A DNA stretch of 64,000 nucleotides, taken from Candidatus Bathyarchaeia archaeon. GTDB lineage: Archaea > Thermoproteota > Bathyarchaeia > 40CM-2-53-6. This document shows, one piece after another, positions 1 to 64,000 of this stretch. A program made the translations under genes and the position numbers. Each line of letters starts with the position of its first letter. The stretch's first letter is position 1. The notes beneath the pieces were generated by a model, which did no database searches, was not told the DNA's origin, and was given only the letters and a program-made list of their open reading frames with translations. Where the stretch lies: positions 27,626 through 91,625 of the forward strand of contig JBEKGM010000006.1 of assembly GCA_050012795.1 (NCBI GenBank), in the 5' to 3' direction.

Positions 1-302
1 GCGGCCCCGCTGCCAAGACCCAAGATCAATCTGCCGCGTGCCAACTCATCCAGAGTGGCGGCAGTCATAGCGTTTAGCGCTGGGCTCCTATAGTATATTG
101 CGAGAATCCCCGTCCCCAACTTAATTCTGCTTGTTGAAACAGCTAAGGAAGCGAGAGGAACGATGGCATCCCTGAAGCCCAAGTCTTCCGCGATCCAAAC
201 GGAATCATATCCACTCCTCTCCGCCAAGCTGGCGTATTGTACGATCTGATTACAAGAATAGTCTCCGACCATGAAGAGACCTATCCGTTGAGTCATACTC
301 AT
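1..302 (-). CDS. Luciferase-like monooxygenase / F420-dependent oxidoreductase family protein (partial; C-terminus lies beyond the window start)
   Basis: Absent from the ORF track because it runs off the window. Manual reverse-strand translation from ATG at 302-300 gives MSMTQRIGLFMVGDYSCNQIVQYASLAERSGYDSVWIAEDLGFRDAIVPLASLAVSTSRIKLGTGILAIYYRSPALNAMTAATLDELARGRLILGLGSGA with no stop. This is a typical LLM-family N-terminus. Confidence 0.6.
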   Translation of the reverse strand, partial: MSMTQRIGLFMVGDYSCNQIVQYASLAERSGYDSVWIAEDLGFRDAIVPLASLAVSTSRIKLGTGILAIYYRSPALNAMTAATLDELARGRLILGLGSGA

Positions 303-760
303 GCCCAGTCAATTAGCACTGGATTGAATATAGACTGTATTCAGCCTGAGCTCTGTTCCGAGAATTGTCACATTAGACGCTTTGAATATGTTCAATTCCG
401 ATCTATCCAAATTCGACTCTTGACTTATCTCCATCCTATAACGTGTGCTATAGAGTGAGAGGGATAGGGAAAATGCAAACACTCGTCCTCGAAAGGAATG
501 ACTCTTTATGTCAACACGGTCGAGTACGAGAGATAGCCCAAGACTTTGACAAGGATGGACGACTTCTGAGACTCGTCAGATGCCAGACGTGTGGTCTACT
601 CATGCGTGAATACCTTCCATCACTCTAAGTGCAAAGCGTTGTTTAATTGTACTGCCGTTTAGGACGAGCGAGAACTCGTCTCAAGTTGAGAACGACTTAG
701 GGGGTCGTATCACCAAACGTGACCATACACGTCACATTAGGCCGGTCGTCGGTATGTTCA

Positions 761-1177
761 CTACGCCATGCCAAGCTTTGCGAGTTTCTGGAAGTCTGTC
801 ATATGAGAGACCAAGTCAGTTTGAGTAACTATGCCAACTATTTTGTCCTGATCAGTTACGACTAGTCGTTTGACCCGTTTTTCCACCATTCGTCTGGCGG
901 CATCAACAATGTTGCTGCCAGCATCAACGGTTGTGAGGGGGGCAGTCATTACTTCGCTTACAGTCATCTTAACGGGGTCGACTCCTTCTGCCGCGATCTT
1001 CTCCATGAGATCCCGTTCTGTTACAATACCGAATGGTAAGCCGTCACGGTTCGCGATTAAGGACCCTATACCCTTCTCAACCATGAGGCGCGCAGCATCC
1101 TTGACTTTCGCCTTAGAATCAATCGAAACGATCGTGCGCATGATTTGCCTCACAGTAATCTCCGAGGCCAAGCTCAT
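761..1177 (-). CDS. CBS-domain pair protein
   Basis: 138 aa with two CBS-like repeats (VRQIM...IGSLIANRDG.PFGIVTERDL and VSEVMT...VKRLVVTDQDKIVGIVTQTDL). Confidence 0.75.
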   Translation of the reverse strand: MSLASEITVRQIMRTIVSIDSKAKVKDAARLMVEKGIGSLIANRDGLPFGIVTERDLMEKIAAEGVDPVKMTVSEVMTAPLTTVDAGSNIVDAARRMVEKRVKRLVVTDQDKIVGIVTQTDLVSHMTDFQKLAKLGMA

Positions 1178-1445
1178 TCCCTGATAGTTTACAGCCAGCT
1201 CGGGAATTTAATGCTTATCGCATGAAACAAGTCGATCAGAAAAAAGGTCGTGAGACTCGCATGACCTAGAGGAAGGATTGACAGTATGACTGTTAATGGC
1301 GACTTTGAGAGAGAAATTCGATGGCGAATGCCCTCTTGTGTCGCAGGAGCCAGCTAAATAGCTGGGGCTAAGCTTTGGTTTCATAAACGACCAGGACGCC
1401 GCCTATCAGAAGGTAATTCATCTGTTTATCGTATGTGAGCTTGCG

Positions 1446-3113
1446 CTATTGAAGTAAGGCTTCTGGTCGAATGTCAAGATTCGGTCCTGCGTTTACAATC
1501 TCTCGTGGGCAATTCGTCTCATACTTTTTGAAGTTCTCGACGAATCGTAACGCAAGTTGTCTGTATTTCTGCAAGTAAATCTCTTTGCTGGGCCAAGATT
1601 CAACGGGGTTCAGAATCTTATCAGGCACTCTCCTGCAGGTTTTGGGAATCTGGAACTGAAAAATCTTGTCCGTCCAATACTCCACTGCAAGGAGTTCCTC
1701 ATTTAGAACCGCGTCCAGTATTGCTCGACTGTATCCGATGCTAATGCGTTCTCCGACGCCATATGGTCCTCCAACCCATCCCGTATTGAGGAGCCAGCAG
1801 TTCACGCCGTGCCGGATGATTTTGCTTCTGATTAGGTCCATGTATACACTTGGTTGGAGGACCATGAATGGCGCTCCAAAACAGGAGCTGAAAGTTGCCT
1901 CCGGCTCCCTCCCAATCTCAACTTCGGTACTCGCAACTTTGGCAGTGTATCCGGAGATGAACTGATACAGAGCCTGCTCAACCGTTAATCTTGCGATTGG
2001 GGGTATGACACCGAAAGCATCGCAGCAGAGGAGAATTATGTTGCTCGGATGTCCTCCACGGCGGCTCTCTACCGCATTCTCAATAAACGCTAATGGGTAC
2101 GATGCGCGGGTGTTCTCGGTGATTGTGTCATCGTCTAGGTCTACAACGCGAGTAACAGAGTCTAGGATCGCGTTTTCTAGGATTGTTCCGAATTCACGTG
2201 TGCAGGCAAAGATTTGAGGTTCAGCTGATGGAGATAGTTTGATTATCTTCGCGTAACACCCGTCCTCAAAATTGAAGACGCCATTGTCATTCCAGCCGTG
2301 TTCATCGTCTCCGATCAGTCGACGTTTTGGGTCGGCTGATAGTGTGGTTTTCCCCGTTCCAGATAGTCCGAAGAAGAGCGCGGTCTTCTCATTTTTGCCA
2401 ATGTTGGCGGAGCAGTGCATTGACATGACTCCTCGCTTAGGCAGGAGGTAGTTAAGCACGGTGAAGATTGTCTTCTTGATCTCTCCTGCATATGCAGTGT
2501 TACCTATTACCGCGAATCTCTGTGCGAAATTGATTACGATGAAGGTCTTCGTGATCGTGCCGTCGATTTGGGGTAATCCTTGAAATGAAGGCGCACATAG
2601 TACAGTGAATTCTGGAAGATGCTGCCTGTACTCCTCTCGAGTGTGTGGTTTCATGAACATGTTTCTGGCGAAGTGACTATGCCAAGCGTACTCGGTGATT
2701 ATTCGAATTGGCATTTGATGTTCAGGATCAGCGCAGACATAGCAATCTTGGACGAAAACATCCCTGCGTTGCAGAAATCCTTGCAATCGACTTACGAGTT
2801 CGTTGAACTTATCAGCGCTATAGGGACGGTTATACTCTCCCCACCAAACATCATTTTCGGTTGATGGTTCCTTAACGATGAACTTGTCAGTTGCCGATCG
2901 AGCTGTATGTTTCCCCGTGGCGACAACTAAGGACCCTGTTCGTGATATTTTCGCCTCCGCGCGAAATATTATCTCCTCGTAGAGCGCCTCGATGGGCAGG
3001 TTCCAGTACACTTCGTTCAAATTTGTTAGACCATGATTTTCCAGTCCGTAGTCGGCCTTGAGCGCTGCAGCTTGTTCCTGAGCGGGGGATTTGAAGTTAA
3101 GGAGATTGTTCAT
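1446..3113 (-). CDS. pckA: Phosphoenolpyruvate carboxykinase (ATP)
   Basis: Kinase-1a P-loop GLSGTGKTTLS, RLIGDDEHGW and overall PckA-like length. I place the start at ATG 3113-3111 (MNNLLNF...), which overlaps the upstream gene's TGA as ATGA. The ORF track extends to 3131. Confidence 0.85.
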   Translation of the reverse strand: MNNLLNFKSPAQEQAAALKADYGLENHGLTNLNEVYWNLPIEALYEEIIFRAEAKISRTGSLVVATGKHTARSATDKFIVKEPSTENDVWWGEYNRPYSADKFNELVSRLQGFLQRRDVFVQDCYVCADPEHQMPIRIITEYAWHSHFARNMFMKPHTREEYRQHLPEFTVLCAPSFQGLPQIDGTITKTFIVINFAQRFAVIGNTAYAGEIKKTIFTVLNYLLPKRGVMSMHCSANIGKNEKTALFFGLSGTGKTTLSADPKRRLIGDDEHGWNDNGVFNFEDGCYAKIIKLSPSAEPQIFACTREFGTILENAILDSVTRVVDLDDDTITENTRASYPLAFIENAVESRRGGHPSNIILLCCDAFGVIPPIARLTVEQALYQFISGYTAKVASTEVEIGREPEATFSSCFGAPFMVLQPSVYMDLIRSKIIRHGVNCWLLNTGWVGGPYGVGERISIGYSRAILDAVLNEELLAVEYWTDKIFQFQIPKTCRRVPDKILNPVESWPSKEIYLQKYRQLALRFVENFKKYETNCPREIVNAGPNLDIRPEALLQ

Positions 3114-4327
3114 AGCCAATCCCTCACGCATTTCCTGTTGCCGATGTAAATCTCATTAGGCGACTCAGGATCAAGTACCCACTTGATTCTGGCGATTCCT
3201 TCTGTAATATCATTCACAGATCCTGCGTAACTCAATCGCAAGCGGCCTTCCATGCCGAATTCTCTTCCTGGCACCGTTACAACAAGCGCCTTCCTTAGCA
3301 GAAGTTCCGAGAGTTCTACAGAGCTCTTATGATAGGCGGAAAAGTCCGGAAAACAGTAGAATGTTCCACCGGGTTTCGTCACCTTAATGCCGTTGAACGC
3401 CTCCAATTCGTTCATGATGATGTTTCGGTTGTTCTCAATGGTTAATCGTAGGCTTTCAACAATACTTTGAATGCCTGTAAGAGCTCCCTCCGCTGCGGCC
3501 TGGAGAACGACTGATGCGCATGATGTGGTCTGAGACTGCACATTCGTCATAATCTTGACAAGTTTCTCTGGCGCAATTGCCCAACCAATTCGAAATCCAG
3601 TCATTCCGTAAAGTTTGGAGATTCCGTTGATCACAATTATTTTGGAATCGTCAATCTCCTTCTCTACAAACGCATAACATGGGGCGGGTCTCCTTCCGTC
3701 GAACACGAGCTTGTGGTAAATGTCGTCAACTATTAGGTAGATGCCTTTGTTTTCGCAAAACGTTACAAGTTCTTTCAAGAACTCATCAGAAAAAACAAGA
3801 CCAGACGGATTGTTTGGGCTGTTCACGATGATTGCCTTCGTAACGGAACTGACTGCTTGCACGATATCCTTCATACGAGGGTGGAGACCGCCATCCTCAG
3901 GGGTGACTATTACTGGAATTCCTTGCACCATCTTTACCATCTCGGGGTAGCTGACCCAGTATGGAGCAAGGATTATGACCTCATCTTGTGGGTTTAGCAA
4001 AGTGTACAGGACGTTGAAGATTGATTGCTTTGCACCAGAGGATACAATCACGTTATCAGGGTCCGGAATCCTGTCATAGTTCTCTTCAGTGTAATCGATG
4101 ATTGCTTCCTTAAGAGAGAGGATCCCATCGGTTGGGGAGTACTTGATGTCTCCGGTGTTCAGTTTCGCAGCAGAACTAAGGATGGCGTTGATCGGAGCTT
4201 TGTTCTTCGGTTCGCCTATTCCAAGATGAATTACTGCTTCCCCGCGTTGTTTCAGTCGCTCCGCTTCCTCGTTCATTAGCAGAGTGGGCGATTCGGATAT
4301 TGACCTAGCGACGTAGTTCAGACTCAA
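3110..4327 (-). CDS. Class I/II PLP-dependent aminotransferase (aspartate/aromatic type)
   Basis: 405 aa with IHLGIGEP, NSPNNPSG and the PLP-lysine context SKLYGMTGFRIGW. TTG start. The stop overlaps the pckA start (ATGA). Confidence 0.8.
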   Translation of the reverse strand: MSLNYVARSISESPTLLMNEEAERLKQRGEAVIHLGIGEPKNKAPINAILSSAAKLNTGDIKYSPTDGILSLKEAIIDYTEENYDRIPDPDNVIVSSGAKQSIFNVLYTLLNPQDEVIILAPYWVSYPEMVKMVQGIPVIVTPEDGGLHPRMKDIVQAVSSVTKAIIVNSPNNPSGLVFSDEFLKELVTFCENKGIYLIVDDIYHKLVFDGRRPAPCYAFVEKEIDDSKIIVINGISKLYGMTGFRIGWAIAPEKLVKIMTNVQSQTTSCASVVLQAAAEGALTGIQSIVESLRLTIENNRNIIMNELEAFNGIKVTKPGGTFYCFPDFSAYHKSSVELSELLLRKALVVTVPGREFGMEGRLRLSYAGSVNDITEGIARIKWVLDPESPNEIYIGNRKCVRDWL

Positions 4328-4705
4328 CTAATAGACCGGCTGAGCTCCGTAAGTTCTCAAGGATTTCTGTCTTACTCAAATTAGCGAGATACTATTTTAC
4401 GATCACATCAAACGTCGATATTCAATCAAGACTTTCCCTATCTCTGATGCAAACCCAGCACCAATCCCCTTCTTCCTTCACCAAGTTTACACCGCAATTC
4501 GCACATGTCAAAGTCTGCAAGAGGGGCATCGCAGTCTTCGGTTTAACCTCCAGAATAAGATCATAAGCCCTGGCGAAACGTCCTAGCACGCTAACTCACT
4601 TGCCGTCTACTTTGGAAAGGGGAAACTTAAGTTATTTCCAACAATTTTCGTAATTCTTGCAGCAAAGATAGTGTTTTAGAAGAGAAATTTGTAATATTTG
4701 CAATT

Positions 4706-5176
4706 ATGACCACCATACTGGACCCCAAGGACCTGCAAATCCTTAGGATAATCCAAGAGAATTGTCGCCTCACATCTCGAGAGATTGCTGACAAGATTGA
4801 TTCACCCGTCACGACGGTATTCGCGAAGATAAAGCGCTTCGAAAAACTCGGATTAGTTAGCGGCTATCACGCCGTCCTGAACGCTAACAAATTAGGCGCG
4901 GCCACTACAGCGTTCATCTTCGTCTCATTTGCACATAAGGGCGATAGAGCACTATCGCATCGGATAGTAGCTAAAGAGATTGCACGCTTCCCGGAAGTCC
5001 AAGAAGCTCATATCGTTTCAGGGGAATGGGATTTCCTGATTAAGGTTAAGGTGAAGGACGTTGATGCCGTAGGCAAGTTCGTTGTGGATGAGCTTCGATT
5101 ACTTAGAGGAATTGAAAAGACTCAAACATGCTTCGTGTTCGAAACTGAGAAAGAATCCGCAGCAATTCCGCTTTGA
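4706..5176 (+). CDS. Lrp/AsnC family transcriptional regulator
   Basis: 156 aa. N-terminal HTH (LDPKDLQILRIIQENCRLTSREIADKI) plus a C-terminal RAM/AsnC_trans_reg-like domain (EAHIVSGEWDFLIKVKVKD). Confidence 0.85.
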   Translation: MTTILDPKDLQILRIIQENCRLTSREIADKIDSPVTTVFAKIKRFEKLGLVSGYHAVLNANKLGAATTAFIFVSFAHKGDRALSHRIVAKEIARFPEVQEAHIVSGEWDFLIKVKVKDVDAVGKFVVDELRLLRGIEKTQTCFVFETEKESAAIPL

Positions 5177-5245
5177 AGAGAGTAGAAATCTGTCAGGACG
5201 CGGAGGCAGTTTATTTGGAGACATCATGCAGCTTTGGTGATGGTT

Positions 5246-6211
5246 CTATGCGGTTCCGAAACTGACTCCAAGCTGTTTCAGCCATTTTCTGTACGCAATG
5301 GACATTCGGTCAGATTTTAAGTGAAGTTCGGTCTGCAGATCCAGAGGTAAGAGTTCGGGTCGTTGTGATTCTACTACGGGGATATCTTGACTGACAATCT
5401 TATTCTGGAAATTTCGAATCTCCTCCGATTGGTCATGCGCATAGTCCATCGCGATCAGCATCCAGCCTATGCTCTCCACCTGTTCGACCGGAGTAACAGT
5501 GAGGAAGAGCCCGTAATGTTTTTTCGTGGATTCCTTAGCCAATGTCGCGGTCAAGCATCGAAGAACGCGATAAGTATACTTCACCAGCGAGGGGTTGCCA
5601 GTTCCATCGGGGTCAGGTTGCCAAATGGCAATATTCTTGGCTGTAACTCCATTCTCATCGATTACAGGTTCATAGTCCGCTATTTCTGGCCGGTTTGGAT
5701 CTCCCAGAAGGCCCTGGTGTACGAATGGAAGATGAGACACGTCGAGAAAGTTTTCGATAGCACGTGGGCCGCTGGCTTTGTAGTAGTAAGGGCCGCACGA
5801 GACTTTCAAGTATGATGGATCATCCCACTCGGGAAAACTGGGAACATCAAATCTTGGGTCTCCTAAAGAAGCCCAAACTAGACCATACCGTTCCTTAGCC
5901 TGGAACGTTCTCACTTTGGCTTTTGCGGGTGGTCTCTGCTCAGGGTGCGCTGGGAATCTTATGCAATTTCCCTCTAGCTCGTAGACCCATCCGTGATAGC
6001 GGCAAGTAATCGTCTCGTCCTTGATCCATCCTAATGAGAGCCGCGTTCCACGATGTATGCAGAGATCCTGCCAGACCTTGACTTCGCCTCTGCAACGCCA
6101 GAGAATAAGATCCTCGCCAAGCAACCTAACAGCGGAGATTCTACCTTCCACGACATCTTCAGAACGCGCAACGACGTGCCAGTCGTTGGCTAGGATTGGA
6201 TCGCTAAGCAC
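5246..6211 (-). CDS. Rieske [2Fe-2S] non-heme-iron oxygenase, alpha-subunit type (VanA/PaO-like demethylase or hydroxylase)
   Basis: Rieske ligands CIHRG...CRYHGW. Mononuclear iron motif ENFLDVSHLPFVH (D-x2-H-x4-H). At 321 aa the size fits single-component VanA-like oxygenases. Confidence 0.75.
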   Translation of the reverse strand: MLSDPILANDWHVVARSEDVVEGRISAVRLLGEDLILWRCRGEVKVWQDLCIHRGTRLSLGWIKDETITCRYHGWVYELEGNCIRFPAHPEQRPPAKAKVRTFQAKERYGLVWASLGDPRFDVPSFPEWDDPSYLKVSCGPYYYKASGPRAIENFLDVSHLPFVHQGLLGDPNRPEIADYEPVIDENGVTAKNIAIWQPDPDGTGNPSLVKYTYRVLRCLTATLAKESTKKHYGLFLTVTPVEQVESIGWMLIAMDYAHDQSEEIRNFQNKIVSQDIPVVESQRPELLPLDLQTELHLKSDRMSIAYRKWLKQLGVSFGTA

Positions 6212-6336
6212 GGACTTGATTTTGAGAAGGTTGCTAATAAGGTTCGTAAGAATTGAGTGAGTTCACCCAACAACAAGAATAGCTTGGTCTAGGAGGTAGC
6301 GAGACGTAACCGACTTCAACTTCTAAGCGTCAATCA

Positions 6337-7704
6337 CTAGCAGGCGATACCCAGACCTTCCAACTCTTTTCTTACCTCATCGTACAGTTTTCTCCATTCT
6401 TCTGAGGGTTGGATCGTCTTCAAATCATAACAGTCTTTGAACGGTTTGCCTGGGTTTGGATTGACCAACTTATCCTCGTACTTTGGGAGGATCTTGTTCA
6501 AGACGTCGTTAGCATCCTCTCGCTTCATTCCCGCAGTAGCGTGAGCGACCTCACCTAGGAGCCGAACTTCCAATCCTGTGTTGTGATCAGGATGTTTCCC
6601 CCCCGTAGATCCGACTCCTTCTGTCTGCATTGCTGCCACCGAACTCACCATCCCATCACAGGCAACTTCATAGAGCAATTCTCTAGTAACCGGACCGTTA
6701 GCACAGTAGCAGTCATAAAAACTGAAAATGTTAGTATTCCGCGACAAGGCTTGACCGACTACAGCCCCAGCCCATAGACCCCACCTATTCGCGTTGTTAA
6801 GAAAACGTACGTGTGTGTGGCTCATATGATGAAAGATGGCATGATGAATTACCGTCCCGATCAGATGTTCCGCAACTGAAACGATAGCAACACCTTCGGC
6901 ACCAGGTGCATATCCCCCAATTATCGGGGTCATCAAGTTGTAGATAAAAGCGCCATAATCAAGGAGGAAGGCCGCTATAGAAAGATGATCGTAATCTACT
7001 TTCATTTCACACATTTGAGAGACGATGAGTCCGTCCGAGGGACGAATGCCGCTTATGGGATCACAAGAACAAATCTTCGCTTGGGAAGTCATCGCTGCAG
7101 CGTTGTCGGCAATGTGCAGGCCAGGTCTACCTGCCCTATGGGCCGCCTCACGTGCCCATAGCATAGCATTTCTCGCACCGAGAATCTCAAGGGGTGATCC
7201 TGTGAGAACCCTCTCTCCTCTAATCGTTTGAAGGGATCCTGCCTGAAAAGCATTCACGACTGGTTCTTGAGCAATGCTTTGGAGATTCTTCACATAAAGT
7301 TCCCCCTCCGACACGAGAGTTCCTGTCGGTCCTCCGAGGATCATTGGCGGGTTGGGATCTTCAACCGTCCGCTTTCGCGCCACGACGGAGTCTTGGCCGC
7401 ACCCTACGCGAACTTCACTTGGGAGGTATCGCAAAACTTCCTTAACTTCCTGCTCGCTAAATATGATGCGTCTTTCGGTGTCCAAGCAAAGGGCTCCTAG
7501 GTCACAAAAGAGGTCGAAGCCGGCTTTGTAAACGTCATCGACAAGGCTGTTATCAGTTGGAATCAGAACTTTCGGATCGTATTTGATGTCATACTCTCTG
7601 ATCAGTGACATGATCTTCTGGGTCACCAGAGAATCAAAGTCGCTTGGCTTGCAGAAGGGTCCCTTCTGCGCCCTCTCACATGTTTCCATCAGCCTATTTT
7701 GCAT
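6337..7704 (-). CDS. Monomethylamine methyltransferase (MtmB) family protein, pyrrolysine-free
   Basis: 455 aa uninterrupted ORF. Blocks match my recollection of Methanosarcina MtmB: AGRPG, PIIGGYAPG, GLEVRLLGEVAHATAG and GKPFKDCYDLKTIQPSEEWRKLYDEVRKELEGLGI. The position aligned to the MtmB UAG/Pyl residue is Ala199 (GCC, 7108-7110). Confidence 0.8.
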   Translation of the reverse strand: MQNRLMETCERAQKGPFCKPSDFDSLVTQKIMSLIREYDIKYDPKVLIPTDNSLVDDVYKAGFDLFCDLGALCLDTERRIIFSEQEVKEVLRYLPSEVRVGCGQDSVVARKRTVEDPNPPMILGGPTGTLVSEGELYVKNLQSIAQEPVVNAFQAGSLQTIRGERVLTGSPLEILGARNAMLWAREAAHRAGRPGLHIADNAAAMTSQAKICSCDPISGIRPSDGLIVSQMCEMKVDYDHLSIAAFLLDYGAFIYNLMTPIIGGYAPGAEGVAIVSVAEHLIGTVIHHAIFHHMSHTHVRFLNNANRWGLWAGAVVGQALSRNTNIFSFYDCYCANGPVTRELLYEVACDGMVSSVAAMQTEGVGSTGGKHPDHNTGLEVRLLGEVAHATAGMKREDANDVLNKILPKYEDKLVNPNPGKPFKDCYDLKTIQPSEEWRKLYDEVRKELEGLGIAC

Positions 7705-7785
7705 TCTAATAGCCCCCCCTATGCGAGACTTCCCTATGGAACGTGGATTGTTTTAGTCTATCGCCAATTGAAGCGTTGACTGATA

Positions 7786-8502
7786 ATGTTCGGTATCGTT
7801 TTCTGCATAGAACGTTTAAATTGGAACCGGGAATCAACCGACTTGGTAGGCATTTTGCGGTCTGAGGAAGAAATTTTCAAGGACCTCAAAGAAGCAGTCT
7901 TGAGATATGATAAAGACTCGGCGACGAAGTGTTCCGAGGAGGTCCTGAGTCGTGGTATAGATCCCTTGAAGGCGATAGAGAACGGCCTAGCTAGAGGGAT
8001 GAAGGAGATAGGTGACAAGTTTGGCACTGAGTGTTTTCTGACGGATCTAATCCTCGCGGCTGAAACGATGAAGACTGCGATGGCAGTGCTCGAACGAGGG
8101 ATGAAAGTTGGGGTGAGTGAACGAATGGCGGGTACTGTGGTTATTGGAACCACGAAGGGCGATATTCACGATATAGGAAAGAATCTTGTGTCAATCATGC
8201 TCGCGGCTGGTGGATTCAAAGTTATTGATCTTGGAGTTGATGTCCCCTCTGAGACGTTTATTCACAAGGCTGAAGAGACGAGAGCCCACATAATTGCCTG
8301 CTCTGCGCTCCTCTCAACGACTATAGGGTATATGGACGAACTAATCCGCTTGCTCAAGGAACTCGGATCGAGGGAGAAATACAAGGTTATGGTCGGGGGA
8401 GCACAAGTAACCGCGGCCTTCGCCAAAGAGATAGGTGCCGACGGCTACGCCGAAGAAGCAGCCCAGGTTCCGACCTTGGCCAAACAGCTCCTTGGAACAT
8501 AG
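7786..8502 (+). CDS. Corrinoid (cobalamin-binding) methyl-carrier protein, MtmC/MtbC/MttC-like
   Basis: B12-binding motif GDIHDIGKNLV, then SALLSTT and MVGGA, preceded by an N-terminal helical cap. The true start may be a TTG near 7842-7854 (ILRSEEEIFKDLKEAV...), because the first ~20 aa of the track ORF look non-native. Confidence 0.85.
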   Translation: MFGIVFCIERLNWNRESTDLVGILRSEEEIFKDLKEAVLRYDKDSATKCSEEVLSRGIDPLKAIENGLARGMKEIGDKFGTECFLTDLILAAETMKTAMAVLERGMKVGVSERMAGTVVIGTTKGDIHDIGKNLVSIMLAAGGFKVIDLGVDVPSETFIHKAEETRAHIIACSALLSTTIGYMDELIRLLKELGSREKYKVMVGGAQVTAAFAKEIGADGYAEEAAQVPTLAKQLLGT

Positions 8503-8618
8503 ACGCCGTAGCCAATCGCAACGTAACTCTGCAACGGCTTTAGTATTGAAATCGCGTTCGTCCATCTGAACTCTTTTGTAAAACTCATTGCTAATGTGAT
8601 ATTCTAAGGGAACTGATG

Positions 8619-9395
8619 TTATTCACGTAGGACCTCGTCAACATCTCGGTACCACTTTTTTTTCTCACCGATTTGAGCTCTGATCTTCCATCCCCTTGTC
8701 TTGGGTTCGTTATCTAATCGGGTCAGTAAGGCAACAATCTTTGAGTCTACATCCTTTCTATCCTCCTCAGACAGTTTCTCGAGGGTTTGCGCTTTGTCCT
8801 TCACCTTTTCCAAGTTAATCGTCAGGGTTTTCCAAAGCCCCCAATCGCGAGAGGTAAGGTGTGCAAGATAATCTGCGTTAATTGTATCATCGTCCGACCC
8901 GCCAATTTGATGCTCCCTTAGTAGCATTATAGTGTCGATGATGTCCTTTTCATTCAGTTTGACTATTTGCATTTTCTCCAAAAGAAGTTCTACTAGCGGG
9001 ACTGTCGGGTTATCCAACTCTAGCCTATCTTGGAAGACGACGTCGTGGCAGAACTCAAGCTTGTCTAAGAAGACATCGCAATGTCTACTGGTGTTGCGAG
9101 TGTCATAGAATATCAGTCGAGAGCCAAAAAGGGCCCTTACTCGCGGGTCACTCTGATATCCAAGCTCCGCGAAGAGCTTACTAATTCGGGAACTTTCCTG
9201 CCGGTAGGATGCGAAATCTATGTCACTGATCGTACGTCCAAGCATTTCCTGCATATAGGAGAATTTGGGACAATGTTTGTGAAAAGCTAGCGCCCCAATT
9301 AACCTCAATAGCACACCCTCGGTCGTTGCCGCATTCATGATTCGATCTACTTCTGCAAGGAAATCGGGAAGTGTGTTGCCGTTCGTCAAGATCAT
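8619..9395 (-). CDS. Hypothetical protein, possibly nucleotidyltransferase-fold
   Basis: 258 aa. The G-x-x-A...SDIDF pattern (LIGALAFHKH...RTISDIDFAS) is reminiscent of uncharacterised NTase families. The call is weak. Confidence 0.3.
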   Translation of the reverse strand: MILTNGNTLPDFLAEVDRIMNAATTEGVLLRLIGALAFHKHCPKFSYMQEMLGRTISDIDFASYRQESSRISKLFAELGYQSDPRVRALFGSRLIFYDTRNTSRHCDVFLDKLEFCHDVVFQDRLELDNPTVPLVELLLEKMQIVKLNEKDIIDTIMLLREHQIGGSDDDTINADYLAHLTSRDWGLWKTLTINLEKVKDKAQTLEKLSEEDRKDVDSKIVALLTRLDNEPKTRGWKIRAQIGEKKKWYRDVDEVLRE

Positions 9396-9457
9396 TCCTT
9401 AGGGGGACGATGAAATAGACGGCTAAATGAAACTTTGTTTTGACTAGCGGTCTTGCG

Positions 9458-11293
9458 TCACGATGTTCTTTCATTTACTCCAATTATGGGACTAATTATC
9501 TTCTGCCTTTCTAGGTCCACCCAGCCTTTGTCTGTGAGATTGTATCGGCCTGTCTCCCAGCCCCATCCCGTGAGAGCCCCGGTGAAGAATGATAGGTGCA
9601 TGAATGGGTGCGTAAGGTTGCACCCCATGTTTCTGAGAGTCTCTTTCATAGACTTGATTTTTGCCGCCATGGTCTGAACGTCTATGTCCGCCATCATCCC
9701 CACAATGGGTAATGGTATACTATCCAGAACTTTTCCGTTGGCGACGGCGATCTGTCCGCCATGCATTCGAGCTATCTCGTTGCCAGCAAATGCCATATCA
9801 CTAGGATTTGTCCCAATCAGCACTAGATTATGGTGATCGTGAGCCACAGTCGTCCCGATTGCTCCCATCTTAAGACCTAGACCTGAAGAAAAGCCGACGG
9901 AGATGCGGCCGCTTGCCGTGTGACGCTCTGCAATGGCAATCAGCACTACGTCATTCTGGACGCTTGGAAGAATAACTCCGTTTTCCACCTCCAATACAGC
10001 CTCACCGTTTCTGAATCCGCGGACTTCCTCGTTGGACACAAGAGTTTGAATTCTTACGTTTTTCACGTTCTTTTTCGTACGGACGAGAAAGTCAGCCGGT
10101 CTAAGCTTTCGTTTCAGTTTGACAGTTTCCGTCAATACTGGCGTGTATCGAGGCTTAGCGAGGCCCATAACCATTTTCCCGTTCTTAGCTACTACCCTTC
10201 CCATCGATATTGTTGTATGGACATTGAATTCCTCCAACCTACGTACGAAGAGTATGTCTGCGTACCTGCCAGGTGTGATACTGCCTATTGCATGTTCAAT
10301 TCGAAAGAGTTCAGCGGCGTTCAGGGTACCCATTTGTATCGCTGAGACGGGATCAATCCCCTCTTCTATTGCTCTTCTTACGTGATGATCTATATGTCCC
10401 CGTTCGGCAATATCCTCCGCGCTCAAATCATCTGTAGCGAAGCTGATGTGCCGTGATTGCACATGATGTTCGGTTATTACCTTGGCTTGATTCTTGAGAT
10501 TTTGCATCCAAACGTTTCCGCCCTCGATGAAGTTGACTCTGATCCCGTTCCGTAACATTTCAAGTTCTCCTTTAGTTGTCCATTCACCTTCGTGCGAATA
10601 ATCTACTCCCGCGCAAACACAAGCCGGAATGACTCGCTCCGGATCTTCCACAATTCCACATGGCCCGTCCGTAACCTTTCCCAACTCTCGAGCACATGCA
10701 ATTTTGTCCACGGTGTCCGGGTTCTTGGACAGCAACATTGGCACGCTCAGTTCATCCCAGCCTACAGCTTCTGGCCACGTCAACATCTTCATGAGAGCCG
10801 TCTTGCTGAAGTGCCCTCCTACAGTCTCAAGTTTTGAAGGAGTCATAGGTACTTCGAAGCAAACGGTAAGCCACTCTTTGAAAGGCAGTTCCCGTGCCTT
10901 TTCCACAATCTCCCTGATTCCACGCAATCCAGCGATTAATCCCACCTCGTGCAGATCGCACATAACTGATGTGGTCCCCCTCGGTAGGACAGCCTCAGCA
11001 AAACGAGTCATTGAGAGCATGGTGCTCTCAATGTGAATGTGCGTATCTATGAGACCTGGCACAAGATATGCGCCTTCAGCATCAACGACCACCGTCTTCT
11101 CACCCACACACCGCTCAACGTTGCCAATCTTTGAGATCCTGTTTCCAGCGACGGCAACACCTCCCGCGTACGTCTCCCCCGTGCAGACGTTCACGATTTC
11201 GCCGTTTAACACGACGAGGCTGGCTGGTCGCTTACCTAGAGCAACATCCATGGCATTGGAAAGTTCTTCAAAATTCAAACGGTGAGAACCCAT
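9458..11293 (-). CDS. ade: Adenine deaminase (amidohydrolase superfamily)
   Basis: 611 aa. Metal-binding motif GLIDTHIHIES near the N-terminus, with adenine-deaminase-like length and C-terminal domain. Confidence 0.7.
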   Translation of the reverse strand: MGSHRLNFEELSNAMDVALGKRPASLVVLNGEIVNVCTGETYAGGVAVAGNRISKIGNVERCVGEKTVVVDAEGAYLVPGLIDTHIHIESTMLSMTRFAEAVLPRGTTSVMCDLHEVGLIAGLRGIREIVEKARELPFKEWLTVCFEVPMTPSKLETVGGHFSKTALMKMLTWPEAVGWDELSVPMLLSKNPDTVDKIACARELGKVTDGPCGIVEDPERVIPACVCAGVDYSHEGEWTTKGELEMLRNGIRVNFIEGGNVWMQNLKNQAKVITEHHVQSRHISFATDDLSAEDIAERGHIDHHVRRAIEEGIDPVSAIQMGTLNAAELFRIEHAIGSITPGRYADILFVRRLEEFNVHTTISMGRVVAKNGKMVMGLAKPRYTPVLTETVKLKRKLRPADFLVRTKKNVKNVRIQTLVSNEEVRGFRNGEAVLEVENGVILPSVQNDVVLIAIAERHTASGRISVGFSSGLGLKMGAIGTTVAHDHHNLVLIGTNPSDMAFAGNEIARMHGGQIAVANGKVLDSIPLPIVGMMADIDVQTMAAKIKSMKETLRNMGCNLTHPFMHLSFFTGALTGWGWETGRYNLTDKGWVDLERQKIISPIIGVNERTS

Positions 11294-11650
11294 ATGTATC
11301 TCCTTCGTGCTCCGATCAGTAGGCTTCGGTCAATTTCCTGATAAGTTTGCTGCCTGCGGGTTCAGTGCATAAGTTGTTAGCGGAATTGAGAAACATCGTA
11401 CTGAGCTGATTCCCAAACAGTTTGATCGCCTCTTGCAACCCTAGCAAGTTAACGAATGAACTAGTTTGAATGGCCGCGTAGCAACTAAATACCATAAGCA
11501 GCTAATTTTTGGTGGGAGGATTTGAGGTAAGCTGCCATTTATATTAAGACGAAATACTTGAACTCAGCGAATTTTCGAGGGGCATCCGGTACTGACCATA
11601 AATAGGAAGATGTTAAATTCACACGAACCGACTCATAGGACGATTGTCTT

Positions 11651-13198
11651 ATGACAAGTCAACCTGCAGCGTTTGTAAGAAAGGCTTCTGGGTTACGCAG
11701 AGACGTCTCGATGCTAGATGTAATCGGCCTGAATCTGAGCAACATGTCAGGGGGCGCAGCCCTCGGAATCATCGGGTACACAATGGTGTTGCTATCAACA
11801 ACAGCAGGAGTTAACCTAGTTTATGCGTCAATAATCGCCTGGGCGATAACAATCCCAGAGGTCATCGTTTATACAATGATGACTACGCGGATCAGTAGAA
11901 CCGGAGGGGACTATGTGTGGGTCTCACGAGTCTTTGGCGGATTTTTCGGAGGATCCCTTTCATTCATGGGATACACGCTTGAGACCATGGCCTATCTCGC
12001 TCTCATAGCGCTGGCAGCAGTAGTCGCGATTGGATCAGTTGGCGTTTCACTCGGATACTCTAATATGCTCCCCCTCGCGCTGCCTGGTAACATCCCCGGA
12101 TCCAATCTAGCCGCGCAGGTTGTTATCGGTGCGGTAGTATTTGCTCTTCTCATATTGGTCAATCTTGTGAAGCCAAGGTTAGGTTACAAGGTGGTTGCGG
12201 TTACGGTAATAATCGGGATAGCCGCAACTTTCGTGGGAATCTTCTCGCTGTTGGCTGCTGGGACGACAGGCGTGCAAGGTTACATGACTTTCCTTAACTC
12301 GATCGGCGCTAACGCCACGTACTCTTCGGTTTCATTGCCGCCTACTTCCCCAACGTTAGATTGGGGAGGAACAATCTTCATGATGCCCTTCTTCGCTATC
12401 TTCGTCTATCCATGGTTGAACGCGGGACCCGCCGTTGCTTCCGAGATTAAGGGCAAGGGTGCGCTCCGATACAACGTCGTGATCTCGTCGATTGTAACTC
12501 TTATAGTCGTCACCAGCGCGTTCGCAGCCATGTACTACGCGGGCGGTTACAACTTCATCAACGGCGCATTAGGTAATCCAAATCTTGTATACAATTGGAC
12601 TTTCAATTTCTGGACGCTGGCAATGGGTGTCGCCCCGAATCCGGCCATTGCTTGGTTCATCGGACTCGGTTGGATCCTGTGGAATGTTGCCATTTTAGCT
12701 TACGGAATCATCGTTCTTTCACGATACCTTTTCGCCCAGTCCTTCGACCGATTCCTACCAGAGAAGATATCGTATGTAAGCCCGAAGTATAATTCACCCT
12801 CCATCGCATTGCTGATCGAACTCGTTGGAACAGTTGTTTTGATCGTACTCACTTTGTTCTTCTACGGTAGCTTGGAAGCACTCTTTGGAGCCATAATCGC
12901 ATCCATGATCTACTTCCTCTTCATAGGATTAGCCGCCGTACGGTACGCTCTCAAGAACGAGAAAGGAACACCTAAAGCGATTCTGGCTACATCGGGGACA
13001 TTGATGGCAATCGTTTTCGCATACATCACATACCAGTTCCTCGCTTTTCCAGGAATATGGGGAGGAAACCCGCTTGCGTACGGTTGGGTCGCGGGTAGCT
13101 TCATTGCTGGAATCATAATCTACGCAGTCTCAAAATCATACTACGGCAAACGTGGCATCGACATAACCCTAGCATACAAGGAACTACCACCACTATAG
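11651..13198 (+). CDS. APC-superfamily amino acid/polyamine permease
   Basis: 515 aa, about 12 hydrophobic segments and an APC-type N-terminus (RKASGLRRDVSMLDVIGLNLSNMSGGA). Confidence 0.7.
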   Translation: MTSQPAAFVRKASGLRRDVSMLDVIGLNLSNMSGGAALGIIGYTMVLLSTTAGVNLVYASIIAWAITIPEVIVYTMMTTRISRTGGDYVWVSRVFGGFFGGSLSFMGYTLETMAYLALIALAAVVAIGSVGVSLGYSNMLPLALPGNIPGSNLAAQVVIGAVVFALLILVNLVKPRLGYKVVAVTVIIGIAATFVGIFSLLAAGTTGVQGYMTFLNSIGANATYSSVSLPPTSPTLDWGGTIFMMPFFAIFVYPWLNAGPAVASEIKGKGALRYNVVISSIVTLIVVTSAFAAMYYAGGYNFINGALGNPNLVYNWTFNFWTLAMGVAPNPAIAWFIGLGWILWNVAILAYGIIVLSRYLFAQSFDRFLPEKISYVSPKYNSPSIALLIELVGTVVLIVLTLFFYGSLEALFGAIIASMIYFLFIGLAAVRYALKNEKGTPKAILATSGTLMAIVFAYITYQFLAFPGIWGGNPLAYGWVAGSFIAGIIIYAVSKSYYGKRGIDITLAYKELPPL

Positions 13199-13294
13199 AG
13201 CAGTAAGATAATTACAAGTGAGATTACGCAGTAAGCTTACGAGAAAGACACCGAACTGAAAAATACAAACTCAGTCACTGAATGTCATGCGTGA

Positions 13295-13315
13295 CCAAAC
13301 CGTCAAACGGTTCGG
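13295..13315. terminator. Hairpin between convergent genes (possible bidirectional terminator)
   Basis: CCAAACCGT-CAA-ACGGTTCGG forms a 9-bp stem (8/9 paired) with a 3-nt loop. It lies between the permease stop and the phosphoesterase stop. Confidence 0.3.
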
Positions 13316-13366
13316 CCCAAACATCGTATAGTTCACGCGAAATGCTAAGTAATATTCGATTCCGCG

Positions 13367-14341
13367 TTATCCGGATGTGAGCTGAAAACTGAGAACTTTC
13401 TTATCTCCGATATTGACGATTGCTCCCTTGAGTATACCTTCAGGGTATTCGCTGCCAGGGTTAATCACCAGTGTTCTTCCAATCCTGGTGGTTCCTCTGG
13501 ATTCATGGACATGACCGCATAGGTGTACTAGCGGTTGGTGCTTTTCGACCTCGCGACGAATTGAGGTACTGCCCGCCCCAAACATGACTGCCTGACCACC
13601 CACAAAGACGGGCTTTGGCGGATAGACGGAGTCGTCCAGTTTCGGGACCGTATCTAACCCGCAGTCTACCGGAGGTACGTGAATGTTAAACACACAGTTC
13701 TGCTTATCTGATACAGAAGAAACGAGCTTCTCTGTTGCTGCTTCAAGCTCTTCTTCACTATGGTCCCGCGGACATTTCCAGGGAGTTGGATTGCTCCATC
13801 CCAAGTTCACCATTTCGTGAAGCTCATCAATCTTGACAACTTTGTTATCGGCGTTCTTCACATGAGGAGTATCTCGGATGGCATCGATAATTTCTTGATA
13901 ATCATCATTTCCACCCGTCAAATAACACGTCACACCTAACTTGGAAAGAAAGGGTTCGGCAAAGTCAACCCATTTTGTCAGAGTATCCTTCATGATGGTC
14001 ATGAAGAGTTTGTCCACTTTCTCTTTGGACGCGTTAAGCTCTTCCATCTCTGCCTTGCTGCAATGATAGTAGTAGTAACCACTGTCAGATATCTCTCGCT
14101 CCAAAGACTTTACCTCTTCGGTTCCGTGCAACGTTTTTCCACCCATATAATCCGCTTTGAACGACCCGTCGCCAAGGTCTACTATTGGAACAAGCATCTT
14201 ACCAGTAATGTCTCCTCCAAGAACTAGCACCTCCACTTTGTAGAATTTAGCAGCGCTTAGCAACTTCTCGAAACATTTTCCCGAACCATGTAAGTCCGTT
14301 GCAAAGAACATCTTTGTGAATTTCTTATCTGGCATGCGCAT
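13367..14341 (-). CDS. Metallophosphoesterase (calcineurin-like)
   Basis: Motifs FFATDLHGS, VLGGDITGK, TGGNDD and CGHVHE. Confidence 0.75.
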   Translation of the reverse strand: MRMPDKKFTKMFFATDLHGSGKCFEKLLSAAKFYKVEVLVLGGDITGKMLVPIVDLGDGSFKADYMGGKTLHGTEEVKSLEREISDSGYYYYHCSKAEMEELNASKEKVDKLFMTIMKDTLTKWVDFAEPFLSKLGVTCYLTGGNDDYQEIIDAIRDTPHVKNADNKVVKIDELHEMVNLGWSNPTPWKCPRDHSEEELEAATEKLVSSVSDKQNCVFNIHVPPVDCGLDTVPKLDDSVYPPKPVFVGGQAVMFGAGSTSIRREVEKHQPLVHLCGHVHESRGTTRIGRTLVINPGSEYPEGILKGAIVNIGDKKVLSFQLTSG

Positions 14342-14668
14342 GCATCTTTTACAATCGCCTAATAAGTATGTGAGAGTTTTCTTCCAGATAACTCCACACT
14401 ACAAAATCCAAATTATCGAGCAAATGACTTCAAAGCTAAGCCTGCACGAACTTTGTTTGCTGACTATTCAGCATGATCGTAATCTTTGAAGTGATAGACG
14501 CTGATTTCAATAACTGCTACAAACTTCTTTGAGAAAATTGGCTTCCTATATGCGAAGCTTGGTTACCTGAATTTTTTCCGCAAAACAGCGGGATCTTGCC
14601 TAAATGCAAGCTTGGACGCCCTATAGACTTGCGCATTATGCTTCAATCATTAAACATTCAACCTAGAA

Positions 14669-15034
14669 TTGAGACAAGTTTTTGCTAGGAACGTTAATCG
14701 GCTTAAGACATGTTACTCGCAGAGCATGTCCGGACTACTAGCGGAGAAGGAGATCGAATACTTAGACCAGCTTGTCAAACGAAATCGAAAACTCCGTTTG
14801 AAGAGCAAAGAGGAACTGAGTAAACCGCTCCATTCGCCCATGACAAGTGCTGAGCGTCAAGTGCGTGCAAACATAAGACACAAGGTTCTGTCCGGCGTAA
14901 TTGATATTCTTAAGATTCGGGTATCGGGCGTCGATTCTGTTTCCGAAATAAACAATGCGCTGCAGCTTCTCTGCGACAATAGCCTTAGTGCTGAAGAAAA
15001 GAGAGTGCGCGACGCGATTCTTGAGAATGGTTAA
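14669..15034 (+). CDS. Hypothetical helical protein
   Basis: ORF only, with no recognisable motif. The likely real start is the internal MSGLLAEKEIEY. Confidence 0.3.
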   Translation: MRQVFARNVNRLKTCYSQSMSGLLAEKEIEYLDQLVKRNRKLRLKSKEELSKPLHSPMTSAERQVRANIRHKVLSGVIDILKIRVSGVDSVSEINNALQLLCDNSLSAEEKRVRDAILENG

Positions 15035-15037
15035 GCG

Positions 15038-15841
15038 TTAGGCTTGTTTAGTGCCACAGTGGCCGCAGAACTCATCGGCTGCCATAAGTCTAGTTCCACA
15101 GTGCACACAGTACTTCACGTCGCCTGATCCTTGCGGCTGTGGTTTCTGGGTTGCACGTTTGCGTCTTGAGAGCAGGATTACGAAGATCGCTGCTAATACT
15201 ATTACAATCGCTGCGACAGCAGCGAATGTAATAGTAAGGTTACCGTTTTCTGGTGCTGCAGGTGAGCTAAAAGTCGTGAAAGAACTTTGATTTGATACGA
15301 TCGAAGTCATCTGGCTAGTTGTAGGCATCATAGAAAGGGTGGTAGTTGAGTTAGCGACCATCGGTTCAGTCGTGGTTGTTGGAGCAGAATATGGGACAAC
15401 GACTACGTTGAACAGCACGTGGGATGAAGCGACGACTGCGCCGTTGACTGAAGCAATTAAGTAAGCGTTCACCTGCAATACCCAAGTCCCTAAGACTGTT
15501 GGGGCGGTTGCCTTGTTAGTGATCGAGATCGTGAAGACCGCGCTTACGGGCGCATAAGGGAAGACGATAGATGATAGTACTTGAGATGAGCGCCCATCTA
15601 CTAAGTCAACTCTAACCGCGTAGAACATACTCTGATCACAGGAACCAGTTACCGCAGTTGTTACTTGCAGTGTTTGTCCTGCTCCTACAGTTGGCGGCCC
15701 TGTTGGGGCTAAGTTGACAATGTTGCAAGGCACGTACTGGGAGTAGACAATGGGGGAATTAGTGAGAAGCACAAAGATTCCGGATAACAACAGCACGAGA
15801 AGAATTTGCGGTCTCACACGTTCGTACAATTTGCTATACAA
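15038..15841 (-). CDS. Membrane-anchored protein with a C-terminal zinc ribbon
   Basis: N-terminal signal/TM, a Thr/Ser-rich stalk, a TM helix (FAAVAAIVIVLAAIFVILL), then the cytoplasmic CxxC...CxxC motif (KYCVHCGTRLMAADEFCGHCGTKQA). Confidence 0.5.
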   Translation of the reverse strand: MYSKLYERVRPQILLVLLLSGIFVLLTNSPIVYSQYVPCNIVNLAPTGPPTVGAGQTLQVTTAVTGSCDQSMFYAVRVDLVDGRSSQVLSSIVFPYAPVSAVFTISITNKATAPTVLGTWVLQVNAYLIASVNGAVVASSHVLFNVVVVPYSAPTTTTEPMVANSTTTLSMMPTTSQMTSIVSNQSSFTTFSSPAAPENGNLTITFAAVAAIVIVLAAIFVILLSRRKRATQKPQPQGSGDVKYCVHCGTRLMAADEFCGHCGTKQA

Positions 15842-16191
15842 CCTAGTCTTAGGAATAGTGAGAAGCGGTTAATGAACACTCAGCCAGAATGCTCAAGGCG
15901 GGTTGCACAAGAATGCAAGGGTTCATTGTTTAGCCATCTTAAGCGCGTTGCAACGCCATGAGCCTCGCAAGCGGAAACAGGTCTTGCCGTCCTTCAACTG
16001 CGACTTCAACGTATCCTGCATATCTCAACCCTGCATACAAACTCAACAACGCATAAGCGACTACGAACCCTATTGGGTGAAGCTCAGAAACTAACGCCGA
16101 AGATAGACCAATTGATCACCCGGTTCAAATTTGCTTGTGAGCAGCTACTAGAATTGTCTGTGCCACCCTGAGATTCCGCCATTAAGAAGGG

Positions 16192-17118
16192 TTAGGTAAG
16201 GAACAGCACCGCCACGCCAATTACCGCAACCGTAGCGCCTAGTATTCCCCGCCAGCTGGTCCTCTGTCCATAGCGTATCCAAACAGTTGGAATAATGAGG
16301 ACGGGCATGAGAGACATTAACGTCTGCGCGATGCCAGTTTGAGTGTAAGTTACTGCAATCATAGAAAGCGTAATTCCCAAGAACGGTCCAAAAAACGCCC
16401 CGATAGCGACGTTACCGATTCCCTCTCTACTCCTAATTGCACTGCGTAGTTGAGGTGTTTTCCCCGTGACCAGCATTACTAGCCAAATCGAGAACGCTCC
16501 CATAATTAAACGCATTAATGTCGCCGACAACGGATTCAAAGTCATGCCTGAAACCAAGTCGATTCCCTTCTTTGAAAGAACCAGGCCTATTCCTTGACCA
16601 GCGGCCCCAATCAAAGCAAACAGAAATCCATACGCCTTCAGTTTCTTTGAGATGATAATTTCACCCGAACGCTCTTCTGATTCCAATACGACTATAATAA
16701 CACCGGTCAACGTTACGGCGACCCCAACTAAGGCTAGTTGCGCTATGACCTCTCCCAACATCAAGTATGCGCCCAAGATTGCGAAAACTGGCGCCAATGC
16801 CATGACGAGAACCGCTCGCCGAGGTCCAACAGTAACATATGCTGCGAACAAACCACCATCACCAATCGTCAACCCAACAATTCCGCTTGCTCCCATCCAG
16901 AGCCATTGTGTACTATTGGCCGAAGGCACAATCGTTCCCAGAATGATCAAGTGTGCCAACGCCAGGAAGCCGACTGCAATTACTGTTCGATAAGCGTTCA
17001 CACTAAGCGAACCAATCTTTTTACCTGCTGAAGTGAAGAAAAGCGAAGTGATTGTCCAAAGAAGTGACGTGGCTAGAGCAGCTGCCTGCCCAAGATTGTT
17101 TGAGTCCAATCTGATCAT
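16192..17118 (-). CDS. EamA/DMT-family transporter
   Basis: About 10 TM segments with EamA repeat architecture. Start placed at ATG 17118-17116 (MIRLDSNN...), which overlaps the MarR stop as ATGA. Confidence 0.7.
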   Translation of the reverse strand: MIRLDSNNLGQAAALATSLLWTITSLFFTSAGKKIGSLSVNAYRTVIAVGFLALAHLIILGTIVPSANSTQWLWMGASGIVGLTIGDGGLFAAYVTVGPRRAVLVMALAPVFAILGAYLMLGEVIAQLALVGVAVTLTGVIIVVLESEERSGEIIISKKLKAYGFLFALIGAAGQGIGLVLSKKGIDLVSGMTLNPLSATLMRLIMGAFSIWLVMLVTGKTPQLRSAIRSREGIGNVAIGAFFGPFLGITLSMIAVTYTQTGIAQTLMSLMPVLIIPTVWIRYGQRTSWRGILGATVAVIGVAVLFLT

Positions 17119-17600
17119 TCGTTTGAGAAAGTACGTCTTAGAAGTCGCAATGCGGCTATAATCATGGCACAATCTGATGAGGAAAGAAGGCGTAAGCTCT
17201 TTGATAATTGAACGCGCGTTGCTTTGTAAGCAGAATCAAGCTTAGCTCGACCACGACGAGTCAGAGAGAGGGTCATTCGCCTGCGGTCGTCCCGATTCTC
17301 TTCACGGATCATTAGTCCGCGCGATACCAATCCTTCCACGAGTGTTGACATTGCGGGAAGCGAGAGGCCAATGTGTTCTGCCACATCCGACAACGAAGCT
17401 CCATTGTTCTTGTAGATAAATGTCAGAGCGCGAAAATGAGGGACAGACATCTCCACCGCACCATGTTCTCTCAAATTACTCCGAATAACTCGCATAACGA
17501 TGGGCACAGCTTCAATGATCTCGCGAGCACATTCATCGGTTAAAGATCCTTCAGACCGTAGTGTAGCGTACATATTCGTTCGTTGACCAAATGATTCCAA
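17115..17600 (-). CDS. MarR family transcriptional regulator
   Basis: 161 aa winged-helix protein (LSDVAEHIGLSLPAMSTLVEGLVSRGLMIREENRDDRRRMTLSLTRRG). Confidence 0.85.
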   Translation of the reverse strand: MESFGQRTNMYATLRSEGSLTDECAREIIEAVPIVMRVIRSNLREHGAVEMSVPHFRALTFIYKNNGASLSDVAEHIGLSLPAMSTLVEGLVSRGLMIREENRDDRRRMTLSLTRRGRAKLDSAYKATRVQLSKSLRLLSSSDCAMIIAALRLLRRTFSNE

Positions 17601-17693
17601 ACCCTAAATATTTACGTCCTGCCGTTCAGTATGAAGCATGAGAACAAGCAACTGGGGTTAACTTCAATCATGAGAGTTTAACATGAGAACCTT

Positions 17694-18179
17694 ATGACAA
17701 TGGAAAGCAAAGTGAGCATTCCCACCGATAAGGGCCTGGCTCGAGTTCTAGTGGCGGTTGACGGTTCAGACTATTCGAAGAGAGCAACTATGGTTGCGAT
17801 AACGCTATGTAAAGCAGTCAATGCTGAACTTGTAGCATTCCACGCGATCCCGGTCCCGCGTTACTCGTTCACCGCAGAAGCTGGCGGCATGTATCCTTTC
17901 CCACTTGACCAATACTTCGCGTCAGCCCGTAAAGAAGCTCAGGGGCTCGTCGACGAGGCCGTTACATTAGCAACGAAGAGTGGAGTTCAGGCTACTGGCT
18001 TAGTTGCTGCTCCCACTTATTCAATTGTTGAAGCTATAGTTCAAGCAGCAATCTCTCATGACATTGATCTAATTGTTCTTGGAAGTAGAGGTCTTAGCGG
18101 TTTCAAGAAGCTGCTTATCGGCAGCGTATCATCCGCTGTTGTAAATCATGCACACTGTTCAGTTTTGGTGGCTAGATAA
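17694..18179 (+). CDS. Universal stress protein (UspA family)
   Basis: VLVAVDGSDYSKRA...DLIVLGSRGLSGFKKLLIGSVSSAVVNHAHCSVLV. Confidence 0.85.
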   Translation: MTMESKVSIPTDKGLARVLVAVDGSDYSKRATMVAITLCKAVNAELVAFHAIPVPRYSFTAEAGGMYPFPLDQYFASARKEAQGLVDEAVTLATKSGVQATGLVAAPTYSIVEAIVQAAISHDIDLIVLGSRGLSGFKKLLIGSVSSAVVNHAHCSVLVAR

Positions 18180-18205
18180 GTACAGAGTCTAAAGGTTTCG
18201 AAAAT

Positions 18206-20038
18206 ATGAGCGTCGCTAAGCCCACTCTCGATTACGTGCGGACAATCCCCACAACGGCAGAATTCTCGAAGACAATTACAGCCTTCAAGAGGCTACTACG
18301 ATACCACAGACCACACGCTTTATTCTTTGCATCCATCGTTGGATTATCCGCGGCGAAATCCTACTTTTTCACATTGGAACCGTTATACACCGCTGAGATC
18401 ATTGACCAAGTCATTACTCAAGGCAATTACAGTCTCCTAGCGCCCCTAATACTTGACATAGTAATCGTTGTGAGCCTGTATGCTCTGCTGAACTATTTGG
18501 TTACTTACTCGCAAGCTTATACTGCGCAGAAGATCGAGCGAAAAATTAGATCTGATTATTACGCCTCGCTTCAAGAGAAGCCGTTCAAGTTCTACGATTC
18601 GACACAGGTCGGTGACCTCGTTTCTAGGGCTACCATGGATTTGCAGATGCTTGAAATGTTTCTCAACACTTGGGTTGGGACGATCACGTCCGCCATCTTC
18701 ACAACGGCCTTCATGCTCTACATAATGTATACCATCAACCCGGTCATGACGCTAATCGCATTCATCCCAATGGTCTTCACATTTTACTTCAATGCTAAAC
18801 TCTTCACATTAACGATGCCTCTCTTCAGGAAAATGCAGTTGACGCTAGGAAAACTAGGATCGTACATTCAACAAGACATACTTGGAATGAAGGTCGTGCG
18901 TATCTTCAGACGCGAAAGCGAGTTAGAGGACGGATTCAAACAGGTTGAGAGCTTATACGTTGAAACCGCCGTAAACGCGGGAAGGATCCAATCCAAATAC
19001 ATGCCCTCTGCCCCGACAATATTGACCCTTGGCATTACAATGCTGTACCTGTATGGCGGCCATTTGATCGCTTCACCAGGAAACGTGTTAACCATAGGAG
19101 ACCTGACACTATTTGCCAGATACATGCTGAGACTCGCTCAACCGTTACGTGATACTAGCATGCTCATTGGACTCTGGATCAATGCCTCCGCCGGACTCGA
19201 AAGAGTTCACACGGTTATGGATTCCCCACGAGAGGTGGAGGACAGATTCGACGCTAAAGACCTAGTAATCTCGAAGGGGCGCGTCGAATTTGAGAACGTA
19301 ACATTCGGCTACGTTAAGAATAGACCCGTGTTGCGGAACGTAAGCTTCATGACGAACCCCGGGGAGAGAATTGCCATACTAGGGGCAACCGGGTCAGGAA
19401 AGACTTCCCTAGTTTACTTAATCCCCAGATTCTACGATGTCGACTCAGGAAGAATTCTGATCGACGACGTGAAAATCGATCAGTATCGCCTCGCAAGCTT
19501 GCGAAGACAAATCGGCATCGTCATGCAGGACGTCTTCATCTTCAGCGGCACAGTGGCAGATAATATCGCGTTCGGCAAACCAGAAGCATCCAAGGATGAG
19601 ATAATAGAAGCAGCCAAACTAGCAAGACTGCACGATTTCATTACTTCATTGCCAGATGGATATCAGACCCTCATTGGCGAAAGAGGCATAAATCTCTCTG
19701 GAGGTCAAAGACAACGGTTGACCATAGCCAGAGCATTACTAACCGACCCCCGCATCCTGATCCTCGACGATTCACTCTCATTTGTCGATGCAAATACTGA
19801 AAAGGAAATTCAAATAGCAATCGAGGACGCCATGGAAGGCCGAACATGCTTCATCATAGCGCAGAGACTCTCCACTATCAAGAACGCGGACAGAATCATG
19901 GTCCTCGACGATGGCAAGATCATCGAATTTGGAACCCACACCGAACTGCTAGCTCGAGATGGCGTATACAGGCGAATTTACGAAACTCAGTTCTTGCAAA
20001 CCGCTCCCGAATCTGTTCCGAAAATTCAAGTGAAATGA
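18206..20038 (+). CDS. ABC exporter, fused permease/ATPase (half transporter A)
   Basis: Six-TM domain plus an NBD with Walker A GATGSGKTS, signature LSGGQRQR and Walker B ILILDD. Confidence 0.85.
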   Translation: MSVAKPTLDYVRTIPTTAEFSKTITAFKRLLRYHRPHALFFASIVGLSAAKSYFFTLEPLYTAEIIDQVITQGNYSLLAPLILDIVIVVSLYALLNYLVTYSQAYTAQKIERKIRSDYYASLQEKPFKFYDSTQVGDLVSRATMDLQMLEMFLNTWVGTITSAIFTTAFMLYIMYTINPVMTLIAFIPMVFTFYFNAKLFTLTMPLFRKMQLTLGKLGSYIQQDILGMKVVRIFRRESELEDGFKQVESLYVETAVNAGRIQSKYMPSAPTILTLGITMLYLYGGHLIASPGNVLTIGDLTLFARYMLRLAQPLRDTSMLIGLWINASAGLERVHTVMDSPREVEDRFDAKDLVISKGRVEFENVTFGYVKNRPVLRNVSFMTNPGERIAILGATGSGKTSLVYLIPRFYDVDSGRILIDDVKIDQYRLASLRRQIGIVMQDVFIFSGTVADNIAFGKPEASKDEIIEAAKLARLHDFITSLPDGYQTLIGERGINLSGGQRQRLTIARALLTDPRILILDDSLSFVDANTEKEIQIAIEDAMEGRTCFIIAQRLSTIKNADRIMVLDDGKIIEFGTHTELLARDGVYRRIYETQFLQTAPESVPKIQVK

Positions 20039-20039
20039 T

Positions 20040-21914
20040 TTGTCAAGCAGCTACAACGTGTTCTCGACAAAATATGAGGAATCTAGAAAACGGAAAACCG
20101 CTGACCGACTCATTGCCCGCAAGGTCTACAGGTACGCCAAGAATTATAGAAGGAATCTTGCGACCGGAGTTACGGCAATCGTCCTTGGCACGCTGACGGG
20201 GCTAGTGTCTCCGTATCTGCATGCAATCGCAATCGACGACATAATTCTCCCCGGTAAGCTTTCGAACTTCATCTGGTGGGTTCCTGTCTTCGTCATAGTT
20301 ACGGTCGCTAATTACCTGCTTCAGTACGTACAGGTCTATCAGATGCGAATTGTTGGCGAAAATGTAGTAGCCAAAATGCGAGATGACATGATGGCTAGGC
20401 AACAGATTATCTCCTTACGGTATTTCTCCGAAGGCGAAACTGGACGAATTATGTCGCGACTGATCAACGACGCAAACACGGTGCGAATATTCATTCGGCA
20501 AGGGTTGACGCAGATACTAGTAGACACAACCTCCATTCTCGGCTCATTAATCGTGGTCTTTCTGCTGAACGCGAAATTAGCAACGATAGCTGTGGCTATT
20601 CTCCCTTTTGCGGTAGTTGTGGGATGGTTCCTTGGATCATACTCACGAAGGGCCTATCGAAGATCACTCGCAGCTCTTGCTGGTTTGACAGGCCGGATAC
20701 AGGAAGACCTTGCAGGAATTAGAGTCATAAAATCGTTTGTTCACGAAAAGAAGGCTGCATCTCAATTTGAACGCGCCCAAGATAAGACAGTGGCAGCGAA
20801 CCTTCGAGCAGTGAAAATTTCAACACTATACGCACCCACCGTGATGCTTATGCGAATTGTCGGCACGGCGCTAATCCTCTGGTTCGGCGCTCTCATGATC
20901 AGATCGGGCGAGTTGACAATAGGCGTGTTGGTCGCATTCATAGAATACCAATTCGAATACTTCGTACCCCTCGTGGACTTAACAACCGTTTACGACCAAT
21001 ATCAATCCGCTATGGCGGGCTTGGAGAGAATGTTTGACCTAGTCGAAACAAACGTGGAAGTTGCGGAGCCAGAAATCGGTGAACAAATTGCGATCCCCAC
21101 GATAGAAACAGTCACATTCGACAACGTCACCTTCGGGTATGACCCAACCAGCCCGGTCATCCACAACATCAGCTTCAAGTTGGAAAAGAACAAGCGACTG
21201 GCCATCGTCGGACCAACAGGAGCCGGCAAGAGCACGATCATCAACTTACTATCACGATTCTACAATCCAACAGCGGGAAGAATAATCGTAAACGGAGTTG
21301 ACGTAAAGAAGATCTCCATTGCTTCATTGCGTGAAAAGATCAGCGTAGTCTTACAAGACTCATTCCTGTTCCCAATGAGCGTGAAGGACAATATCAGATT
21401 TGGCAAACCCGAAGCTTCAGATGAAGAGATTGTGAAAGCTGCTAAGACCGTGGGCGCTCACGAATTCATAATGAAACTGCCAGGAGGATACGACCATATC
21501 ATTGAGGAAGGATCAGCGAACATCTCCATAGGACAAAGGCAACTGATAAGCTTCGCAAGAAGCCTCCTGATGAACCCACGACTCCTAATCCTAGACGAAG
21601 CCACATCAAGCATTGACCCCTACACGGAACTAGTAGTCCAAAGGGCATTGACCAAACTACTCGAGAACAGAATGGCCATAATCATTGCCCATAGACTCTC
21701 AACCGTACAACTTTGTGACGAGATCATCGTCATCGATAACGGGGTAATAGTGGAACGAGGATCACACAAGGACCTGATGAAAATGGACGGATTGTACAGC
21801 GCATTCTACAGAATGCAATTCAGAGAAGAAAAGGGCTTGGAAGTTCAAGAAGAAACCCCGATTCTCCCCATAGTCAACGAGATAGAAGCCGCGAACCTGC
21901 CAAAAGACGATTAG
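20040..21914 (+). CDS. ABC exporter, fused permease/ATPase (half transporter B)
   Basis: TTG start 2 nt after the upstream stop. Walker A GPTGAGKST, degenerate signature ISIGQRQL and Walker B LLILDEATS. This suggests a heterodimer with one degenerate site. Confidence 0.85.
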   Translation: MSSSYNVFSTKYEESRKRKTADRLIARKVYRYAKNYRRNLATGVTAIVLGTLTGLVSPYLHAIAIDDIILPGKLSNFIWWVPVFVIVTVANYLLQYVQVYQMRIVGENVVAKMRDDMMARQQIISLRYFSEGETGRIMSRLINDANTVRIFIRQGLTQILVDTTSILGSLIVVFLLNAKLATIAVAILPFAVVVGWFLGSYSRRAYRRSLAALAGLTGRIQEDLAGIRVIKSFVHEKKAASQFERAQDKTVAANLRAVKISTLYAPTVMLMRIVGTALILWFGALMIRSGELTIGVLVAFIEYQFEYFVPLVDLTTVYDQYQSAMAGLERMFDLVETNVEVAEPEIGEQIAIPTIETVTFDNVTFGYDPTSPVIHNISFKLEKNKRLAIVGPTGAGKSTIINLLSRFYNPTAGRIIVNGVDVKKISIASLREKISVVLQDSFLFPMSVKDNIRFGKPEASDEEIVKAAKTVGAHEFIMKLPGGYDHIIEEGSANISIGQRQLISFARSLLMNPRLLILDEATSSIDPYTELVVQRALTKLLENRMAIIIAHRLSTVQLCDEIIVIDNGVIVERGSHKDLMKMDGLYSAFYRMQFREEKGLEVQEETPILPIVNEIEAANLPKDD

Positions 21915-21933
21915 TCTCGCCGAGACGAAGCAG

Positions 21934-23151
21934 CTAACTTAGACGACTCCTACGCCAAGACTGAATCATCGTAAGGAAATTATCCCAGTTCGTGTCCTCA
22001 TACAGCGTGTCTATTGCTCCGAGAATGAATCCGCTCTTGGGCGCGAGGATTCTGATCGAGTCCTCCACCGCCTTCGTGACCCCCTGTTTGCTTCCGGTGA
22101 GTGTGACCGCGGAGTTGACGCCTCCCCAGATGCAGATCTGATCACCAATTACTCCTTTGATTTCCTTCAAATCCGCGTTGCCTTGCACTGGGTCGACTCC
22201 GTACAGTATGTCGACACCCATTTCTTTGAAAATATTCAAGAAGGGTTTGAATCCTGTCGTCATTATGTAGCAATACTTTGCACCTGCACGATGAGCGAGG
22301 TCCACCTCCTTCTTTATCCTTGGGGCGAGAAATGTTCTGTAGAGTTTTGGTGACCAGTAATATTCGTACCAGCCCCGATGCACGACCATATCGCAACCTC
22401 CGAATTGCGTAATCAACCGGATGGATTGCAAGCTCCAGGTTGAGATCACGTCAAGCAATCTGTGTAATAATTCAGGGTTCCTAGCTGCCATGATGATCGA
22501 GTTCTCTAATCCACAAAGCCAGCCTAGTGCATCACCCAGGAAGATGCTGTCGCCATCAATCCACTCAGGGCTAGCTAACGTGTCTCCGCATTCGACGAGA
22601 ACTTTGTTCTTCCTCGCGAAGTCTGTGACTTGCGTCACATGCTCTTCAAACCTGCGAAGCTGAACCTCGTTAAGTTCTGAGAAAAGGCAGGACAACGCTT
22701 CAACATCGTCTATTGTCTCCACTAGGTACTTTTTCGACCTGCCTCTTGGAACCACGTAATCAGTGAATATGGGGATGTTATCTCCATGAGGCCAGTCGGC
22801 GGTTTGGCGTACAATTTGTTTGAGCGTACCTTTAGGCGTCTTATATTCCTGGAACAGGAAAGCTTGTGATTCTCCTGGCAACACTTCTTTCCGACGCGTG
22901 ATCTCAACTTCTGAGGAGAAGGATCTTGGAATATCGAACCCTACGGTGTCGTCTAGTCCTAATCTGGTAGTCTTTGTTACTCGTTCAAACTGGTCTCTCC
23001 ATCCGTCTTTTTGGTTGGATAAGAATCGACGTTGCCAAAATTTCTGGCAGAATGGAACATGATCTGTTTCCGAATGATTGATTGCGGATAAGAGCCTCTC
23101 CTTCGACGAGAGATTATCAGTCATTCGCTGGCCCCGTGGTTGGCAATTCAC
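21934..23151 (-). CDS. Uroporphyrinogen-decarboxylase (URO-D) family protein, function unknown
   Basis: 405 aa with a URO-D/MtaA-like N-terminus (SSKERLLSAINHSETDHVPF) and overall pattern. Last gene of the SBP1-led minus-strand gene string. Confidence 0.55.
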   Translation of the reverse strand: MNCQPRGQRMTDNLSSKERLLSAINHSETDHVPFCQKFWQRRFLSNQKDGWRDQFERVTKTTRLGLDDTVGFDIPRSFSSEVEITRRKEVLPGESQAFLFQEYKTPKGTLKQIVRQTADWPHGDNIPIFTDYVVPRGRSKKYLVETIDDVEALSCLFSELNEVQLRRFEEHVTQVTDFARKNKVLVECGDTLASPEWIDGDSIFLGDALGWLCGLENSIIMAARNPELLHRLLDVISTWSLQSIRLITQFGGCDMVVHRGWYEYYWSPKLYRTFLAPRIKKEVDLAHRAGAKYCYIMTTGFKPFLNIFKEMGVDILYGVDPVQGNADLKEIKGVIGDQICIWGGVNSAVTLTGSKQGVTKAVEDSIRILAPKSGFILGAIDTLYEDTNWDNFLTMIQSWRRSRLS

Positions 23152-23171
23152 ATTTGGAAGGTGGAGCTTCC

Positions 23172-23987
23172 TTAAATTCCGAAGACGCTTCTGAGTGATT
23201 CACGTCCGGTCGCGGCGACTTTCTCTGGTTCCTCTTCCCAATATGAGGGTCTCAGCAATTCAAGGCTCAGAAAACCGTCATAGTGTAACCTAGCTAGGTC
23301 GGTCGCAAGCTGTTTGAGATCAATCACTCCTTCTCCCGGGTAGAGGCGATTCACGTCACGCAAGATGGATCGATCGCCGGGTTCGGAGTCATTCACATGA
23401 ACTATGAAGATTCTATCTCTGTCGGTCTGATTCATCTCACTCAATTGTGATCCGCTTAGGTAAAGATGAAATGAATCAAGCACTAGACCAACATTCTTCC
23501 TATTCACAGTCTTTACTATCTCTACAGCATCTCTCAGGTTGTTCACGCTACACTCTTTCATTCCCAAGAATTCCAGGCCAAGGTTGATGTCTTCACCGCA
23601 GGCATCGGCCAGTTGGGCGAGGGATTCTGCGGTCTTAGCATGTACCTCATCAGCGGTCATTCCGTTTTGCGTTGGCGACGGAACTGGTTCCAAGAGGTTG
23701 CAGTCTAATTCTCGGGCGGCCTGTGCGAGTTTTCGGGTGCGTTCGCAGATTTCTGAGAACTGGTCTTTGTTGAGTAGGTTGAAGTTTTCCGGGCCCATAA
23801 TGCTTGCGACTGTAAGCTCATTTGCTTTTATCTGGTCGGCCAAAGCTTTCAGCGAGTTGCGAGCGATTAGCGGTTCCACTTTGTCTTGTGCTAGTTCGAC
23901 TGCTACGTATCCCGTCTTCTTGGCGATTGGGATGAAGGACTCTGTAACAGTGCTCTTAAGAGTGTCCTGGTTGAGGCACGGTTTCAT
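23172..23987 (-). CDS. Xylose-isomerase-like TIM-barrel protein (sugar phosphate isomerase/epimerase family)
   Basis: 271 aa with the family pattern ...GYVAVEL..., LVLDSFHLYLSG and IFIVHVNDS...PGEGVIDL. Confidence 0.75.
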   Translation of the reverse strand: MKPCLNQDTLKSTVTESFIPIAKKTGYVAVELAQDKVEPLIARNSLKALADQIKANELTVASIMGPENFNLLNKDQFSEICERTRKLAQAARELDCNLLEPVPSPTQNGMTADEVHAKTAESLAQLADACGEDINLGLEFLGMKECSVNNLRDAVEIVKTVNRKNVGLVLDSFHLYLSGSQLSEMNQTDRDRIFIVHVNDSEPGDRSILRDVNRLYPGEGVIDLKQLATDLARLHYDGFLSLELLRPSYWEEEPEKVAATGRESLRSVFGI

Positions 23988-23996
23988 TTGGGTCGA

Positions 23997-24989
23997 TCAA
24001 CTCCTCAACGGCAGTTGGACTGGTTTTCCAGTCTGGTTCGCTCTGTAGCATGCTTCGATTATCTCGATTGTCTTGTAGCCGTCTTCGACTGTCACGGGCG
24101 GATTCTTCTTACTGACCAACGCGTCGACGAACAGTTGGTCCTCTTCTTCTACACCCCATGTACTAGTCATGGGGAGGTAGTGGAATTCTTCGGTTTGAGT
24201 TGGCAGGTCTAGGCCCAGCGTGTAGCTGATGCGATTCAGCTCCTCAGTAATTGCGCAGCAATGATCGCCAATCACTTCAACTCGTTCGAACGGAATTATC
24301 CATGAGGCGTGTCCTGAAGAGAAGATGGGAACTTCTAAGCCGGACTGATGCTTCAGCGTTATCCAGAAATCGTTGAGCATGGCGGGGTATACGTTTGCTT
24401 CAGCTCGGCATCTCACTTCTGCGACTTCGCCGAATAGCCATCTCGCCATGTCCAGCATGTGAAGTGTTGTGTCGTATAGGTGGCCTCCAGAAATCTTGGG
24501 GTCAGCGCCCCACGCAGGACGTTGTAGCTCTCCGGTGACCATTTTAATTATTACCATGTACGGCTTGATCCTGGATGAGATCAATTCTTTTAGTTTCTTA
24601 TAGACGGGCGAGAAGCGGCGGTTATGTCCAACTTGAAACACAACCCCAGTCGTCTTCACCATATCCACCAATTCTCGGGCATGATCTAGGTTGATTACCA
24701 TGGGTTTTTCGCAGAAGATGTTGAGCCGCTTCGATAGCGCGTAGTTCAGAGTCTCGTAGTGGTAAACATTCGGGGTTACCAAGTATATTGCGTCGAGCTG
24801 TTCCGTATCGATAAGGTCGTGGTAATCCTTGTACTTCGCGCAATTGTACCTCTTAGAAGTATATTCTGCAATTGATTCCACTACGTCTGCCACACCCGCG
24901 ATTCGGACCCGTTTGTCTCTGGAGAGGACTGACAAGTGGTTTTGGGCTTGTGAACCAAGCCCTATGACTCCTACGTTTAATGTCAACAT
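23997..24989 (-). CDS. Gfo/Idh/MocA family NAD(P)-dependent oxidoreductase
   Basis: N-terminal Rossmann segment (LNVGVIGLGSQAQNH) and the EKP motif (IFCEKPM). Confidence 0.8.
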   Translation of the reverse strand: MLTLNVGVIGLGSQAQNHLSVLSRDKRVRIAGVADVVESIAEYTSKRYNCAKYKDYHDLIDTEQLDAIYLVTPNVYHYETLNYALSKRLNIFCEKPMVINLDHARELVDMVKTTGVVFQVGHNRRFSPVYKKLKELISSRIKPYMVIIKMVTGELQRPAWGADPKISGGHLYDTTLHMLDMARWLFGEVAEVRCRAEANVYPAMLNDFWITLKHQSGLEVPIFSSGHASWIIPFERVEVIGDHCCAITEELNRISYTLGLDLPTQTEEFHYLPMTSTWGVEEEDQLFVDALVSKKNPPVTVEDGYKTIEIIEACYRANQTGKPVQLPLRS

Positions 24990-25170
24990 TTAGCCACCGT
25001 TAGAATGCTCAGACGCAGAAGAGATTATGATATAACTTGTGTCTCTGGTTCTCCACTATGCCGTTTTCGGCTCATGACGAATTGAATTCTTTCTCGATTC
25101 TTCCTCGTGAATTCACGCGCGGCTAGCTCAACTTTAGGGGGACCTCACACGAAAATGATTCCCAGGCCAG

Positions 25171-26337
25171 TTAATATGCCAAATTTTCCTTCATGATTCT
25201 CGCGTATTCTCTGTACTGGTCTAATGGGATGTTTGTTGGGACGTCGTGATCCAGTCCTGGGATGTAGCCTCCCATCTCCTTGAGTATTGGCACCTTCGAT
25301 TCAACCTCCTGTCTCACCACGTGTTCTCCTTGATCCAGTTTCGCCTTGTCCAAGTTCCCGACGAGAAACAGTTTAGTTCCGTACTTCTTTCTCAGGGTTA
25401 GAGCGTCCATTCCTGCATTAACTTCAAGGGGCCAGTGGCCGGTGATTCCTGCTTCGACTGCTAGGTCAAGGATAGCATTAGTGTTTCCGTCGCTGTCCAT
25501 CATTATTCTATCTATCTTATTCTTCTTGAGAAAGCTCGTGACCTTTTTGTAGTGAGGAAGGAGAAATTCCTTGTAGAGTTTAGGCGAAATATTTGGCCCA
25601 TGCCTTTCTGCGAGGTCTTCCCACCAGAATACTGCGTCAATCTTGTCTTTCAGTGACTCGATGGCGTCCCGATAGGTCGCTATTGTGAAGTATTCCCAGT
25701 ACTCTGCCATCCGCTGGATGAGTTCAGGGTTCCTGTAGAACATTTCAACGAACGTTGGTATGCCCATTAGTTGGGCTCCGAAACCGTAGAAACCGCTCAT
25801 GGCTAGCGAAGTGTATCCATCTTGATATTCTTCTAAGGCAAACAGGTAGTCATCTTTCTGCCAGTCTTTTGGGTATCTGGCAGGTGTATTAGGGTTCAGG
25901 AGTTTTGTGTATGCCTCCCAACTTTGCCGATCCTTTACTGGAAATTCCAGGAAACGGGGCATGCTGTAAGTTGGATTTTCTACCGTGATGTTCTTCCTGA
26001 CGATCTGACCGGCCCCATTTCGGTAGTCAACATAGCCTGAAGCTCGATTCAGGATCCTTGACTTGAATCTGGGTATCGGCCCGCAGTCTATGGTCAGGAT
26101 TAGGCCCTCTGCTGCCACGCTGCCGAAGTACGAGTGAAGGTTGAAACCCGCAAGCGTTGGTCCTTGAAGAAGAAGGCCCTGTGGCAGGTTTGTGTCCTCA
26201 ACTATTGCCACCTTATCGATAGGCAAGCCTTCTCTAAGCCACCTGATGATAATCCCGTCATTGTACGATTCCATCCAGGGCAGCATGTCGGGTTTCCTGA
26301 AGTTCATGACGGCCTTCACCCTCTCTCTGGCTGTCAT
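25171..26337 (-). CDS. Uroporphyrinogen-decarboxylase (URO-D) family protein, function unknown
   Basis: 388 aa. N-terminus MTARERVKAVMNFRKPDMLPW and ISPKLYKEFLLPHYKKV resemble the URO-D/MtaA family. The protein has only one Cys, so an MtaA-type His/Cys/Cys zinc site is impossible. Confidence 0.55.
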   Translation of the reverse strand: MTARERVKAVMNFRKPDMLPWMESYNDGIIIRWLREGLPIDKVAIVEDTNLPQGLLLQGPTLAGFNLHSYFGSVAAEGLILTIDCGPIPRFKSRILNRASGYVDYRNGAGQIVRKNITVENPTYSMPRFLEFPVKDRQSWEAYTKLLNPNTPARYPKDWQKDDYLFALEEYQDGYTSLAMSGFYGFGAQLMGIPTFVEMFYRNPELIQRMAEYWEYFTIATYRDAIESLKDKIDAVFWWEDLAERHGPNISPKLYKEFLLPHYKKVTSFLKKNKIDRIMMDSDGNTNAILDLAVEAGITGHWPLEVNAGMDALTLRKKYGTKLFLVGNLDKAKLDQGEHVVRQEVESKVPILKEMGGYIPGLDHDVPTNIPLDQYREYARIMKENLAY

Positions 26338-26401
26338 GTCCGTCTCTTCTCGTTCACTTCGCTCAAGAGATCGTGTTACAACCTGTCCGTTCGGTTCAGG
26401 A

Positions 26402-27418
26402 TCATTTCGTCTTCATTTCGTGATGAATTGTTATTGCTCGCTTTTTCTCAGCAGATTCACGCGCTGCTAACGCAACCTGAAGGGCGGCATGACCTTCTTC
26501 AACCGAGACAGGTGAATTTCCACCTTTTGAGACATAGTCACAGAATCCCTGGATTTCGCTTCTGTAGGCTTCCGCGAACCTTTCGATGAACCATGGACAC
26601 GGCTGCTTCGTGGCCCCCTGTCCTCTCCAGAGTTCCATCGACTCCTTTCTCAGATTATCAACATGGACCGCACCCTGGTCGCCCAGAACTTCGGTTCTTA
26701 GGTCGTACCCGTATCTAGAAGTCCGGCTTCCCTCAACGACGCCCAAACCGCCGTTTCTAAATCTCAAGACGGCGACGGCATTGTCAAAGTCGCCATATTT
26801 CGCGAACTGAGGATAAACTAGTGTTGTTCCCGTCGCCCAGACCTGCTCCACTTCACTGTTCATGAACCAGAGTGCTATGTCGATGTCGTGTATGCATTCA
26901 TCTACGAAAATGCCTCCGCTTCGTCGAATATACTCCTCTGGAGGAGGCTGTGGGTCGCGCGCGCAAGTTTTGACCAAGATCGGTTTGCCGATCCTGCCCT
27001 TCGCAATCATCTTCTTCGCCTTGCTGTATCCTAAATCAAACCGTCTGTTGAAACCAAGTTGGAACTTGACTCGAGATCGTCGGACTGCTGAAACAATCTT
27101 ATCTGCCTGATTCAAATTGAGTGCTATCGGTTTTTCAAGGAGCATAGGTACATTTCTCTCAGAAGCTAATTCTACATGTTCCGTATGCATTTGGGTGGGC
27201 GTCGCGATAACTACACCGTCCAGTGATTCCTCTCTCAGCATCTTGATTGGGGTCTCATACATGCGGCATTCCAATTTTTTCGCTGTGGCGCTTGCTAACT
27301 TCTTTATCGGATCAGCAACAGCGATCAACTCAGCTTTCTCTGTGCTTGCGCGGATGTTGGCTGCATGTAAGTATCCAATACGTCCCACTCCCCAGACTCC
27401 AATTCCAAGCCGTCTCAA
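26402..27418 (-). CDS. Gfo/Idh/MocA family oxidoreductase (inositol-2-dehydrogenase-like)
   Basis: LGIGVWGVGRIGYLHA Rossmann segment and LLEKPIA motif. 338 aa. Confidence 0.8.
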   Translation of the reverse strand: MRRLGIGVWGVGRIGYLHAANIRASTEKAELIAVADPIKKLASATAKKLECRMYETPIKMLREESLDGVVIATPTQMHTEHVELASERNVPMLLEKPIALNLNQADKIVSAVRRSRVKFQLGFNRRFDLGYSKAKKMIAKGRIGKPILVKTCARDPQPPPEEYIRRSGGIFVDECIHDIDIALWFMNSEVEQVWATGTTLVYPQFAKYGDFDNAVAVLRFRNGGLGVVEGSRTSRYGYDLRTEVLGDQGAVHVDNLRKESMELWRGQGATKQPCPWFIERFAEAYRSEIQGFCDYVSKGGNSPVSVEEGHAALQVALAARESAEKKRAITIHHEMKTK

Positions 27419-27494
27419 TCTATGACGCCACCGAAGGTGTGAACTGAGGACATGAGATAAGTTAAGGACTACTGATGTTACGCCAATCTACGAC

Positions 27495-27526
27495 AGAAAA
27501 ATGGCTAGGAGTGACCGATCCTAGCC
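27495..27526 (-). terminator. Stem-loop plus T-tract overlapping the SBP1 stop codon
   Basis: GGCTAGGA (27503-27510) pairs with TCCTAGCC (27519-27526) across an 8-nt loop. On the coding (minus) strand it is followed by ATTTTTCTG. Confidence 0.4.
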
Positions 27527-29425
27527 GTTCACGAATGTGACTGTGTTGAAGATTACCGTTGAGCTGATCGCTGTGAATATGGGGTCAAGCAGCGCGCTTT
27601 TGACGACGCCCTTTTGCCAGGCTACTGATCCCCCTCCGAATACGAGTTTGACGGTGCCCAACCATATGTATGGTGCGTCATTGTACATTTGTAGCTGCGC
27701 TGCGGTACACACTTGTTTAATGTAATTTACGTCAGCGGTGGCTGTCCAAGCGTCAACGCATTTCTGAACTGTAGGGTTTCCGTAGATTGCCCAGTCATTT
27801 GCAGGAGTATTGTAGTTCGCGAACAATATCCAAGCGTCTGCCGGAGTAGCTGCCCCTGGCGCAAATGTTCCAGTTCCGAACCATGATAGTTGAGCGACCT
27901 GCTGAGCCACCGCAAGTCCAGCCTGGTAGGAGCTCGCACCAGCAATATACGGCAACGTGTATTGACTACCAGGGGTCACCTCAATGGTCACCGTAATTCC
28001 GATTTGACCCAAGTCTGCCTGAACTACTTGCGCAGCTGAAATACAGTACGTGCAGCCTGCAACAACTCTGAATTCGAGCGGCGCCATCGTTGCCACGTTC
28101 ACTCCGGACTCTTTCAGGTACTGCTGGGCCAGAGTCAAATTGTACTGGTAGGGCGGTAGGTTGCCGAGGTCATACCAATCCTTCTGCGCAGGATATTCAG
28201 GTCCTATCATTGGACCCAACTGGCCGAAGAACACTCTTTGCGAGATATCGGTTACGTTTACGGCGTGAACGATCGCTTGCCTGAAAGCGGTTATGTTGGT
28301 TGGGTACCGATGCGTATTCATGGCCATTCCAACAAACACCATCGAGGCGTCCGGCATGACGGAGTATGAATACTTGTCAGGATTCGCCAAGACCAGCGGC
28401 CAATTCTGTGATTGAATTGCCGATATCTGCGCCGCGCCCGTAGATAGATCAGTATATCTAGCTACGTCATCTGGTTTTACGTTGATGACAACGTTCTTGA
28501 CATGACCCGGGTCCAAATACGGGTTCGCTTGAATATCAGCGGGGGCCAGACTCTTTCCCCAGTAGTTTGGATTTTGTGTGAATCTAACGTATGACCCTTC
28601 CACGACCGTAGTTACGGTATAGGGGCCGGTGCCGGGCATGGGATGTTGGTTAAAGTTCGTGTTGTACCCAGCAGGTGTACCGAAACCACCGTTTTGCAGA
28701 ACGTACTGTGTGTCGAACAGTAGCCCGACATAGGCAACTAGGATGTGCGGCAACCAACGAAACGGTGCCTTCAGTTGGAACACTAGCTGGTTTGGGCCGG
28801 TAACGTATATCGGCCACGAACTATCGCTCATAATCTTCATCAGATCTGGTGTCGGGTTGATGAGACCACTCTGCGTCATCAACGCAAGCGTTGCTGGACC
28901 GAACGAGACGTTTGTGAAGTTGAATACGTTGTATGCATTCAGGAAGCTTGAGCTGTTTCCGGACAGATAGTAGAGTCCGTACATTTGACCCCAAACTTGG
29001 TATGCGTTGAACGGGTCACCATTCGAGAAGGTCACGTTCTGTCTAAGATTGAAAGTGTAGGTTGTTCCGTCTGGTGACACTGTCCAGCTACTCGCTAGCA
29101 CAGGAAGAATCTGAATATCGCCAGTCTGGTACAACAAGCTTCCGTTCAGGGTGACCAGCGGCTGGTATACTGTGTAGGCACACCAGTTTGGATAAGGTAT
29201 TTCTCCAAGTGAACTGAGCTGGTTCAGATCACCGCTCGGCCAGAACGCGTCATCTATTGTAAGAGTTTCAGGGGCGGCTGACGCCGAAGAAGATGTCATA
29301 GTACTACTAATGACCGAAGAGGGCTGGCTCGGTTGTGATACGAAATATAGCCCTACCCCGGCTACAACAATAATAATTAAAACCAAAAGTGCGGCAGTAG
29401 TCCTAGCTATCGCTTTAGTGTTCAT
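27521..29425 (-). CDS. ABC transporter substrate-binding protein, family 5 (Opp/Dpp/Nik type), paralogue 1
   Basis: N-terminal TM anchor plus a Ser-rich linker, then a family-5 SBP body. Closely similar to the ORFs at 37550 and 41492. Start moved to MNTKAIARTT (ATG 29425-29423), because a conserved TATA-containing motif lies inside the longer track ORF. Confidence 0.8.
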   Translation of the reverse strand: MNTKAIARTTAALLVLIIIVVAGVGLYFVSQPSQPSSVISSTMTSSSASAAPETLTIDDAFWPSGDLNQLSSLGEIPYPNWCAYTVYQPLVTLNGSLLYQTGDIQILPVLASSWTVSPDGTTYTFNLRQNVTFSNGDPFNAYQVWGQMYGLYYLSGNSSSFLNAYNVFNFTNVSFGPATLALMTQSGLINPTPDLMKIMSDSSWPIYVTGPNQLVFQLKAPFRWLPHILVAYVGLLFDTQYVLQNGGFGTPAGYNTNFNQHPMPGTGPYTVTTVVEGSYVRFTQNPNYWGKSLAPADIQANPYLDPGHVKNVVINVKPDDVARYTDLSTGAAQISAIQSQNWPLVLANPDKYSYSVMPDASMVFVGMAMNTHRYPTNITAFRQAIVHAVNVTDISQRVFFGQLGPMIGPEYPAQKDWYDLGNLPPYQYNLTLAQQYLKESGVNVATMAPLEFRVVAGCTYCISAAQVVQADLGQIGITVTIEVTPGSQYTLPYIAGASSYQAGLAVAQQVAQLSWFGTGTFAPGAATPADAWILFANYNTPANDWAIYGNPTVQKCVDAWTATADVNYIKQVCTAAQLQMYNDAPYIWLGTVKLVFGGGSVAWQKGVVKSALLDPIFTAISSTVIFNTVTFVNG

Positions 29426-29460
29426 ATAGATACAGGTCCACCTGGACGTGTGACGCGGAA

Positions 29461-29479
29461 AAAATATAAGCTTTCGCAC
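29461..29479 (-). promoter_or_regulatory. Putative BRE/TATA promoter of SBP1
   Basis: The minus strand reads GTGCGAAAGCTTATATTTT, with the TATA box about 38 nt upstream of the ATG. The motif is shared with the SBP2 and SBP3 upstream regions. Confidence 0.4.
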
Positions 29480-29758
29480 GGGTTAGTTGCGTTCACCACG
29501 TACTTTTGTCAAATTCCAAGGCGGTTGAACAAATTTGAAAGGAAGGGCCCCCGTATCGTCAGCAAATCTGCTCTAGTGACTTGAACTGAGCTGTTCTAAG
29601 AGGATTCACTCCACACTGTTTGGATACGTGAAAATCAGGAGTTATATGGCCCATCATCGACGTCGTGATGCTCACCAAGAGGTACCTATGAGTTTGCCCC
29701 TAACTCATGTTAGGCACGAAATTCTATTCTAGAAGCATCGCTCACAGGTAGCGACCTT

Positions 29759-31117
29759 CTACGACACGGCTTGCAGTGAATCTTGTGCCGCTTTCAGTGT
29801 CATGTCTATATCGTCCTCTGTGTGTGCGGTGGATACGAACATGTGTTGGTACTGTAGCGGGTGAACTAGGACCCCTCTCTTCAGCATCTCCCTATGATAA
29901 CGGGTGAATCGGGCCCCGTCGCATTCGAGAAACTCCCTGTAGTTTGTGATCTTCTTCAGCGAGGTGAAGTAGATTTGAACACCACACTGGGCCAGGCCTT
30001 GAACTATAGTTTGGGTTCCGCTCGCATCCGCGATCCGCTTAAGTCCATCCTGCAACTTCGTTCCGACTTTCCGAAGGTGCCTGTAGCAGGCTCCGTCGTT
30101 TGCCGTCAACTCCGTCAAGGTTGCGCATGCGGCAGCGCAGCAAAGTGGATTTCCATTGTACGTTCCCGCGTGCATGATGCTTCCTGGGCCGACTTCGTTG
30201 AAAATCTCCCTCCTTCCCGTTATCGCGGAAATTGGAAATCCTCCGCCTAGGGCCTTTCCGAAACAGGCCAAGTCGGCTTCTACGCCGAAATGTTCCTGGG
30301 CTCCTCCGGGAGCTAGTCTGAAACCGGTTATGACTTCATCAAAGATCAATAATACGCCATGCTTCGACGCGATCTCTCTAGCTGACTCGAGGTAGCCTTC
30401 GTTGGGGGGAGCAACCCCAATGTCCATTGAAACTGGTTCCATTATAATGGCAGCAAGTTCATGTTCGTGTAATCTAACGGTCTTCTCAAGTAGTTCTATA
30501 TTATTCCAGGGCAGGACTATCGTATTCTTTATCGTGTCATCAGGAATGCCTGGTCCAGCTCTCACCTTGTACGGAGACACTTCGGAGCCTAATGCGGACC
30601 GTGGAGAGCCAACGATGTTGAGTAGAACATAATCGTGAGCACCATGATAGTGGCCTTCGAATTTCACGATCTTGTCCTTACCAGTGTATCCCCTAGCGAT
30701 TCTTATTGCATGCATCGTAGCCTCGCCCCCCGTGCTAGAAAACCTGATCATTTCTGCGTTTGGAATAATCTCGTGAATCTTCTCTGCAAGTTTGATTTGA
30801 AGTTCATCAAGCATCGCGTACTGAACCCCCTTCTCCAATTGAGCCTTCACCGCCTCCAGAACGGAAGGGGGAGAATGCCCCAGGATCAGCGGACCAAAAC
30901 CGAGAAGATAATCCAAGTAGACATTATCATCTGCATCCCAGATTCTTGATCCTGCGCCCTTCTTGAAAGTCAACGGATATGGCTCGTATGTAGGGTAGCA
31001 TTGCGCATTCGAGCTCCCGCCACCGGGGATAAGTCGCTTAGCTCTAACAAAGGACTCCCAAGATCTGCGAGTGTTCAAACCTTCAACATACTCACGATAA
31101 TCATCGTTCGTGCTCAA
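29759..31117 (-). CDS. Class III PLP-dependent aminotransferase (HemL / glutamate-1-semialdehyde aminomutase-like)
   Basis: 452 aa with LIFDEVITGFRLAPGG and FGKALGGGFP (PLP-Lys context) typical of the HemL-like subgroup. Confidence 0.75.
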   Translation of the reverse strand: MSTNDDYREYVEGLNTRRSWESFVRAKRLIPGGGSSNAQCYPTYEPYPLTFKKGAGSRIWDADDNVYLDYLLGFGPLILGHSPPSVLEAVKAQLEKGVQYAMLDELQIKLAEKIHEIIPNAEMIRFSSTGGEATMHAIRIARGYTGKDKIVKFEGHYHGAHDYVLLNIVGSPRSALGSEVSPYKVRAGPGIPDDTIKNTIVLPWNNIELLEKTVRLHEHELAAIIMEPVSMDIGVAPPNEGYLESAREIASKHGVLLIFDEVITGFRLAPGGAQEHFGVEADLACFGKALGGGFPISAITGRREIFNEVGPGSIMHAGTYNGNPLCCAAACATLTELTANDGACYRHLRKVGTKLQDGLKRIADASGTQTIVQGLAQCGVQIYFTSLKKITNYREFLECDGARFTRYHREMLKRGVLVHPLQYQHMFVSTAHTEDDIDMTLKAAQDSLQAVS

Positions 31118-31266
31118 TTGACTTCAAGCAGAGGGGTTAACGCCCGCTTAAAAGCCTCATCAATTCTCGTGATTAAACCGGTTGACTGGGAAACTCACTT
31201 GGGAGTTACGATTAGCATAAACTCGAACACGATGATGGTCGTCAATCATCCAAAGAGTATTAAGAA

Positions 31267-32727
31267 ATGAAGGAATCTGCTACGACGTGTAACCAGATGA
31301 AATTAACCGGTAGCATTCTTTCTCACGATGAGATTGTTGAGCTTGATAGGGCGTCAATGAAGGTCCTCTCCGAGGTTGGAGTTCTTGTCGCCAGTGAAAG
31401 GGCCCTGAAACTATTGGATGCTGCTGGTGCCCAGATCGATTATGTTAAGGAGATTGCAAAGATCTCGGAAGACTTGGTGCGAAAGTCCATCTCTTCGGCA
31501 ACTTCGACACCTCTTGAGATGTTCGATAGGACAGGGACCTCCTCCATCCGACTCGAAGGAAAACACACGTACAATATAACAGGCTTCGACGCGATATACA
31601 CGCTTGACTCCGAAACGGGAGAGCGACGTCCCTCCACCAAACGTGATGATGAGGAGTTCGGTAGGATTGCTGACGCTTTACCTAACATTGCTGCCGTAGG
31701 CAATGAGGTGATTCCACAGGATGTGCCGGGAAGATCAGCGGAGCTTCATGCGGTTCAAGCCATACTCTGCAATACTTCAAAGCACTGCTTCTTCGCACCA
31801 TCGGAAGGTAAGGTTGCTCGGGCAGCTCTTGAGATGGTGAGGACTGCTTGCGGTAGAAGTGATCTTTCAACTAGAACGCCGGTTACTTTGCAGGCGTCAT
31901 CTACGGCTCCGCTTCGGTGGCAGAGGAAGGCGCTTGAGACCTTGATGGAGGCTGCCTCTGCAGGTGTCAATCTCAATCTGTTGCCTCAACCTATTGCTGG
32001 TTTGACTGCTCCTGTTACATTGGCTGGCGTATTGTTGTTGCAGACCGTAGAAACCTTAGTGGGTCTGGTTATTGCGCAGCTGGTTAGACCGGGGGTTCAT
32101 GTAATTTACGGATATTGCCCGACGACTCTCGACATGCACGAAGCAAATCCAGCTCTCACTGCTCCTGAGGGCGCGATTATGAGGATTGCGAGTGCGCAAG
32201 TGGCGAAGTATTATGGTCTGCCGTCTCTCTCATCAGATAACACAGACTCGCATGTCAACGATGAACAAACCGCTTGGGAGAAAGCCGCCATCTACCTGTC
32301 AATCTACTTGGCCGGAACAGACATCTCATTGGACATGGGAGTATTCTCAGGCGGATTAATCGCCAGTCGAGAACAACTCGTGATTGACAGCGAAATCCTA
32401 GGATATGTTGAACGAGTAGCTAGAGGTATGCAGATCAACGAGGGGACACTGGCGATTGATCTTGTCTCCAAGGTAGGACATGGCGGTAACTTCCTTAAAG
32501 AACCTCACACGCTGAAGCACTTCAAAGCCGAGCACTGGCTTCCTGAGATCTCCTCGCGCGCGGCGGTTGGAAGATGGTTGAAGAGGGGAGGCCATGATGT
32601 TGTGCAGTCAGCTAGAGAAAAGGCGAAGCGAATTCTCATTGAGCATCATCCGAATGAATTGCCCCGGGATACAATTGCTGAGTTGACACGGATACTCGAG
32701 CAATTTGAAGCGAGATCAGCACAGTGA
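31267..32727 (+). CDS. Trimethylamine methyltransferase (MttB) superfamily protein, pyrrolysine-free
   Basis: 486 aa uninterrupted ORF. MttB-type N-terminus (LSHDEIVELDRASMKVLSEVGVLV) and a C-terminal pattern typical of the family. No in-frame TAG. The start may be the internal MKLTGS (31297). Confidence 0.75.
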   Translation: MKESATTCNQMKLTGSILSHDEIVELDRASMKVLSEVGVLVASERALKLLDAAGAQIDYVKEIAKISEDLVRKSISSATSTPLEMFDRTGTSSIRLEGKHTYNITGFDAIYTLDSETGERRPSTKRDDEEFGRIADALPNIAAVGNEVIPQDVPGRSAELHAVQAILCNTSKHCFFAPSEGKVARAALEMVRTACGRSDLSTRTPVTLQASSTAPLRWQRKALETLMEAASAGVNLNLLPQPIAGLTAPVTLAGVLLLQTVETLVGLVIAQLVRPGVHVIYGYCPTTLDMHEANPALTAPEGAIMRIASAQVAKYYGLPSLSSDNTDSHVNDEQTAWEKAAIYLSIYLAGTDISLDMGVFSGGLIASREQLVIDSEILGYVERVARGMQINEGTLAIDLVSKVGHGGNFLKEPHTLKHFKAEHWLPEISSRAAVGRWLKRGGHDVVQSAREKAKRILIEHHPNELPRDTIAELTRILEQFEARSAQ

Positions 32728-32758
32728 TAATGATACGTAAGAGGCTCCAAATAGGAAG

Positions 32759-33415
32759 CTATGAACTCATCAGCTGCTTGAAAACGGCAACCGAATCGAC
32801 TGCGTTGTCGCTATAGCCATCTGCACCCATTTCCTTCGCTAGTTTGGGTGTGACGGCAGCTCCGCCAACAGCCACCTTTAGACCCCGCCGGATTCCATTC
32901 TTCTCTAACGCGTCAACTACGATCTTCTGTTCAGGGGCAGACGTGGTGAGTAGGGATGACATGGCGATTATGTGGGGCTTCTCTTCCTTAACTTTCTCTA
33001 GGAATCTTTCCGGAGGCACATCTACACCTAGGTCCTTAACGTCAAACCCCGCCGCTTCGAGCATGACGATGACGAGGTTCTTTCCCATGTCATGGATATC
33101 CCCACGAACTGTGCCAATCACCACAATCCCCGTTGCTTTCCGCTCTAACCTTTGCGCCGCCAGAAGCGGTCGAAAAACCTCAATACCTGCTTTCATTGCC
33201 TCTGCTGCCAAAACGAGTTCCATGACGAAGGCTTCGCCAGCTTCAAACTTGTCTCCTATTTCGCGTATGCCCTTGGAGAGCCCATTCTCAATCGCCTCGA
33301 CTGGATTGACTCCGAGTCGAACTGCCTCCTCGGCAGTTGCCCGCGCGCTATCGACGTCCAAGTTGACCACCGCGTTTCTTAGCTCTTCAATGATATTGGA
33401 GTTGGAGCTCACCAA
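32759..33415 (-). CDS. Corrinoid (cobalamin-binding) methyl-carrier protein
   Basis: 218 aa with a cap domain plus GDIHDMGKNLV...MSSLLTTS...VAVGGA. It lies 75 nt downstream of the OppF-like gene on the same strand. Confidence 0.85.
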   Translation of the reverse strand: MVSSNSNIIEELRNAVVNLDVDSARATAEEAVRLGVNPVEAIENGLSKGIREIGDKFEAGEAFVMELVLAAEAMKAGIEVFRPLLAAQRLERKATGIVVIGTVRGDIHDMGKNLVIVMLEAAGFDVKDLGVDVPPERFLEKVKEEKPHIIAMSSLLTTSAPEQKIVVDALEKNGIRRGLKVAVGGAAVTPKLAKEMGADGYSDNAVDSVAVFKQLMSS

Positions 33416-33490
33416 GAATACACTTCGCTCAGTCTTGCCTTCTTACGGATATCACTCTTGTGTCTAGTTGCAATCTCAGTCTTTGAATCT

Positions 33491-34486
33491 CTACGCAGTC
33501 TTCTCGACAAAGTGACATGCGACAAAGTGCCCTGGCGACAGCTCGGCGAGAGATGGATTATCTTTCGTGCACACTGATTCAGCAAATGGGCATCTGGGGT
33601 TGAATCTGCATCCGGGGGGTGGGTTGATGGCGCTGGGAACTTCCCCCTTAATTTCTGCCTGTAACAGGTTTCGCCGTTCGGGGTCAGGAATCGGAGCGGA
33701 TGTGATTAGCGCGATCGTGTATGGGTGTCTAGGCTTAGTGACGACTGTTCTTGTCGGGCCGTACTCAACCAGCGAGCCAGCATACATTACTGCCATGGTG
33801 TCTGACATGTACTGAGCGACGGCTATGTTGTGCGTGATGAGCATGTAAGAAAGTTCATACTGCTTTTGAAGTTCGAGGAGAAGTCTGAGGATTTGGGCTT
33901 GAACCGATGCATCGAGCGCGCTTGTAGGTTCATCGAGGATGACAAGTCTAGGTTGCGTTGAAATTGCTCTGGCTATTGCAACTCTCTGCTTCTGGCCTCC
34001 GCTTAATTGTCTTGGAGGGCGTGTGGAGAAATCTTCCGATAATCCAACAGCCAGTAGACTTCTCTTGACTGCATCACGTACTACGTCCTTGCTCCATCCC
34101 ATAAGGCCATGTAGAGGTTCCGCGATCGATTCACCAACCTTCATTCGTGGGTCTAGTGAAGATTCGGGGTCTTGGAAGACCATTTGCATGTTCCGGTAGA
34201 GTTCAGTTCTGGAAATGCTCCCTTTCGTTATCTCTTTTCCACCGAAGTAAATGCGTCCGCTAGTTGGTGGAGTCATGAGGGCTACTGTTCTCGCCAGAGT
34301 TGTTTTTCCGCACCCGGACTCCCCTACGACGGCTACTGTTTTCCCTTTGGGGATACTAATGCTGACCCCGTCAACGGCTCGGACGAATTTGTCTTGAGCG
34401 TGGGAGAAGGGGTTCAGTCCTCTCCGGATTGGAAAGTACTTCTTCAGGTCCTGCGTGCTCAAGACAGAGTCTATTTCACTGGCCAT
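33491..34486 (-). CDS. ABC transporter ATP-binding protein (OppF/DppF-like)
   Basis: Walker A GESGCGKTT, signature LSGGQKQR, Walker B LVILDEPTS and the Opp C-terminal extension with Cys motifs. Confidence 0.85.
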   Translation of the reverse strand: MASEIDSVLSTQDLKKYFPIRRGLNPFSHAQDKFVRAVDGVSISIPKGKTVAVVGESGCGKTTLARTVALMTPPTSGRIYFGGKEITKGSISRTELYRNMQMVFQDPESSLDPRMKVGESIAEPLHGLMGWSKDVVRDAVKRSLLAVGLSEDFSTRPPRQLSGGQKQRVAIARAISTQPRLVILDEPTSALDASVQAQILRLLLELQKQYELSYMLITHNIAVAQYMSDTMAVMYAGSLVEYGPTRTVVTKPRHPYTIALITSAPIPDPERRNLLQAEIKGEVPSAINPPPGCRFNPRCPFAESVCTKDNPSLAELSPGHFVACHFVEKTA

Positions 34487-35543
34487 ATAGGAAACACGAC
34501 ACCTTACGGTTCTGGTCTATAGCTAGCTCTGGCGGTCTCTTCGTTCCGCAAACTTGCATGACGCGCGGACATCTTGGAGCAAACTTGCATCCTACCGATC
34601 GAACGCCTAGATCTGGGAGTGTCCCTGCTATTGCATGAAGCTCGCTATCTTCCTTGAATCCGGATGGAATGCATGAAAGTAACCCGCTTGTATACGGGTG
34701 AAGTGGTTTAGAGAAGATGCCGTGCACATCAGCATCTTCAGCAATCTCACCCGCGTACATCACAATTACCCTGTCAGCGACCTGACTCGCCACTGCTAGG
34801 TCATGCGTTACGAGCAGAATACTCGTTCGCACTTTCCTGATGAGTTCTTTCATCAGTTTCAGGACTTGAGCTTGAGTGGTCACATCCAATGCGGTCGTCG
34901 GTTCATCCGCGATCAATAATGCGGGTTCTTGTGACAACGCCATTGCAATCATTACTCGTTGCGTCATTCCACCGGAAAGTTCGAAGGGATATCGATCTAG
35001 CACTTGTTCAGGGTCAGGGATTCTGACCAGCTTCAGGTACTCGATGACCTCGTTCCTCAACTCTGAAGGAATCTTCCTCCTCCAATTCAAGGCAGGGAAT
35101 TTCGAAGGTTTCGCTGATGAGTTCTTCGTGTATGCCTCCTGCATTACCGTACTGGATACCTTATGTCCCCTCTTTCTTGCTTCGCGGACCATAATTGCTT
35201 CCGCGATCTGTTCCTCAACTCTATAGACAGGGCTAAGGCTTGTTAATGGTTCTTGGAAGATCATGGCGACCTCGGTGCCCCTGTACTCTCTAATCTTGCC
35301 CCCGCTCAGTTTGAGAAGGTCTGTCCCTTTGTATTGAACTGACCCGGTCACTTTTGCAGTCTTCTTCGGGAGCAGTCCGATCACTGAAAGGCCTAGGGTG
35401 GATTTCCCGCAACCGGACTCGCCGACGACGGCTAGGAACTCGTCTTGTCTCAGTTCAATGCTGATATTGTCGACTGCGGTTATTCTTTTCGAATAGGTCT
35501 CGTAATCGACGGTTAAGTTTTCTATGCTGAGGAGTGATCCCAT
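34476..35543 (-). CDS. ABC transporter ATP-binding protein (OppD/DppD-like)
   Basis: Walker A GESGCGKST, LSGGMTQR and LLIADEPTT. It overlaps both neighbouring genes. Confidence 0.85.
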   Translation of the reverse strand: MGSLLSIENLTVDYETYSKRITAVDNISIELRQDEFLAVVGESGCGKSTLGLSVIGLLPKKTAKVTGSVQYKGTDLLKLSGGKIREYRGTEVAMIFQEPLTSLSPVYRVEEQIAEAIMVREARKRGHKVSSTVMQEAYTKNSSAKPSKFPALNWRRKIPSELRNEVIEYLKLVRIPDPEQVLDRYPFELSGGMTQRVMIAMALSQEPALLIADEPTTALDVTTQAQVLKLMKELIRKVRTSILLVTHDLAVASQVADRVIVMYAGEIAEDADVHGIFSKPLHPYTSGLLSCIPSGFKEDSELHAIAGTLPDLGVRSVGCKFAPRCPRVMQVCGTKRPPELAIDQNRKVSCFLYGQ

Positions 35544-36424
35544 TAAGTTGCCTCCTCGAGCGCGTCCCTAAGGCCGTCACCAAGTAGACTGAAGCCTATG
35601 ACTAGAAGTGCAATTACCATGCCTGGAATTACAGGCAACCAAGGGGCTATGATTAGATATTCCTGTGAGGTGCTGATCATTTCACCCAGGTCTGGGAACG
35701 GTGGCCTGACGGATAGGCCGAGGTAGCTTAGGCCAGCGTAAGTGAGAACGACTGTGGCAACGTCTAGAGTTGCGTACACTAGCAGCGTAATGGAGATGTT
35801 TGGTAGAACATGCTTTAGGATGATCGCACCTGTCCTCTGCCCTGCGAATTTTGCTGCCTCAATGTAGTTCTGGTGTGAGACCCGCAATGCCTCTCCTCGG
35901 GCTACGCGCGCATAAGGAGGCCACCAAATAACCATCAGAGCAATCATCATGTGAGTTAAACCAGGTCCTAGAGCCACCGCGATCACCATGGCGATGACTA
36001 GTGCGGGCAATGCGAAAATCACGTCAGTGAATCTCATTAGCAGTTCATCAAAGAGTCCGCCCTTGAAAGCAGCCACTGAGCCTATCAGGGCGCCGATAGA
36101 GATAGCGACTGCGACAACTGTGAAACTTGCCAAAAGCCCGTTAGGTATGCTCGCTAGAACTCTACTAAACACGTCCCGACCGAGAAAATCGACACCGAAC
36201 GGGTGGGCCATGGTTGGAGAACCTAGAGACGGGCCCACGTTTTGTTGAAGTGGATTATAGGGCGTAATCGTGATTTTCAGATAATTCGCTACCGTCACGG
36301 CGACGGCTAAGGAGACGTAAACAGCGACGATTACGATTCCGATTATCGACTCTTTGTTTCTGAATAGCACTGATGTGCTTCTGCGGAAACTGGAAGAGAC
36401 TGGTGTGGCTTTTTCCTTGTTCAA
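35543..36424 (-). CDS. ABC transporter permease (OppC/DppC-like)
   Basis: 293 aa, 6 TM segments and an EAA-like loop (YIEAAKFAGQRTGAIILKHVLPN). Confidence 0.85.
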   Translation of the reverse strand: MNKEKATPVSSSFRRSTSVLFRNKESIIGIVIVAVYVSLAVAVTVANYLKITITPYNPLQQNVGPSLGSPTMAHPFGVDFLGRDVFSRVLASIPNGLLASFTVVAVAISIGALIGSVAAFKGGLFDELLMRFTDVIFALPALVIAMVIAVALGPGLTHMMIALMVIWWPPYARVARGEALRVSHQNYIEAAKFAGQRTGAIILKHVLPNISITLLVYATLDVATVVLTYAGLSYLGLSVRPPFPDLGEMISTSQEYLIIAPWLPVIPGMVIALLVIGFSLLGDGLRDALEEAT

Positions 36425-36433
36425 GATTGAATG

Positions 36434-37456
36434 TCATCCCAGTCTAACTTGAGGATCAACTACTGCATACATGATGTCCGCTACTAAGTTGGCTACTACA
36501 ATCACCAATGCGAAGACTATGGTTGTACCAAGTATTCCAGGGTAGTCTTGTCCATTCAATGCCTGTACTACGTAACGGCCCATTCCTGGGTACGAGAACA
36601 CGTTCTCGACGAAAATAGTACCAGTGATCAGCCAGGTGACAACCAAAGACGAGAGGGAAACTACAGGGATGAGGGCATGCCTCAGGCCATGCTTGTAGAA
36701 TACGGTGTTCTCGTCCAGACCTTTGGCTCGCGCGGTTCGAATATAGTTCGCGTGCATGATATCCAACAGCGAGCTTCGCAGAACTCGGGTTACGATTCCG
36801 AACGTGACCAGGGTTAACGCTGCGCTGGGAAGGATCACGTGCTGCAGTGAGCTGGTGAAGTATGGAATGTTGCCTTCCAGCAAGCTATCCAGCATCGGGA
36901 GACCGGTTATCCAAGTTGGAGCGGTTAAGGAAGGATCGTATGCGCCTCCGCTCGGCAATAGACCTAAGGAGAAAGTGAAAACGATGAGGAGAACTAGCGC
37001 TATGAAGAAGGGTGGTGACGCATAACCAGTTAAGTAGACCGCTCGAATCGCATCATCAATTGGCGTGTGATTGTACCTAGCTGAAACCACGCCTAAGAGG
37101 ACGCCGAGTGCCAGGCTTGCTACGATAGCGAAGATGGCGATTTGCAGCGTGTACGGTAAAGTTTGCGCAATCACCGTTGAGACGGGTAGAAAATTCCTTG
37201 AGGGTGAGTACCCGAGATTTCCCTGAAACAGGTTAACCAGATAATAATAGTACTGAACGTACACGGGGTCGTTCAAATGATACTTCTTAATGTACGCTTG
37301 TGCCAGTTCGGGATGCATCCCCGCCGCCTTTCCGATCCAAGCGTAGATCGGATCACCGCCAAGACTGTGCGAAAGAACAAACGTAATCGTCATTACGCTT
37401 AGCAGTACAAAGATGCCAAAGAGTGCACGTCGGAGTATGTACTTTGCCAAATTCAT
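36434..37456 (-). CDS. ABC transporter permease (OppB/DppB-like)
   Basis: 340 aa with a typical N-terminus (YILRRALFGIFVLLSVMTITFVL) and EAA loop (YIRTARAKGLDENTVFYKHGLRHALIP). Confidence 0.85.
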   Translation of the reverse strand: MNLAKYILRRALFGIFVLLSVMTITFVLSHSLGGDPIYAWIGKAAGMHPELAQAYIKKYHLNDPVYVQYYYYLVNLFQGNLGYSPSRNFLPVSTVIAQTLPYTLQIAIFAIVASLALGVLLGVVSARYNHTPIDDAIRAVYLTGYASPPFFIALVLLIVFTFSLGLLPSGGAYDPSLTAPTWITGLPMLDSLLEGNIPYFTSSLQHVILPSAALTLVTFGIVTRVLRSSLLDIMHANYIRTARAKGLDENTVFYKHGLRHALIPVVSLSSLVVTWLITGTIFVENVFSYPGMGRYVVQALNGQDYPGILGTTIVFALVIVVANLVADIMYAVVDPQVRLG

Positions 37457-37490
37457 TTGTTTGGTCTGCTACCTCAACTTGACAGTTTTG

Positions 37491-37538
37491 TGTCGCATAA
37501 AACCGTTCGCTCCCCGTTCTAGGTTGGGGAGTGAACGG
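37491..37538 (-). terminator. Intercistronic 13-bp stem-loop plus T4 between SBP2 and the permease gene (attenuator / mRNA-stabilising element)
   Basis: CCGTTCGCTCCCC (37503-37515) pairs with GGGGAGTGAACGG (37526-37538) at 12/13 positions plus one wobble, with a 10-nt loop. On the minus strand it is followed by TTTTATG. Confidence 0.5.
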
Positions 37539-37549
37539 CGCGATCATTT

Positions 37550-39451
37550 CTAGCTGCCGACGAATGTTACTGTGTTGAAGATGACAGTTGAGCTGATCCC
37601 GGTATAGACCGGGTCAAGGTACCCACCGCTGACCACGCTCTTCTGCCAAGCTACTGAACCGCCTCCGAATACCAGCTTTATTGATCCTAACCAGATGTAG
37701 GGTGCGTCATTGTACATTTGAAGTTGGGCTGCTGTGCACAGCTGTTTGATCTGGTTCACATCGTTAGTAGAGGTCCAAGCATCCACACATTTCTGAACGA
37801 TTGGATTGGCGTAGATTGCATAGTCATTTGCGGGTGTATTCTGATTCGCGAAGAGTATCCAAGCGTCAGCTGGTGTGACTGCACCAGGCGCAAATGTTCC
37901 CGTACCGAACCAGGTCAGCTGTGACACTTGCTGTGCAACTGCCAGTCCTGCCGAATAGGAACCAGCTCCTGCTACATAGGGCAGCGTGTATTCGCTACCG
38001 GGAATTACCGCGATGTTCACTGTAATGCCAACTTGGGAGAGGTCTGACTGAACTATTTGAGCGGCTGAGATACAATAGGTGCAGCCAGCTACCACTCGAA
38101 AGTCTATGGGTGTCGTGGCCACATTAACTCCGGACGCGGTGATGTATTGCTGTGCTAGCGTCAAGTTGTACTGGTACTGTGGCAAGTTCCCAAGATCGTA
38201 GAAGTCCTTCTGCGCTGGATATTCGGGTCCGATCATGGGTGCCAATCCATTGAAGAATGCTCGTGCAGATATGTCTGTTAGGTTGACTGCGTGAACTATT
38301 GCCTGTCTGAAAGCAGTAATGTTGGTGGGGTAGCGGTGGGTATTCATTGCAATTCCCACGAACGCCATGGAAGCATCGGGCATGAGTGCATATCCATACT
38401 TGTCAGGGTTAGCAAGAACTAGAGGCCAGTTCTGACTTTGGATTCCTGCAATTTGTGCAGCACCAGTTGATAGGTCGGTGTATCTGGCTACGTCGTCTGG
38501 TTTGTAGTATACGATAACATTCTTCACGTGACCTGGGTCCAAGTACGGGTTCGCTTGAATATCAGCCGCCGACAAGCTGCTTGCCCAGTAGGTTGGGTTC
38601 TGAGTGAACTTTACGAAGGAACCTTCTGAAACGTCAGTAACGACGTAAGGTCCAGTTCCAGGGATCGGTTTCTGGTTGAATGCGGTGTTCAGAGCGGCAG
38701 GGGTTCCGAATCCACCGTTCTGTAGCACGTACTGAGTATCGAATATGAGACCAACGAAGGCTACTAAGATTTGAGGGAAGTATGCGAATGGAGCCTTGAG
38801 GTGGAAAACGATCTGGTATGGACTGGTTACGTAGATAGGCCATGAACTGTCACTCATGATGCTTAGCAAAGCTGGAGTCGGATTGGCGAGTCCACTTTGA
38901 GTCATGAGTGCAATTGTGGCTGGGCCGAAGTTGGCTTTGGACATATCGAAGACGTTGTATGCGTTGAGGAAACTGGAACTGTTTCCGGTCAGGTAAGCTA
39001 GGCCGTACATTTGTCCCCATACTTGATAGGAATTGAAGGGATCACCGTTTGAGAATGTAACGTTCTGTCTTAGGTTGAATGTGTATGTGGTGCCGTCGCT
39101 TGAAACCGACCAGTCCGTAGAGAGCATGGGGAGTATCTGAACGGTGCCCGGTCCATACTCCGCAGAAGCGTTTGTAGTAACAAGTGACTGGTAAACCGTG
39201 TATGTTAACCAATCAGGGTATGGTATAGCTTGCGGTGAAGTTAACTGATTAAGATCACCGCTGGGCCAGAACGCGTCGTCAATCACTAGGGTGTCACGCA
39301 TAGCAGCAGCGCTGGACGTCGGCATCATAGTAGTAGTTGCAGAAGGTGACGTAGTCTGAGTTGCGAAGTATACTCCGGCGGCCGCTATGACAATTATCAG
39401 GATAATAACAACGGCGATAACAGGTTTCTTAGCTCGAGATGTAGTGCTCAT
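37550..39451 (-). CDS. ABC transporter substrate-binding protein, family 5, paralogue 2 (first gene of the transporter operon)
   Basis: Same architecture as paralogues 1 and 3. Start moved to MSTTSRAKKP (ATG 39451-39449), because the TATA motif lies 23 nt upstream, inside the longer track ORF. Confidence 0.8.
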   Translation of the reverse strand: MSTTSRAKKPVIAVVIILIIVIAAAGVYFATQTTSPSATTTMMPTSSAAAMRDTLVIDDAFWPSGDLNQLTSPQAIPYPDWLTYTVYQSLVTTNASAEYGPGTVQILPMLSTDWSVSSDGTTYTFNLRQNVTFSNGDPFNSYQVWGQMYGLAYLTGNSSSFLNAYNVFDMSKANFGPATIALMTQSGLANPTPALLSIMSDSSWPIYVTSPYQIVFHLKAPFAYFPQILVAFVGLIFDTQYVLQNGGFGTPAALNTAFNQKPIPGTGPYVVTDVSEGSFVKFTQNPTYWASSLSAADIQANPYLDPGHVKNVIVYYKPDDVARYTDLSTGAAQIAGIQSQNWPLVLANPDKYGYALMPDASMAFVGIAMNTHRYPTNITAFRQAIVHAVNLTDISARAFFNGLAPMIGPEYPAQKDFYDLGNLPQYQYNLTLAQQYITASGVNVATTPIDFRVVAGCTYCISAAQIVQSDLSQVGITVNIAVIPGSEYTLPYVAGAGSYSAGLAVAQQVSQLTWFGTGTFAPGAVTPADAWILFANQNTPANDYAIYANPIVQKCVDAWTSTNDVNQIKQLCTAAQLQMYNDAPYIWLGSIKLVFGGGSVAWQKSVVSGGYLDPVYTGISSTVIFNTVTFVGS

Positions 39452-39473
39452 GGAAAGAGGCTTGGTAATTTCG

Positions 39474-39490
39474 CATATAACACTTTGCAG
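39474..39490 (-). promoter_or_regulatory. Putative BRE/TATA promoter of the SBP2-ABC-corrinoid operon
   Basis: The minus strand reads CTGCAAAGTGTTATATG. The 13-nt CTGCAAAGTGTTA is identical to the SBP3 upstream motif. The TATA box sits about 23 nt from the ATG, implying a leaderless or very short leader transcript. Confidence 0.45.
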
Positions 39491-39734
39491 CACACCTTGA
39501 AGCTTCGGAAAGATTTTACTTGTGAGACGGCAAAAAGTGAATGTAGAGAAACAATATTAAGATCTATTTGAACGACCCGCTTAGCCGTTTAATAACTGCA
39601 CCCAAATCAGATGGCTGAGTTCAGCTTACGTGCATTAGCCCTTGCGTAAGTCAACAAACCTTCCCAAGCATAGACACTAGAAGTTTCCTGAAATTTGCAA
39701 AACGATTAGAATTCCTGATTACAGGTCGAGTTGT

Positions 39735-40592
39735 CTAACGCCAGTAAGTGTGCGTTCCCCCGGCGGTTACGCCACCATCAATGACGAACGCGGTTCCTGT
39801 TATGAATGAGGCATCGTCAGATGTGAGGTAGAGGGCTGCTGCCGCAATCTCTTCAGGCCTTGAGAATCTTCTCAGCGGCATGATGTTCATCCATGTCTGT
39901 CTGGCGGCTTTCGGGTCTTGAGATGTTGCTAATCCCTTTTCCATGAGAGGAGTGTCGACGTTGCAGGGGCAGATGCAGTTGATCCTTATGTTGTAAGGAG
40001 CATAGTCAAGTGCCATTTGTTTCGTCAGAAGCACTACACCGCCTTTGGATGCGCAGTATGCTGCGGACGCTAATCCACCAACTAACCCGTACTCTGAACC
40101 CATGTTGATTATGACGCCGCTCTTCTGCTTCATCATATGTGGAAGCGTATACTTACAAAATAGAAATGTCCCCTTCAGGTTGATCGCGAGGAGTTTATCC
40201 CAATCTTCTTCACGCGTACCAACCGCGGTCCCGTCTGCCTGAGGATTGATGACGAAAATGTCTACGCCCGCTGAATTGTGGAGGATGTCGACCTTGCCGA
40301 AATGGGCGATGGTCTTTGAAACTGCATTCTCAATCGATGAGGAATTCGTGACATCTGTTTCAACTAGGAGGGCGTGTCCTCCATCCGTCTGGATCTTCTT
40401 GACTGTTTCTTCTCCTCGCTTAACGTCCAGATCGGCGACGACAATCCGAGCGCCTTCGTTAGCGAAGAGCAGTGCAGTAGCTCTTCCTATGCCTGAACCT
40501 GCTCCGGTGATTATTGCGACGCGATCTCTTAATTTCATTAATGAACCTCTCACCAGTTCTTTATTGAAATCCCAAAAAGAAACTTTGACCAT
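39735..40592 (-). CDS. Short-chain dehydrogenase/reductase (SDR)
   Basis: TGAGSGIG cofactor motif, NSAG and a YxxxK catalytic motif (YCASK). ATG 40592-40590 overlaps the upstream stop (TGATG). An alternative start is MKLRDRV (40538). Confidence 0.85.
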   Translation of the reverse strand: MVKVSFWDFNKELVRGSLMKLRDRVAIITGAGSGIGRATALLFANEGARIVVADLDVKRGEETVKKIQTDGGHALLVETDVTNSSSIENAVSKTIAHFGKVDILHNSAGVDIFVINPQADGTAVGTREEDWDKLLAINLKGTFLFCKYTLPHMMKQKSGVIINMGSEYGLVGGLASAAYCASKGGVVLLTKQMALDYAPYNIRINCICPCNVDTPLMEKGLATSQDPKAARQTWMNIMPLRRFSRPEEIAAAALYLTSDDASFITGTAFVIDGGVTAGGTHTYWR

Positions 40593-41401
40593 CAGAGATA
40601 TGGTTTGAGAGAGTTAAACGATTCTTTCGCGACTTGAAGAGGATCTTCCCTCCAGTATTCTGGTCTGAACATCTCTATTGATAACCAGCCGTCCCAACCG
40701 TGATCCTTAAGCCATCTTTCGTATTCGCGTAGTTTGATAACTCCCCTACCCGGTAGCAGCCTTTTCTCGTCCGTGAGCATCTCAGGTTGCCCTGGCTCAA
40801 CGTCATTGAAATGTACTATCCAGAGTCGCTCCAGTGGGAAGTCTCGAAGCTCGTCCAGTGTAGATCCGCCGACGTGACAGTGGAAGGTATCTATTATCAG
40901 CCCCACGTTGGATGCGACTGTTGCATTCAGAACTTCGACGGCGTCGTGGACAGTGCTTGCTGACGCTTCCGCGAGGAATTCAAATCCTACACCTACAGAA
41001 TACTCTGCGGCCACCTGCGCGATCCTACTTAGTCTGCCTGCAGTCATCTCAATAGCTTTCGCCTTCTGTATTTTCTTCTGGACGGGAGTGGGAGCAACAT
41101 GAAGGATTTTGCAGCCGGTATGTTGGCAGACCGTTGCGAACTCTCTTGCCCTATGCAACACAGCTTCAAAGTCCTCGGATGGAACGTAGGAGAATTCTTC
41201 GAGCGACCCCACGCAGACTGCCTCTAGGTGATGGACCTCCAAGAGCTCTCTTAGTTGACTCCAAGTGTTGTTCAAGGCGGCGTATGAACGCAGCTTCTCT
41301 ATTCTAAACTCGATACCTTGAAAACCGGCTGATGAAGCTGCTTGGATGAAGTCTTGGACATCTGTTTGATTCAGTGTGGCCTGATTAAGGCACGCTTTCA
41401 T
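40592..41401 (-). CDS. Xylose-isomerase-like TIM-barrel protein
   Basis: 269 aa with the same family pattern (GFQGIEF..., LIIDTFHCHVGG and WIVHFNDV...PGRGVIKL). Confidence 0.75.
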   Translation of the reverse strand: MKACLNQATLNQTDVQDFIQAASSAGFQGIEFRIEKLRSYAALNNTWSQLRELLEVHHLEAVCVGSLEEFSYVPSEDFEAVLHRAREFATVCQHTGCKILHVAPTPVQKKIQKAKAIEMTAGRLSRIAQVAAEYSVGVGFEFLAEASASTVHDAVEVLNATVASNVGLIIDTFHCHVGGSTLDELRDFPLERLWIVHFNDVEPGQPEMLTDEKRLLPGRGVIKLREYERWLKDHGWDGWLSIEMFRPEYWREDPLQVAKESFNSLKPYL

Positions 41402-41457
41402 TCAACGACAGCTCTCCCGTACGCTGTATACTCATCGGAATGAGGAAGCGTCAATCC

Positions 41458-41465
41458 AAAAAAAA
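41458..41465 (-). terminator. Oligo-T tract downstream of SBP3 (archaeal-type terminator candidate)
   Basis: An A8 run on the plus strand is T8 on the coding strand. It lies 27 nt after the SBP3 stop and before the next gene. Confidence 0.4.
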
Positions 41466-41491
41466 GGAAAATGGTTGAGTTGGGTTTGCTG

Positions 41492-43390
41492 TTAGCTCAC
41501 GAATGTGACCGTGTTGAAGATGGCGGTTGTAGATTGCGAGGTGAAATCTGGGTCCATAAGGAAGCCTTTGACGACGGTCTTATCCCAAACGACGGATCCT
41601 CCGCCAAACGCGAGTGTGGGGTTGCCTAGCCATATGTACGGGGCATCGTCGTAAACCTGCTTGTTCGCTGCAGTGCAAGCGACCTTGATTGCGGTCACGT
41701 CCGCGGTAGTGAACCACGAGTTGACGCAGTTGTCGACTATAGGGTTGCCATAGTTCGCGAAGTTGCCAGTAGGGCTCTTGGAATTCACAAACATCACCCA
41801 ACCGTCCGCAGGAGTAGGAGCCTCAGGTGCAAAGGTTGGAAAGCCCATCCACGCCAAGTGCGCCTCCTGCTGTGCGACTGGAATTGACGCGGAATATGAG
41901 GAGTACCCGGCCGTGTACGGGAGCGTCAATTCCGCAGGCGGGGTCACCTCGACTGTTACTGAGATACCGATTTGGCCGAGGTCGGCTTGAACTACTTGCG
42001 CTGCTGAAATACAACTGATGCACCCAGCGATAACCCTGAACTCGAGCGGTGCCATTGTTGCCACGTTCACACCGGATTCTTTCAAGTATTGTTGGGCCAG
42101 AGTCAAATTGTACTGGTAGGGGGGCAGGTCGCCAAGGTTGTAGAAGTCTTTCTCTGCTCGATACTCGGGACCGACCATGGGCACCATCGTATTGTAGTAA
42201 ACTTTCTGATTAACTTCGGTCACGTTCACGGCGTGTACGAGGGCCTGCCTGAAGGCAGTGATGTTGGTTGGATACCGCAGAGTGTTCATGCCGATACCTA
42301 CGACAATTAGAGCGTCATTCGGCATTTTGAAGTAATCATACTTGTCAGGGTTTGCGAGCACGAGTGGCCAACTCGTGTAAATCGAAGCAATCTGGGCGGT
42401 TCCCGTGGAGAGATCTGAATATCTTACGACGTCATCGCCTTTTGCGTAAACAATCACGTTCTTGACGTGTCCAGGGTCTACGTACGGGTTTGCTTGAATT
42501 TCGGCTGGGGTCAGGCTATTTCCCCAATAAGTCGGGTTCTGTGAAAACTTCTCAAAGGAACCTAACTCAAATCCAGTTGGGACGTATGGTCCCGTTCCTG
42601 GAATCGCATGCTGGTTGAAGTAAGTATTAATCGCAGTTGGAGTACCGAAGCCTCCGTTCTGGAGGATGTATTGCGTGTCCAGGATTAAGCCAACGTACAT
42701 GGTTAAGACTTGAAGCATCCACTTAAACGGAGACTTCAAGTGGAGTACGATTTGGCTCGGCCCAGTCACGTATATAGGCCACGTATTATCCATCATGATC
42801 TTCAGTAACTCTGGACTTGGGTTGATGACTCCGCTCTGGGTCATGAGCGCGACAGTAGCAGGACCGAACTTGACAGGTGACATGTCAAACACCTGGTAAC
42901 CGTTCATAAAGCTCGAACTATTCCCTGACAGGTAGTAGAACTCGTACAAGTCCCCCCACACTTGGTAAGCATTGAAGGGATCACCGTTCGAAAAAGTCAC
43001 ATTCTGTCTAAGGTTAAACGTGTAGACTGTACCATCCGGCGAAACTGTCCAATCAGTTGCGAGATCCGGCATTACTTGAGTAGTGTCACCAGTCGTGTAC
43101 ACTAAGCTACCATTTAGGGTGACAAGCGGTTGGTAAACCGTATAGTACCACCAGTCGCTGCCGACTATGTTCAACGTTGGAGGAATCGGATTGAGATCTG
43201 ACCCGGACCAGTAGATCTCATCTATGACTAGCGTGTCGTGAAGCGAACTCGACATGGTAGCACTAGTGGTAGTAGCCATCGGAGCGGTCGGTTGCATTGA
43301 GGAATACAGACCCACCCCTATACCGGCAATCACCACAATAATTACGATAAGAACGGCCGCGGTTGTTTTGGTTACCGCTTTACTTATCAT
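41492..43390 (-). CDS. ABC transporter substrate-binding protein, family 5, paralogue 3
   Basis: 632 aa with a TM anchor and Ser/Thr-rich linker. Long blocks are near-identical to paralogues 1 and 2 (e.g. TYTFNLRQNVTFSNGDPFNAYQVWG). Confidence 0.8.
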   Translation of the reverse strand: MISKAVTKTTAAVLIVIIVVIAGIGVGLYSSMQPTAPMATTTSATMSSSLHDTLVIDEIYWSGSDLNPIPPTLNIVGSDWWYYTVYQPLVTLNGSLVYTTGDTTQVMPDLATDWTVSPDGTVYTFNLRQNVTFSNGDPFNAYQVWGDLYEFYYLSGNSSSFMNGYQVFDMSPVKFGPATVALMTQSGVINPSPELLKIMMDNTWPIYVTGPSQIVLHLKSPFKWMLQVLTMYVGLILDTQYILQNGGFGTPTAINTYFNQHAIPGTGPYVPTGFELGSFEKFSQNPTYWGNSLTPAEIQANPYVDPGHVKNVIVYAKGDDVVRYSDLSTGTAQIASIYTSWPLVLANPDKYDYFKMPNDALIVVGIGMNTLRYPTNITAFRQALVHAVNVTEVNQKVYYNTMVPMVGPEYRAEKDFYNLGDLPPYQYNLTLAQQYLKESGVNVATMAPLEFRVIAGCISCISAAQVVQADLGQIGISVTVEVTPPAELTLPYTAGYSSYSASIPVAQQEAHLAWMGFPTFAPEAPTPADGWVMFVNSKSPTGNFANYGNPIVDNCVNSWFTTADVTAIKVACTAANKQVYDDAPYIWLGNPTLAFGGGSVVWDKTVVKGFLMDPDFTSQSTTAIFNTVTFVS

Positions 43391-43413
43391 GCAAATGAAT
43401 CTGATTTACATTT

Positions 43414-43429
43414 ACTTAACACTTTGCAG
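43414..43429 (-). promoter_or_regulatory. Putative promoter motif of SBP3
   Basis: The minus strand reads CTGCAAAGTGTTAAGT, sharing the 13-nt core with the SBP2 promoter. Confidence 0.4.
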
Positions 43430-43496
43430 ATGCCGGAAAGACCGCTTTTTACCTGACAAAATGAGGATTAAGATCCACCGTCCATCCACGTCTAGA

Positions 43497-43505
43497 TTTT
43501 TATAA
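43497..43505 (+). promoter_or_regulatory. TATA-box candidate for the plus-strand TIM-barrel/ADH pair
   Basis: TTTTTATAA lies about 36 nt upstream of ATG 43541, in the divergent intergenic region. Confidence 0.4.
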
Positions 43506-43540
43506 TTCAGCTCCAACCTTCAAGTTGAGAAATTCGGAAA

Positions 43541-44347
43541 ATGATCCCGTGCATAAATCAGGCAACCGTACTAACCACGGACACGAAGAGGTTCTTGGAG
43601 AAAGCGAAATCACACAACTTCACTCATGTAGAACTGGACATTACCAAAGTCGAGCAGAGCATCGCCAAAGATGGCAGAACCCACCTCCAGAAATGTCTCA
43701 TCGATAACGCGATCAAAGTGGTCAGCCTTAACGCAATAGAGAATTACCCGATTCTCACGAAAGACGAAATGGCCAAGTCACTCCTCAGGTGCACTGAGGT
43801 CATCGAATTATCAAACTCACTCAACTGTGATACTGTTGTAGTGAACCCGAACGAAGTCGCAGCAGACCAAGACGTGATGAGGACACGGTTTGATGAGTTC
43901 ATGATTCAGACTGCTGAAATTGCGGAAGATCACGACATCCGTGTAGGGTTTGAGTATGTTAGTTACGGTGACAGGATTGTCAATTCCCTTAGCGGGAGCC
44001 TCGAGGGATTAGCAAGATGGACCGGGGGAATTGGATTAGTGCTTGACATCTTTCACATGTACCGGTCGGGTGAAAAGATCAGCGAGATTCCTTCGAAGGA
44101 TCGGCAAAAACTATGGATCTTCCACATTAACGACGCCCCGAGTATTCCAATACCCAGAGTGCGAGATTCAGATCGGGTCATGCCACTGGAAGGAGTCATC
44201 AACCTGCGCGAGTACGTTAACCAACTTCGTGAGATGAGATTCGATGGCCCAGTTTCAGTTGAATTGTTCAACAAGAAGTACTGGGATATGCAGCCTGATA
44301 ATGTGATTGGGAAAGCCAAAATCAGCCTTAAAGAACTTGGAATCTAA
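43541..44347 (+). CDS. Xylose-isomerase-like TIM-barrel protein
   Basis: 268 aa with VLDIFHMYRSG and WIFHINDAP...PLEGVINL. Confidence 0.75.
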   Translation: MIPCINQATVLTTDTKRFLEKAKSHNFTHVELDITKVEQSIAKDGRTHLQKCLIDNAIKVVSLNAIENYPILTKDEMAKSLLRCTEVIELSNSLNCDTVVVNPNEVAADQDVMRTRFDEFMIQTAEIAEDHDIRVGFEYVSYGDRIVNSLSGSLEGLARWTGGIGLVLDIFHMYRSGEKISEIPSKDRQKLWIFHINDAPSIPIPRVRDSDRVMPLEGVINLREYVNQLREMRFDGPVSVELFNKKYWDMQPDNVIGKAKISLKELGI

Positions 44348-44440
44348 CAAATTGCCACGACGCCGAGGTAACTGAGAATTACATGTCGTGATAGATGAAC
44401 CGCACAGTTAAAGAACAGTTGCCACATTTCTGGCGAACAA

Positions 44441-45484
44441 GTGAATTATCCGTTGGCTAAGATGATCGGTGCACTACTTAGAGGGCTGAAGGAAGGAGTC
44501 AGCGTAGTCGAACTTGACGCTCCCACACCCGCCAATCCCAATGATGTTGTGGTCCGTATGCGAGCGTGCGGTATGTGCGGAACGGACCTGGCAATTCTTG
44601 AGGGGCGGCATCCAGCAAAGCCACCAGTAATCCTAGGTCATGAATGCGCTGGTGAAGTAGCACAGGTCGGCAGCGCTGTAACTAGTCTGAGCGTAGGGGA
44701 TCACGTTGTCGTTGACCCCAACCTTCGATGCGGTGTTTGCCGGTATTGCAGATCGGACCGTCCGAACCTCTGCGAGACGCTTGTAAGTATAGGCGAAGAC
44801 ATCAACGGAGGTTTCGCGACTCATATGCTTGCACCCGAGAAAGCGATCTACAAGATTCCAAAGAGCATGGATTGGAAAACTGCGGCACTGACGGAACCAT
44901 TCTCGTGCATCATCAACGGATTCCTTAGAGCGAGAGTGAGGCCATCCGACACTGCCGTTGTTTACGGTGCTGGTCCGATGGGACTCTTCTGGGTGAGTTT
45001 GCTTCGACGCGCTGGAGCTCGCAAGGTAATGTCTGTTGAGATCGCGGAAAAGCGACGGCAGGCAGCGAAGAGGGTTGGGGCTGACGTCACAATAAACCCT
45101 TCCACAGAGGACCCTGTGAAGCGGGTCCTGGATGAGACAGGAGGTTTGGGCGCAGACGTTGGGGTAGAGGTTATCGGTAAGATCGAGACGGTTGAGGCAG
45201 CAATTCAATCATCAGCGCACGGAGGACGCGTGGTCATCATGGGAACCTGCAGACCAGACGCCGCTGCTAAATTCAGTCCGTTCGACGTCATGCGCTACGA
45301 GAAAGACATACTAGGATCGCATACACAGGCCGCAAGTTTCCGAACAGCCATCGACATGCTAGATGCAGGCTTCGTTCCGGTAGACGTGATCGTGACTCAC
45401 CTTATACCGTTGAAGGAGATTGATAGGGCATTCACCCTCAACAAGACGGGTGAAGCCGTAAAGACTGTTGTTGTAATGGATTAG
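44441..45484 (+). CDS. Zinc-dependent alcohol/polyol dehydrogenase (MDR family)
   Basis: Catalytic Zn ligands CGMCGTD...GHE and the structural Zn cluster CGVCRYCRSDRPNLC. Rossmann segment VVYGAGPMG. Confidence 0.85.
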   Translation: MNYPLAKMIGALLRGLKEGVSVVELDAPTPANPNDVVVRMRACGMCGTDLAILEGRHPAKPPVILGHECAGEVAQVGSAVTSLSVGDHVVVDPNLRCGVCRYCRSDRPNLCETLVSIGEDINGGFATHMLAPEKAIYKIPKSMDWKTAALTEPFSCIINGFLRARVRPSDTAVVYGAGPMGLFWVSLLRRAGARKVMSVEIAEKRRQAAKRVGADVTINPSTEDPVKRVLDETGGLGADVGVEVIGKIETVEAAIQSSAHGGRVVIMGTCRPDAAAKFSPFDVMRYEKDILGSHTQAASFRTAIDMLDAGFVPVDVIVTHLIPLKEIDRAFTLNKTGEAVKTVVVMD

Positions 45485-45535
45485 CCTTCCGAAAAAAGGA
45501 TTCACGGGCGGCGGCTGCCGCCCTTACTTCGTCTG

Positions 45536-46645
45536 TTAATTTGTCATGGCTCTACCTGGAAGCTCGTATATTGATTTCCAGCCAGGACTCAAAGGTTCCT
45601 TCAGGTAGGGTTCCATCTCTTCGCGAGATCGAAGAGTAATCTTGTCTACGGGCGGTACTTTTCCAGCTGGGTATGCTTGAAGGATCTCGTCGCAAACCAG
45701 CGTGAGGTATCGCAGGATGGCTGCAATCGGTCTCTTGGCTTTTCTCGCAGTTGCCAAAGTGGGTTTTCCAACAACCCCTTCCGGAGTGGCCGTGATCTCG
45801 ATAGCTGCCTGCCCCTCACCCTCAGACCATTTGTGTGGTCTGCGGAACGGGTCAACTGACTTGTCGAAGTGACCGTCGGGTAAGTAGGATATGCCCTGCG
45901 TATCCTTAGCTAAGGTCATGTCAACCATCTCTGGCGGGAAGAGCAAAAGCGCGTTGGACGTCTCTGCTTCGTCCGCGTGGACGAAGTGTGTTGCCATAGC
46001 ATCTGCCTTTCCTGTTGGACCCCAGAATTCCCGAACCGCACGATGCCAGTCCAACATTCTGAATATGCCTGGAAGCTGATATCGCTTCATGAATTCGTGC
46101 AACGCAGACTCCAAGACCCAAAGCTGCCCGTGATTGTTCACGATTATCTGCTTCCTAAACCCGTCATTCCAGAGTCCAGCCATAACGGCGATCAATATTT
46201 CTCGAGCAGTAGTCTCAGATACAATGACAGTACCTGGCATTCCAATATGATGGAATGGGTGAGCTCCATAATTGAGCGGCGGTAGGGCAAGGTTTACAGG
46301 GGCACCTTTCTTCGCCGTGTATCGACGTACGCCCTCGCAAATCTGTGAGACCACGAACGTGTCCAATCCGGAGACGGTGTGAACACCGTGGTTTTCTGTG
46401 CATCCTACCGGAATCAGAACGATATCGTTCTTCCTTCTATTCTCCACGAGCCTCTGGCGAACCGTAGTCTGGATGTAACTTCCCGGTTTCCCTAGTTCAG
46501 GAGGGGATGGTATTCCATAGTCGCGTAGAATTTCGTCTATCTTCTGTTCGGAAGCGTCCCAAATCTCCTTCTTCAATTTTCCGACAGGAGTATTCTCAAA
46601 TATGATGTTAGGTTGGTCAGTAGTAATCCACATGTTACTAGTCAT
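45536..46645 (-). CDS. Creatininase-superfamily hydrolase (candidate IolN-like ring-cleaving hydrolase)
   Basis: 369 aa. The family core is IVLIPVGCTENHGVH, with downstream His/Asp/Glu metal ligands (HADEAETS). The IolN-like assignment is contextual. Confidence 0.6.
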   Translation of the reverse strand: MTSNMWITTDQPNIIFENTPVGKLKKEIWDASEQKIDEILRDYGIPSPPELGKPGSYIQTTVRQRLVENRRKNDIVLIPVGCTENHGVHTVSGLDTFVVSQICEGVRRYTAKKGAPVNLALPPLNYGAHPFHHIGMPGTVIVSETTAREILIAVMAGLWNDGFRKQIIVNNHGQLWVLESALHEFMKRYQLPGIFRMLDWHRAVREFWGPTGKADAMATHFVHADEAETSNALLLFPPEMVDMTLAKDTQGISYLPDGHFDKSVDPFRRPHKWSEGEGQAAIEITATPEGVVGKPTLATARKAKRPIAAILRYLTLVCDEILQAYPAGKVPPVDKITLRSREEMEPYLKEPLSPGWKSIYELPGRAMTN

Positions 46646-46696
46646 ACAGCTAACGCCTGTGCGGCAAGAATCGCCATTGTCTATTAAAAGTGGTTC

Positions 46697-47857
46697 CTAG
46701 TTTTCTAGAGGGACCCAGCGGTCAGTCTGTTCTGATTCGACGATCGCGTCCATTATCAGACAGTTCCGGTAGCCATCATGGAAGTTTGCTCCGATGGGAG
46801 TTATCGACTTGTTGTTCACGACGCAATCAGTAAAATGATACAGTTCGTTAACGAAACTGTGCTCCCAACCGAAGCCTCCACCCTGTTCGGTCCAGAACCT
46901 TTCCATCATTGGATGTGTCTTCGAGGTTGTCCAAACATCACGGAACCCTCGAATATCGTTCGGATCCTTAAGACTGCATATTTCAAGTTCATTCAGCCTT
47001 TCTAGGTTGAATCGAAGCGAGCCTTCGTTTCCTGTGACCTCAAACCTGAGGAAATCTTTTCTTCCGGGCGCCATCCAACTCGCCTCAATTGTTCCCAATG
47101 CTCCGTTAGAGAATTTTACAGCCGCCACGGCTAAGTCCTCAACTTCCACTTTACCCTTCACCGATGGCTTGTCTACGAGTGGACGTTCTTTGACGAATGT
47201 TGCCGTAGCGCCGGCGACTGATGAAATTTCGCCAACAAGGTACCGTGCTAGGTCGATTATGTGTGACCCCAGGTCGCCGATTGCTCCGTGTCCCGCAGTT
47301 TCAATCTTGAAATGCCAGTCTAGAGGAAACTCGGGATTGATGTAGCCCCAGTCTCCCACCTCAACGTTGAGGTATGCGCCTCGAAAGTTGAGAACTCGGC
47401 CGATGAATCCTTCTTCTATCAGTTTCTTAGCGTAGTTGACGGCGGGGATGAATCTGTAGTTGAAGCCCGTCATGTTAACCACTCTCGCCTTGTCGGCGGC
47501 ACGCACCATCTCCTCCGCCTCTTTTGCAGTTCTTGCCAGTGGTTTCTCGCATAACACAGGTTTGCCGGCTTCGCATGCAACTATGGCCGGCTCGGAGTGA
47601 ACGTTAGGAGGGGTGCAAATGTCGACTACTTCAACCTCCGGGTCCTGAATTAATGAGCGCCAGTCTTTGTAGGTCCGTTTGTACCCGAATCTTTCAGCAA
47701 AAGATTTTGTAAGTTCTTGATTTCTTCCGCTAACAGCCACCAGTTTTGGACGTTTAGGAAGCGGGTAGTAGAATATTGGTAAATTGAGCCACGCGTATGA
47801 ATGCACTCTCGCGATGTTGTACCCTATCATTCCTACGCTTAACTCAGAATTTTGCAC
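46697..47857 (-). CDS. Gfo/Idh/MocA family oxidoreductase
   Basis: 386 aa with VGMIGYN..., VLCEKPLA and a C-terminal alpha/beta domain. Confidence 0.8.
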   Translation of the reverse strand: MQNSELSVGMIGYNIARVHSYAWLNLPIFYYPLPKRPKLVAVSGRNQELTKSFAERFGYKRTYKDWRSLIQDPEVEVVDICTPPNVHSEPAIVACEAGKPVLCEKPLARTAKEAEEMVRAADKARVVNMTGFNYRFIPAVNYAKKLIEEGFIGRVLNFRGAYLNVEVGDWGYINPEFPLDWHFKIETAGHGAIGDLGSHIIDLARYLVGEISSVAGATATFVKERPLVDKPSVKGKVEVEDLAVAAVKFSNGALGTIEASWMAPGRKDFLRFEVTGNEGSLRFNLERLNELEICSLKDPNDIRGFRDVWTTSKTHPMMERFWTEQGGGFGWEHSFVNELYHFTDCVVNNKSITPIGANFHDGYRNCLIMDAIVESEQTDRWVPLEN

Positions 47858-47910
47858 TGATTACCACTTCACGACTCGCCGAGTCGACTCAGTCGATGAT
47901 CAGGCGGTTC

Positions 47911-49176
47911 TTAGGGCTTGACGGTTACTTTAGCGTCCTCTCTGCTGAGCAGCTTTTCCAAAGCTTTTGGTACGTCTGAGATCGGGTATCTTCCGGTGAT
48001 GATATTGGTCGTGTCGAGTCTTCCTGACGCCATCAATTTGATGACGCTTGGCCAGACTCCTGCTCCTGCATGTCCTTGGGTCCCGTAGGCCTGCAGCGCT
48101 CTGACTTGGTACATTTCGAAGAAGACGGGCGCGGCTTTGTCTGCCCTTCCTATATCCACAATCTTCCCGCCGATCGTCATGCATTTCTCGGCTTGTGGCA
48201 TGATGAAGCTTGGGTCACCCGCTGCCTCAACGTGCATGTCAACACCTTCGCCGCCAGTGAGTTCGTTTACTTTCTCCCAGGGTTCGGTTCCCGATTTCTT
48301 CAATTCGAATGGGTCAAAGACGTCGTTTGCGCCAACTTCTCTTGCGATTTGGGCGCGTTTCGTGCGTGGTTCAAATGCGATTATCTTCCCTGCTCCGGCC
48401 GCCTTCGCAAGCCCTATGGCTCCTAACCCTATTGGTCCGGTTCCCCAGACTGCAACAGATGATCCTGGTTTGAATCCTCCTGCACGAATGAACATTCCGT
48501 TATAGGCTACGCAGGCCGGTTCAATGAGTGATCCTGCTTCGAAGACCTTGTCGTCGGTACGGTATACTTTCTTGAAGTCGTTGATCTTCCAGCAGAACTT
48601 CTGATGTATCTTCATGTACTGTTGGAATCCACCGTCATCGGTGAAACCCATCTCCATCAGGTTTACGCACTGGTTGAAGTTGCCTGTTCTACACGGGTCA
48701 CATTCGTTACAATACCACATTTCTTCGCAGACAACGTAATCCCCGACTTTAACGCCAGTGACTTCATTTCCAACCTTCTCAATTATTCCGCCCAATTCGT
48801 GTCCCATGACTACGGGCGTCTTCACAAGTCCAGGATAGAGTATGTAACCGTCCTTGTCACTCTCGTACATGTGCAGATCCGAACCGCATATTCCACACGC
48901 CTTCAGATGCACAAGCACTTCTTTAGAGCCGATCTCCGGGATCGGAATATCTTCAACCTGAACTCGTGGCTTATGCCAGACACGACTTGCATAAGTCGCT
49001 CTTCGAGTTCTCACTTCCTCATCGGTTGGTTTGTAACTATCTCTCGGTTTCCAATCAGCATGTAAGACTGCTGCTAATTGTTTCTGAGCCAATTTGATCG
49101 TTGCCGGATTCCGCGAGCGCGGTAGAAAAGAATTGCCCATCGTTCTCAATCTCCATTCTGCCACGCGAAATGCCAC
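47911..49176 (-). CDS. Zinc-dependent dehydrogenase (MDR family) with a ~70-aa N-terminal extension
   Basis: CGICGSDLH...GHE, structural Zn CNECDPCRTGNFNQC and Rossmann segment VWGTGPIG. Confidence 0.8.
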   Translation of the reverse strand: MAFRVAEWRLRTMGNSFLPRSRNPATIKLAQKQLAAVLHADWKPRDSYKPTDEEVRTRRATYASRVWHKPRVQVEDIPIPEIGSKEVLVHLKACGICGSDLHMYESDKDGYILYPGLVKTPVVMGHELGGIIEKVGNEVTGVKVGDYVVCEEMWYCNECDPCRTGNFNQCVNLMEMGFTDDGGFQQYMKIHQKFCWKINDFKKVYRTDDKVFEAGSLIEPACVAYNGMFIRAGGFKPGSSVAVWGTGPIGLGAIGLAKAAGAGKIIAFEPRTKRAQIAREVGANDVFDPFELKKSGTEPWEKVNELTGGEGVDMHVEAAGDPSFIMPQAEKCMTIGGKIVDIGRADKAAPVFFEMYQVRALQAYGTQGHAGAGVWPSVIKLMASGRLDTTNIITGRYPISDVPKALEKLLSREDAKVTVKP

Positions 49177-49219
49177 CGGCGCGTGAACAAAACTAACTTA
49201 ACATACATCGTAAGACTCG

Positions 49220-50281
49220 ATGCGAGTGGGGTTCAGAATGGCTAGGCAAGTGACGTTCGGTGCTATCGGAATGGGCAGAATGGGGTTGTGGCATGCGAAA
49301 GATCTGAAATCCAGAGTCCCAGGTGCAGAACTTATCGCGGTTTCAGATATTGATAAGCCATCAGCAATGAGGGGCGGTAAGGAACTTGCCGTTCCATGGT
49401 ATCAGGATTACACGAAGCTCTTGAAGTTAAAGGACCTTGACGCCGTTTGTGTGGTCACTTCTACAGATACGCACGCAGCAATCTCTACGGAAGCAGCTGA
49501 ACTAGGATTGCACGTGTTTGTTGAGAAACCGATGGCCACGAGAAGAAGAGATGCTGATCAGTTGAAGAGGGCTGTAAGGAAATCTGGAGTCAAGCTCCAA
49601 GTAGGCTTCATGCGCCGATTTGACCCTGCTTACGCACACGCAAAAAAACGCGTTGAGAAGGGCGATATTGGAAGGCCCTTGGTGTTCAAATCAATTAGCA
49701 GGGACCCGTTTCCACCCCCTCCGTGGGCATGCGACCCCAAGCGCGGAGGAGGCTTACAGATTGAGATGCATGCACATGACTACGATTTAGGCCGCTGGTT
49801 CATGAAAAGCGAGGTTAACACAGTCTACACGCAGGGGGAATGTCTTGTCTTCCCTGATATCAAGAAGAAAATTCCAGAATTCGTAGACAACACAGTGATC
49901 ACTCTCAGCTTCAACAACAGAAGCATAGGAGTAATTGAAGGAAGTTTGAACGCCAAGTACGGATATGACGTAAGGGCTGAAATTTACGGTAGCGAGGGTA
50001 TGGTGTCGATTGGTGCAATCCAAAGGGTTCCAGTGGTAGTGTGCACGACGCGGGGCGCTAATGCTGAAACATCCTACCTAGGAGAAGATCAGATTCCACA
50101 TTTTGCTCAAAGATTCGGTCCGGCTTACCTCGCGGAGAAGATTCACTTCGTGAAAACGATAAGAGAAGACTTGAAAGCAACACCTAGTCTCGAAGACGGT
50201 AGAGCCGCGTTGGAAATCGGCCTGGCGGCTTTTGGATCGACTAACACTAAGAAGCCTGTTAGGGTTTCTCGGAAGGGCTAG
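49220..50281 (+). CDS. Gfo/Idh/MocA family oxidoreductase (inositol-2-dehydrogenase-like)
   Basis: FGAIGMGRMG Rossmann segment and VFVEKPMA. 353 aa. Confidence 0.8.
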   Translation: MRVGFRMARQVTFGAIGMGRMGLWHAKDLKSRVPGAELIAVSDIDKPSAMRGGKELAVPWYQDYTKLLKLKDLDAVCVVTSTDTHAAISTEAAELGLHVFVEKPMATRRRDADQLKRAVRKSGVKLQVGFMRRFDPAYAHAKKRVEKGDIGRPLVFKSISRDPFPPPPWACDPKRGGGLQIEMHAHDYDLGRWFMKSEVNTVYTQGECLVFPDIKKKIPEFVDNTVITLSFNNRSIGVIEGSLNAKYGYDVRAEIYGSEGMVSIGAIQRVPVVVCTTRGANAETSYLGEDQIPHFAQRFGPAYLAEKIHFVKTIREDLKATPSLEDGRAALEIGLAAFGSTNTKKPVRVSRKG

Positions 50282-50293
50282 TTGATGCCTACT

Positions 50294-51511
50294 TCAGGTG
50301 TATGACGTCAACTTCCTTTCCAGTTTTATCTTCTTTAATCGAGCATATTCCGGTAATGGTCCACCAATTAGTGGTGTAGCGTAGTCTATGAACGCCTTAG
50401 TTACGAAGTTAGAGTTCTTGTTGATGAACTCGTCGGGAACACTTCTAGTCCGTAAGGCGATCTTATCGAGGTCTACGAGGCCAGTGTCTGAAACGTAGGG
50501 TTCATTCCGTTTTCTGACTAAGGTGACCATCTTATCAGATTCACCCTCGATGGCCTTTGATAGGGCAGCCTGCCCCACGCGGTAGGCTTCATCAAGGTCA
50601 ACCTGTGATGCGCATTGCATCGACACTCTTTGGATTGTCCCCGCCTTGTCGTAACGCGCCTTGATCTTCAGTTTCTCTGAAATCAGGTTCACTAGGTAAT
50701 CGCCGACTCCGCCCAGCTGGACATGTCCGAACTTGTCAGTGTCGACTCCCTTTGTTGAGGCTTTGACGAATCGTCCACTCTCATCCTTCAATCCTTCACA
50801 TACTGAAAGCACGACGCGACCCAACCTATCGTAGACCTCTTTCACATCGTTGAGGAACTTGTCCTCAATGAAGGGGCGTTCGGGCAGGTAGATTAAGTGT
50901 GGACCACTGTCCTCCGTCTCCTTCGCCAACGATGTGCTGGCAGTTATCCAGCCTGTATCCCTACCCATTGTTTCAATGATCTTGATCGTGTCACTTGTGT
51001 AGATGGCGTCGGTGTCTAAACTGGAATCCCGAGTGGCTATTGCGTTGAATCTTGCCACGCTTCCATATCCTGGGCAGTGATCTGTTACTGGTAGGTCGTT
51101 GTCAACGGTCTTCGGCACACCCATAACTTTCAAGTCCAACTTTTTCTCAGCAGCCAGTTTGTGCACTTTGTGTGCCGTGTCCATCGAATCATTTCCCCCT
51201 GCGCACAGAAAGTACCCGACTTCATGGGCGGTGAGGACGTCCAACAGACGGTTGAAGTCGCGTTCCGAAAGTTTGTAGCGACATGAGCCTAACGCGGCCG
51301 ACGGTGTCCGCCTAAGGTCCCTAATTGATGTCGGGTCCTCTTGGCGCAGGTCCACAAGTTCCTCACGTAGCACTCCAAGAATTCCGTTCACGGCGCCGTA
51401 TATTCCGCTGATCTTTCCATGCTGGAGCGCTTCCTCAACGATTCCGCATAAGCTGCTGTTTATTACGGCTGTAGGCCCGCCGGACTGGGCGATTAGGAGA
51501 TTCTTTGGCAA
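50294..51511 (-). CDS. 6-phosphofructokinase family protein (long ATP/PPi-PFK type)
   Basis: LIAQSGGPTAVINS, GGNDS (variant of GGDGS/GGDDS), PKTVDNDL and MGR motifs. Confidence 0.75.
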   Translation of the reverse strand: MPKNLLIAQSGGPTAVINSSLCGIVEEALQHGKISGIYGAVNGILGVLREELVDLRQEDPTSIRDLRRTPSAALGSCRYKLSERDFNRLLDVLTAHEVGYFLCAGGNDSMDTAHKVHKLAAEKKLDLKVMGVPKTVDNDLPVTDHCPGYGSVARFNAIATRDSSLDTDAIYTSDTIKIIETMGRDTGWITASTSLAKETEDSGPHLIYLPERPFIEDKFLNDVKEVYDRLGRVVLSVCEGLKDESGRFVKASTKGVDTDKFGHVQLGGVGDYLVNLISEKLKIKARYDKAGTIQRVSMQCASQVDLDEAYRVGQAALSKAIEGESDKMVTLVRKRNEPYVSDTGLVDLDKIALRTRSVPDEFINKNSNFVTKAFIDYATPLIGGPLPEYARLKKIKLERKLTSYT

Positions 51512-51515
51512 GTTC

Positions 51516-52553
51516 TCACTTTAGGACGGCCGTTAGTCTGTCTAACGCTTTTCCATGTACGCTTGTGATATGTGACATTGCTTGCTCCATGCTGTAATTC
51601 TGGTGAACGATCCTACTGACCGCGTTTGCAATGGCCGAAGGGTCTTCTCGGCCTGGAAAGAGGATGTTTCTTCCAACTAACGCTCCCCTCACGTTGCTGC
51701 CTGCAGCTAATCCCTTAGTGAACTCCCTTAGAACGGGTGCTGGGTCGCCTAATGCTTCTCCGCCCAGCATGAGAATTGGGCAGGTAGTAGCTTTCGCAAC
51801 CGTGTCGAACCCATCGCAATATGGAATCTTCAGCCAGATTCCTCTAGAGGAGTCGCCAAGCGCGGTTGCGACACCAATAGCCTTGATTAGCCCCTCTGCA
51901 GTTTTCACCATCTTGTACCCGTTAGCAGCGTGTTCCACCGTGAAGGCTTCGAGGAAGGCGGGAATAGAGTACTTGTTGAGTTCAGTGACTGCTCTCGCGC
52001 AGGATTCAATAGTGCGAAGCGTACGGTCGTCCTTCAGATCTAGCCGGAACATGAATTTCGCGCCATCTAATCTAAGATGATTAATTGATTCTGCCGTAAA
52101 TGAAGTAAATCGATCATCCATCTCGAACGAGCTGCCGCTTAGTCCACCACGGTTCATGCAGCCTATCAATACCTTGTTGTCCAAGAAGCTCTCACCGCCT
52201 CGGTCAACGAAGAGCTGATCAACTATTAACAAATCCTCGATTATGTCAGTCGTTCCCATCACCCCGTCGAATTCAGGACTTAAAATCACTCGCAGTGCAC
52301 GCCCAAGGTATTCCCGTCTGTTCCCCATCAGTAACGGGTCACTTCCAGACCTCGTTATTCCTCTAGCAGGATGATCGCAGGCGAGGATTGCGAGCTTACC
52401 GTCAGAGGTGAGTTTCTGTCGTCGCTTTCTACACATTGCAGACTTTTCGATTATTCCAGGGTTATCTACTCTAACCTCGGTAATCGTTCTGAATATTCTC
52501 TCCGGGAAGAAGACTTGAAGGTCAAATTCATAGCTAGACGTGAGTGAACTCAT
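51516..52553 (-). CDS. Class I aldolase-like TIM-barrel protein (DeoC/FbaB(DhnA)/LacD superfamily)
   Basis: 345 aa with LAILACDH, DGAKFMFRL (candidate Schiff-base Lys) and a C-terminal GALVGRNILF typical of this superfamily. Substrate unknown. Confidence 0.5.
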   Translation of the reverse strand: MSSLTSSYEFDLQVFFPERIFRTITEVRVDNPGIIEKSAMCRKRRQKLTSDGKLAILACDHPARGITRSGSDPLLMGNRREYLGRALRVILSPEFDGVMGTTDIIEDLLIVDQLFVDRGGESFLDNKVLIGCMNRGGLSGSSFEMDDRFTSFTAESINHLRLDGAKFMFRLDLKDDRTLRTIESCARAVTELNKYSIPAFLEAFTVEHAANGYKMVKTAEGLIKAIGVATALGDSSRGIWLKIPYCDGFDTVAKATTCPILMLGGEALGDPAPVLREFTKGLAAGSNVRGALVGRNILFPGREDPSAIANAVSRIVHQNYSMEQAMSHITSVHGKALDRLTAVLK

Positions 52554-52625
52554 ATAATTCCGGTCTCCGATGTCAGGAAAAATGAGTCTGCTATTTGAGA
52601 ATTCGCTTCTTGACGCGACGATGTT

Positions 52626-53591
52626 TCAACAAGATGCAATATTCACTCGACCGTGTAGCTTGGCGATTCCGTTGGATATTGTCTTCGCACGTTCCTCCAC
52701 TTCCTTCCGGGTGCCGAAATAGGCAGGCCCAACCTTCTCCACCACAAACGATGCAACTGCTGAACCGATCGCCGCTGACCAGGCGAGGTCCCCTGTTTTA
52801 CTCCAAGTTACGAGGAACGCTCCAACAAGAGCATCGCCGGCTCCCGTGGGATCCCGGACTCTAGTTTTGTATGCGGGCACTGCATAGACTCCGTGTTCTT
52901 TTGACCATACCGTTGTTCCTGCTCTCCCTTTAGTGATGAGAACGATTTCGGGGCCAAGCGAGCGAAGTCTGAGAGACGTCCCCGTCCCAATTCCAATCAA
53001 ACCTGAAGCTTCATCCTCAGACACTTTCAGAACGTCAAGATGTTTCAGGAGGGCCCGATTCGACCACTTCGACCTCTGAACCCGGCCGTCTCGAAGAACG
53101 TGACGCAAGTATCCCTGCGGGTCCAAAGAGGTTACTGCATTTCGATTCGTGAGTGAGATTGCAAGCGAGAGAGGAATTTCATTCAATATCGGGCCCATAT
53201 GTAGTGCGGAGCAGGCGGGAAAGTCGGAAAGGTCACGGCGACTTAGGGAAGCGCATTTCGAGGCTGCCCACATGAACCTGTTGCCGTCTACGTACTTTAT
53301 CTTGAATGCAGTCGTTCGCGAATTGCATTCTCGAACTTGATCGATGACTACTCCCCGGGAGCCCAGCCAGAGGAGTCTATCTTTACCATAATCCCGTCCC
53401 ACCTTGCTTCCTACAACAACAGACGCATTGAGTGCGCGAGCACCTAGACTCGCATAGACGCACGGGCTTCCCATTTGCGGAGCATAATGCTTGCCTCCGC
53501 GTGAGATGTAATCCAGCGTAAGGTGTCCGATTACTCCCAAATCGTACTTGCGATGAGACCCAGACTGATCTGCCAGCACACGCTCTGACAT
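52626..53591 (-). CDS. PfkB/ribokinase-family sugar(-acid) kinase
   Basis: N-terminal GG-type motif region and the C-terminal anion-hole motif DPTGAGDA. Confidence 0.8.
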   Translation of the reverse strand: MSERVLADQSGSHRKYDLGVIGHLTLDYISRGGKHYAPQMGSPCVYASLGARALNASVVVGSKVGRDYGKDRLLWLGSRGVVIDQVRECNSRTTAFKIKYVDGNRFMWAASKCASLSRRDLSDFPACSALHMGPILNEIPLSLAISLTNRNAVTSLDPQGYLRHVLRDGRVQRSKWSNRALLKHLDVLKVSEDEASGLIGIGTGTSLRLRSLGPEIVLITKGRAGTTVWSKEHGVYAVPAYKTRVRDPTGAGDALVGAFLVTWSKTGDLAWSAAIGSAVASFVVEKVGPAYFGTRKEVEERAKTISNGIAKLHGRVNIASC

Positions 53592-53754
53592 GCAGAATCG
53601 AGAATTAGACTTGATGGCTCATTCCTTCTCGCACTTATTGCTCGAATTACACCTTCATTATTAGAGTGCTGCCCAAGGCCCGCGCTCACTATCCTAGCTA
53701 CAAACAGCTTGATTACTAGGGAAAACCTTCTCAGGAAAAAAGCTGCGTGAAGTA

Positions 53755-54582
53755 ATGCGTTTTTCCTTCGTAGTCTCCAGTGGACTTGGGTACAGGATTC
53801 AAGACCTCTTTCATAGTGAATCATCCTTCAAAGAATTCGAGCAAGCTCTGCGAACCATCAAGGAACATGGGTTCGAGGGCGTTGAGCTTAACATCAGCTT
53901 CGACGACCAGAGCAAGCTTAGTCGAATCAAGGCGGCAATAGATACCTCCGGACTGAAACTGGCAGCCGTTGGAACCGGCATGGTGTACGTTAGGGAACGA
54001 CTCTCTTTAACCGATACCGATCCCGAGAAACGTTCAAAGGCGCTTGCAATTGTGAAAAACCTGATCCGCTTTGCTTCTCTCGAGCAGGCAGTACTAATAA
54101 TTGGAATGGTGAGAGGTTCTCCTTCACAACCCGACAAGGCAACTGACGATTACCTGCGTGAAGGCCTGAGAGAATGCGATAGAGAAGCGAAACAGAACAG
54201 GGTACGAATCGCGTTAGAGGCCATAAATAGGTATGAGACAAGTCTCCTCAACACAGCAGCTGACGCGTCCCACATAATTGATCAAGAGAAACTCACCGCC
54301 ACTGGTCTTCTCCTAGATACATTCCACATGAATATTGAAGAACAATCGATCGCCGATTCAATTCGAAACAACGCAACTAGAATAGTGCACTTCCACATAG
54401 CTGACAGCGACCGTTGGCCTCCGGGTCACGGACACCTGGAGATAGCTACATTGCTACGCATCCTAGAGGACTCAGGGTACGAAGGGTGGGTATCGACGGA
54501 AGCTCTACCAAACCCAAACAACTCACTAGCTGTAGCTCACACAGCCGAGTTTCTGAAAAGTCATAAACTCATGCGACCCTGA
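53755..54582 (+). CDS. Xylose-isomerase-like TIM-barrel protein
   Basis: 275 aa with GFEGVEL, ALEAINRYET, LLLDTFHMNIEE and VHFHIADS...PGHGHLE. Confidence 0.75.
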   Translation: MRFSFVVSSGLGYRIQDLFHSESSFKEFEQALRTIKEHGFEGVELNISFDDQSKLSRIKAAIDTSGLKLAAVGTGMVYVRERLSLTDTDPEKRSKALAIVKNLIRFASLEQAVLIIGMVRGSPSQPDKATDDYLREGLRECDREAKQNRVRIALEAINRYETSLLNTAADASHIIDQEKLTATGLLLDTFHMNIEEQSIADSIRNNATRIVHFHIADSDRWPPGHGHLEIATLLRILEDSGYEGWVSTEALPNPNNSLAVAHTAEFLKSHKLMRP

Positions 54583-54670
54583 ACCTCACAGTTTGGTGTA
54601 TCACCAAGTCATGTTGTAGTCCATTACGCTTAAACGGTAGTTCCCTTTCTGCGAATTATCTCGATAGCTA

Positions 54671-55915
54671 ATGGTCACCAAAAGCTCACTGGCATTGTAC
54701 GGCGGAAAACCCGTGAGGCCGGAACCGCTCCCTGTGATGCATCCGGGCTCCTCTCAAATTGACGATGAAGAGATAAACGCAGTTCTTGAAGTTCTCAAAT
54801 CTCAATCACTCTACCGATTCTACGGACCAAAATTCATGAACATCACTGGCAAGTTTGAGAAAGAGTTCAGGGAGTATGTTGGAGTCAAATATGCTCTGGC
54901 AGTATCCTCCGGAACCGCGGCATTACACTGTACACTCGTAGGTCTCGGCGTAGGCCACGGAGACGAGGTGATCCTGCCAACTTACGGGTGGGTTGCTTGC
55001 CCCGACGCAATCGTTGCAAGCGGCGCAACGCCCGTACTGGCGAACGTTGATGAATCATTGACACTCGACCCCGCAGATGTTGAAGCAAAGATCACGAACC
55101 GTACCAAGGCCATTCTGGCAGTGCACATTAGAGGAGTCCCCTGCGACCTCGACGCGTTATCCAAGATTGCGAAAAAGTACCAAGTGCTTCTGGTCGAAGA
55201 CGTGGCGCAATGCGGCGGAGGAACATACCATGGAAAGAAACTTGGCTCAATAGGGGATGCCGGATCCTTCAGTTTCCAACTCAACAAGATGATTTCAGCA
55301 GGCGAAGGCGGCGCAGTGGCCACGAACGACCAAACAACGTACGAACGGGCAGTAATGTTCGCTGACGTCGGCACACCCTACCGTGCATTTTCGGAGAAGA
55401 ACTTCAACTCCACAATCAAACCGTTTCCTGGAGTCAACTATAGACAGAATGAAATTTCCTCCGCGATACTCCGAGTACAGCTCAAGAAGATGGATGCAGT
55501 TGTTTCGAAAATCAGAGCCAACAAGGCAGTGATCAAGAAGGGCATGTCGGACATTAGCGGCGTGAAATTCAGGAAGCTACCGGACCCTCAAGGTGAAGTG
55601 GCTGTAGGTCTCGTGTTCTTTGTCGAAACTCCGGAAAAGGCAAGAGCGTTCAGGGACGCGTTAAGAGCTGAGAACATTCGAACCGAGAGCGGCGCCTACC
55701 CCGGCGTCCTATACGACCCAGCAGTGACTGACGGTCACGTATTCCTTCATTGGGGTCACATAATCAAAGGCCTAGAACGCGTAAGAGACAAGTATGCGCA
55801 GTCCATCAACCTCATGAGTCGAGCAGTACACCTTGACATTAGCCCTCTACTGAGCGAAAGCGACCTTAAGGACGTCGACACCGCCTTACACAAAGTTGCT
55901 AGCGTAGTATTGTAG
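54671..55915 (+). CDS. DegT/DnrJ/EryC1/StrS-family PLP aminotransferase (sugar/cyclitol ketone aminotransferase type)
   Basis: 414 aa with LALYGGKPVR..., SSGTAALH and FSFQLNKMISAGEGG (PLP-Lys context). Confidence 0.75.
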   Translation: MVTKSSLALYGGKPVRPEPLPVMHPGSSQIDDEEINAVLEVLKSQSLYRFYGPKFMNITGKFEKEFREYVGVKYALAVSSGTAALHCTLVGLGVGHGDEVILPTYGWVACPDAIVASGATPVLANVDESLTLDPADVEAKITNRTKAILAVHIRGVPCDLDALSKIAKKYQVLLVEDVAQCGGGTYHGKKLGSIGDAGSFSFQLNKMISAGEGGAVATNDQTTYERAVMFADVGTPYRAFSEKNFNSTIKPFPGVNYRQNEISSAILRVQLKKMDAVVSKIRANKAVIKKGMSDISGVKFRKLPDPQGEVAVGLVFFVETPEKARAFRDALRAENIRTESGAYPGVLYDPAVTDGHVFLHWGHIIKGLERVRDKYAQSINLMSRAVHLDISPLLSESDLKDVDTALHKVASVVL

Positions 55916-55948
55916 GCGGAATCACCGACAGAATTCATACCCGTGTAA

Positions 55949-57121
55949 TCAGCGTGAGCCCTGTCTAATCGTAGAGATGATCGGTTTACCCTCGGCGAAT
56001 CGGCTTAATCGAAATTCCCTAATATCCACTCCCGTAGTTTTCCCGCGAAGTATGAATTCTGATACGAGTCTTCCCGTTACTGGGGAAAATCTGAAGCCGT
56101 GACCGCTCATGCCCACGGCACAATAGAGCCCTTTGATTCCTGGTATTTCATCCAGAATTGGGTGCCCATCAGGACTTACATCATACGGTCCAGAGTAGCC
56201 ACCTCGACTTATCGCTGCTCCCAAGGCTGGAAATCGATGCACCACTTTCTGAGAATATTTCAGAACTGTATCAGAATCTATGCCTTCATTATAGCTATCG
56301 GGATTCATAGGTGAACCGGGGCTCTCGATCTCGCCAACCAGCGTTTGCTCTCCCTCCGGTTTCATGTAAATATCTGCCACGAAATCGTCGGTTATCATAT
56401 GTGCCTTGCCGAAGTCGGTTGGCCTCTTGAAGAGGCAGACCTGTTTACGTGTAGGCTCTATCGGAATGTTCACGTTTAACTTGGCAAGGAGTTCTCTTGC
56501 CCAAACGTTAGCCGCGCAGACTACTTTACTCGCTTTAACTGTTCCTTGATTGGTTTCCACACCGCTTACTTGTCCGTTCTCAGTCATGATTCGGTTAACT
56601 TGCACTCCTGTGAGAATTTGCGCGCCATTCTTCTCCGCCTGACGAGCGAAAGCGTTGGTGGTCTTGACTGGGTCAGCATAGCCTGAGGTGGGCTCATAGA
56701 TTCCAATCCTTACATCGTCAGCGAAAATCCTGGGTTCAAGTTCTTTCAATTCCTGAGACGATAGTAGTTGCGAGTGAGCTCCCGTTTCATTTTGGAGATG
56801 AACCGCTTCCTCGATTCTTGCCACTTGTGCAGGGCCTGCTAATCCCATCCAACCTGTCTGTGTAAATCCGGAATCCCCGCCAACGGCGTCGGCGAAGTTA
56901 TGGAAGATTCCTAAACTCTCAACAAGCATCTTCGCTAAAGGCTTGCTGACGTTCCAGACCCCCATGTTCACGATAGCGCTGGATTTACCCGTGGCTCCCC
57001 AGGCGAGGTATCCCTTTTCTAAGAGCACAACGCCGGAACTACCCATCTTCGTCAAGTGATGAGCTATGCTTGTCCCAACGCAGCCACCGCCAATAATCAC
57101 GGTTTCAGCTTTGCTTAGCAT
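55949..57121 (-). CDS. FAD-dependent oxidoreductase (DAO family; sarcosine/glycine/D-amino-acid oxidase-like)
   Basis: N-terminal dinucleotide fold VIIGGGCVGTSIAHHL and a C-terminal GHGFRFSP typical of the DAO family. Confidence 0.75.
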   Translation of the reverse strand: MLSKAETVIIGGGCVGTSIAHHLTKMGSSGVVLLEKGYLAWGATGKSSAIVNMGVWNVSKPLAKMLVESLGIFHNFADAVGGDSGFTQTGWMGLAGPAQVARIEEAVHLQNETGAHSQLLSSQELKELEPRIFADDVRIGIYEPTSGYADPVKTTNAFARQAEKNGAQILTGVQVNRIMTENGQVSGVETNQGTVKASKVVCAANVWARELLAKLNVNIPIEPTRKQVCLFKRPTDFGKAHMITDDFVADIYMKPEGEQTLVGEIESPGSPMNPDSYNEGIDSDTVLKYSQKVVHRFPALGAAISRGGYSGPYDVSPDGHPILDEIPGIKGLYCAVGMSGHGFRFSPVTGRLVSEFILRGKTTGVDIREFRLSRFAEGKPIISTIRQGSR

Positions 57122-57260
57122 GAAAAATCGAGAGGCGCTGGTAATATGAATCCTTAACCTTTGTGTTACGGTGCTACCTAGTGAAGGAATTGAACGAGTA
57201 CTCTGTGATGGCTAGGAAGTTGCGAGTTTCAGCAACATTAGCATGGAATGAAAACGAGTA

Positions 57261-58046
57261 TTAATGGGCGACCGCGCCTGCAGTTGAGGGGGCGGAGGTT
57301 AAGGTTAAAGTTGCGTTTCCAATGAACCAGAAGGGGGGCGCATACGTCGTGTCGAGGTTGTCTTCTGGTTGTTGTCCTTGGTTGAATGGTGAAACCGTAT
57401 CGAATACAGCGTTGTAGACATTCTGTCCTTGGGTCAAGTAGCTCAAAATTTGCACAGTCAAGTCGTCGATTAAACCAAACTGGAGCGAAATACTCCCATT
57501 GCAGAAGATTACGGAAGTTACTCCTGCAGTAATGAAGAATGGTGCAATCGAATTGCCGTCACTTGCAGCCAAGATTAGTACTTTGACGTCGCTTAGACTG
57601 TTTGGTTTGAAGTGTGTGATGAAGAAGTCTTCACTCGCTCCAACAATGCCAGTATGATCGTTCAAGTAGCCTGCTGCGAATTCAGCGGGATATTCCTGTT
57701 CAACTCCATCGTTATTCCTTTCACCGATATACCAATAAGTCGTGTGTACCCAGTTGAAGGTGTTAGTACGCCAAATCACGACACTATAATTATCCAAGCG
57801 ATGCAGTAAGAAATCTACAGTTATTGCCCCGTCAGCGAGATATGTAATATTATACTTGGCTTGTTTCAGGTAATACAGAAGGTCCTTTTCATAATATCCC
57901 ATCGGCACCGTCGCATTCAATGATGAGATTAGCAGAGCCTGCCCTTGGTTCCCAGAACTTGGTGGAGGAGCAGTATACAACGCGTCGGCTCCTATAGGAA
58001 CTGCGAGTACGAGGATGATCAAGACTACAGTCAACATCTTCTTCAA
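57261..58046 (-). CDS. Secreted hypothetical protein
   Basis: Signal-peptide-like N-terminus (MKKMLTVVLIILVLAVPIGADA). No recognisable motif. Confidence 0.4.
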   Translation of the reverse strand: MKKMLTVVLIILVLAVPIGADALYTAPPPSSGNQGQALLISSLNATVPMGYYEKDLLYYLKQAKYNITYLADGAITVDFLLHRLDNYSVVIWRTNTFNWVHTTYWYIGERNNDGVEQEYPAEFAAGYLNDHTGIVGASEDFFITHFKPNSLSDVKVLILAASDGNSIAPFFITAGVTSVIFCNGSISLQFGLIDDLTVQILSYLTQGQNVYNAVFDTVSPFNQGQQPEDNLDTTYAPPFWFIGNATLTLTSAPSTAGAVAH

Positions 58047-58208
58047 CCCGATGCACCGACTATCAGTCAGGGTTAAGAAAACAAAAGGGATTATCCAAAT
58101 GCCGGAGGCAAATTCACGGTTACTCCAGCGTGTAGTTTACATGACCATATACAACTACAGGCCATGTCTGTAGTTGTCATCTCCATAGTCGACGCCGACC
58201 AAGTAGCG

Positions 58209-59117
58209 CTACTGGTCTTCGACGTGTTTTCGCGCTCTTCGGCGAAGGATAATCAGAATAGTAAGCATACTCACACCCCACAGAGTGAGCAACAAAACGA
58301 GATCAAAATCTGGCGCTCGAAAAATATTCTCGAATCCTACGTCTTCATTCTTCATTTGCATACTGCTAGGATCTAACACGTAGGTCCTCGACTCTCCCAT
58401 TCTCAATTTTCCTCCAACCTTAACACTCGCAATCACATCAGCTAGACTCGAGGATTTACTTACGAATAGATCGAAAACAGTGTTCCCTCCCGCGGTAACA
58501 ATTAACACGTATACCCGTTTAGGATTCATCACGATGATTTCCTCGGTATTTCGAGAAAAAATAACTGTTGAATTCGGAATCTGCTGCACCCATTGACCTG
58601 AGAGCTGGTCAAATCCCAGTTCTTTCGAATGTTCATCAAACACGGTGAGAAAGCCTACTGCCGTGATCAGTCTTACGTACAAGTACTCGTCATGCGGCGG
58701 ATTTGGAAGGGCAGGTATGGTTTCTGAATCGGAAAGACCGTTAATGTAGACTCCCTGATCAGCCGCTCCGGGAACCCACCTGAAAACATCGCTTGTACTA
58801 TTCCACTGAAGATTCATAGACGTCTCGCCTGTACCTGGACGCGTCGGACATTCGCCGATGTACGAACAGCTCAGAGTAGCCACGGTTGCTACGTGCCAAG
58901 CCCCATCCATCGACTGGATGAATATGGGGCCAAAGGTTCCCATAGTTAGGTTGCCGAAGGTTGCTAAGGCTAAGCTGTCCAAACCCACTGCAACAAATTC
59001 AAAGGGTGAGTACCCCCACGGCAAACGACCGTTCCTAAGCGTTTCGATGAAACAAGGGCAATTGATCAAGCTTGGAATCAGCCAATCAACAGCCCCAAAA
59101 TCATTCGACATGCGCAA
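58209..59117 (-). CDS. Hypothetical protein with a C-terminal TM anchor (possibly the 3' part of a split gene)
   Basis: TTG start, C-terminal TM plus basic tail (LLLTLWGVSMLTILIILRRRARK) and no N-terminal signal. The reading frame stays open upstream across the stop of the preceding ORF. Confidence 0.4.
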   Translation of the reverse strand: MRMSNDFGAVDWLIPSLINCPCFIETLRNGRLPWGYSPFEFVAVGLDSLALATFGNLTMGTFGPIFIQSMDGAWHVATVATLSCSYIGECPTRPGTGETSMNLQWNSTSDVFRWVPGAADQGVYINGLSDSETIPALPNPPHDEYLYVRLITAVGFLTVFDEHSKELGFDQLSGQWVQQIPNSTVIFSRNTEEIIVMNPKRVYVLIVTAGGNTVFDLFVSKSSSLADVIASVKVGGKLRMGESRTYVLDPSSMQMKNEDVGFENIFRAPDFDLVLLLTLWGVSMLTILIILRRRARKHVEDQ

Positions 59118-59158
59118 CGTGTTCTCAGAACCCAGTGTTGAAATGTGCGCGTAAAATG

Positions 59159-59596
59159 TCAGTGACCGAGGAAAATGGAGAGGTTACTGTAGAACGGAGC
59201 GCGACACTGAGTAACGTTATTAGATTCTGGCTCACAAAGTTCAGGCGCGAGTTTCTTGACTCCCCAAACCTCAAATGAAAATGTTCCATAATACGTCGCA
59301 TTGAGCTTAGCGAGATCTATGACATCCTGCGCCCACAGAACCGGAACCCCTTCGGAGTCAATAATCCAAAAGTTCTGTTGAACTGAGAAACACTGCACCC
59401 ATTTCGGATGCATACAGTCATCTGGCGCACTTTCATATATCGAGGAATACGCATCTGCATTCTGAATCGTTATCCGGCTCCAAACTGAGACGATGTTCGA
59501 CGAGGGTGCGGATTGATTATCCGCTATGAGATTCATAGGGGTTAGAAGAACTGCAATCAGTAGAATTCGACCGATTCCCACTGACAACCATATCAC
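59159..59596 (-). CDS. Hypothetical secreted protein, thermopsin-like N-terminal fragment?
   Basis: Signal anchor (ILLIAVLLTPMNLIA). FSVQQNFWI...LWAQDVIDL...FSFEVWG resembles my recollection of the thermopsin (peptidase A5) motif block LQFN...YWLQDV...IDNVWN. Confidence 0.35.
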   Translation of the reverse strand: MIWLSVGIGRILLIAVLLTPMNLIADNQSAPSSNIVSVWSRITIQNADAYSSIYESAPDDCMHPKWVQCFSVQQNFWIIDSEGVPVLWAQDVIDLAKLNATYYGTFSFEVWGVKKLAPELCEPESNNVTQCRAPFYSNLSIFLGH

Positions 59597-59779
59597 AATA
59601 CGATGACTTGACTACCTATTCTTTGTGGCTAGTCAGTGTTTGGTCCAATCCCGCGAAGAAACTGATTTAACCAAAACCTACAGGCCCTACACGATCAGTT
59701 CCCACCGTCAATTACGTGAATCGTAACTAGGAACTTACGGTCGATCCGGCATAGAAGCCTATTAGCTAGAGAAGGAATG

Positions 59780-59893
59780 TGGTGCCGAGGGCGGGATTTG
59801 AATCCGCGATTTGGCCTACGAAATCCGTAGTCAACCCGGTCTTCAGCTTCACCCTACGCAGTCGGGTGCTCTCCCAGGCTGAGCTACCTCGGC
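59780..59893 (-). tRNA. Intron-containing tRNA with encoded CCA, tentatively tRNA-Arg(GCG)
   Basis: Acceptor GCCGAGG/CCTCGGC, D-arm GCTC-AGCCTGGGA-GAGC, T-arm GCGGA-TTCAAAT-CCCGC and the 3' end ACCA. At 114 nt it needs about 37 nt of intervening sequence. The best fit is the anticodon stem CCCGA/CCGGG with loop CTGCG..GA after removing a ~15-nt intron, plus a ~22-nt insert before the T-arm. Confidence 0.6.
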
Positions 59894-60114
59894 ACGACGA
59901 CAACGGAGTGCTGTCCTAGTTGCGTTGAATTAAGACTTTTTCCCCATTTCTAACGCGTTGAAGACATGGCTTTAACCAATTCTCAGTTGCAGAATTCCTT
60001 CATGTGGAATTCCGCTCCGGAATTTCCACATGTTTGTTTCGCGTCACCACTATTAGCAGAGCAAGTTCTTTGGTACGAAGGTTTTTAGGCGAAAACTGGG
60101 GAGCACAGCTCGGT

Positions 60115-60257
60115 GGGCCGGTAGATCAGCCTGGTATGAGCATCCCACGCTATTCGATGCGACTAAATCGTCCGCTTGGCATGCTATAATTGCCCGCAAT
60201 GCGGAAAGACTCATTCGTCCCGTATGGTCGCGGGTTCAAATCCCGCCCGGTCCACCA
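60115..60257 (+). tRNA. tRNA-Ala(GGC) with three predicted introns and encoded CCA
   Basis: Acceptor GGGCCGG/CCGGTCC contains the G3:U70 Ala identity pair. The T-arm is GCGGG-TTCAAAT-CCCGC. The anticodon stem TCCGC(60171-60175)/GCGGA(60201-60205) encloses TTGGCA|18-nt intron|T, and the intron segment TGCC pairs with GGCA. Extra inserts of ~28 nt after position 26 and ~19 nt in the variable region bring the gene to 143 nt. Confidence 0.75.
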
Positions 60258-60400
60258 ATTTCACACATAATTGCTAGCCAAGTTGAACCCAAGATAAGGC
60301 AAAGTAATGCGAAGACTATGCTCGGGATTCTCTCCACGACTATCCCATGGAGTGGAAGGACTCAACGGGACATAAGTAATCTCCCAATCAATCCCCGAAG

Positions 60401-61756
60401 TTAACGTCTTCGGCGGCCATACTTCCTATATGCGATCGCTACCGCCGTTGCAACTACAACGACGGCAACAGGGACGATCAAATAGTTCCCGATGGCACTG
60501 GTCAAATTCGGGAATGCCTCTTGAGACAACTTAGGCCAACCACCTATCCAATTCACAATAGTCACATCCTTAATCATCGCAGAAAGGTCAGTCACGACAG
60601 AGTTTGCGTAGGAGAACAAGAAGCCTCTGCCGTTAGCGTATCCTCCAAAGAACCAAGATCCGTTCGAAGAGGTGATGGTGAGTACGCTTGAACCTTGGGC
60701 GGCGTTTGCAATGTATGATGGAATAAGGGGAGTAAAGTCGGTGAACTTTACACCGTCATAGGATGCTGCCCATGCCGTGAGTGGTTCAGTAGTAGCTACA
60801 GCGGCTCCTCCGCCTATTTGCCATGAGACTCCGTCCCAAGCGAGCGCGTTCACGGCATTGCAACATGAGATGTAGTCCAGAGCGTGTCTGCGACCAATCG
60901 CTGCGTTCAGGTCGGGTGTGAGGTCGGTGAAATTCTGTCCGTCATACTTTGCTAAGAAACCTACGCCGCCAAGGAGCCAGTAGTCGCCGTTCCACTCAAT
61001 TGCCTGAACGGAATGAAACTGCCTACCCCTCTGCCACATTGCAGACTCCAACTGAGATGAGAGGTCAGTGAAGTTGGCTCCGTCATATCGATAGAGCACC
61101 CCTTCATTCCCCTGCCACCCTCCACCCACGAGCCAATAGTGTCCATTCCAAGCGTTCGCAAATAGTACTCCGTCCCACTGGTTGGGCACCTCGCCGGAAA
61201 GATCAGTGAAGTTGTAGCCGTCGAACAACCCCAACGCAAGATGATTTCTCACCTTGCCTGCTGATGGGGACCCCCAACCTGACGGTAGCCAATCACTACC
61301 CAAACCCGAGAGCAACCACTCGCTACCGTTGTAGCTGGCTGCGAATACGTCTCCTCCATGCCAAGATGCTTGTGCACTCCACAGCCGCAGAGTTCCTGCC
61401 ATAATCTGACTCCGTCCGTCGTAAAGATAGATGTACGGATTAGAGCCATTCGCGCCACTGGTCGCCCCCCAGCCTGAGATCAACCATTGCGAACTATTCC
61501 AACTACCAGTCCATACTACCCCAGAAGCGGGAAGGGGGATTAACGGAGTCAATGAGTTATTTGATAGGAAAATTCGGTACAATCTAGGAGACTGACCCGG
61601 CCGAAACCAAGTCCCATTCTGGCCTCCCACGAGAACATACTGATCGTTTGATTTGGCCGCAAACACTGAAACTTGAGTTATCGAGATAGGGGCTGGAGTC
61701 AATGCGATGAGGACAGCCGCGATCATTACAAGCACAGTCGAGGAGCGTCGTTCCAT
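60401..61756 (-). CDS. Secreted, C-terminally anchored beta-propeller-like repeat protein
   Basis: Signal peptide, then about 7 repeats carrying a W-(L/F)-(L/V/I)-x-G-G core (QWLISGWG, EWLLSGLG, YWLVGGGW, YWLLGGVG, SWQIGGGA, SWFFGGYA). A C-terminal TM and a KYGRRRR tail follow. Confidence 0.5.
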   Translation of the reverse strand: MERRSSTVLVMIAAVLIALTPAPISITQVSVFAAKSNDQYVLVGGQNGTWFRPGQSPRLYRIFLSNNSLTPLIPLPASGVVWTGSWNSSQWLISGWGATSGANGSNPYIYLYDGRSQIMAGTLRLWSAQASWHGGDVFAASYNGSEWLLSGLGSDWLPSGWGSPSAGKVRNHLALGLFDGYNFTDLSGEVPNQWDGVLFANAWNGHYWLVGGGWQGNEGVLYRYDGANFTDLSSQLESAMWQRGRQFHSVQAIEWNGDYWLLGGVGFLAKYDGQNFTDLTPDLNAAIGRRHALDYISCCNAVNALAWDGVSWQIGGGAAVATTEPLTAWAASYDGVKFTDFTPLIPSYIANAAQGSSVLTITSSNGSWFFGGYANGRGFLFSYANSVVTDLSAMIKDVTIVNWIGGWPKLSQEAFPNLTSAIGNYLIVPVAVVVVATAVAIAYRKYGRRRR

Positions 61757-61962
61757 CTACCGCAACACCGATCCTATGTGATGCCTTTCTCTTGCTTTGT
61801 TCCAATACGTTAAGGATTATTCTTTCAATCTATGCCCGAAATACGATCAGTCAGCAGCCTTTTCATGTGGGTGGGTCGGCTGGACCACTACCAAAGAAAA
61901 TAATGAACGAAAGTTCAATTTTGAGTGCCCGCACCAGCATACCCACCCCCCCAGGACTTAAA

Positions 61963-62157
61963 GACGATTACAACAACAAGATGGAGAGAATGCCAATTCT
62001 TTCAGGCATGCAAATCTTCCACAACTACATACGCCCACATGAAGCCTTGAAAGGTAGAACCCCAAGCGAAGCCGCTGGAATTAGAGTTGAGGGAGAGAAC
62101 AAGTGGATAACTCTAATACAAAACGCCCGTCAAATGAACAAAGAGAAGATTGGGTAA
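61963..62157 (+). pseudogene. Remnant of an IS6-like DDE transposase (C-terminal fragment A)
   Basis: DDYNNKMERMP|ILSGMQIFHNYIRPHEALKGRTPSEAAGIRVEGENKWITLIQNA is the N-x-x-E-R catalytic-Glu block fused directly to the C-terminal tail. The rest of the transposase is missing, and the upstream part of the ORF (61792-61960) is unrelated. Confidence 0.55.
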
Positions 62158-62662
62158 TCCTGATCGCATAATTCCGCTAACTCGTCTTCCAGAAGGTCTG
62201 CGACTCTGCGCTCAGAACATAAGAGATTTTGTTGTTGATGCTGAACAACTTCTATCGAAAGGACACGACTATCACGCCGTTGCGCTCGCAATTTTCGCAT
62301 TTGAAGAACTAGGAAAGTACAGTGAACTGAAGAAGTTGGGTGAAGAAGCGACTAAGACAGGCACCACCAATGTAACGGTGAAAGATGATCTCTTTAGACT
62401 GCATGACTATAAGCAGAACATTGCCAAACAACTTCTACCCGTCGACACAATGATTCTGATTCCCGCGTACTTTTCTGACATATACTTTAGCCCGAAGTAT
62501 TTTAGAACAAAAGCGGTGAAGGTAGAACCAAGTCTAAGACTAGAATGTGTTTTTGTCGATTGGATAAATGACGATTGGCGCTATGGAACACCACACGACA
62601 CCGAACGACTCAAGAAATTCCTAGGTGCCATCATAGATGCACTAAACAAGTTGGGTGGATAA
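62150..62662 (+). CDS. AbiV/HEPN-like protein (candidate abortive-infection/RNase-type defence protein)
   Basis: 170 aa with a TTG start. N-terminal helix pair AEQLLSKGHDYHAVALAIFAFEELGK resembles the AbiV family signature as I recall it. An Rx4H motif (RYGTPH) lies near the C-terminus. Confidence 0.4.
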   Translation: MGNPDRIIPLTRLPEGLRLCAQNIRDFVVDAEQLLSKGHDYHAVALAIFAFEELGKYSELKKLGEEATKTGTTNVTVKDDLFRLHDYKQNIAKQLLPVDTMILIPAYFSDIYFSPKYFRTKAVKVEPSLRLECVFVDWINDDWRYGTPHDTERLKKFLGAIIDALNKLGG

Positions 62663-62778
62663 CAGGAACCTTAGACCATCTCCCTAGACTTTACAGCGAG
62701 AATCATCTCCCGTACTCTTGACAGAATCCGATAGTCCAAAACGCAAGTCATAAGAAGACTCAGTAATCCTCTTCGATC

Positions 62779-63102
62779 ATGGAAATCAGTCTAGTAACGC
62801 ATAATCTTAACCTAGCTGCAGAAATGTACAACGAGGTCAATCAGAAAAGGAAATTTGGCGCGGAAGTGAACGCCAAAGTTGGAAGGAGCCTTGCGGGTGA
62901 CAGCGTAGAAGCACCCCTAATCACACAATTGATATTGAGTGTTTCAAGCGAAGTGGCAATAGGTCTGTTCGTCAATTGGTTATACGATCGACTGAAAGCA
63001 GACAAGAAAGCTATACTTACAATCGAAAGAACAGAAATAGAAATAGACAAAGGAGAAATTACCCGAATACTCACCGAGAGATTAGAGAAGCGTGTCCCGT
63101 GA
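62779..63102 (+). CDS. Small hypothetical protein with one hydrophobic helix
   Basis: 107 aa. Central hydrophobic segment (PLITQLILSVSSEVAIGLFVNWLY) and a charged C-terminus. No family recognised. Confidence 0.35.
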   Translation: MEISLVTHNLNLAAEMYNEVNQKRKFGAEVNAKVGRSLAGDSVEAPLITQLILSVSSEVAIGLFVNWLYDRLKADKKAILTIERTEIEIDKGEITRILTERLEKRVP

Positions 63103-63148
63103 GTTAACAGAGAGAATTTTGTCCCGTCATGTTAACAGCACCGACACG

Positions 63149-63307
63149 CCCATTCTGACAGGGATGCAAATCTTCTACAACTACGTGAGACCACATGAAG
63201 CATTGAAAGGCAGAACACCCTCTGAAATGGCTGGAATAGAAGTGCGAGGAAAGAACAAGTGGCTGACCATAATTCAGAATGCGAGTCGCAAAACTGCGAA
63301 ATGTTAA
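63149..63307 (+). pseudogene. Remnant of an IS6-like DDE transposase (C-terminal fragment B)
   Basis: PILTGMQIFYNYVRPHEALKGRTPSEMAGIEVRGKNKWLTIIQNASRK parallels fragment A at both protein and nucleotide level, in the same orientation. Confidence 0.55.
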
Positions 63308-63340
63308 ATTTGCTTCTGCCGCGCTCCATCTTGGCCAATT

Positions 63341-64000
63341 ATGACCCTGATTTTGACCGAACTATCCGAACATGGAGTCGCTATGGCCGCTGATACCGCG
63401 GCGACGAAAAAGGCCGTTTCTGAAGGAGGAAAAACTGAATTCCAAGTGTCCCACGATGTAATCAAACTCCATCCGATTAAGGAGTTGTCCGCGGGGATTT
63501 CGTTCTACGGAATGGGCTTGATAGGAAGAACACGTACTGATGTATGGGTAGCTGATTTCATACGGAGAACCGCAAGCAAGCATACCTCTATGAAATCGTT
63601 CGGCATCGCCCTCGCTAACGAACTGAACAGCATAATTCCGCCCGTCAAGGTCCGAGTCATCTTAGGTTTCCACATTGCAGGCTTCGAACAGACGGAGAAG
63701 GGTAGTTTTCCTAGCGCTTACCAGATTATCAACGGAACATCGCCAGATGGAGCTTTCAGCTGCACTCAAAGACAGCCTCCTATGGAGTACAAGCAAGGTG
63801 CCCGTTTGCCACTTAGAGGTGGCGATGCTGCTGTTTACACGAAAGTGTTCGAACTCCTTGAGAGATATCTTTGGATGATGAGAACTGCTGGACCAGTACC
63901 GCTTACTGTGCCTTATCCAGATAATTTGAGGATGCGATGTGAGTACCTAAGATTTGAAATCGTAACCGTTTCAAACATCTATATCTTGAGCAATCAAGTG
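63341..64000 (+). CDS. HslV/proteasome-beta-like Ntn-hydrolase fold protein (partial; continues beyond the window end)
   Basis: Absent from the ORF track because it is open-ended. Manual translation from ATG 63341 gives MTLILTELSEHGVAMAADTAATKKAV...VIKLHPIKELSAGISFYGMG... with no stop up to 64000. The Met-Thr start would expose Thr1 after Met removal, Asp17 sits in GVAMAADTAAT, and a Lys lies in VIKL. Confidence 0.45.
   Translation, partial: MTLILTELSEHGVAMAADTAATKKAVSEGGKTEFQVSHDVIKLHPIKELSAGISFYGMGLIGRTRTDVWVADFIRRTASKHTSMKSFGIALANELNSIIPPVKVRVILGFHIAGFEQTEKGSFPSAYQIINGTSPDGAFSCTQRQPPMEYKQGARLPLRGGDAAVYTKVFELLERYLWMMRTAGPVPLTVPYPDNLRMRCEYLRFEIVTVSNIYILSNQV

Follow-up and report, generated by a model that had tools for sequence, protein, structure and literature searches.

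Gene content of the locus

The window, by which we mean the whole 64-kb stretch of DNA analyzed here, contains a divergent gene pair encoding a pyrrolysine (Pyl)-free homolog of the monomethylamine methyltransferase MtmB and a corrinoid protein, together with the neighboring genes listed in Table 1. The first-pass annotation had proposed a methyltransferase (MT1) plus carrier pair, which stands, but it overlooked the strongest feature of the locus, namely, the conserved genes for a Rieske oxygenase, an adenine-deaminase-like hydrolase, and an APC permease that accompany the pair.

Table 1 Features of the locus, numbered by position in the window
Feature	Position	Strand	Domains or basis
Lrp/AsnC-family regulator beside the Rieske gene; possible regulator	4706..5176	+	PF01037 + PF13412
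Rieske [2Fe-2S]/VanA_C nonheme iron oxygenase	5246..6211	-	PF00355 + PF19112
Pyl-free MtmB-family methyltransferase (MT1), HIAD clade	6337..7704	-	455 aa; PF05369
Ala199 codon GCC, aligned with Pyl202 of M. barkeri MtmB	7108..7110	-	HMMER + MAFFT alignments
Cognate-type corrinoid (B12-binding) protein	7786..8502	+	PF02607 + PF02310
Conserved hypothetical protein, 258 aa	8619..9395	-	no Pfam or NCBIfam match
Adenine-deaminase-family amidohydrolase, 611 aa, divergent	9458..11293	-	PF01979 + PF13382
APC-superfamily permease (AA_permease_2), 515 aa	11651..13198	+	PF13520, E 5e-15
Metallophosphoesterase; possible peripheral module member	13367..14341	-	weak PF14582/PF12850 matches

The MtmB homolog is a genuine Pyl-free relative of the methanogen enzyme. 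Its assignment to the family had been made from sequence blocks, all of which we recovered (GRPG at residues 192 to 195, GGYA at 263 to 266, GEVAHATAG at 384 to 392, and the C-terminal block, GKPFKDCYDLKT...P.EE region), and a profile search and a structural comparison with Methanosarcina MtmB confirm both family and fold. The PF05369 profile matches nearly end to end (E 5.2e-106; 355.6 bits against a cutoff of 25; residues 6 to 453 against profile positions 4 to 450 of 450), and a phmmer search of the PDB returned M. barkeri MtmB (1L2Q/1NTH) with an E value of 1e-76 over residues 9 to 453 versus 13 to 456. The AlphaFold2 model (pLDDT 88.5, pTM 0.91) aligned in Foldseek with the same structures at a TM score of 0.95 and an rmsd of 1.6 to 1.7 Å over 453 columns, indicating homology across the whole barrel. 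The two proteins are of equal length and share a TIM-barrel fold with 32 to 33% sequence identity.

The divergent gene encodes a complete DxHxxG corrinoid protein, as originally described, with both expected domains (B12-binding_2, E 4e-18; B12-binding, E 3e-25) and the motifs DIHDIG (126 to 131), SAL (173 to 175), and GG (204 to 205). It scores about 198 to 200 bits on the NCBIfam MtgC and pyl_corrinoid models, under their cutoffs (TIGR02370, 198 bits against 215.3; MtgC models, 199.8 against 310); judged by these profiles, the protein lies near the defined subfamilies yet outside them. The two genes stand head to head with a spacer of 81 bp. The real start of the corrinoid protein is probably the TTG at 7843, giving 219 aa, because relatives are called at 215 to 219 aa and alignments begin at residue 22 to 28; a TTTAAA sequence lies 23 to 28 nt upstream of this proposed start. 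An Rfam scan around the module yielded no riboswitch or any other RNA element.

The earlier observation that no MT2 component or RamA-type activase lies nearby was borne out, with no match to the RACo/RamA, MeTr/pterin-binding, or MtrH families among the 52 window ORFs scanned; pylTSBCD and MtbA were likewise not found in the 64-kb window. Two URO-D-family ORFs (21934 to 23151 and 25171 to 26337), 14 to 18 kb away, are unsupported as the missing MT2: their best MtaA-type score (MtaA/CmuA) is 27 bits against a cutoff of 235, and one has no PDB match while the other has a marginal match to uroporphyrinogen decarboxylase. Nor did we adopt the idea that the Rieske protein donates electrons to reactivate the corrinoid, on the general consideration that Rieske clusters have potentials well above that of the Co(II)/Co(I) couple.

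Pyrrolysine site and active-site pocket

The only stop codon in the methyltransferase ORF is its terminal TAG; across the window as a whole, TAG is the most frequent stop (19 of 51). HMMER and MAFFT agree in placing Ala199 opposite the "X" (Pyl202) of 1L2Q, aligning GRPGLHI-A-DNA with GRPGMGV-X-GPE, as expected from the previous reading that the ORF is free of in-frame UAG and carries Ala at the Pyl position. In the AlphaFold2 model Ala199 falls on a predicted strand (E197-199), and Pyl202 is anchored on a β-strand of the MtmB barrel (PMC9842639). Neither a hidden TAG nor a sequencing error can account for the Ala codon, because 12 of 13 sequences in an alignment of the window protein and 12 clade clusters have Ala at this site and the remaining one has Gly; GCC is also three substitutions away from TAG. 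Replacement of Pyl by Ala, highlighted in the first-pass annotation, is not special, as the position is occupied by L, G, V, I, A, T, S, N, C, and other residues among ∼140 family representatives.

Work by Hao et al. in 2002 reportedly placed E205, E229, E259, and Q333 around Pyl in M. barkeri MtmB. The aligned residues in the window protein are A202, I227, L257, and D331, such that the acidic and polar set reported for the Pyl site of the M. barkeri enzyme is replaced. H197, D200, D331, and Y333 are invariant in a 16-sequence alignment over the HIAD clade, to which the window protein belongs, and its sister HIND clade, and from the residues aligned here the predicted pocket is remodeled, not decayed.

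A conserved neighborhood in the HIAD clade

The HIAD clade is rare and comprises 12 clusters at 76 to 97% identity, one member of which carries the label "Ca. Acidoferrales bacterium." It was not found in a motif-seeded scan of 185,579 species-representative genomes, in which the closest genome reached ≤54% identity to the MtmB homolog. We fetched 11 related metagenomic loci (L001 to L007 and L087 to L090), and the methyltransferase and corrinoid genes are kept together in all of them, supporting the first-pass view of a working pair and not a relic. The Rieske and adenine-deaminase-like genes are present in each of the nine loci long enough to show both, and the APC permease was reached in 6 of the 11 (L001, L005, L007, L087, L088, and L089). 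Gene order differs, with the Rieske gene following the MtmB homolog in the window and the corrinoid gene in L087 to L090 (gap of ∼57 to 157 bp). ORFs are intact in every spanning locus except L006, where the Rieske gene was called as two pieces. The 11 loci represent one narrow lineage in which the methyltransferase is 76 to 100% identical to the window protein, and part of this synteny may be mere recent common descent. The gene context of this rare subgroup is the new point of our analysis.

The Rieske gene lies 125 bp downstream of the MtmB homolog on the same strand. Its product is 41% identical to SxtDIOX over the full length (E 6e-79, residues 3 to 320) and also matches SxtT (E 2e-77), NdmA (E 8e-45), and NdmB (E 2e-35). 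The Rieske ligands are intact (C51-x-H53...C70-x-x-H73, the CxH...CxxH motif at 51 to 73), as are the mononuclear iron motifs (2-His-1-carboxylate), with DVSHLPFVH at 157 to 165 and the aligned QDI Asp at 276; the gene is thus predicted to encode a Rieske nonheme iron oxygenase like SxtT, GxtA, and NdmA. The amidohydrolase matches PDB entry 3NQB (E 1e-66) and scores 367 bits on the TIGR01178 "ade" model, under the cutoff of 472.5. It keeps the HIHIES, DLHE, TDD, and HDHH motifs and the HxH, E, H, and D ligands and has GPCG aligned at one metal-binding His, His214 of Atu4426, which we take to be a metal ligand; it is 81 to 85% identical in L087 to L090. The permease has no match in the PDB or NCBIfam and is 77 to 89% identical in L087, L088, and L089.

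Among the remaining genes, the hypothetical protein is 95 to 100% identical in L001 and L004 to L007 and 77% identical in L088. The metallophosphoesterase is 94 to 100% identical in L001, L005, and L007, and in L090 the deaminase-like gene has an 80% identical copy immediately upstream. The Lrp/AsnC regulator (94 to 100% in L001 to L007) is absent in L087 to L090 and so is confined to the close sublineage.

Elsewhere the window contains a second system, of the MttB type, at 31 to 33 kb, also overlooked at first pass, with an MttB/MtgB-like member (PF06253) at 31267 to 32727, and an MSOX-like oxidase. A "creatininase" at 45536 to 46645 was rejected as a clue to creatinine because it scores as an IolN equivalog (318 bits; cutoff, 245) and sits in an inositol catabolism cluster. 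An interrupted tRNA gene and scarce Shine-Dalgarno motifs both point, tentatively, to an archaeon; homologs of the window PEPCK and aspartate aminotransferase at 69 to 75% come from Bacteroidota, Chloroflexota, Methylomirabilota, and Bathyarchaeia.

A sister clade with analogous partners

The nearest relatives of the window protein in a neighbor-joining (NJ) tree form the HIND clade (41 to 54% identity), whose members, annotated as monomethylamine methyltransferases, occur in Methanosuratincola/Methanomethylicia, in Anaerolineae and other Chloroflexota, and in Moorella naiadis. The two clades share the loop GRPG[ML]HI-x-D-x-A and the four invariant residues named above; they differ at the Pyl position, which is Asn in HIND and Ala in HIAD. 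Within 6 kb of the MtmB-homolog gene in 67 HIND loci, the numbers of loci with each partner were as follows: adjacent corrinoid protein, 61; Bmp/PnrA-family ABC importer, 38 to 42; RACo activase, 15; xanthine-dehydrogenase-like Mo enzyme, 11; adenosine/guanine-deaminase-type (DadD-like) amidohydrolase, 10; and MeTr-like MT2, 9. GntR is also among the partner genes. Within the same distance a Rieske gene occurs in 1 of the 67 loci, and ADE-like hydrolases and APC permeases in none. The M. naiadis gene run comprises a PnrA-like substrate-binding protein, the corrinoid protein, the MtmB homolog, a MeTr-like MT2 (304 bits; cutoff, 259), a deaminase (5'-deoxyadenosine deaminase, 707 bits; cutoff, 522), and XdhA/C-like proteins. 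A demethylase, a deaminase, and a ring hydroxylase therefore recur together in the two clades, assembled from nonhomologous parts. One Bmp-family binding protein has as its best NCBIfam match a weak one to a putative B6 binding protein, and members of this family bind further heterocycles as well.

Relationship to characterized systems

Pyl-free MtmB homologs are a large and already known group: in a published tree of 1,061 MtmBs the majority are non-Pyl proteins of no known function (PMC13044021). The first-pass annotation knew of no substrate for any of them, and here it has been overtaken by MtqB, a non-Pyl MtmB homolog of Methanococcoides methylutens Q3c that demethylates tetramethylammonium and choline (PMC13044021, March 2026); a published substrate exists for this family member and none for the clade of the window protein. 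MtqB resembles the window protein in being a Pyl-free homolog (∼459 aa) whose gene adjoins that of a corrinoid partner (∼216 aa), and it sets a precedent for demethylation of substrates other than monomethylamine by this family without Pyl. It was reported to lie close to the Pyl-MtmBs, in a clade shared by Methanococcoides and Methanosarcina (PMC13044021), whereas the window protein groups with homologs from Methanomethylicia and Chloroflexota that have an HI[N/A/G]D loop, a comparison made from the published description of MtqB only. No Methanococcoides or Methanosarcina locus matched the HIAD loop pattern in the species-representative scan, and the representatives closest to Pyl-MtmB, the reported area of MtqB, fall elsewhere in the NJ tree than the window protein. 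The partners differ also, as MtqB uses MtbA and RamA in a methanogen and the module described here has a Rieske oxygenase, a deaminase-like hydrolase, and an APC permease.

M. barkeri MtmB shares with the window protein the conserved GRPG strand and a paired DxHxxG corrinoid protein; unlike M. barkeri, the window host is no evident methanogen, and MtbA and RamA are not nearby. The MttB superfamily offers a parallel, as a Pyl-enzyme family in which numerous Pyl-free members have turned to different N-methyl substrates, with MtxC-type corrinoid partners (MtgB, glycine betaine; MtcB, carnitine; MtpB, proline betaine; MthB, phosphocholine), but it is a separate family (PF06253) with barrel-level likeness to the window protein (TM ∼0.5). 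The relatives of the Rieske protein are the saxitoxin hydroxylases SxtT and GxtA/SxtDIOX and the methylxanthine N-demethylases NdmA and NdmB. Unlike in those systems, the window Rieske gene is linked to the corrinoid pair and stands apart from any saxitoxin or caffeine cluster and any NdmD-like reductase. We did not find the combination of a Rieske oxygenase and a corrinoid methyltransferase pair described in the searchable literature.

Proposed function and alternative explanations

From the gene context, we hypothesize that the MtmB homolog and its partners use corrinoid chemistry to N-demethylate a methylated purine-like base, a reading that we hold tentatively and rate at slightly less than an even chance. 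Family, fold, lack of Pyl, corrinoid pairing, and neighborhood conservation are shown by the data above; the kind of substrate, the sequence of reactions, and the way in which the methyl group travels are inferred. The methyltransferase would be a functional Pyl-independent MT1 and the product of the divergent gene its carrier. The APC permease would import an N-methylated amidine- or guanidine-type N-heterocycle, most probably a methylated purine base, and the MtmB homolog would pass its N-methyl group to Co(I) of the corrinoid protein. The adenine-deaminase-like amidohydrolase would then deaminate or hydrolyze the demethylated base, and the SxtT/NdmA-like Rieske oxygenase would hydroxylate it or strip a second methyl oxidatively. 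The methyl group would leave the carrier via an MT2, and an activase would re-reduce Co(II), both potentially encoded outside the module.

In favor of this reading, family and fold are established, the predicted pocket is remodeled, the closest solved relatives of the Rieske protein (SxtDIOX, SxtT, NdmA, and NdmB) act on purine-like cations, the neighbors are conserved in HIAD loci despite rearranged order, and the HIND clade has analogous partners in its PnrA-type importers, deaminases, and XDH-like enzymes. Also in its favor, conversion of caffeine to methane by anaerobic N-demethylation has been measured, without an assigned enzyme (bioRxiv 10.64898/2026.01.06.697959). Against this reading, the permease is of the amino acid/polyamine/organocation type and not an NCS1 or NCS2 nucleobase carrier, the Bmp family of binding proteins takes further heterocycles, and the module contains no MT2, activase, or Rieske reductase. 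The deaminase-like enzyme may act on a nonpurine substrate, because it falls below the ade cutoff and seemingly lacks one metal ligand. A small-amine substrate is likewise conceivable because one sister-clade gene (L009) belongs to Methanosuratincola petrocarbonis LWZ-6, for which growth on monomethylamine is documented (PMC12244365).

A rather unlikely alternative is that the enzyme acts, in the manner of MtqB, on a quaternary amine or small organocation such as choline, tetramethylammonium, betaine, or a methylated amino acid, with the permease serving uptake and the Rieske protein removing further methyls oxidatively as GbcA, Stc2, and CntA do. MtqB, the sole characterized Pyl-free MtmB, takes such substrates (PMC13044021), amino acids and organocations are typical AA_permease_2 cargo, and the MttB/MtgB-like system and MSOX-like oxidase of the window suggest N-methyl amine catabolism as a regional theme. 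The Rieske protein does match GbcA and carnitine monooxygenase weakly, but its likeness to GbcA, CntA, and Stc2 does not extend beyond the Rieske domain (E 1e-5 to 1e-7), whereas SxtT, SxtDIOX, and NdmA match the whole protein (E 1e-79 to 1e-45). The adenine-deaminase-family hydrolase has no obvious role with betaine or choline, and the separation from the MtqB area in loop pattern and tree, described above, also argues against this alternative.

We consider it improbable that the protein is instead a Pyl-independent monomethylamine methyltransferase, demethylating methylamine that the ADE-like enzyme frees from an N6-methyladenine-type base. Bacillus subtilis YerA, of the adenine-deaminase family, deaminates N6-methyladenine, and a YerA fragment (PDB 9JQL) is a weak match of the amidohydrolase, but the relationship is distant (E 2e-5, C-terminal domain only); moreover, Pyl and its surrounding acidic residues are all replaced. 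MtqB has low monomethylamine activity without Pyl (11 nmol/min/mg; PMC13044021), and LWZ-6, a reducer of monomethylamine (PMC12244365), has a sister-clade gene with 51 to 52% identity, although a second tandem MtmB paralog could explain this use and the LWZ-6 locus includes a PnrA-type ABC importer, needless for free methylamine. More improbable still is that the neighbors are coincidental or belong to another pathway and that the pair is orphaned, decaying, or methylating (biosynthetic), acting on a guanidinium or purine alkaloid. The 64-kb window without MT2, activase, or reductase, the restriction of the syntenic loci to one narrow lineage, and the biosynthetic nature of SxtT and SxtDIOX would fit such a scenario. 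The near-universal integrity of the ORFs, the conservation of the methyltransferase within the clade with H197, D200, and D331 among its invariant residues, and the persistence of clustering through a rearrangement that altered the gene preceding the Rieske gene speak against it, and the permease, hydrolase, and Lrp regulator suit catabolism more than biosynthesis.

Implications

Extending N-demethylation of a purine-like base beyond the window, we suggest, as a rather doubtful possibility, that the whole HI[N/A/G]D superclade (Thermoproteota, Chloroflexota, Moorella, and others) comprises unrecognized N-demethylases for methylated purines or nucleosides, with the window lineage, which would be an O2-using soil organism and probably an archaeon, having a hybrid B12- and O2-dependent Rieske pathway with an ADE-like hydrolase. 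Pyl-free MtmB homologs, of which MtqB alone has a known substrate, are routinely annotated as "monomethylamine methyltransferase," and that label feeds inferences of methylamine use and methylotrophic methanogenesis in, for example, Methanomethylicia and Bathyarchaeia. The conserved five-gene module narrows the candidate substrates to a short, testable list. If purine-like substrates hold for both HIAD and HIND, many metabolic reconstructions would need correcting, a candidate enzyme would emerge for the anaerobic N-demethylation observed with caffeine-type compounds, and cobalamin-dependent methyl transfer and an oxygenase would prove combinable within one pathway.

A Pyl-free methyltransferase and its corrinoid partner

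The 455-codon ORF (ATG start) that the first-pass annotation had placed in the MtmB family is borne out by both the Pfam profile search and the structure comparison that it had proposed. The protein matches PF05369 (MtmB) from end to end (E 5.2e-106), and its residues 9-453 match the Methanosarcina barkeri MtmB structures 1L2Q and 1NTH (E 1e-76). In this alignment Ala199 faces the "X" that represents Pyl202, and its codon is exactly as described, GCC at 7108-7110, with the terminal TAG as the sole stop in the ORF listing and translation. An AlphaFold2 model built from a 16-sequence alignment (pLDDT 88.5, pTM 0.91) superposes on 1L2Q with a TM score of 0.95 and an rmsd of 1.7 Å and has Ala199 on a barrel strand, to which Pyl202 of MtmB is also anchored (PMC9842639).

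As had been claimed, the divergently oriented ORF encodes a complete corrinoid (B12-binding) protein. This protein shows DIHDIG, SAL, and GG motifs, and its real start is probably the TTG at 7843. The two family matches cannot be chance, and methyltransferase (MT1) and carrier form a real, apparently working Pyl-free system. It had also been observed that no MT2 and no RamA-type activase lie nearby, and in the 64-kb window we found neither a canonical MT2 nor an activase, nor any Rieske reductase. The window also encodes a pair of very divergent URO-D-family proteins (405 and 388 amino acids), adjoined by GFO/IDH/MocA oxidoreductases and a xylose-isomerase-like TIM-barrel protein, that match their family in the C-terminal halves only. 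They reach 27 bits on MtaA/CmuA, where the cutoff is 235, and so cannot be called MT2.

The first-pass interpretation is partly supported: its reading of an MT1/carrier pair holds, and its statement that no Pyl-free MtmB has an assigned substrate is out of date. MtqB, a non-Pyl MtmB homologue of Methanococcoides methylutens Q3c, methylates cob(I)alamin from tetramethylammonium, choline, and, weakly, monomethylamine (Kashyap et al., Front Microbiol, March 2026, PMC13044021), and in a tree of 1,061 MtmB sequences most non-Pyl members have no known function (PMC13044021). Our search of 1.84 billion representative proteins recovered 1,038 MtmB-family representatives (236 at E<=1e-30) with nearly any residue at the Pyl position, so Pyl-free MtmB is a known kind of protein and the replacement of Pyl by Ala is unremarkable by itself.

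Phylogenetic placement and active site

In a large protein search the window protein belonged to a tight group of 12 clusters with 76-97% identity (the HIAD clade), all with the loop GRPGLHIAD[ND]A; beyond a gap follow homologues that are ~50% identical and carry GRPGMHINDVAV. Across 185,579 species, each represented by a single genome, a scan that used two conserved MtmB-family peptide motifs as seeds returned 97 relatives from Methanomethylicia/Methanosuratincola, many Anaerolineae and other Chloroflexota, Moorella naiadis, and a few other groups. All have <=54% identity, and thus the HIAD clade was not found among species-representative genomes in this motif-seeded scan. A neighbor-joining tree places the clade inside an HI[N/A/G]D superclade, beside archaeal Methanomethylicia sequences, with M. 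barkeri MtmB elsewhere, joined by two representatives ~41% identical to it. The published placement puts MtqB in a clade shared with Methanococcoides and Methanosarcina, near the Pyl enzymes (PMC13044021), and the species scan contained no locus from either genus that matched the loop motif. The window protein is therefore probably not an MtqB orthologue, with MtqB set apart here indirectly, by its published placement and the species scan. The window gene belongs to an uncharacterized, rare subclade of a known family and lies in an unusual conserved gene context.

The HIAD clade and its sister clade with Asn at the Pyl position (HIND) share invariant H197, D200, D331, and Y333, which is the pattern expected of a pocket remodelled under selection rather than of a decaying gene. 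Hao et al. (2002) reportedly described the pyrroline ring of M. barkeri MtmB as surrounded by E205, E229, E259, and Q333; these align with A202, I227, L257, and D331 of the window protein.

Conserved gene neighborhood

Features of the window, with coordinates and strand
Feature	Position	Strand	Remarks
Aspartate aminotransferase and PEPCK genes	1446-4327		beyond Rieske and Lrp genes
Rieske/VanA_C oxygenase	5246-6211	-	directly downstream of MtmB homologue, 125-bp gap
MtmB homologue	6337-7704	-	
Corrinoid protein	7786-8502	+	
Conserved hypothetical protein	8619-9395		far side of corrinoid gene
Adenine-deaminase-family amidohydrolase	9458-11293		far side of corrinoid gene
APC permease	11651-13198		far side of corrinoid gene
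Metallophosphoesterase	13367-14341		far side of corrinoid gene
Region with two URO-D-family proteins	21934-27418		
Second corrinoid methyltransferase system	29759-39493		
Pyl-free MttB-superfamily gene	31267-32727	+	closest to glycine betaine MtgB (9YCE/2QNE), E 4e-59
Second corrinoid protein	32759-33415	-	convergent with MttB-type gene; 47% identical to first
Inositol-type catabolic cluster	39735-54582		
IolN equivalog (3-dehydro-scyllo-inosose hydrolase)	45536-46645		318 bits, cutoff 245
FAD-dependent oxidase, sarcosine/N-methyltryptophan oxidase family	55949-57121	-	150 bits, below cutoff
ORF group around tRNA gene	57261-62662		
tRNA gene, 111 nt	59783-59893	-	Rfam 40.5 bits
ARAGORN tRNA call	60107-60257		75-nt intron, without Rfam support
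HEPN/AbiV-domain protein	62150-62662		

We fetched 11 metagenomic HIAD loci, seven at 97-100% identity (L001-L007) and four at 76-79% (L087-L090). All 11 carry the MtmB homologue together with the corrinoid gene, all nine of sufficient length carry the Rieske and deaminase-like genes as well, and the permease was seen in L001, L005, L007, L087, L088, and L089. The Rieske gene follows the corrinoid gene in L087-L090, with the MtmB homologue divergent from both, unlike in the window, where it follows the MtmB homologue. That the cluster outlasts this rearrangement argues that its genes are functionally linked.

The Rieske protein, whose cluster and iron ligands are intact, has its best full-length match in the saxitoxin hydroxylase SxtDIOX (41% identity, E 6e-79), with SxtT at E 2e-77, followed by the methylxanthine N-demethylases NdmA (E 8e-45) and NdmB (E 2e-35). 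The amidohydrolase aligns over its whole length with the adenine deaminase of Agrobacterium (3NQB, E 1e-66). Most of its metal ligands are conserved, but it scores under the NCBIfam adenine deaminase cutoff and has GPCG at the expected site of one histidine ligand. Both proteins thus fall in families known to act on purines or on purine-like guanidinium heterocycles.

For the sister clade, all ORFs of 79 loci were clustered and the commonest neighbor families annotated. Among 67 loci, the genes lying no more than 6 kb from the HI[N/G]D gene included a corrinoid protein in 61, a Bmp/PnrA-family ABC importer in 38-42, a GntR/UTRA regulator in 16, a RACo-type activase in 15, a xanthine-dehydrogenase-like Mo enzyme in 11, an adenosine/guanine-deaminase-type amidohydrolase in 10, a MeTr-like MT2 in 9, and a Rieske oxygenase in 1. 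The gene order in Moorella naiadis (L056) is PnrA-like binding protein, corrinoid protein, MtmB homologue, methyl-THF:corrinoid methyltransferase, 5'-deoxyadenosine deaminase equivalog (these two above cutoff), and XdhA/XdhC-like enzyme. The importer is also found in the cultured methanogen Methanosuratincola petrocarbonis LWZ-6 (L009, CP130488.1). There, as in L010, L013, L033, and L060, the sister-clade gene usually has a tandem neighbor, a second Pyl-free MtmB paralogue whose loop differs (e.g., GRPGISFIAAESS), and both lie behind one corrinoid gene and adjoin the Bmp/PnrA-type importer. The bacterial locus L060 (Ardenticatenaceae MAG, 4998-14120) has two MtmB homologues and two corrinoid proteins; the second corrinoid gene is followed immediately by a Rieske/VanA_C oxygenase and then by a PnrA-like ABC transporter. 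This locus independently shows a Rieske gene linked with the MtmB family.

Other features of the window

The second corrinoid methyltransferase system centers on an MttB-superfamily protein that scores 390 bits on TIGR02369 (cutoff 525), and its gene pair is flanked by a class-III aminotransferase and an Opp/Dpp-type ABC transporter. The FAD-dependent oxidase belongs to a further N-demethylating enzyme type. Besides IolN, the inositol-type cluster encodes several GFO/IDH/MocA dehydrogenases, xylose-isomerase-like TIM barrels, a PfkB kinase, a PFK-family kinase, a Cgl0159-like protein, and an SBP_bac_5 binding protein. L001 shares the aspartate aminotransferase and PEPCK genes with the window, but at that place the 97%-identical L005 and L006 lack them and continue directly with CBS, luciferase-like, and DAO genes. 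Relatives of the two proteins have 69-78% identity, and the named ones, at 69-75%, are spread over unrelated phyla; this suggests a recently moved gene pair.

The tRNA gene was missed by standard ARAGORN and called only with introns allowed, as a tRNA-Leu that has a long variable arm and is interrupted by a 17-nt intron at a non-canonical position; its anticodon call (AAG, position 33 not U) looks doubtful. It is flanked by four ORFs of 145-451 amino acids without a family match and the HEPN/AbiV-domain protein after them, possibly a small mobile or defence island. The intron-type tRNA, as the best hint, and the scarcity of Shine-Dalgarno motifs suggest an archaeal contig, which agrees with the closest relatives of the MtmB homologue; housekeeping-type genes gave no clear taxonomic signal. 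Given these hints, the label "Ca. Acidoferrales bacterium" of L087, the one HIAD member with a name (GCA_035622575.1, contig DASPVB010000223.1; GC 52.7%, encoding a 2-oxoacid dehydrogenase complex), may reflect mis-binning or gene transfer.

Substrate and significance

Demethylation, deamination, and ring hydroxylation thus appear to recur together in the sister clade and in the window's lineage. Anaerobes of the sister clade would use a Mo hydroxylase and a DadD-like deaminase for the latter two, whereas the window's lineage would use an O2-dependent Rieske enzyme and an ADE-like hydrolase. Chiefly on the strength of this non-orthologous parallel we propose, from gene association only, a methylated purine-type substrate. 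Several observations call for caution: the permease is of the amino-acid/organocation type, with no characterized close relative found, and Bmp-family proteins bind several kinds of heterocycle. LWZ-6, moreover, grows on monomethylamine (PMC12244365), although it also carries the second, tandem MtmB paralogue with its different loop. Anaerobic N-demethylation of caffeine to methane has been reported with no enzyme assigned (bioRxiv 10.64898/2026.01.06.697959), and in our literature search no paper connected purines or Rieske oxygenases with homologues of MtmB. The main value of the finding is that it offers a testable hypothesis for a large set of proteins that now carry the mistaken annotation "monomethylamine methyltransferase."

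Follow-up and report, generated by a model that had tools for sequence, protein, structure and literature searches.

Mostly known genes for anaerobic inositol breakdown, predicted in a peat-type Bathyarchaeia genome, with interwoven B12-type methyl-transfer genes

The window (the whole 64-kb stretch of DNA that was analysed) contains an island of 29 consecutive ORFs at 21934–57121. Pfam scans recovered every family listed in an initial annotation of this DNA, each at the place given there, and found no regulator or unrelated gene among the 29 ORFs. The inventory comprises four Gfo/Idh/MocA dehydrogenases, four AP_endonuc_2 TIM barrels, two Zn-ADHs, one SDR, one creatininase-family protein, two URO-D-like proteins, a PFK, a Cgl0159-like aldolase fold and a PfkB kinase, together with three amine-type genes (a class-III aminotransferase, a DegT and a DAO), an MttB–corrinoid methyl-transfer pair, and one Opp-type ABC importer with three SBP_bac_5 binding proteins. 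Island genes lie on the minus strand unless marked plus, and each start codon is the one that yields the longest ORF; in metagenome gene calls the aminotransferase AT3 has 404 aa and the binding protein SBP5_a 634 aa. Pairwise identities among paralogues are 24–37% for the Gfo/Idh/MocA dehydrogenases, 27–34% for the TIM barrels and 64–77% for the binding proteins; by this measure the island paralogues are old, the binding proteins excepted. A second methyl-transfer system, an MtmB-like protein with a corrinoid protein, is present in the window at 6337–8502, 15 kb from the island.

Three enzymes exceed curated NCBIfam cutoffs for inositol oxidation: IolG, an inositol 2-dehydrogenase (26402–27418; TIGR04380, 358.9 bits, cutoff 355); IolM, a scyllo-inosose 3-dehydrogenase with about 35 additional N-terminal residues relative to the model (47911–49176; NF041097, 518 bits, cutoff 450; 89% identical to its orthologue in L108, a locus from another lineage); and IolN, a 3-dehydro-scyllo-inosose hydrolase (45536–46645; NF041098, 318 bits, cutoff 245), whose homologues at 70–77% identity occur across many phyla and carry the same NCBI name. 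The longer of the two Zn-ADHs is thus IolM, and the "creatininase" is IolN; amine-related or unknown functions for these two were rejected on the strength of these scores and of their company with inositol genes in L108, which has no methyltransferase nearby. An IolO-like 5-keto-L-gluconate epimerase (53755–54582, plus) scores 239 bits over the full length of NF041099, short of the cutoff of 300, and among solved structures it lies nearest to T. maritima TM_0416 (139 bits; runner-up 77). TIM_a (23172–23987; AP_endonuc_2) is a candidate IolI-like inosose isomerase, its closest solved structure being B. subtilis IolI (1i60; 135 bits, full length). It is separated by 9 bp from GFO_a (23997–24989), a divergent inositol-type dehydrogenase with GFO_IDH_MocA domains that scores 161 bits against the IolG model, below the cutoff of 355; GFO_a, TIM_a and the URO-D-like gene UROD_a are joined by gaps of 9–20 bp.

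Other oxidative genes resemble this set at lower scores. A second IolG-like dehydrogenase (49220–50281, plus; TIGR04380, 308 bits, below the cutoff of 355) has a 69% orthologue in L108, and the levoglucosan-dehydrogenase-like GFO_lgdh, between IolM and IolN (46697–47857; NF052479, 378 bits, below the cutoff of 650), has one at 80%. TIM_c (43541–44347, plus; AP_endonuc_2) is accompanied by ZnADH_a (44441–45484, plus; ADH_N/ADH_zinc_N), which is IolM-like at 230 bits, below the cutoff of 450, and 83% identical to its L108 orthologue. Downstream of the binding protein SBP5_c, the SDR (39735–40592; adh_short) overlaps by 1 bp with TIM_b (40592–41401; AP_endonuc_2), which shares 34% identity with the IolI-like TIM_a.

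The genes for a putative lower pathway, assigned by Pfam, are a PPi-type PFK (50294–51511; PRK14072 PPi-PFK subfamily, 509 bits, cutoff 273), a Cgl0159-like class-I aldolase fold (51516–52553), for which the closest solved structure is 3fok (Cgl0159), and the PfkB kinase (52626–53591). The PFK–Cgl0159 pair recurs at 71–74% identity in L108 and at 66–70% in L048/L106. The DAO-family FAD oxidoreductase (55949–57121; PF01266, 232 bits) is MSOX/MTOX-like, scores 150 bits against the N-methyl-Trp oxidase model (below the cutoff of 257), and has a 59% orthologue amid the inositol genes of L108. It had been counted among the genes for amine removal; since it co-travels with IolM and IolN in L108, where no aminotransferase or methyltransferase lies within 10 kb of the inositol locus, we reject it as evidence for that function and place it with the inositol set. 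The DegT-family aminotransferase (54671–55915, plus; PF01041, 280 bits) lies 88 bp downstream of the IolO-like gene on the same strand, and passes no NCBIfam cutoff. Its best solved relative is a Kdo8N transaminase (212 bits), with scyllo-inositol and 2-deoxy-scyllo-inosose aminotransferases at 146–169 bits; a special affinity to the scyllo-inosose aminotransferases, which the initial annotation named as members of this family, is not seen. Of 41 loci with UROD_a homologues, 9 also hold DegT homologues (36–41% identity).

Overall, the reading of the locus as a cyclitol or inositol catabolic island is borne out by IolG, IolM and IolN and by the IolO-like and IolI-like TIM barrels. The moc or IolE-type signature proposed alongside it is not: the route is neither moc-type nor the classical IolE/IolD/IolB one, and the island core appears to be the known Thermotoga-type oxidative inositol pathway. 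IolM, IolN and the IolO-like enzyme are present, whereas UxaA and UxaB, which Thermotoga requires downstream of D-tagaturonate, are absent from the 64-kb window. For T. maritima, the pathway encoded by TM0411-0416 has been described together with its kinase of the ribokinase family (PMC5931981).

Uptake would depend on the Opp-type ABC importer, comprising two ATPases and two permeases (33491–37456; ABC_tran with oligo_HPY, BPD_transp_1). SBP5_b (37550–39493; SBP_bac_5) heads its operon and has a 74% orthologue beside the inositol genes of L108; SBP5_a (27521–29479; SBP_bac_5) is 77% identical to SBP5_b, and SBP5_c (41492–43390; SBP_bac_5) is 64–65% identical to both. Transporters homologous to this importer are also found alongside UROD_a homologues in L053, L058, L060 and L022. 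The clustering of these genes exceeds chance, given the old paralogues, the ten island genes clustered again in L108 (among them orthologues of IolM, IolN, IolG, ZnADH_a, GFO_lgdh, DAO, PFK, Cgl0159 and SBP5), and the synteny of the island's left half in relatives, with proteins 74–98% identical; synteny at that distance may be simple inheritance. The relatives' contigs are partial: L026 and L032 carry the ABC ATPase, IolG, GFO_a, TIM_a and UROD_a on a single strand, and in L030 GFO_a directly follows the ABC ATPase. The same theme recurs with divergent parts in L105/L106, which hold MttB (35% identical), corrinoid proteins (36–46%), five URO-D genes, PFK (70%) and Cgl0159 (66%). Most of the homologues derive from metagenome assemblies of JGI, ENA and Logan.

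The block of SBP5_a, AT3, MttB and corrinoid protein (27521–33415) looks like an inserted cassette. MttB (31267–32727, plus; PF06253, 308 bits; 486 aa) is an uninterrupted ORF and so of the non-pyrrolysine type; this MT1 belongs to a separate clade, with members at least 58% identical, seen in Bathyarchaeia, and its closest solved relatives are the glycine betaine methyltransferases 9yce and 2qne (204 bits). The corrinoid protein (32759–33415; B12-binding_2 and B12-binding; MtgC/MtbC-like, 183–200 bits) is encoded convergently with MttB and 75 bp downstream of ABC_F, an ATPase gene of the ABC operon, with no T-run between. AT3, a HemL-like class-III aminotransferase (29759–31117; Aminotran_3), scores 434 bits against the hemL equivalog, below the cutoff of 527; its closest solved structures are GSA aminomutases (338 bits), and it appears to be a partner of MttB, its orthologue adjoining MttB in L017, L020 and L021. 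The convergent MttB–corrinoid pair is kept down to 62–65% identity, at which level its neighbours are APC permeases, LarA, a second MttB–corrinoid pair and an aminotransferase, with no inositol genes. Three contigs from close relatives, all partial, have no cassette at this site, and there ABC_F is joined to IolG (L026, 9.0 kb; L032, 5.4 kb) or to GFO_a (L030, 4.6 kb); given the short contigs, this absence applies to this site alone. The MttB–corrinoid pair, to which the initial annotation ascribed the demethylation, is on present comparisons the least stably linked part of the island. The proposal that methyl transfer is tied to the cyclitol genes thus stands in part: the operons contain UROD_a and UROD_b, set among IolG, GFO and IolI-like genes, as well as the corrinoid gene, while the linkage of the MttB–corrinoid pair to the sugar genes breaks down among relatives. 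Scans of the window found no reductive activase.

UROD_a (21934–23151; Pfam URO-D over the C-terminal half alone) closes the cyclitol operon and is a candidate substrate-specific corrinoid methyltransferase (MT1). Its family profile places MtaA (4ay7) first (E 1.2e-12), the chloromethane MT1 CdmB next, and HemE weaker; its N-terminus aligns with the "D-K-V-P" segment of MtaA, and the HemE "MRQAGR" stretch aligns to non-basic consensus residues. The MtaA Zn ligands are not conserved in the alignment. An AlphaFold2 model (pLDDT 89.7) has the URO-D fold and matches HemE and MtaA equally well, so that the fold does not tell a methyltransferase from a decarboxylase. In many archaeal lineages the family's members lie in carbohydrate loci: Gfo/Idh/MocA genes are present in 15 of the 41 loci, 9 of 106 neighbours that carried no other label are GH4, and Opp-type ABC transporters turn up repeatedly. 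Homologues stand beside corrinoid genes in at least five arrangements (L034, L042/L046, L047/L105, L073 and the window) and beside MttB paralogues in L053, L068, L073, L076/77, L084/86, L104 and L106; no corrinoid gene is within reach in about 36 of the 41 loci (those of at least 6 kb). UROD_b (25171–26337; Pfam URO-D; weak MtaA/CmuA matches) is a candidate MT2, transferring methyl from corrinoid to pterin. MtaA is its top profile match (1.1e-10), SDGN replaces the HICGN motif, and the MtaA Zn ligands are missing. Orthologues at 54–55% identity occur in the MttB loci L007, L008 and L012, directly adjoining the corrinoid gene in L007 and L008, the two neighbourhoods examined; the relative L017 lacks one.

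Our leading interpretation, held tentatively at a little under even odds, is a catabolic regulon for plant or soil cyclitols in which a corrinoid methyl-transfer module is built in and functionally coupled. It is also possible, if rather unlikely, that the island joins two unrelated neighbours: an ordinary Thermotoga-type inositol regulon, and a methylotrophy cassette for quaternary amines of betaine-type osmolytes, with MttB as MT1, the corrinoid protein, URO-D-like MT2s, and AT3 or DAO to process the amine once it is demethylated. The two would adjoin because of a common "plant osmolyte" theme or by chance, and some adjacency is expected by chance in genomes rich in methyltransferase genes, as the second, methylamine-type system in the window illustrates. 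Every non-Pyl MttB enzyme characterised so far takes its methyl group from quaternary amines (PMC8604678), and the glycine betaine affinities of MttB, its Iol-free surroundings at 62–65% identity, the cassette-free sites of close relatives, the L108 Iol cluster without any methyltransferase, and the MSOX/MTOX-like DAO all point the same way. However, UROD_a is kept in the ABC–Iol operon even in contigs that lack MttB and the corrinoid gene, which is unexpected for an amine MT2; the closeness of the cassette's binding protein to that of the cyclitol operon suggests that the ligand resembles a cyclitol and is no small betaine; a sugar-type ABC operon ends with the corrinoid gene; and other lineages again have GH4, GFO and DegT genes beside those for URO-D, MttB and corrinoid proteins.

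It is improbable that the URO-D-like proteins are instead corrinoid-independent sugar or cyclitol enzymes, for example decarboxylases of beta-keto acids produced by the GFO dehydrogenases, with MttB and the corrinoid protein an independent insertion. The equal fold scores of HemE decarboxylases and MtaA, the missing Zn ligands, and the scarcity of nearby corrinoid genes among family members, whose steadiest neighbours are GH4, GFO, DegT, SIS and ABC transporters, would be in keeping with it; but profiles of both families favour MtaA (1e-12 and 1e-10) over HemE (1e-4 to 1e-7), nothing in the family consensus corresponds to the HemE arginine motif, at least six arrangements have corrinoid and MttB genes immediately adjacent, and corrinoid genes adjoin the UROD_b orthologues of L007 and L008. 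More doubtful still, and to our minds very unlikely, is catabolism of aminated and O-methylated, rhizopine-like cyclitols (scyllo-inosamine, 3-O-methyl-scyllo-inosamine), with the amine removed by DegT or AT3 and MttB–corrinoid replacing MocDEF. The position of DegT behind the IolO-like gene, the inositol-type aminotransferases among its solved relatives, its homologues in UROD_a loci, and the company of AT3 and an SBP paralogue beside MttB are compatible with this; yet DegT is nearer to the Kdo8N transaminase and perosamine synthases and passes no curated cutoff, MttB enzymes are known for N-methyl quaternary amines only and not for O-methyl groups, the DAO belongs to an L108 inositol set that has no aminotransferase, and rhizopines are known only from certain legume nodules, the homologues here being mostly metagenomic.

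Under the coupled cyclitol regulon, three related binding proteins would feed the single importer; IolG-type dehydrogenases and IolI-like TIM barrels would, from their family assignments, convert inositol stereoisomers to scyllo-inosose; and IolM, IolN and the IolO-like enzyme would carry this through 3-dehydro-scyllo-inosose and 5-keto-L-gluconate to D-tagaturonate, with phosphorylation and cleavage by the PfkB kinase, PPi-PFK and Cgl0159-like aldolase. UROD_a, which travels with uptake and oxidation genes and is read as a cyclitol methyltransferase, would be the substrate-specific enzyme, taking the methyl from a methylated cyclitol or its oxidised derivative and handing it to the Co(I) corrinoid protein; UROD_b would then move it to a pterin (H4MPT), from which it would enter the Wood–Ljungdahl pathway. 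As a methyltransferase for cyclitols or sugars, UROD_a is a stronger candidate than the MttB–corrinoid pair; plausible substrates are O-methyl-chiro- or myo-inositols, for example pinitol, which would fit the IolI-like neighbour. To our knowledge, no corrinoid enzyme demethylates an aliphatic methyl ether. The cassette could supply a second donor, an N-methyl quaternary amine whose carrier resembles the cyclitol ligand and whose demethylated product would be transaminated. Placing a substrate-specific MT1 gene apart from shared corrinoid and MT2 genes would follow the logic of Eubacterium limosum, where MT1 genes are separate from those for the shared corrinoid protein, MT2 and activase (PMC8604678).

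The island hints at, without proving, an undescribed O2-free demethylation of plant cyclitols or sugars. That the combination is undescribed agrees with our literature search, which found no paper linking corrinoids with pinitol or methylated sugars, or on corrinoid demethylation of cyclitols or sugars. Weighing against the coupled reading, aerobic bacteria use pinitol via iolT, iolG and iolE, with no demethylase (PMC9788770). Elsewhere in the window, where ARAGORN reports no tRNA, a 111-nt match to a 71-position model at 59783–59893 indicates an intron-bearing tRNA, which lends weaker support to the Bathyarchaeia assignment than do the source names of homologues, the intron being deduced from the difference in length.

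The island at 21934-57121 comprises 29 consecutive genes by ORF listing and Pfam scans, and all of the families named in the initial annotation were found at matching coordinates; the 29 include neither a regulator nor an unrelated gene in the Pfam scans. The host belongs to the Bathyarchaeia, a name borne by homologs of MttB and of the URO-D-like proteins in NCBI and GTDB records. They are arranged as short co-directional runs with small gaps. On the minus strand, from 31117 to 21934, AT3 (a HemL-like class III aminotransferase) is followed by SBP5_a (an SBP_bac_5 binding protein), IolG, UROD_b (a URO-D-like protein), GFO_a (a Gfo/Idh/MocA dehydrogenase), TIM_a (an AP_endonuc_2 TIM barrel), and UROD_a (also URO-D-like). 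MttB stands alone on the plus strand, beside a minus-strand run of the binding protein SBP5_b, two permeases, two ATPases, and a corrinoid protein. Beyond these lie SBP5_c-TIM_b-SDR (minus), TIM_c-ZnADH_a (plus), IolM-GFO-IolN (minus), a second IolG-like gene (plus), PfkB-Cgl0159-like-PFK (minus), TIM_d-DegT (plus), and DAO (minus). Several metagenome contigs carry exact or near-exact copies of this locus.

Family assignments were checked against NCBIfam equivalog models with curated cutoffs, which three of the genes pass: IolG (26402-27418), if marginally (TIGR04380, 358.9 bits against a cutoff of 355); IolM, a scyllo-inosose 3-dehydrogenase of the Zn-ADH type (47911-49176; NF041097, 518 bits against 450); and IolN, a 3-dehydro-scyllo-inosose hydrolase with a creatininase fold (45536-46645; NF041098, 318 bits against 245), whose homologs bear the same name at NCBI. 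The last two had previously been described as one of two Zn-ADHs (it is the longer of them) and a creatininase-family hydrolase; they are the signature enzymes of the oxidative inositol route of Thermotoga maritima. Of the inositol and rhizopine (moc) signature claimed for this island, the inositol half holds; the core is IolM and IolN rather than moc. The second IolG copy (49220-50281) reaches 308 bits on TIGR04380 (cutoff 355), and TIM_d (53755-54582) aligns over its full length with the model for IolO, a 5-keto-L-gluconate epimerase, at 239 bits (cutoff 300); its top solved relative by far is TM_0416 (139 bits, against 77 for the next). TIM_a (23172-23987) most resembles the inosose isomerase IolI of Bacillus subtilis (1i60; 135 bits, full length), and TIM_b and TIM_c are its paralogs at 27-34% identity.

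The TM0411-0416 operon of T. maritima encodes an oxidative inositol route that includes a ribokinase-family kinase (PMC5931981). The island resembles it in having IolG, IolM, and IolN at equivalog cutoffs, an IolO-like gene with TM_0416 as its best solved relative, and both a PfkB/ribokinase-family kinase and an ABC importer. It differs in its archaeal host, its three paralogous Opp-type binding proteins, its extra GFO, IolI-like TIM, SDR, and Zn-ADH paralogs, and its inclusion of a DAO-family flavoprotein and of a pyrophosphate-type phosphofructokinase (PPi-PFK) paired with a Cgl0159-like aldolase; unlike the Thermotoga cluster, it also embeds URO-D-like proteins, a corrinoid protein, and MttB, and the window lacks UxaA and UxaB. 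For the onward route through D-tagaturonate (UxaB, UxaA, KdgK, KdgA), no protein of the mannitol dehydrogenase or altronate dehydratase family was found among the window ORFs scanned. PfkB, PPi-PFK, and the Cgl0159-like protein (a class I aldolase fold, 51516-52553) are present where UxaA and UxaB are missing, and may constitute a lower pathway of phosphorylation and cleavage. IolG, the IolI-like TIM barrel, and PfkB with the Cgl0159-like protein also recall the classical iol pathway of Bacillus and Corynebacterium (IolG, IolI, IolE, IolD, IolB, IolC, IolJ). In contrast to that pathway, Pfam found no ThDP-dependent IolD domain and no KduI/IolB-family domain within 21934-57121, and the island's TIM barrels, at 36-44 bits on TIGR04379, fall far under the IolE cutoff of 290. 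We take the Corynebacterium glutamicum Cgl0159 gene to sit in the iol cluster beside iolC; no paper on Cgl0159 itself was found.

Which of the accessory genes belong with this core is indicated by a related inositol locus, L108, whose IolN is 81% identical to that of the window. Within 20 kb it carries orthologs of IolM (89%), ZnADH_a (83%), the levoglucosan-dehydrogenase-like GFO (80%), an SBP5 protein (74-75%), PPi-PFK (74%), the Cgl0159-like protein (71%), the second IolG-like protein (69%), IolG (65%), and DAO (59%), along with the start of an Opp-type permease gene; URO-D, MttB, corrinoid, and aminotransferase genes are absent from the locus. Because L108 clusters them with Iol genes, we assign DAO and the PFK/Cgl0159-like pair to the inositol regulon in these archaea, and DAO is therefore not to be read as an amine-removal gene. 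A reading of the creatininase-family protein and DAO as creatinine or sarcosine catabolism is rejected, the hydrolase being IolN and DAO travelling with inositol genes, and with both reassigned the amine-removal part of the earlier model is weak. At 12671-14715 of L108 the GFO gene is broken into two ORFs, as is a second gene of the creatininase family, reflecting either frameshifts (pseudogenes) or assembly errors.

The inositol core is widespread and already annotated. IolN has 2411 cluster representatives at E <= 1e-40, with 70-77% identity in Aigarchaeota, Hadarchaeum, Bipolaricaulota, Dehalococcoidia, Atribacteria, Aerophobetes, and Thermosediminibacter, a degree of conservation that suggests strong constraint, frequent horizontal transfer of the IolM/IolN module, or both. 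No published description of inositol catabolism in Bathyarchaeia was found. On a conservative reading, our results place the Thermotoga-type IolG/M/N/O pathway in this group and nominate PPi-PFK, the Cgl0159-like aldolase, and the DAO-family flavoprotein as candidate new members of its regulon.

MttB matches PF06253 at 308 bits (profile positions 32-490) as an uninterrupted ORF of 486 aa without an in-frame amber codon, and scores 390 bits on the pyrrolysine-type model TIGR02369, under its cutoff of 525. Its adjoining corrinoid protein (32759-33415) has B12-binding_2 and B12-binding domains, and relatives as distant as 62% identity retain the convergent pair. A tight clade with identities of at least 58% includes the window's MttB; the next homologs are 45-47% identical, and those after them at most 38%. 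A scan of a genome collection with the MttB alignment returned six loci, which were used for taxonomy. In relatives at 85-89%, IolG, SBP5_a, AT3, MttB, and the corrinoid gene are held together; a relative at 75% keeps AT3-MttB-corrinoid with an SBP of another type. At 62-65%, only the convergent MttB-corrinoid pair remains of this cassette, with no Iol genes around it. In three partial contigs from close relatives, with UROD_a 82-84% identical to the window's, an ABC ATPase gene is directly followed by IolG-GFO_a-TIM_a-UROD_a (L026, L032) or GFO_a-TIM_a-UROD_a (L030). Because the block from SBP5_a to the corrinoid gene (27521-33415) is missing between the ABC ATPase and the cyclitol genes there, it was probably inserted, as a piece of about 6 kb, into an older ABC-Iol-UROD_a operon; these contigs are short (4.6-9.0 kb), and absence was judged at that site only.

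Characterized non-pyrrolysine MttB enzymes all use quaternary amines (PMC8604678), and the nearest solved relatives of the window's MttB are glycine betaine methyltransferases. Distant orthologs are accompanied by an APC permease, and the window's MttB by a cyclitol-type SBP paralog and AT3. One point would favor a cyclitol-like carrier for the MttB substrate: SBP5_a shares 77% identity with the SBP of the operon itself, and no permease genes accompany it in the cassette. AT3 (29759-31117) may be a housekeeping HemL, but it falls under the hemL equivalog cutoff and stays with MttB in three lineages. At L007-L010, the loci of the orthologs at 62-65%, the gene order is APC permease, MttB, corrinoid, corrinoid, second MttB, LarA-like, cupin, class III aminotransferase, and an OMP-decarboxylase-fold protein, followed in L007 and L008 by a UROD_b ortholog and a third corrinoid protein; L007 has a KduI/IolB-family gene and an SDR immediately upstream.

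UROD_a (21934-23151) and UROD_b (25171-26337) gave almost no matches in a solved-structure search with single sequences, and family profiles were used instead. The top match of the UROD_a profile is the methylcobalamin:CoM methyltransferase MtaA (1.2e-12), followed by CdmB, which from its name and the abstract of its description we take to be the substrate-specific methyltransferase (MT1) of the chloromethane system (PMC13222342). UROD_b follows the same pattern, with MtaA on top (1.1e-10); HemE is weaker in both searches (1e-4 to 1e-7), and its arginine motif faces non-basic consensus residues of the UROD_a family. In the profile alignments, non-ligand residues take the place of the MtaA zinc site, His-x-Cys...Cys (i/t and G in UROD_a, SDGN in UROD_b), and because these zinc ligands, which activate a thiol acceptor, are missing, we do not regard either protein as a CoM-methylating MT2, that is, a methyl-corrinoid-to-acceptor methyltransferase. 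Pterin or O-methyl chemistry may still be compatible with the loss of the site. An AlphaFold2 model of UROD_a (pLDDT 89.7) has the URO-D fold, and a fold search with it ranks HemE and MtaA equally (TM 0.57-0.60), a result that cannot separate methyltransferase from decarboxylase. At 50% identity the family divides into about 280 clusters (E <= 1e-30); its named members come from Bathyarchaeia, other Thermoproteota, and Brockarchaeota, and none among the database matches bears a functional name.

UROD_a lies 20 bp downstream of the IolI-like TIM_a and stays there in relatives without the cassette. On its other side, 19 bp away and convergent with it, are two ABC exporter-type genes (ABC_membrane and ABC_tran; 18206-21914, plus strand), an adjacency kept in all close relatives (L017, L025, L026, L031, L033, L098). 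A scan with a 16-sequence alignment yielded 80 metagenome loci, annotated by tblastn, phmmer, and Pfam, in which the UROD_a family is found in carbohydrate loci. GH4 glycosidase genes are its commonest neighbors (L023, L073, L077, and L084 among them), and in L023 (8685-11191) the GH4 and URO-D genes overlap by 4 bp. GFO dehydrogenases occur in 15 of the 41 loci of at least 6 kb, and homologs of the window's Opp-type ABC transporter recur, as do TIM barrels, Amidohydro_2, ThuA, and a fucosidase. A DegT-SIS-UROD-UROD-GFO cluster recurs in eight loci (including L081, L087-L089, L095, L099, and L100) and resembles a pathway for amino sugars in which two URO-D-like proteins take part, with no corrinoid gene within reach. 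Its order is PfkB, Amidohydro_2, a 143-aa ORF, DegT, SIS (opposite strand), the UROD_a homolog, a second URO-D, GFO (opposite strand), and a sugar ABC transporter, to which L088 adds an FGGY kinase. Corrinoid genes directly adjoin UROD_a homologs in L034, L042/L046, L047/L105, and L073, and MttB paralogs (22-35% identity) are neighbors in L053, L068, L073, L076/77, L084/86, L104, and L106; in most loci of the family, no corrinoid gene was seen nearby. In L084, one strand carries URO-D, DUF6785 (probably a membrane protein), GH4, MttB, and the UROD_a homolog in a row, and L105/L106 contain an Opp-type ABC transporter together with five URO-D genes, two corrinoid genes, MttB, NagB-like, DUF4432, SBP5, PPi-PFK, and Cgl0159-like genes.

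In acetogens, MT1 genes sit with the genes for their substrate; other loci encode the corrinoid protein, MT2, and activase, which are shared (PMC8604678). By analogy, UROD_a, which travels with uptake and oxidation genes, is best read as an MT1. UROD_b would then be best read as an MT2 acting on a pterin, because its orthologs adjoin corrinoid genes in MttB clusters; a comparable protein is the bathyarchaeial "MtgA," proposed to methylate H4MPT (PMC10989822, PMC11697101). The IolI-like neighbor of UROD_a would indicate D-chiro-inositol chemistry. B. subtilis IolI joins D-chiro-inositol to scyllo-inosose. Co(I) does not readily take a methyl group from a free aliphatic methyl ether; speculatively, the flanking dehydrogenases could first form a keto or enol-ether intermediate with a better leaving group. 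Pinitol is 3-O-methyl-D-chiro-inositol (PMC9788770). Tentatively, and with the odds rather against it, the UROD_a family could consist of corrinoid-dependent demethylases of non-aromatic carbohydrates (O-methyl-inositols such as pinitol here, GH4-released methylated glycosides elsewhere) that pass methyl groups to the Wood-Ljungdahl pathway.

Against demethylation stand the use of pinitol by aerobic bacteria via iolT, iolG, and iolE, without a demethylase (PMC9788770), and the lack of a nearby corrinoid gene in most loci of the UROD_a family. Methyltransferase genes are also dense in these genomes, which counts against taking the adjacency of UROD_a homologs to corrinoid and MttB genes as coupling. 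No activating enzyme of the RamA/RACE type was found among the window ORFs scanned; Yu et al. likewise found none in their Bathyarchaeon (PMC10989822). The case for functional coupling of the inositol island to methyl transfer is one of gene context, and is built on UROD_a and the corrinoid gene rather than MttB. Overall, the reading given in the initial annotation is partly supported: this is a cyclitol island of a kind known from Thermotoga, enlarged by new accessory genes and with methyl-transfer genes woven into it, and the amine-removal component is weak. The annotation's remark that such a combination was not known agrees with our literature search, which found no corrinoid-dependent demethylation of cyclitols or sugars and no single paper joining pinitol, or methylated sugars, with corrinoids.

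Known corrinoid systems (MttB/MttC/MtbA of methanogens; MtgB, MtpB, MtcB, and MtyB of acetogens; the Mto and Odm O-demethylases; CdmBCA) combine an MT1, a corrinoid protein, an MT2, and an activase. The island shares with them an MT1 of the MttB family, whose gene converges with that of a cognate-type corrinoid protein, and URO-D-superfamily profiles that match MtaA and CdmB best. Unlike them, its URO-D-like proteins lack the His-x-Cys...Cys zinc site, it has no activase gene, its genes lie within sugar/cyclitol operons rather than a dedicated methylotrophy cluster, and the presumed donor would be a non-aromatic polyol ether or sugar-like amine, for which we know of no precedent as a corrinoid methyl donor. 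With the rhizobial moc system for rhizopines (mocABC together with the MocDEF oxygenase) it shares, at the level of pathway logic, a binding protein, a GFO dehydrogenase, a TIM barrel, and separate demethylation, but its core is IolM/IolN and the island contains no MocDEF-type oxygenase, Rieske, or ferredoxin genes. The bathyarchaeial lignin "MtgB" was considered as an MttB/TIM-barrel homolog and rejected, being a protein of about 300 aa without homology to known MT1 enzymes (PMC10989822); a luciferase-like identity, considered from its primer-encoded N-terminus (MKFGMFIY), was dropped, as two Bac_luciferase neighbors in L022 and L010 start differently. For L022-type loci, Amadori/fructosamine catabolism (FrlB/C/D-like SIS, TIM, PfkB) was set aside on weak model matches in the window.

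Plants produce methylated cyclitols and methylated cell-wall sugars in abundance, and we found no paper on the O2-free removal of their methyl groups. If correct, the proposed scheme would be the first in which enzymes demethylate aliphatic methyl ethers of sugars or cyclitols anaerobically, and it would give an archaeal group that is among the most abundant in peat and sediments a new source of carbon and energy. It would widen the substrates of B12-dependent methylotrophy past amines, methanol, methyl sulfides, chloromethane, and aromatic ethers, and would help to explain the abundance of unassigned methyltransferase genes in Bathyarchaeia. The binding proteins, UROD_a, the corrinoid protein, and MttB would then form a directly testable set.

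Outside the island, a second methyl-transfer set occupies 5246-8502: an MtmB-family protein of the non-pyrrolysine type with an unbroken reading frame (6337-7704, minus), a corrinoid protein of divergent sequence (7786-8502, plus), and the window's sole Rieske/VanA_C oxygenase-like protein (5246-6211, minus), an O2-dependent type of demethylase fold that is odd for a presumed anaerobe. We know of no described substrate for a non-pyrrolysine MtmB homolog. On the right flank, ARAGORN in bacterial mode reported no tRNA anywhere in the window, and Rfam matched one at 59783-59893 (minus); its 111 nt, against a model of 71 positions, suggest that it carries an intron. Farther right, among ORFs without a Pfam match, lies a HEPN_AbiV-domain protein (62150-62662, plus) of a defense-associated family.

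Follow-up and report, generated by a model that had tools for sequence, protein, structure and literature searches.

According to our analysis of the window, a 64,000-nucleotide stretch of DNA from Candidatus Bathyarchaeia, the genes for a corrinoid protein, a Pyl-free MttB-superfamily methyltransferase, an aminotransferase and a binding protein (SBP1) form a lineage-specific 6-kb insertion, equipped with its own binding protein, between oppF and iolG of an inositol catabolic island. This Opp/corrinoid-MttB setting within an inositol catabolic island is new. The demethylation module and the extra binding protein that adjoin the island's importer suggest a methylated, sugar-like amine as food and methyl source. 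The first-pass annotation had proposed that the imported molecule itself is the methyl donor, possibly a methylated amino-sugar or aminocyclitol; this proposal fits the surrounding inositol pathway and its two aminotransferases, but the strict reading of a single Opp operon, on which it drew, is only partly supported. Judging from gene content and context, we give roughly even chances to an imported hydroxyl-rich N-methylated compound as the methyl donor.

The transporter is an Opp/Dpp-type (PepT family) ABC importer encoded on the minus strand. On the basis of Pfam and NCBIfam matches, it comprises a family-5 solute-binding protein with an SBP_bac_5 domain (SBP2, ORF 37550 to 39493, likely gene 37550 to 39451), two permeases with BPD_transp_1 domains (OppB type, 36434 to 37456, and OppC type, 35543 to 36424), and two ATPases with ABC_tran and oligo_HPY domains (OppD type, 34476 to 35543, and OppF type, 33491 to 34486). 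The coordinates reported earlier for the genes from SBP2 to the aminotransferase match the ORF listing, and the gene order, overlaps and gaps needed only small start-codon corrections: OppC and OppD overlap by 1 nt (nt 35543) and OppD and OppF by 11 nt (34476 to 34486), while the gaps are 9 nt between OppB and OppC, 93 nt between SBP2 and OppB, and 75 nt between OppF and the corrinoid gene. The stem-loop described between SBP2 and OppB at 37503 to 37538 is real; it occupies 37503 to 37539 on the minus strand (−31.3 kcal/mol, z = −3.84), is followed by UUUUAU, and probably serves as an attenuator or stabilizes the mRNA. The likeliest start of SBP2 is ATG 39451, where gene callers place it in relatives; the resulting protein has 633 amino acids, is anchored in the membrane at its N terminus and contains a linker rich in Ser and Thr. 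With this start, the promoter motif formerly placed at 39474 to 39490 is a BRE/TATA-like element upstream of the gene, corrected to 39475 to 39490 on the minus strand (CTGCAAAGTGTTATAT), whose TATA-like hexamer begins 29 nt before the ATG. A third family-5 binding protein, SBP3 (41492 to 43390, minus strand), is 64 to 65% identical to SBP1 and SBP2, and its gene is preceded at 43414 to 43429 by a block sharing, at equal spacing, the first 13 nt (CTGCAAAGTGTTA) of the SBP2 element.

The Opp system and the inserted module form the centre of an inositol catabolic island of the Thermotoga type, roughly 33 kb long. IolG (inositol 2-dehydrogenase, 26402 to 27418, minus strand, 358.9 bits against a cut-off of 355), IolM (scyllo-inosose 3-dehydrogenase, 47911 to 49176, minus strand, 518 against 450), and IolN (3-dehydro-scyllo-inosose hydrolase, 45536 to 46645, minus strand, 318 against 245) are identified at the NCBIfam equivalog level, while an IolO-like 5-keto-L-gluconate epimerase (53755 to 54582, plus strand) remains, with 239 bits, under its cut-off of 300. 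A DegT/DnrJ/EryC1-family aminotransferase (54671 to 55915, plus strand) has an orthologue (65%) in the iol cluster of a Nitrososphaerales MAG, L022. Homologous SBP5/OppBCDF genes lie within inositol clusters in L022, which has no methyltransferase, and in the Bathyarchaeia loci L021 and L076; altogether, at least five independent loci have this transporter family within an iol cluster, which bears out the earlier view that the importer is not a peptide system. Corrinoid methyltransferase modules recur beside it, with the MttB/corrinoid pair plus two URO-D genes in the window, two URO-D/corrinoid pairs in L021, one corrinoid/URO-D pair in L076, and a decayed MttB-like gene in L077. This would make it a family of archaeal Opp-type importers dedicated to inositol-type compounds, to which corrinoid methyltransferase modules have been recruited repeatedly.

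The candidate MT1 gene (31267 to 32727, plus strand; the start may be the second ATG, 31297) encodes a member of PF06253/COG5598, scoring 307.8 bits on MTTB against a cut-off of 25, with residues 16 to 475 matching positions 32 to 490 of the 500-position profile. As previously claimed for this 486-aa protein, it is Pyl-free, since the gene terminates in TGA and is not interrupted by any stop codon, and the product aligns from end to end with the structures of MtgB and MttB, with about 30% identity to MtgB. On the Pyl-type trimethylamine MttB equivalog TIGR02369 it reaches 389.7 bits against a cut-off of 525, and it has no in-frame UAG. The ligands of glycine betaine in MtgB are Y97 and F356 (cation-pi) and R312 and H348 (carboxylate) (PMC13080624). 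In a structure-sequence alignment, an aromatic residue is kept at Y97 (F107), and R312, H348 and F356 are replaced by L321, D356 and G363, respectively. With the carboxylate ligands lost, the enzyme is not of the MtgB glycine-betaine type. Throughout the MttB clade, L321 and G363 do not vary, and position 356 is conserved as D or N. Between the ABC-linked and APC-linked subclades, 46 positions separate the sequences, 14 of which fall within residues 320 to 362, the segments carrying the MtgB ligands (p about 1e-5 to 4e-4, for a residue range chosen post hoc); at the sequence level, the pocket segments thus appear to have been remodelled together with the transporter switch described below.

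The corrinoid protein (32759 to 33415, minus strand) is of the MttC/MtgC/MtbC type: its B12-binding_2 and B12-binding domains are both above the Pfam cut-offs, the DxHxxG motif is present as DIHDMG at residue 106, and the best PDB match is MttC (7xcn_M, 172 bits), while its 200.5 bits on TIGR02370 are slightly under the cut-off of 215.3. The conserved GTG 33412 is the probable start of its gene, which converges with that of MttB at a distance of 31 nt. Since the spacer towards OppF contains neither a hairpin nor a T5 run, and hence no terminator, read-through from the Opp genes is possible. The same spacer harbors a 14-nt block, CACAAGAGTGATAT (33449 to 33462, minus strand), which is invariant in four lineages while the remaining spacer diverges and which is positionally homologous to a CAAG.C.AATA.T element 5' of the corrinoid gene in relatives without Opp; the match extends over the entire MttB clade. 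APC-type relatives have a hairpin and an element of this type between the transporter gene and the corrinoid gene. The block probably serves the corrinoid gene itself, as its promoter or operator, so that adjacency to Opp need not mean one transcript. The description of the corrinoid gene as the last gene of the Opp operon is supported by the shared strand, the short spacer and the missing terminator, but not by this block, nor by the conserved partnership of the gene, which is with MttB instead. Of the terminator and independent promoter that had been named as speaking against the operon, the sequence of the junction offers a promoter-like block and no terminator.

In L076, the iolG orthologue follows oppF after about 150 nt, and this direct adjacency identifies the block from 27419 to 33490 in the window as an insertion that brought SBP1. 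SBP1 (27521 to 29425, also given as 27521 to 29479, minus strand) is an orphan family-5 paralogue, 77% identical to SBP2; its gene has its own TATA element and T-run terminator, and no other transporter is encoded in the inserted block. Among the binding proteins, it is SBP1, not SBP2, that has the closest tie to the module.

The OppF-corrinoid-MttB arrangement is more than chance, since several diverged lineages from metagenomes retain it, their MttB proteins being 84 to 93% identical. Among about 60 loci, every sufficiently long one has the convergent MttB/corrinoid pair, and in the loci examined the MttB clade always adjoins some transporter. The type of transporter varies with MttB identity: an APC permease at 58 to 67%, divergent from MttB or directly 5' of the corrinoid gene with a gap of 61 to 111 nt; a family-1 binding protein at 75%, where it stands beside an aminotransferase-MttB-corrinoid unit; and the Opp/family-5 system only at 84% or more. 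The search for conserved linkage suggested at first pass therefore recovers the MttB-corrinoid pair beside a transporter throughout, but its linkage to Opp in one lineage only, where conservation may reflect nothing but recent common descent. The neighbours in all MttB subclades include polyol or sugar-acid enzymes and a glutamate-semialdehyde-aminomutase-like or omega-type aminotransferase. In the opuD-mtgB-mtgC cluster the adjoining transporter imports the substrate of the MttB-family enzyme (PMC6855144), and the mth cluster contains an EamA transporter (PMC12155760); in known systems of this kind, the substrate of an MttB-family enzyme can be judged well from the transporter gene beside its own.

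Alternatively, the module and the importer could be juxtaposed without a shared substrate, the module demethylating an ordinary small quaternary amine (betaine- or carnitine-like) that is imported otherwise and having landed beside the inositol-importer operon. The APC-family permeases of the 58 to 67% relatives, typical for amino-acid-like organocations, the promoter-like element of the corrinoid gene and the confinement of the Opp adjacency to one lineage would all agree with this, as would the six substrates known for the MttB superfamily, namely trimethylamine and small quaternary amines that bear an acidic group (PMC12155760). However, the inserted block carries its own family-5 paralogue and no other transporter, the 75% relative joins the unit to another ABC binding protein, the pocket segments changed along with the transporter switch, and the APC permease present in the window (11651 to 13198) is, with 26% identity, not an orthologue of the relatives' permease. 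On balance, we regard a chance juxtaposition as possible, if rather unlikely.

It is doubtful that MttB is an O-demethylase for O-methyl-inositols (pinitol, ononitol, quebrachitol), a chemistry new to the superfamily whose inositol product would feed IolG. The island is an inositol pathway in which corrinoid methyltransferase modules of two unrelated families recur, and the lost carboxylate ligands together with the Asp/Asn and other polar residues invariant in the clade would suit such a substrate. Nevertheless, cleavage of an alkyl methyl ether is not known for any member of the MttB family, the ties of the clade to omega-type aminotransferases and mostly to APC permeases suggest an amine, and the URO-D proteins would be more natural candidates for O-demethylation.

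The class-III aminotransferase divergent from MttB (29759 to 31117, minus strand) was rightly called HemL-like, with 445.7 bits on NF000818 (HemL, glutamate-1-semialdehyde 2,1-aminomutase subfamily; cut-off 398) and true glutamate-1-semialdehyde aminomutases as its nearest structures (338 bits). Both matches would agree with a genuine HemL that makes 5-aminolevulinate for corrinoid synthesis and has no catabolic role. We consider this improbable, since the protein scores 434 bits where the hemL equivalog model asks for 527, goes together with MttB in the 75% relative while similar paralogues accompany the clade beside permeases, and has no other tetrapyrrole genes nearby. An ordinary role of the Opp system in peptide or nickel import, with a meaningless neighbourhood, is hardly credible, since the best NCBIfam and PDB matches of its binding proteins and permeases, although NikA, Dpp and Opp proteins, are far under the family cut-offs (e.g., 103 bits against 393 for NikA), its family is embedded in iol clusters, and family-5 systems of archaea and Thermotoga are known sugar importers. 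The ligand of the binding proteins cannot be read from their closest structures, as PDB sequence matches reach at most 53 bits and Foldseek ranks NikA, DppA, GsiB, AgaA and AccA about equally.

With respect to a three-component system, the MT1 and the corrinoid protein are present, and the only MT2 candidates are of the URO-D family. URO-D 2 (25171 to 26337, minus strand) is the candidate methyl-corrinoid:acceptor MT2, and distant relatives have an orthologue of it (54%) along with the MttB clade; URO-D 1 (21934 to 23151, minus strand) may be either an MT2 or an O-demethylase-type MT1. Both match the URO-D Pfam weakly (52 to 57 bits), and no PDB sequence relatives were found for them. They are not assigned as MtaA/MtbA methylcobamide:coenzyme M methyltransferases, since the H.C motif of the His-x-Cys ... 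Cys zinc site is missing from both, and URO-D 2 has a single Cys. Within the window we did not detect a pterin-type MT2, nor a RamA/AE-type activase domain among the ORFs of at least 150 amino acids; the latter may be encoded elsewhere.

In the demethylation route that we favor, OppBCDF would be one Opp/Dpp-type translocator served by three membrane-anchored family-5 binding proteins, importing inositol-type compounds to be degraded in the Thermotoga manner by IolG, IolM, IolN, the IolO-like enzyme, and then kinase and aldolase steps. SBP1, possibly also SBP2 or SBP3, would hand a hydroxyl-rich N-methylated ammonium-type compound to OppBCDF; MttB would move one methyl group onto the Co(I) corrinoid protein, and a URO-D-family methyltransferase of the island would pass it on to a C1 carrier, presumably tetrahydromethanopterin (H4MPT). 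The aminotransferase would take off the amino group, and the carbon skeleton would then join the inositol or sugar-acid pathway. The corrinoid gene would be transcribed from its own promoter-like element, to which read-through from Opp probably adds, as the stretch between this gene and oppF has no terminator. The literature searched documents no natural N-methylated cyclitol that is abundant. Only tentatively, and as an unlikely case, do we extend the proposal to a first anaerobic cobalamin-dependent (amino)cyclitol demethylation pathway, with MttB acting on a non-acidic polyhydroxylated N-methyl (or O-methyl) substrate delivered by the family-5 SBP/Opp system. If true, this would be an archaeal counterpart of rhizopine or methyl-inositol catabolism and would tie plant cyclitols to a non-methanogenic methylotrophy of Bathyarchaeia in peat.

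Several known systems resemble the locus in part. The MtgB/MtgC(/MtgA) systems of Desulfitobacterium hafniense and Methanolobus vulcani (opuD-mtgB-mtgC) likewise place a Pyl-free MT1 beside its cognate corrinoid protein and a transporter gene, but they have a BCCT transporter instead of an Opp-type ABC importer with family-5 binding proteins, and a pterin-binding MtgA instead of a URO-D-family candidate MT2; moreover, the window module is embedded in an inositol pathway and does not conserve R312, H348 and F356. The phosphocholine system MthB/MthC/MthA/MthK of Eubacterium limosum, which extends the MttB superfamily past carboxylate betaines (PMC12155760), also clusters an MttB-family MT1 and corrinoid protein with a transporter and a substrate-modifying enzyme. 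It differs in its bacterial host, tetrahydrofolate acceptor, EamA-type transporter and kinase, whereas the window has an aminotransferase and an ABC/SBP5 system. The Thermotoga maritima inositol pathway (NF041097 to NF041099, TIGR04380) shares the IolG, IolM and IolN equivalogs, the IolO-like epimerase and ABC uptake; in the window, the host is archaeal, the importer is of the Opp type with three family-5 binding proteins, and corrinoid methyltransferases and two aminotransferases are added.

The moc genes of Sinorhizobium serve the catabolism of the rhizopine 3-O-methyl-scyllo-inosamine, which is demethylated by the oxygen-dependent ferredoxin oxygenase MocDEF. In outline, that pathway resembles the one proposed here: a methylated aminocyclitol is taken up with the help of a binding protein and demethylated, and a dehydrogenase of the MocA type (GFO/IDH/MocA) and a TIM-barrel enzyme of the MocC type take part. 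Both Pfam families have four genes each in the window. Demethylation in the window, however, would be anaerobic and rely on cobalamin. Methoxydotrophic Mto and bacterial O-demethylase systems share URO-D-family methyltransferases and a corrinoid protein, in an archaeon without MCR, but act on aryl methyl ethers, and the URO-D genes of the window have no adjoining corrinoid gene, the sole corrinoid protein of the island being the partner of MttB.

The MttB superfamily is very large, with six substrates known, and the locus offers a specific example, open to testing, of another class of substrate. With SBP1 to SBP3 named as the candidate binding proteins, MttB and the corrinoid protein as the enzyme pair, and IolG, IolM and IolN as the downstream pathway, ligand screens and assays of methyl transfer can be planned at once. 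In sediments and peat, Bathyarchaeia rank among the most abundant archaea, and their methyltransferase genes, which are numerous, are usually annotated as methylamine enzymes. The host of the present locus is a soil or peat archaeon.

According to our analysis, the interpretation in the first-pass annotation is borne out in part. It was right to recognise a non-betaine, non-BCCT MttB system with a functional link to a family-5 importer for sugar-like molecules, and it omitted the surrounding inositol island and the binding protein SBP1. On the minus strand lie the genes for the family-5 binding protein SBP2 (37550-39493, by ORF and domain match), two BPD_transp_1 permeases, OppB and OppC (36434-37456 and 35543-36424), two ABC_tran and oligo_HPY ATPases, OppD and OppF (34476-35543 and 33491-34486), and a corrinoid protein with B12-binding_2 and B12-binding domains (32759-33415), the last five by domain match. 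The MTTB-family protein MttB (31267-32727, plus strand; PF06253, 307.8 bits) converges on the corrinoid gene and is divergent from a class-III aminotransferase gene resembling glutamate-1-semialdehyde aminomutase (29759-31117). ORF and domain checks bore out the positions and identities first proposed for these genes, the coordinates reproduce the overlaps (1 nt for OppC-OppD, 11 nt for OppD-OppF) and gaps (9 nt for OppB-OppC, 93 nt for SBP2-OppB, 75 nt for OppF-corrinoid gene), and the stem-loop claimed for the SBP2-OppB spacer proved to be a strong one (-31.3 kcal/mol, z = -3.84) with UUUUAU directly behind it. MttB, described as lacking an in-frame TAG, indeed has no internal stop, ends in TGA and aligns end to end with the MtgB and MttB structures. 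Its score of 389.7 bits lies below the Pyl-type equivalog cut-off of 525, and the respective membership tests place it in neither Pyl-MttB nor MtgB.

The MttB relatives form a discrete group at 58-93 % identity to the window MttB, followed by sequences at 47 % and then below 38 %. Among species-representative genomes the clade is confined to Ca. Bathyarchaeia MAGs, and near-identical copies were found in peat and soil metagenomes. Convergence of MttB on the corrinoid gene is universal in about 60 loci of the clade, wherever the contig is long enough, whereas an OppF gene ahead of the corrinoid gene is restricted to the subclade of at least 84 % identity (the window, L011/L012/L024, L014, L020/L023, L025 and L063), in which the neighbour is Opp/SBP5. 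Two loci, L006 and L014, appeared to lack the upstream OppF, but the raw sequence contains its 3' end in both, and these were gene-calling artefacts at contig ends. At 75 % identity, a family-1 binding protein, an aminotransferase and MttB follow in this order, with MttB convergent on the corrinoid gene. At 63-67 %, an APC permease is divergent from MttB and is accompanied by a second MttB/corrinoid pair, a LarA-type racemase, an aminotransferase and a URO-D gene (54 % to URO-D 2 of the window) with a corrinoid gene. At 58-62 %, an aminotransferase, an APC permease and, after a gap of 61-111 nt, the corrinoid gene converge on MttB, upstream of which lie PdxA2-like and DtnK-like acid-sugar genes. 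Judging by the layouts at 58-62 % and at least 84 %, the order of transporter followed by corrinoid gene thus came about with two transporters that are not homologous. Where such systems have been characterised, the substrate is imported by the transporter encoded next door (PMC6855144, PMC12155760). The present system works in the manner of those known MttB/corrinoid systems that have a substrate transporter beside them. The APC permease gene of the window (11651-13198) was considered as an orthologue of the relatives' permease and rejected, the identity being only 26 %.

The subclades carry further genes and elements. In three loci at 58-62 % (L051, 274-2620, L069 and L048), a PdxA2-like dehydrogenase and a DtnK-like four-carbon acid-sugar kinase are encoded directly upstream of MttB, and this subclade has a GC-rich hairpin (GTGATGGGCGG...CCGCCCCATCAC) and a TATA-like element between the APC permease and corrinoid genes. 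At about 12.2-20.2 kb of L007/L008/L016/L018 (63-67 %), we found a second MttB paralogue (33 % identical) with its own corrinoid protein, a gene resembling LarA-type 2-hydroxyacid (malate) racemases, a cupin, an aminotransferase, a hexulose-phosphate-synthase-like gene and a URO-D and corrinoid pair, a gene set which resembles a putative multi-step pathway for a hydroxy-acid amine.

The first-pass annotation took the corrinoid gene to be the terminal gene of the Opp operon, which is at best partly true. Neither a hairpin (z = +1.55) nor a T5 run is present in the OppF-corrinoid spacer, and read-through from OppF into the corrinoid gene is plausible. However, 40 nt ahead of the conserved GTG at 33412, which is probably the start of the corrinoid gene, the spacer carries the block CACAAGAGTGATAT (33449-33462), identical in four lineages in which the remaining spacer has diverged. 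In all other subclades its positional homologue, a CAAG.C.AATA.T element, lies upstream of the corrinoid gene, even where that gene is preceded by nothing or by a permease gene that ends in a hairpin. This conservation and positional homology argue that the corrinoid gene probably has a promoter-like element of its own, and it is wrong to regard it simply as a member of the Opp operon. The 14-nt block does not qualify as a shared operator, since it occurs once in the window and matches with up to 3 mismatches are those expected by chance.

BRE/TATA-like elements and T-runs were used here in place of a sigma-70 promoter and intrinsic-terminator scan, whose counts equalled the shuffled expectation and which is uninformative for an archaeon. 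The start of SBP2 is corrected to ATG 39451 as the most likely one, which gives 633 aa and matches the gene calls in relatives; with this start, CTGCAAAGTGTTATAT (39475-39490) sits 29 nt upstream as a BRE/TATA-like element. The blocks before SBP2 (39475-39490, minus strand) and SBP3 (43414-43429, minus strand) have their first 13 nt in common, CTGCAAAGTGTTA, and in both the TATA-like part begins 29 nt ahead of the ATG; they may reflect either duplication of a promoter together with its gene or a site for a shared regulator. A hairpin and/or T-run is located 3' of each binding-protein gene (27497-27501, 37503-37539 and about 41440, all minus strand), and the binding proteins are probably expressed above the level of the translocator or independently of it.

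The locus is enclosed by a cyclitol-catabolism island of ~33 kb (about 21.9-55.9 kb). Three proteins of the Thermotoga-type inositol route exceed their NCBIfam equivalog cut-offs, namely, IolG (26402-27418; 358.9 bits against 355), IolM (47911-49176; 518 against 450) and IolN (45536-46645; 318 against 245). The island further encodes an IolO-like epimerase, three further GFO/IDH/MocA dehydrogenases, four xylose-isomerase-like TIM barrels, a PfkB kinase, a Cgl0159-like aldolase, a PPi-dependent phosphofructokinase, a DegT-family aminotransferase and two URO-D-family methyltransferases, together with three paralogous family-5 binding proteins (64-77 % mutual identity) and a single translocator.

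Homologues of SBP2 cluster in the hundreds at 56-76 % identity, far outnumbering the MttB clade. In a Nitrososphaerales MAG (L022), an orthologous OppBCDF and SBP5 set lies within a classical iol cluster devoid of any methyltransferase, which comprises KduI/IolB, PfkB/IolC, an aldolase, Aldedh/IolA, a TPP enzyme/IolD, an IolE-like TIM barrel, three GFO genes, a DegT aminotransferase and inositol-1-phosphate synthase. In a related Bathyarchaeon (L021), two URO-D and corrinoid pairs are flanked by SBP5/OppBC and the same iol genes (75-93 % identical), and in another relative (L076), SBP5/OppBCDF is flanked by IolN, DegT and a corrinoid/URO-D pair. Taken together, these three contexts indicate that the importer family belongs to cyclitol metabolism, to which corrinoid methyltransferase modules of two unrelated families were recruited repeatedly. 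As for the ligand of the binding proteins, a PDB sequence search gave at best <=53 bits, from which no ligand class can be inferred, and a Foldseek search with an AlphaFold model (pLDDT 83) returned NikA, DppA, GsiB, AgaA, AccA and CntA, all at TM of about 0.65-0.7, and hence no ligand class. The longest JGI contigs of P0024 (an MttB-clade protein, 64 %) and P0130 (a family-5 binding protein, 75 % to SBP2) are each exactly 12,063 bp; the two may lie on one contig and be an independent co-occurrence. At 1444-2935 of L077, another MttB-family gene (32 % identical), which has lost about 90 N-terminal residues, adjoins an IolM fragment and is convergent with the SBP5 gene of an orthologous Opp operon. 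This gene is probably the decayed remnant of another methyltransferase insertion, and these signs of decay make it weak as an independent MttB-Opp association.

In L076, the iolG orthologue (82 %) begins about 150 nt after oppF (85 % identical), whereas in the window a stretch with the corrinoid gene, MttB, the aminotransferase and SBP1 (27419-33490) comes between the two. The comparison implies that the methyltransferase module was gained here, or disappeared from L076, as one unit that included a binding-protein paralogue. This paralogue, SBP1, has a TATA element and a T-run terminator of its own and is the leading candidate for the receptor of the methyl donor.

The glycine-betaine ligands of MtgB (PMC13080624) align to F107, where the aromatic residue is kept, and to L321, D356 and G363, and the carboxylate ligand pair is lost across the whole MttB clade. 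The ABC-linked subclade (the window type and the 75 % relative) is separated from the APC-linked subclade at 46 positions, 14 of which fall within residues 320-362, the segments bearing the MtgB ligand positions; for this stretch, chosen post hoc, the enrichment has p of about 1e-5, or 4e-4 with a wider one. This suggests that a change of the MttB pocket went along with the change of transporter. In all subclades, genes for an omega-type aminotransferase and for polyol or sugar-acid enzymes are retained near MttB. Ligand loss, subclade differences and neighbouring enzymes together point to an N-methylated, hydroxyl-rich amine as the probable substrate class. The Bathyarchaeial "MtgB" lignin O-demethylase (PMC10989822), of roughly 300 aa, is unrelated to the MttB family and was set aside. 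At present, the mttB and mtmB genes of Bathyarchaeia are interpreted as methylamine genes (PMC10321748), and our literature search found nothing on corrinoid-dependent methyl-inositol demethylation or on Bathyarchaeia with inositol and MttB, and no paper on MttB/corrinoid linkage to such an importer.

Each of the two URO-D proteins of the window could be either a methyl donor-side (MT1) or a methyl-corrinoid:acceptor (MT2) methyltransferase; database searches found no relatives of either in PDB or NCBIfam, and a motif check found no zinc motif. URO-D 1 (21934-23151, minus strand) and URO-D 2 (25171-26337, minus strand) are strongly diverged from each other, neither has the His-x-Cys zinc motif known from MtaA/MtbA, only one Cys occurs in URO-D 2, and their sequences make a role as coenzyme M methyltransferases unlikely. 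In the region 5246-8502, a Pyl-free MtmB homologue (6337-7704, 455 aa; PF05369, 355.6 bits) is adjoined by a Rieske/VanA_C oxygenase-like gene (5246-6211) and is divergent from a second corrinoid protein gene (7786-8502), whose product shares 47 % identity with the first. Among non-Pyl MtmB proteins only MtqB has been characterised; its substrates are tetramethylammonium and choline (PMC13044021).

An archaeal host fits the intron-containing tRNA, the TATA-type promoters and the membrane anchor and Ser/Thr linker of the binding proteins. The tRNA gene, with one or more long intervening sequences (59783-59893, minus strand), matched Rfam at 40.5 bits and gave no ARAGORN hit, which is consistent with archaeal origin. 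Near the window end, a HEPN/AbiV-domain protein is encoded (62150-62662, plus strand), possibly an abortive-infection defence gene.
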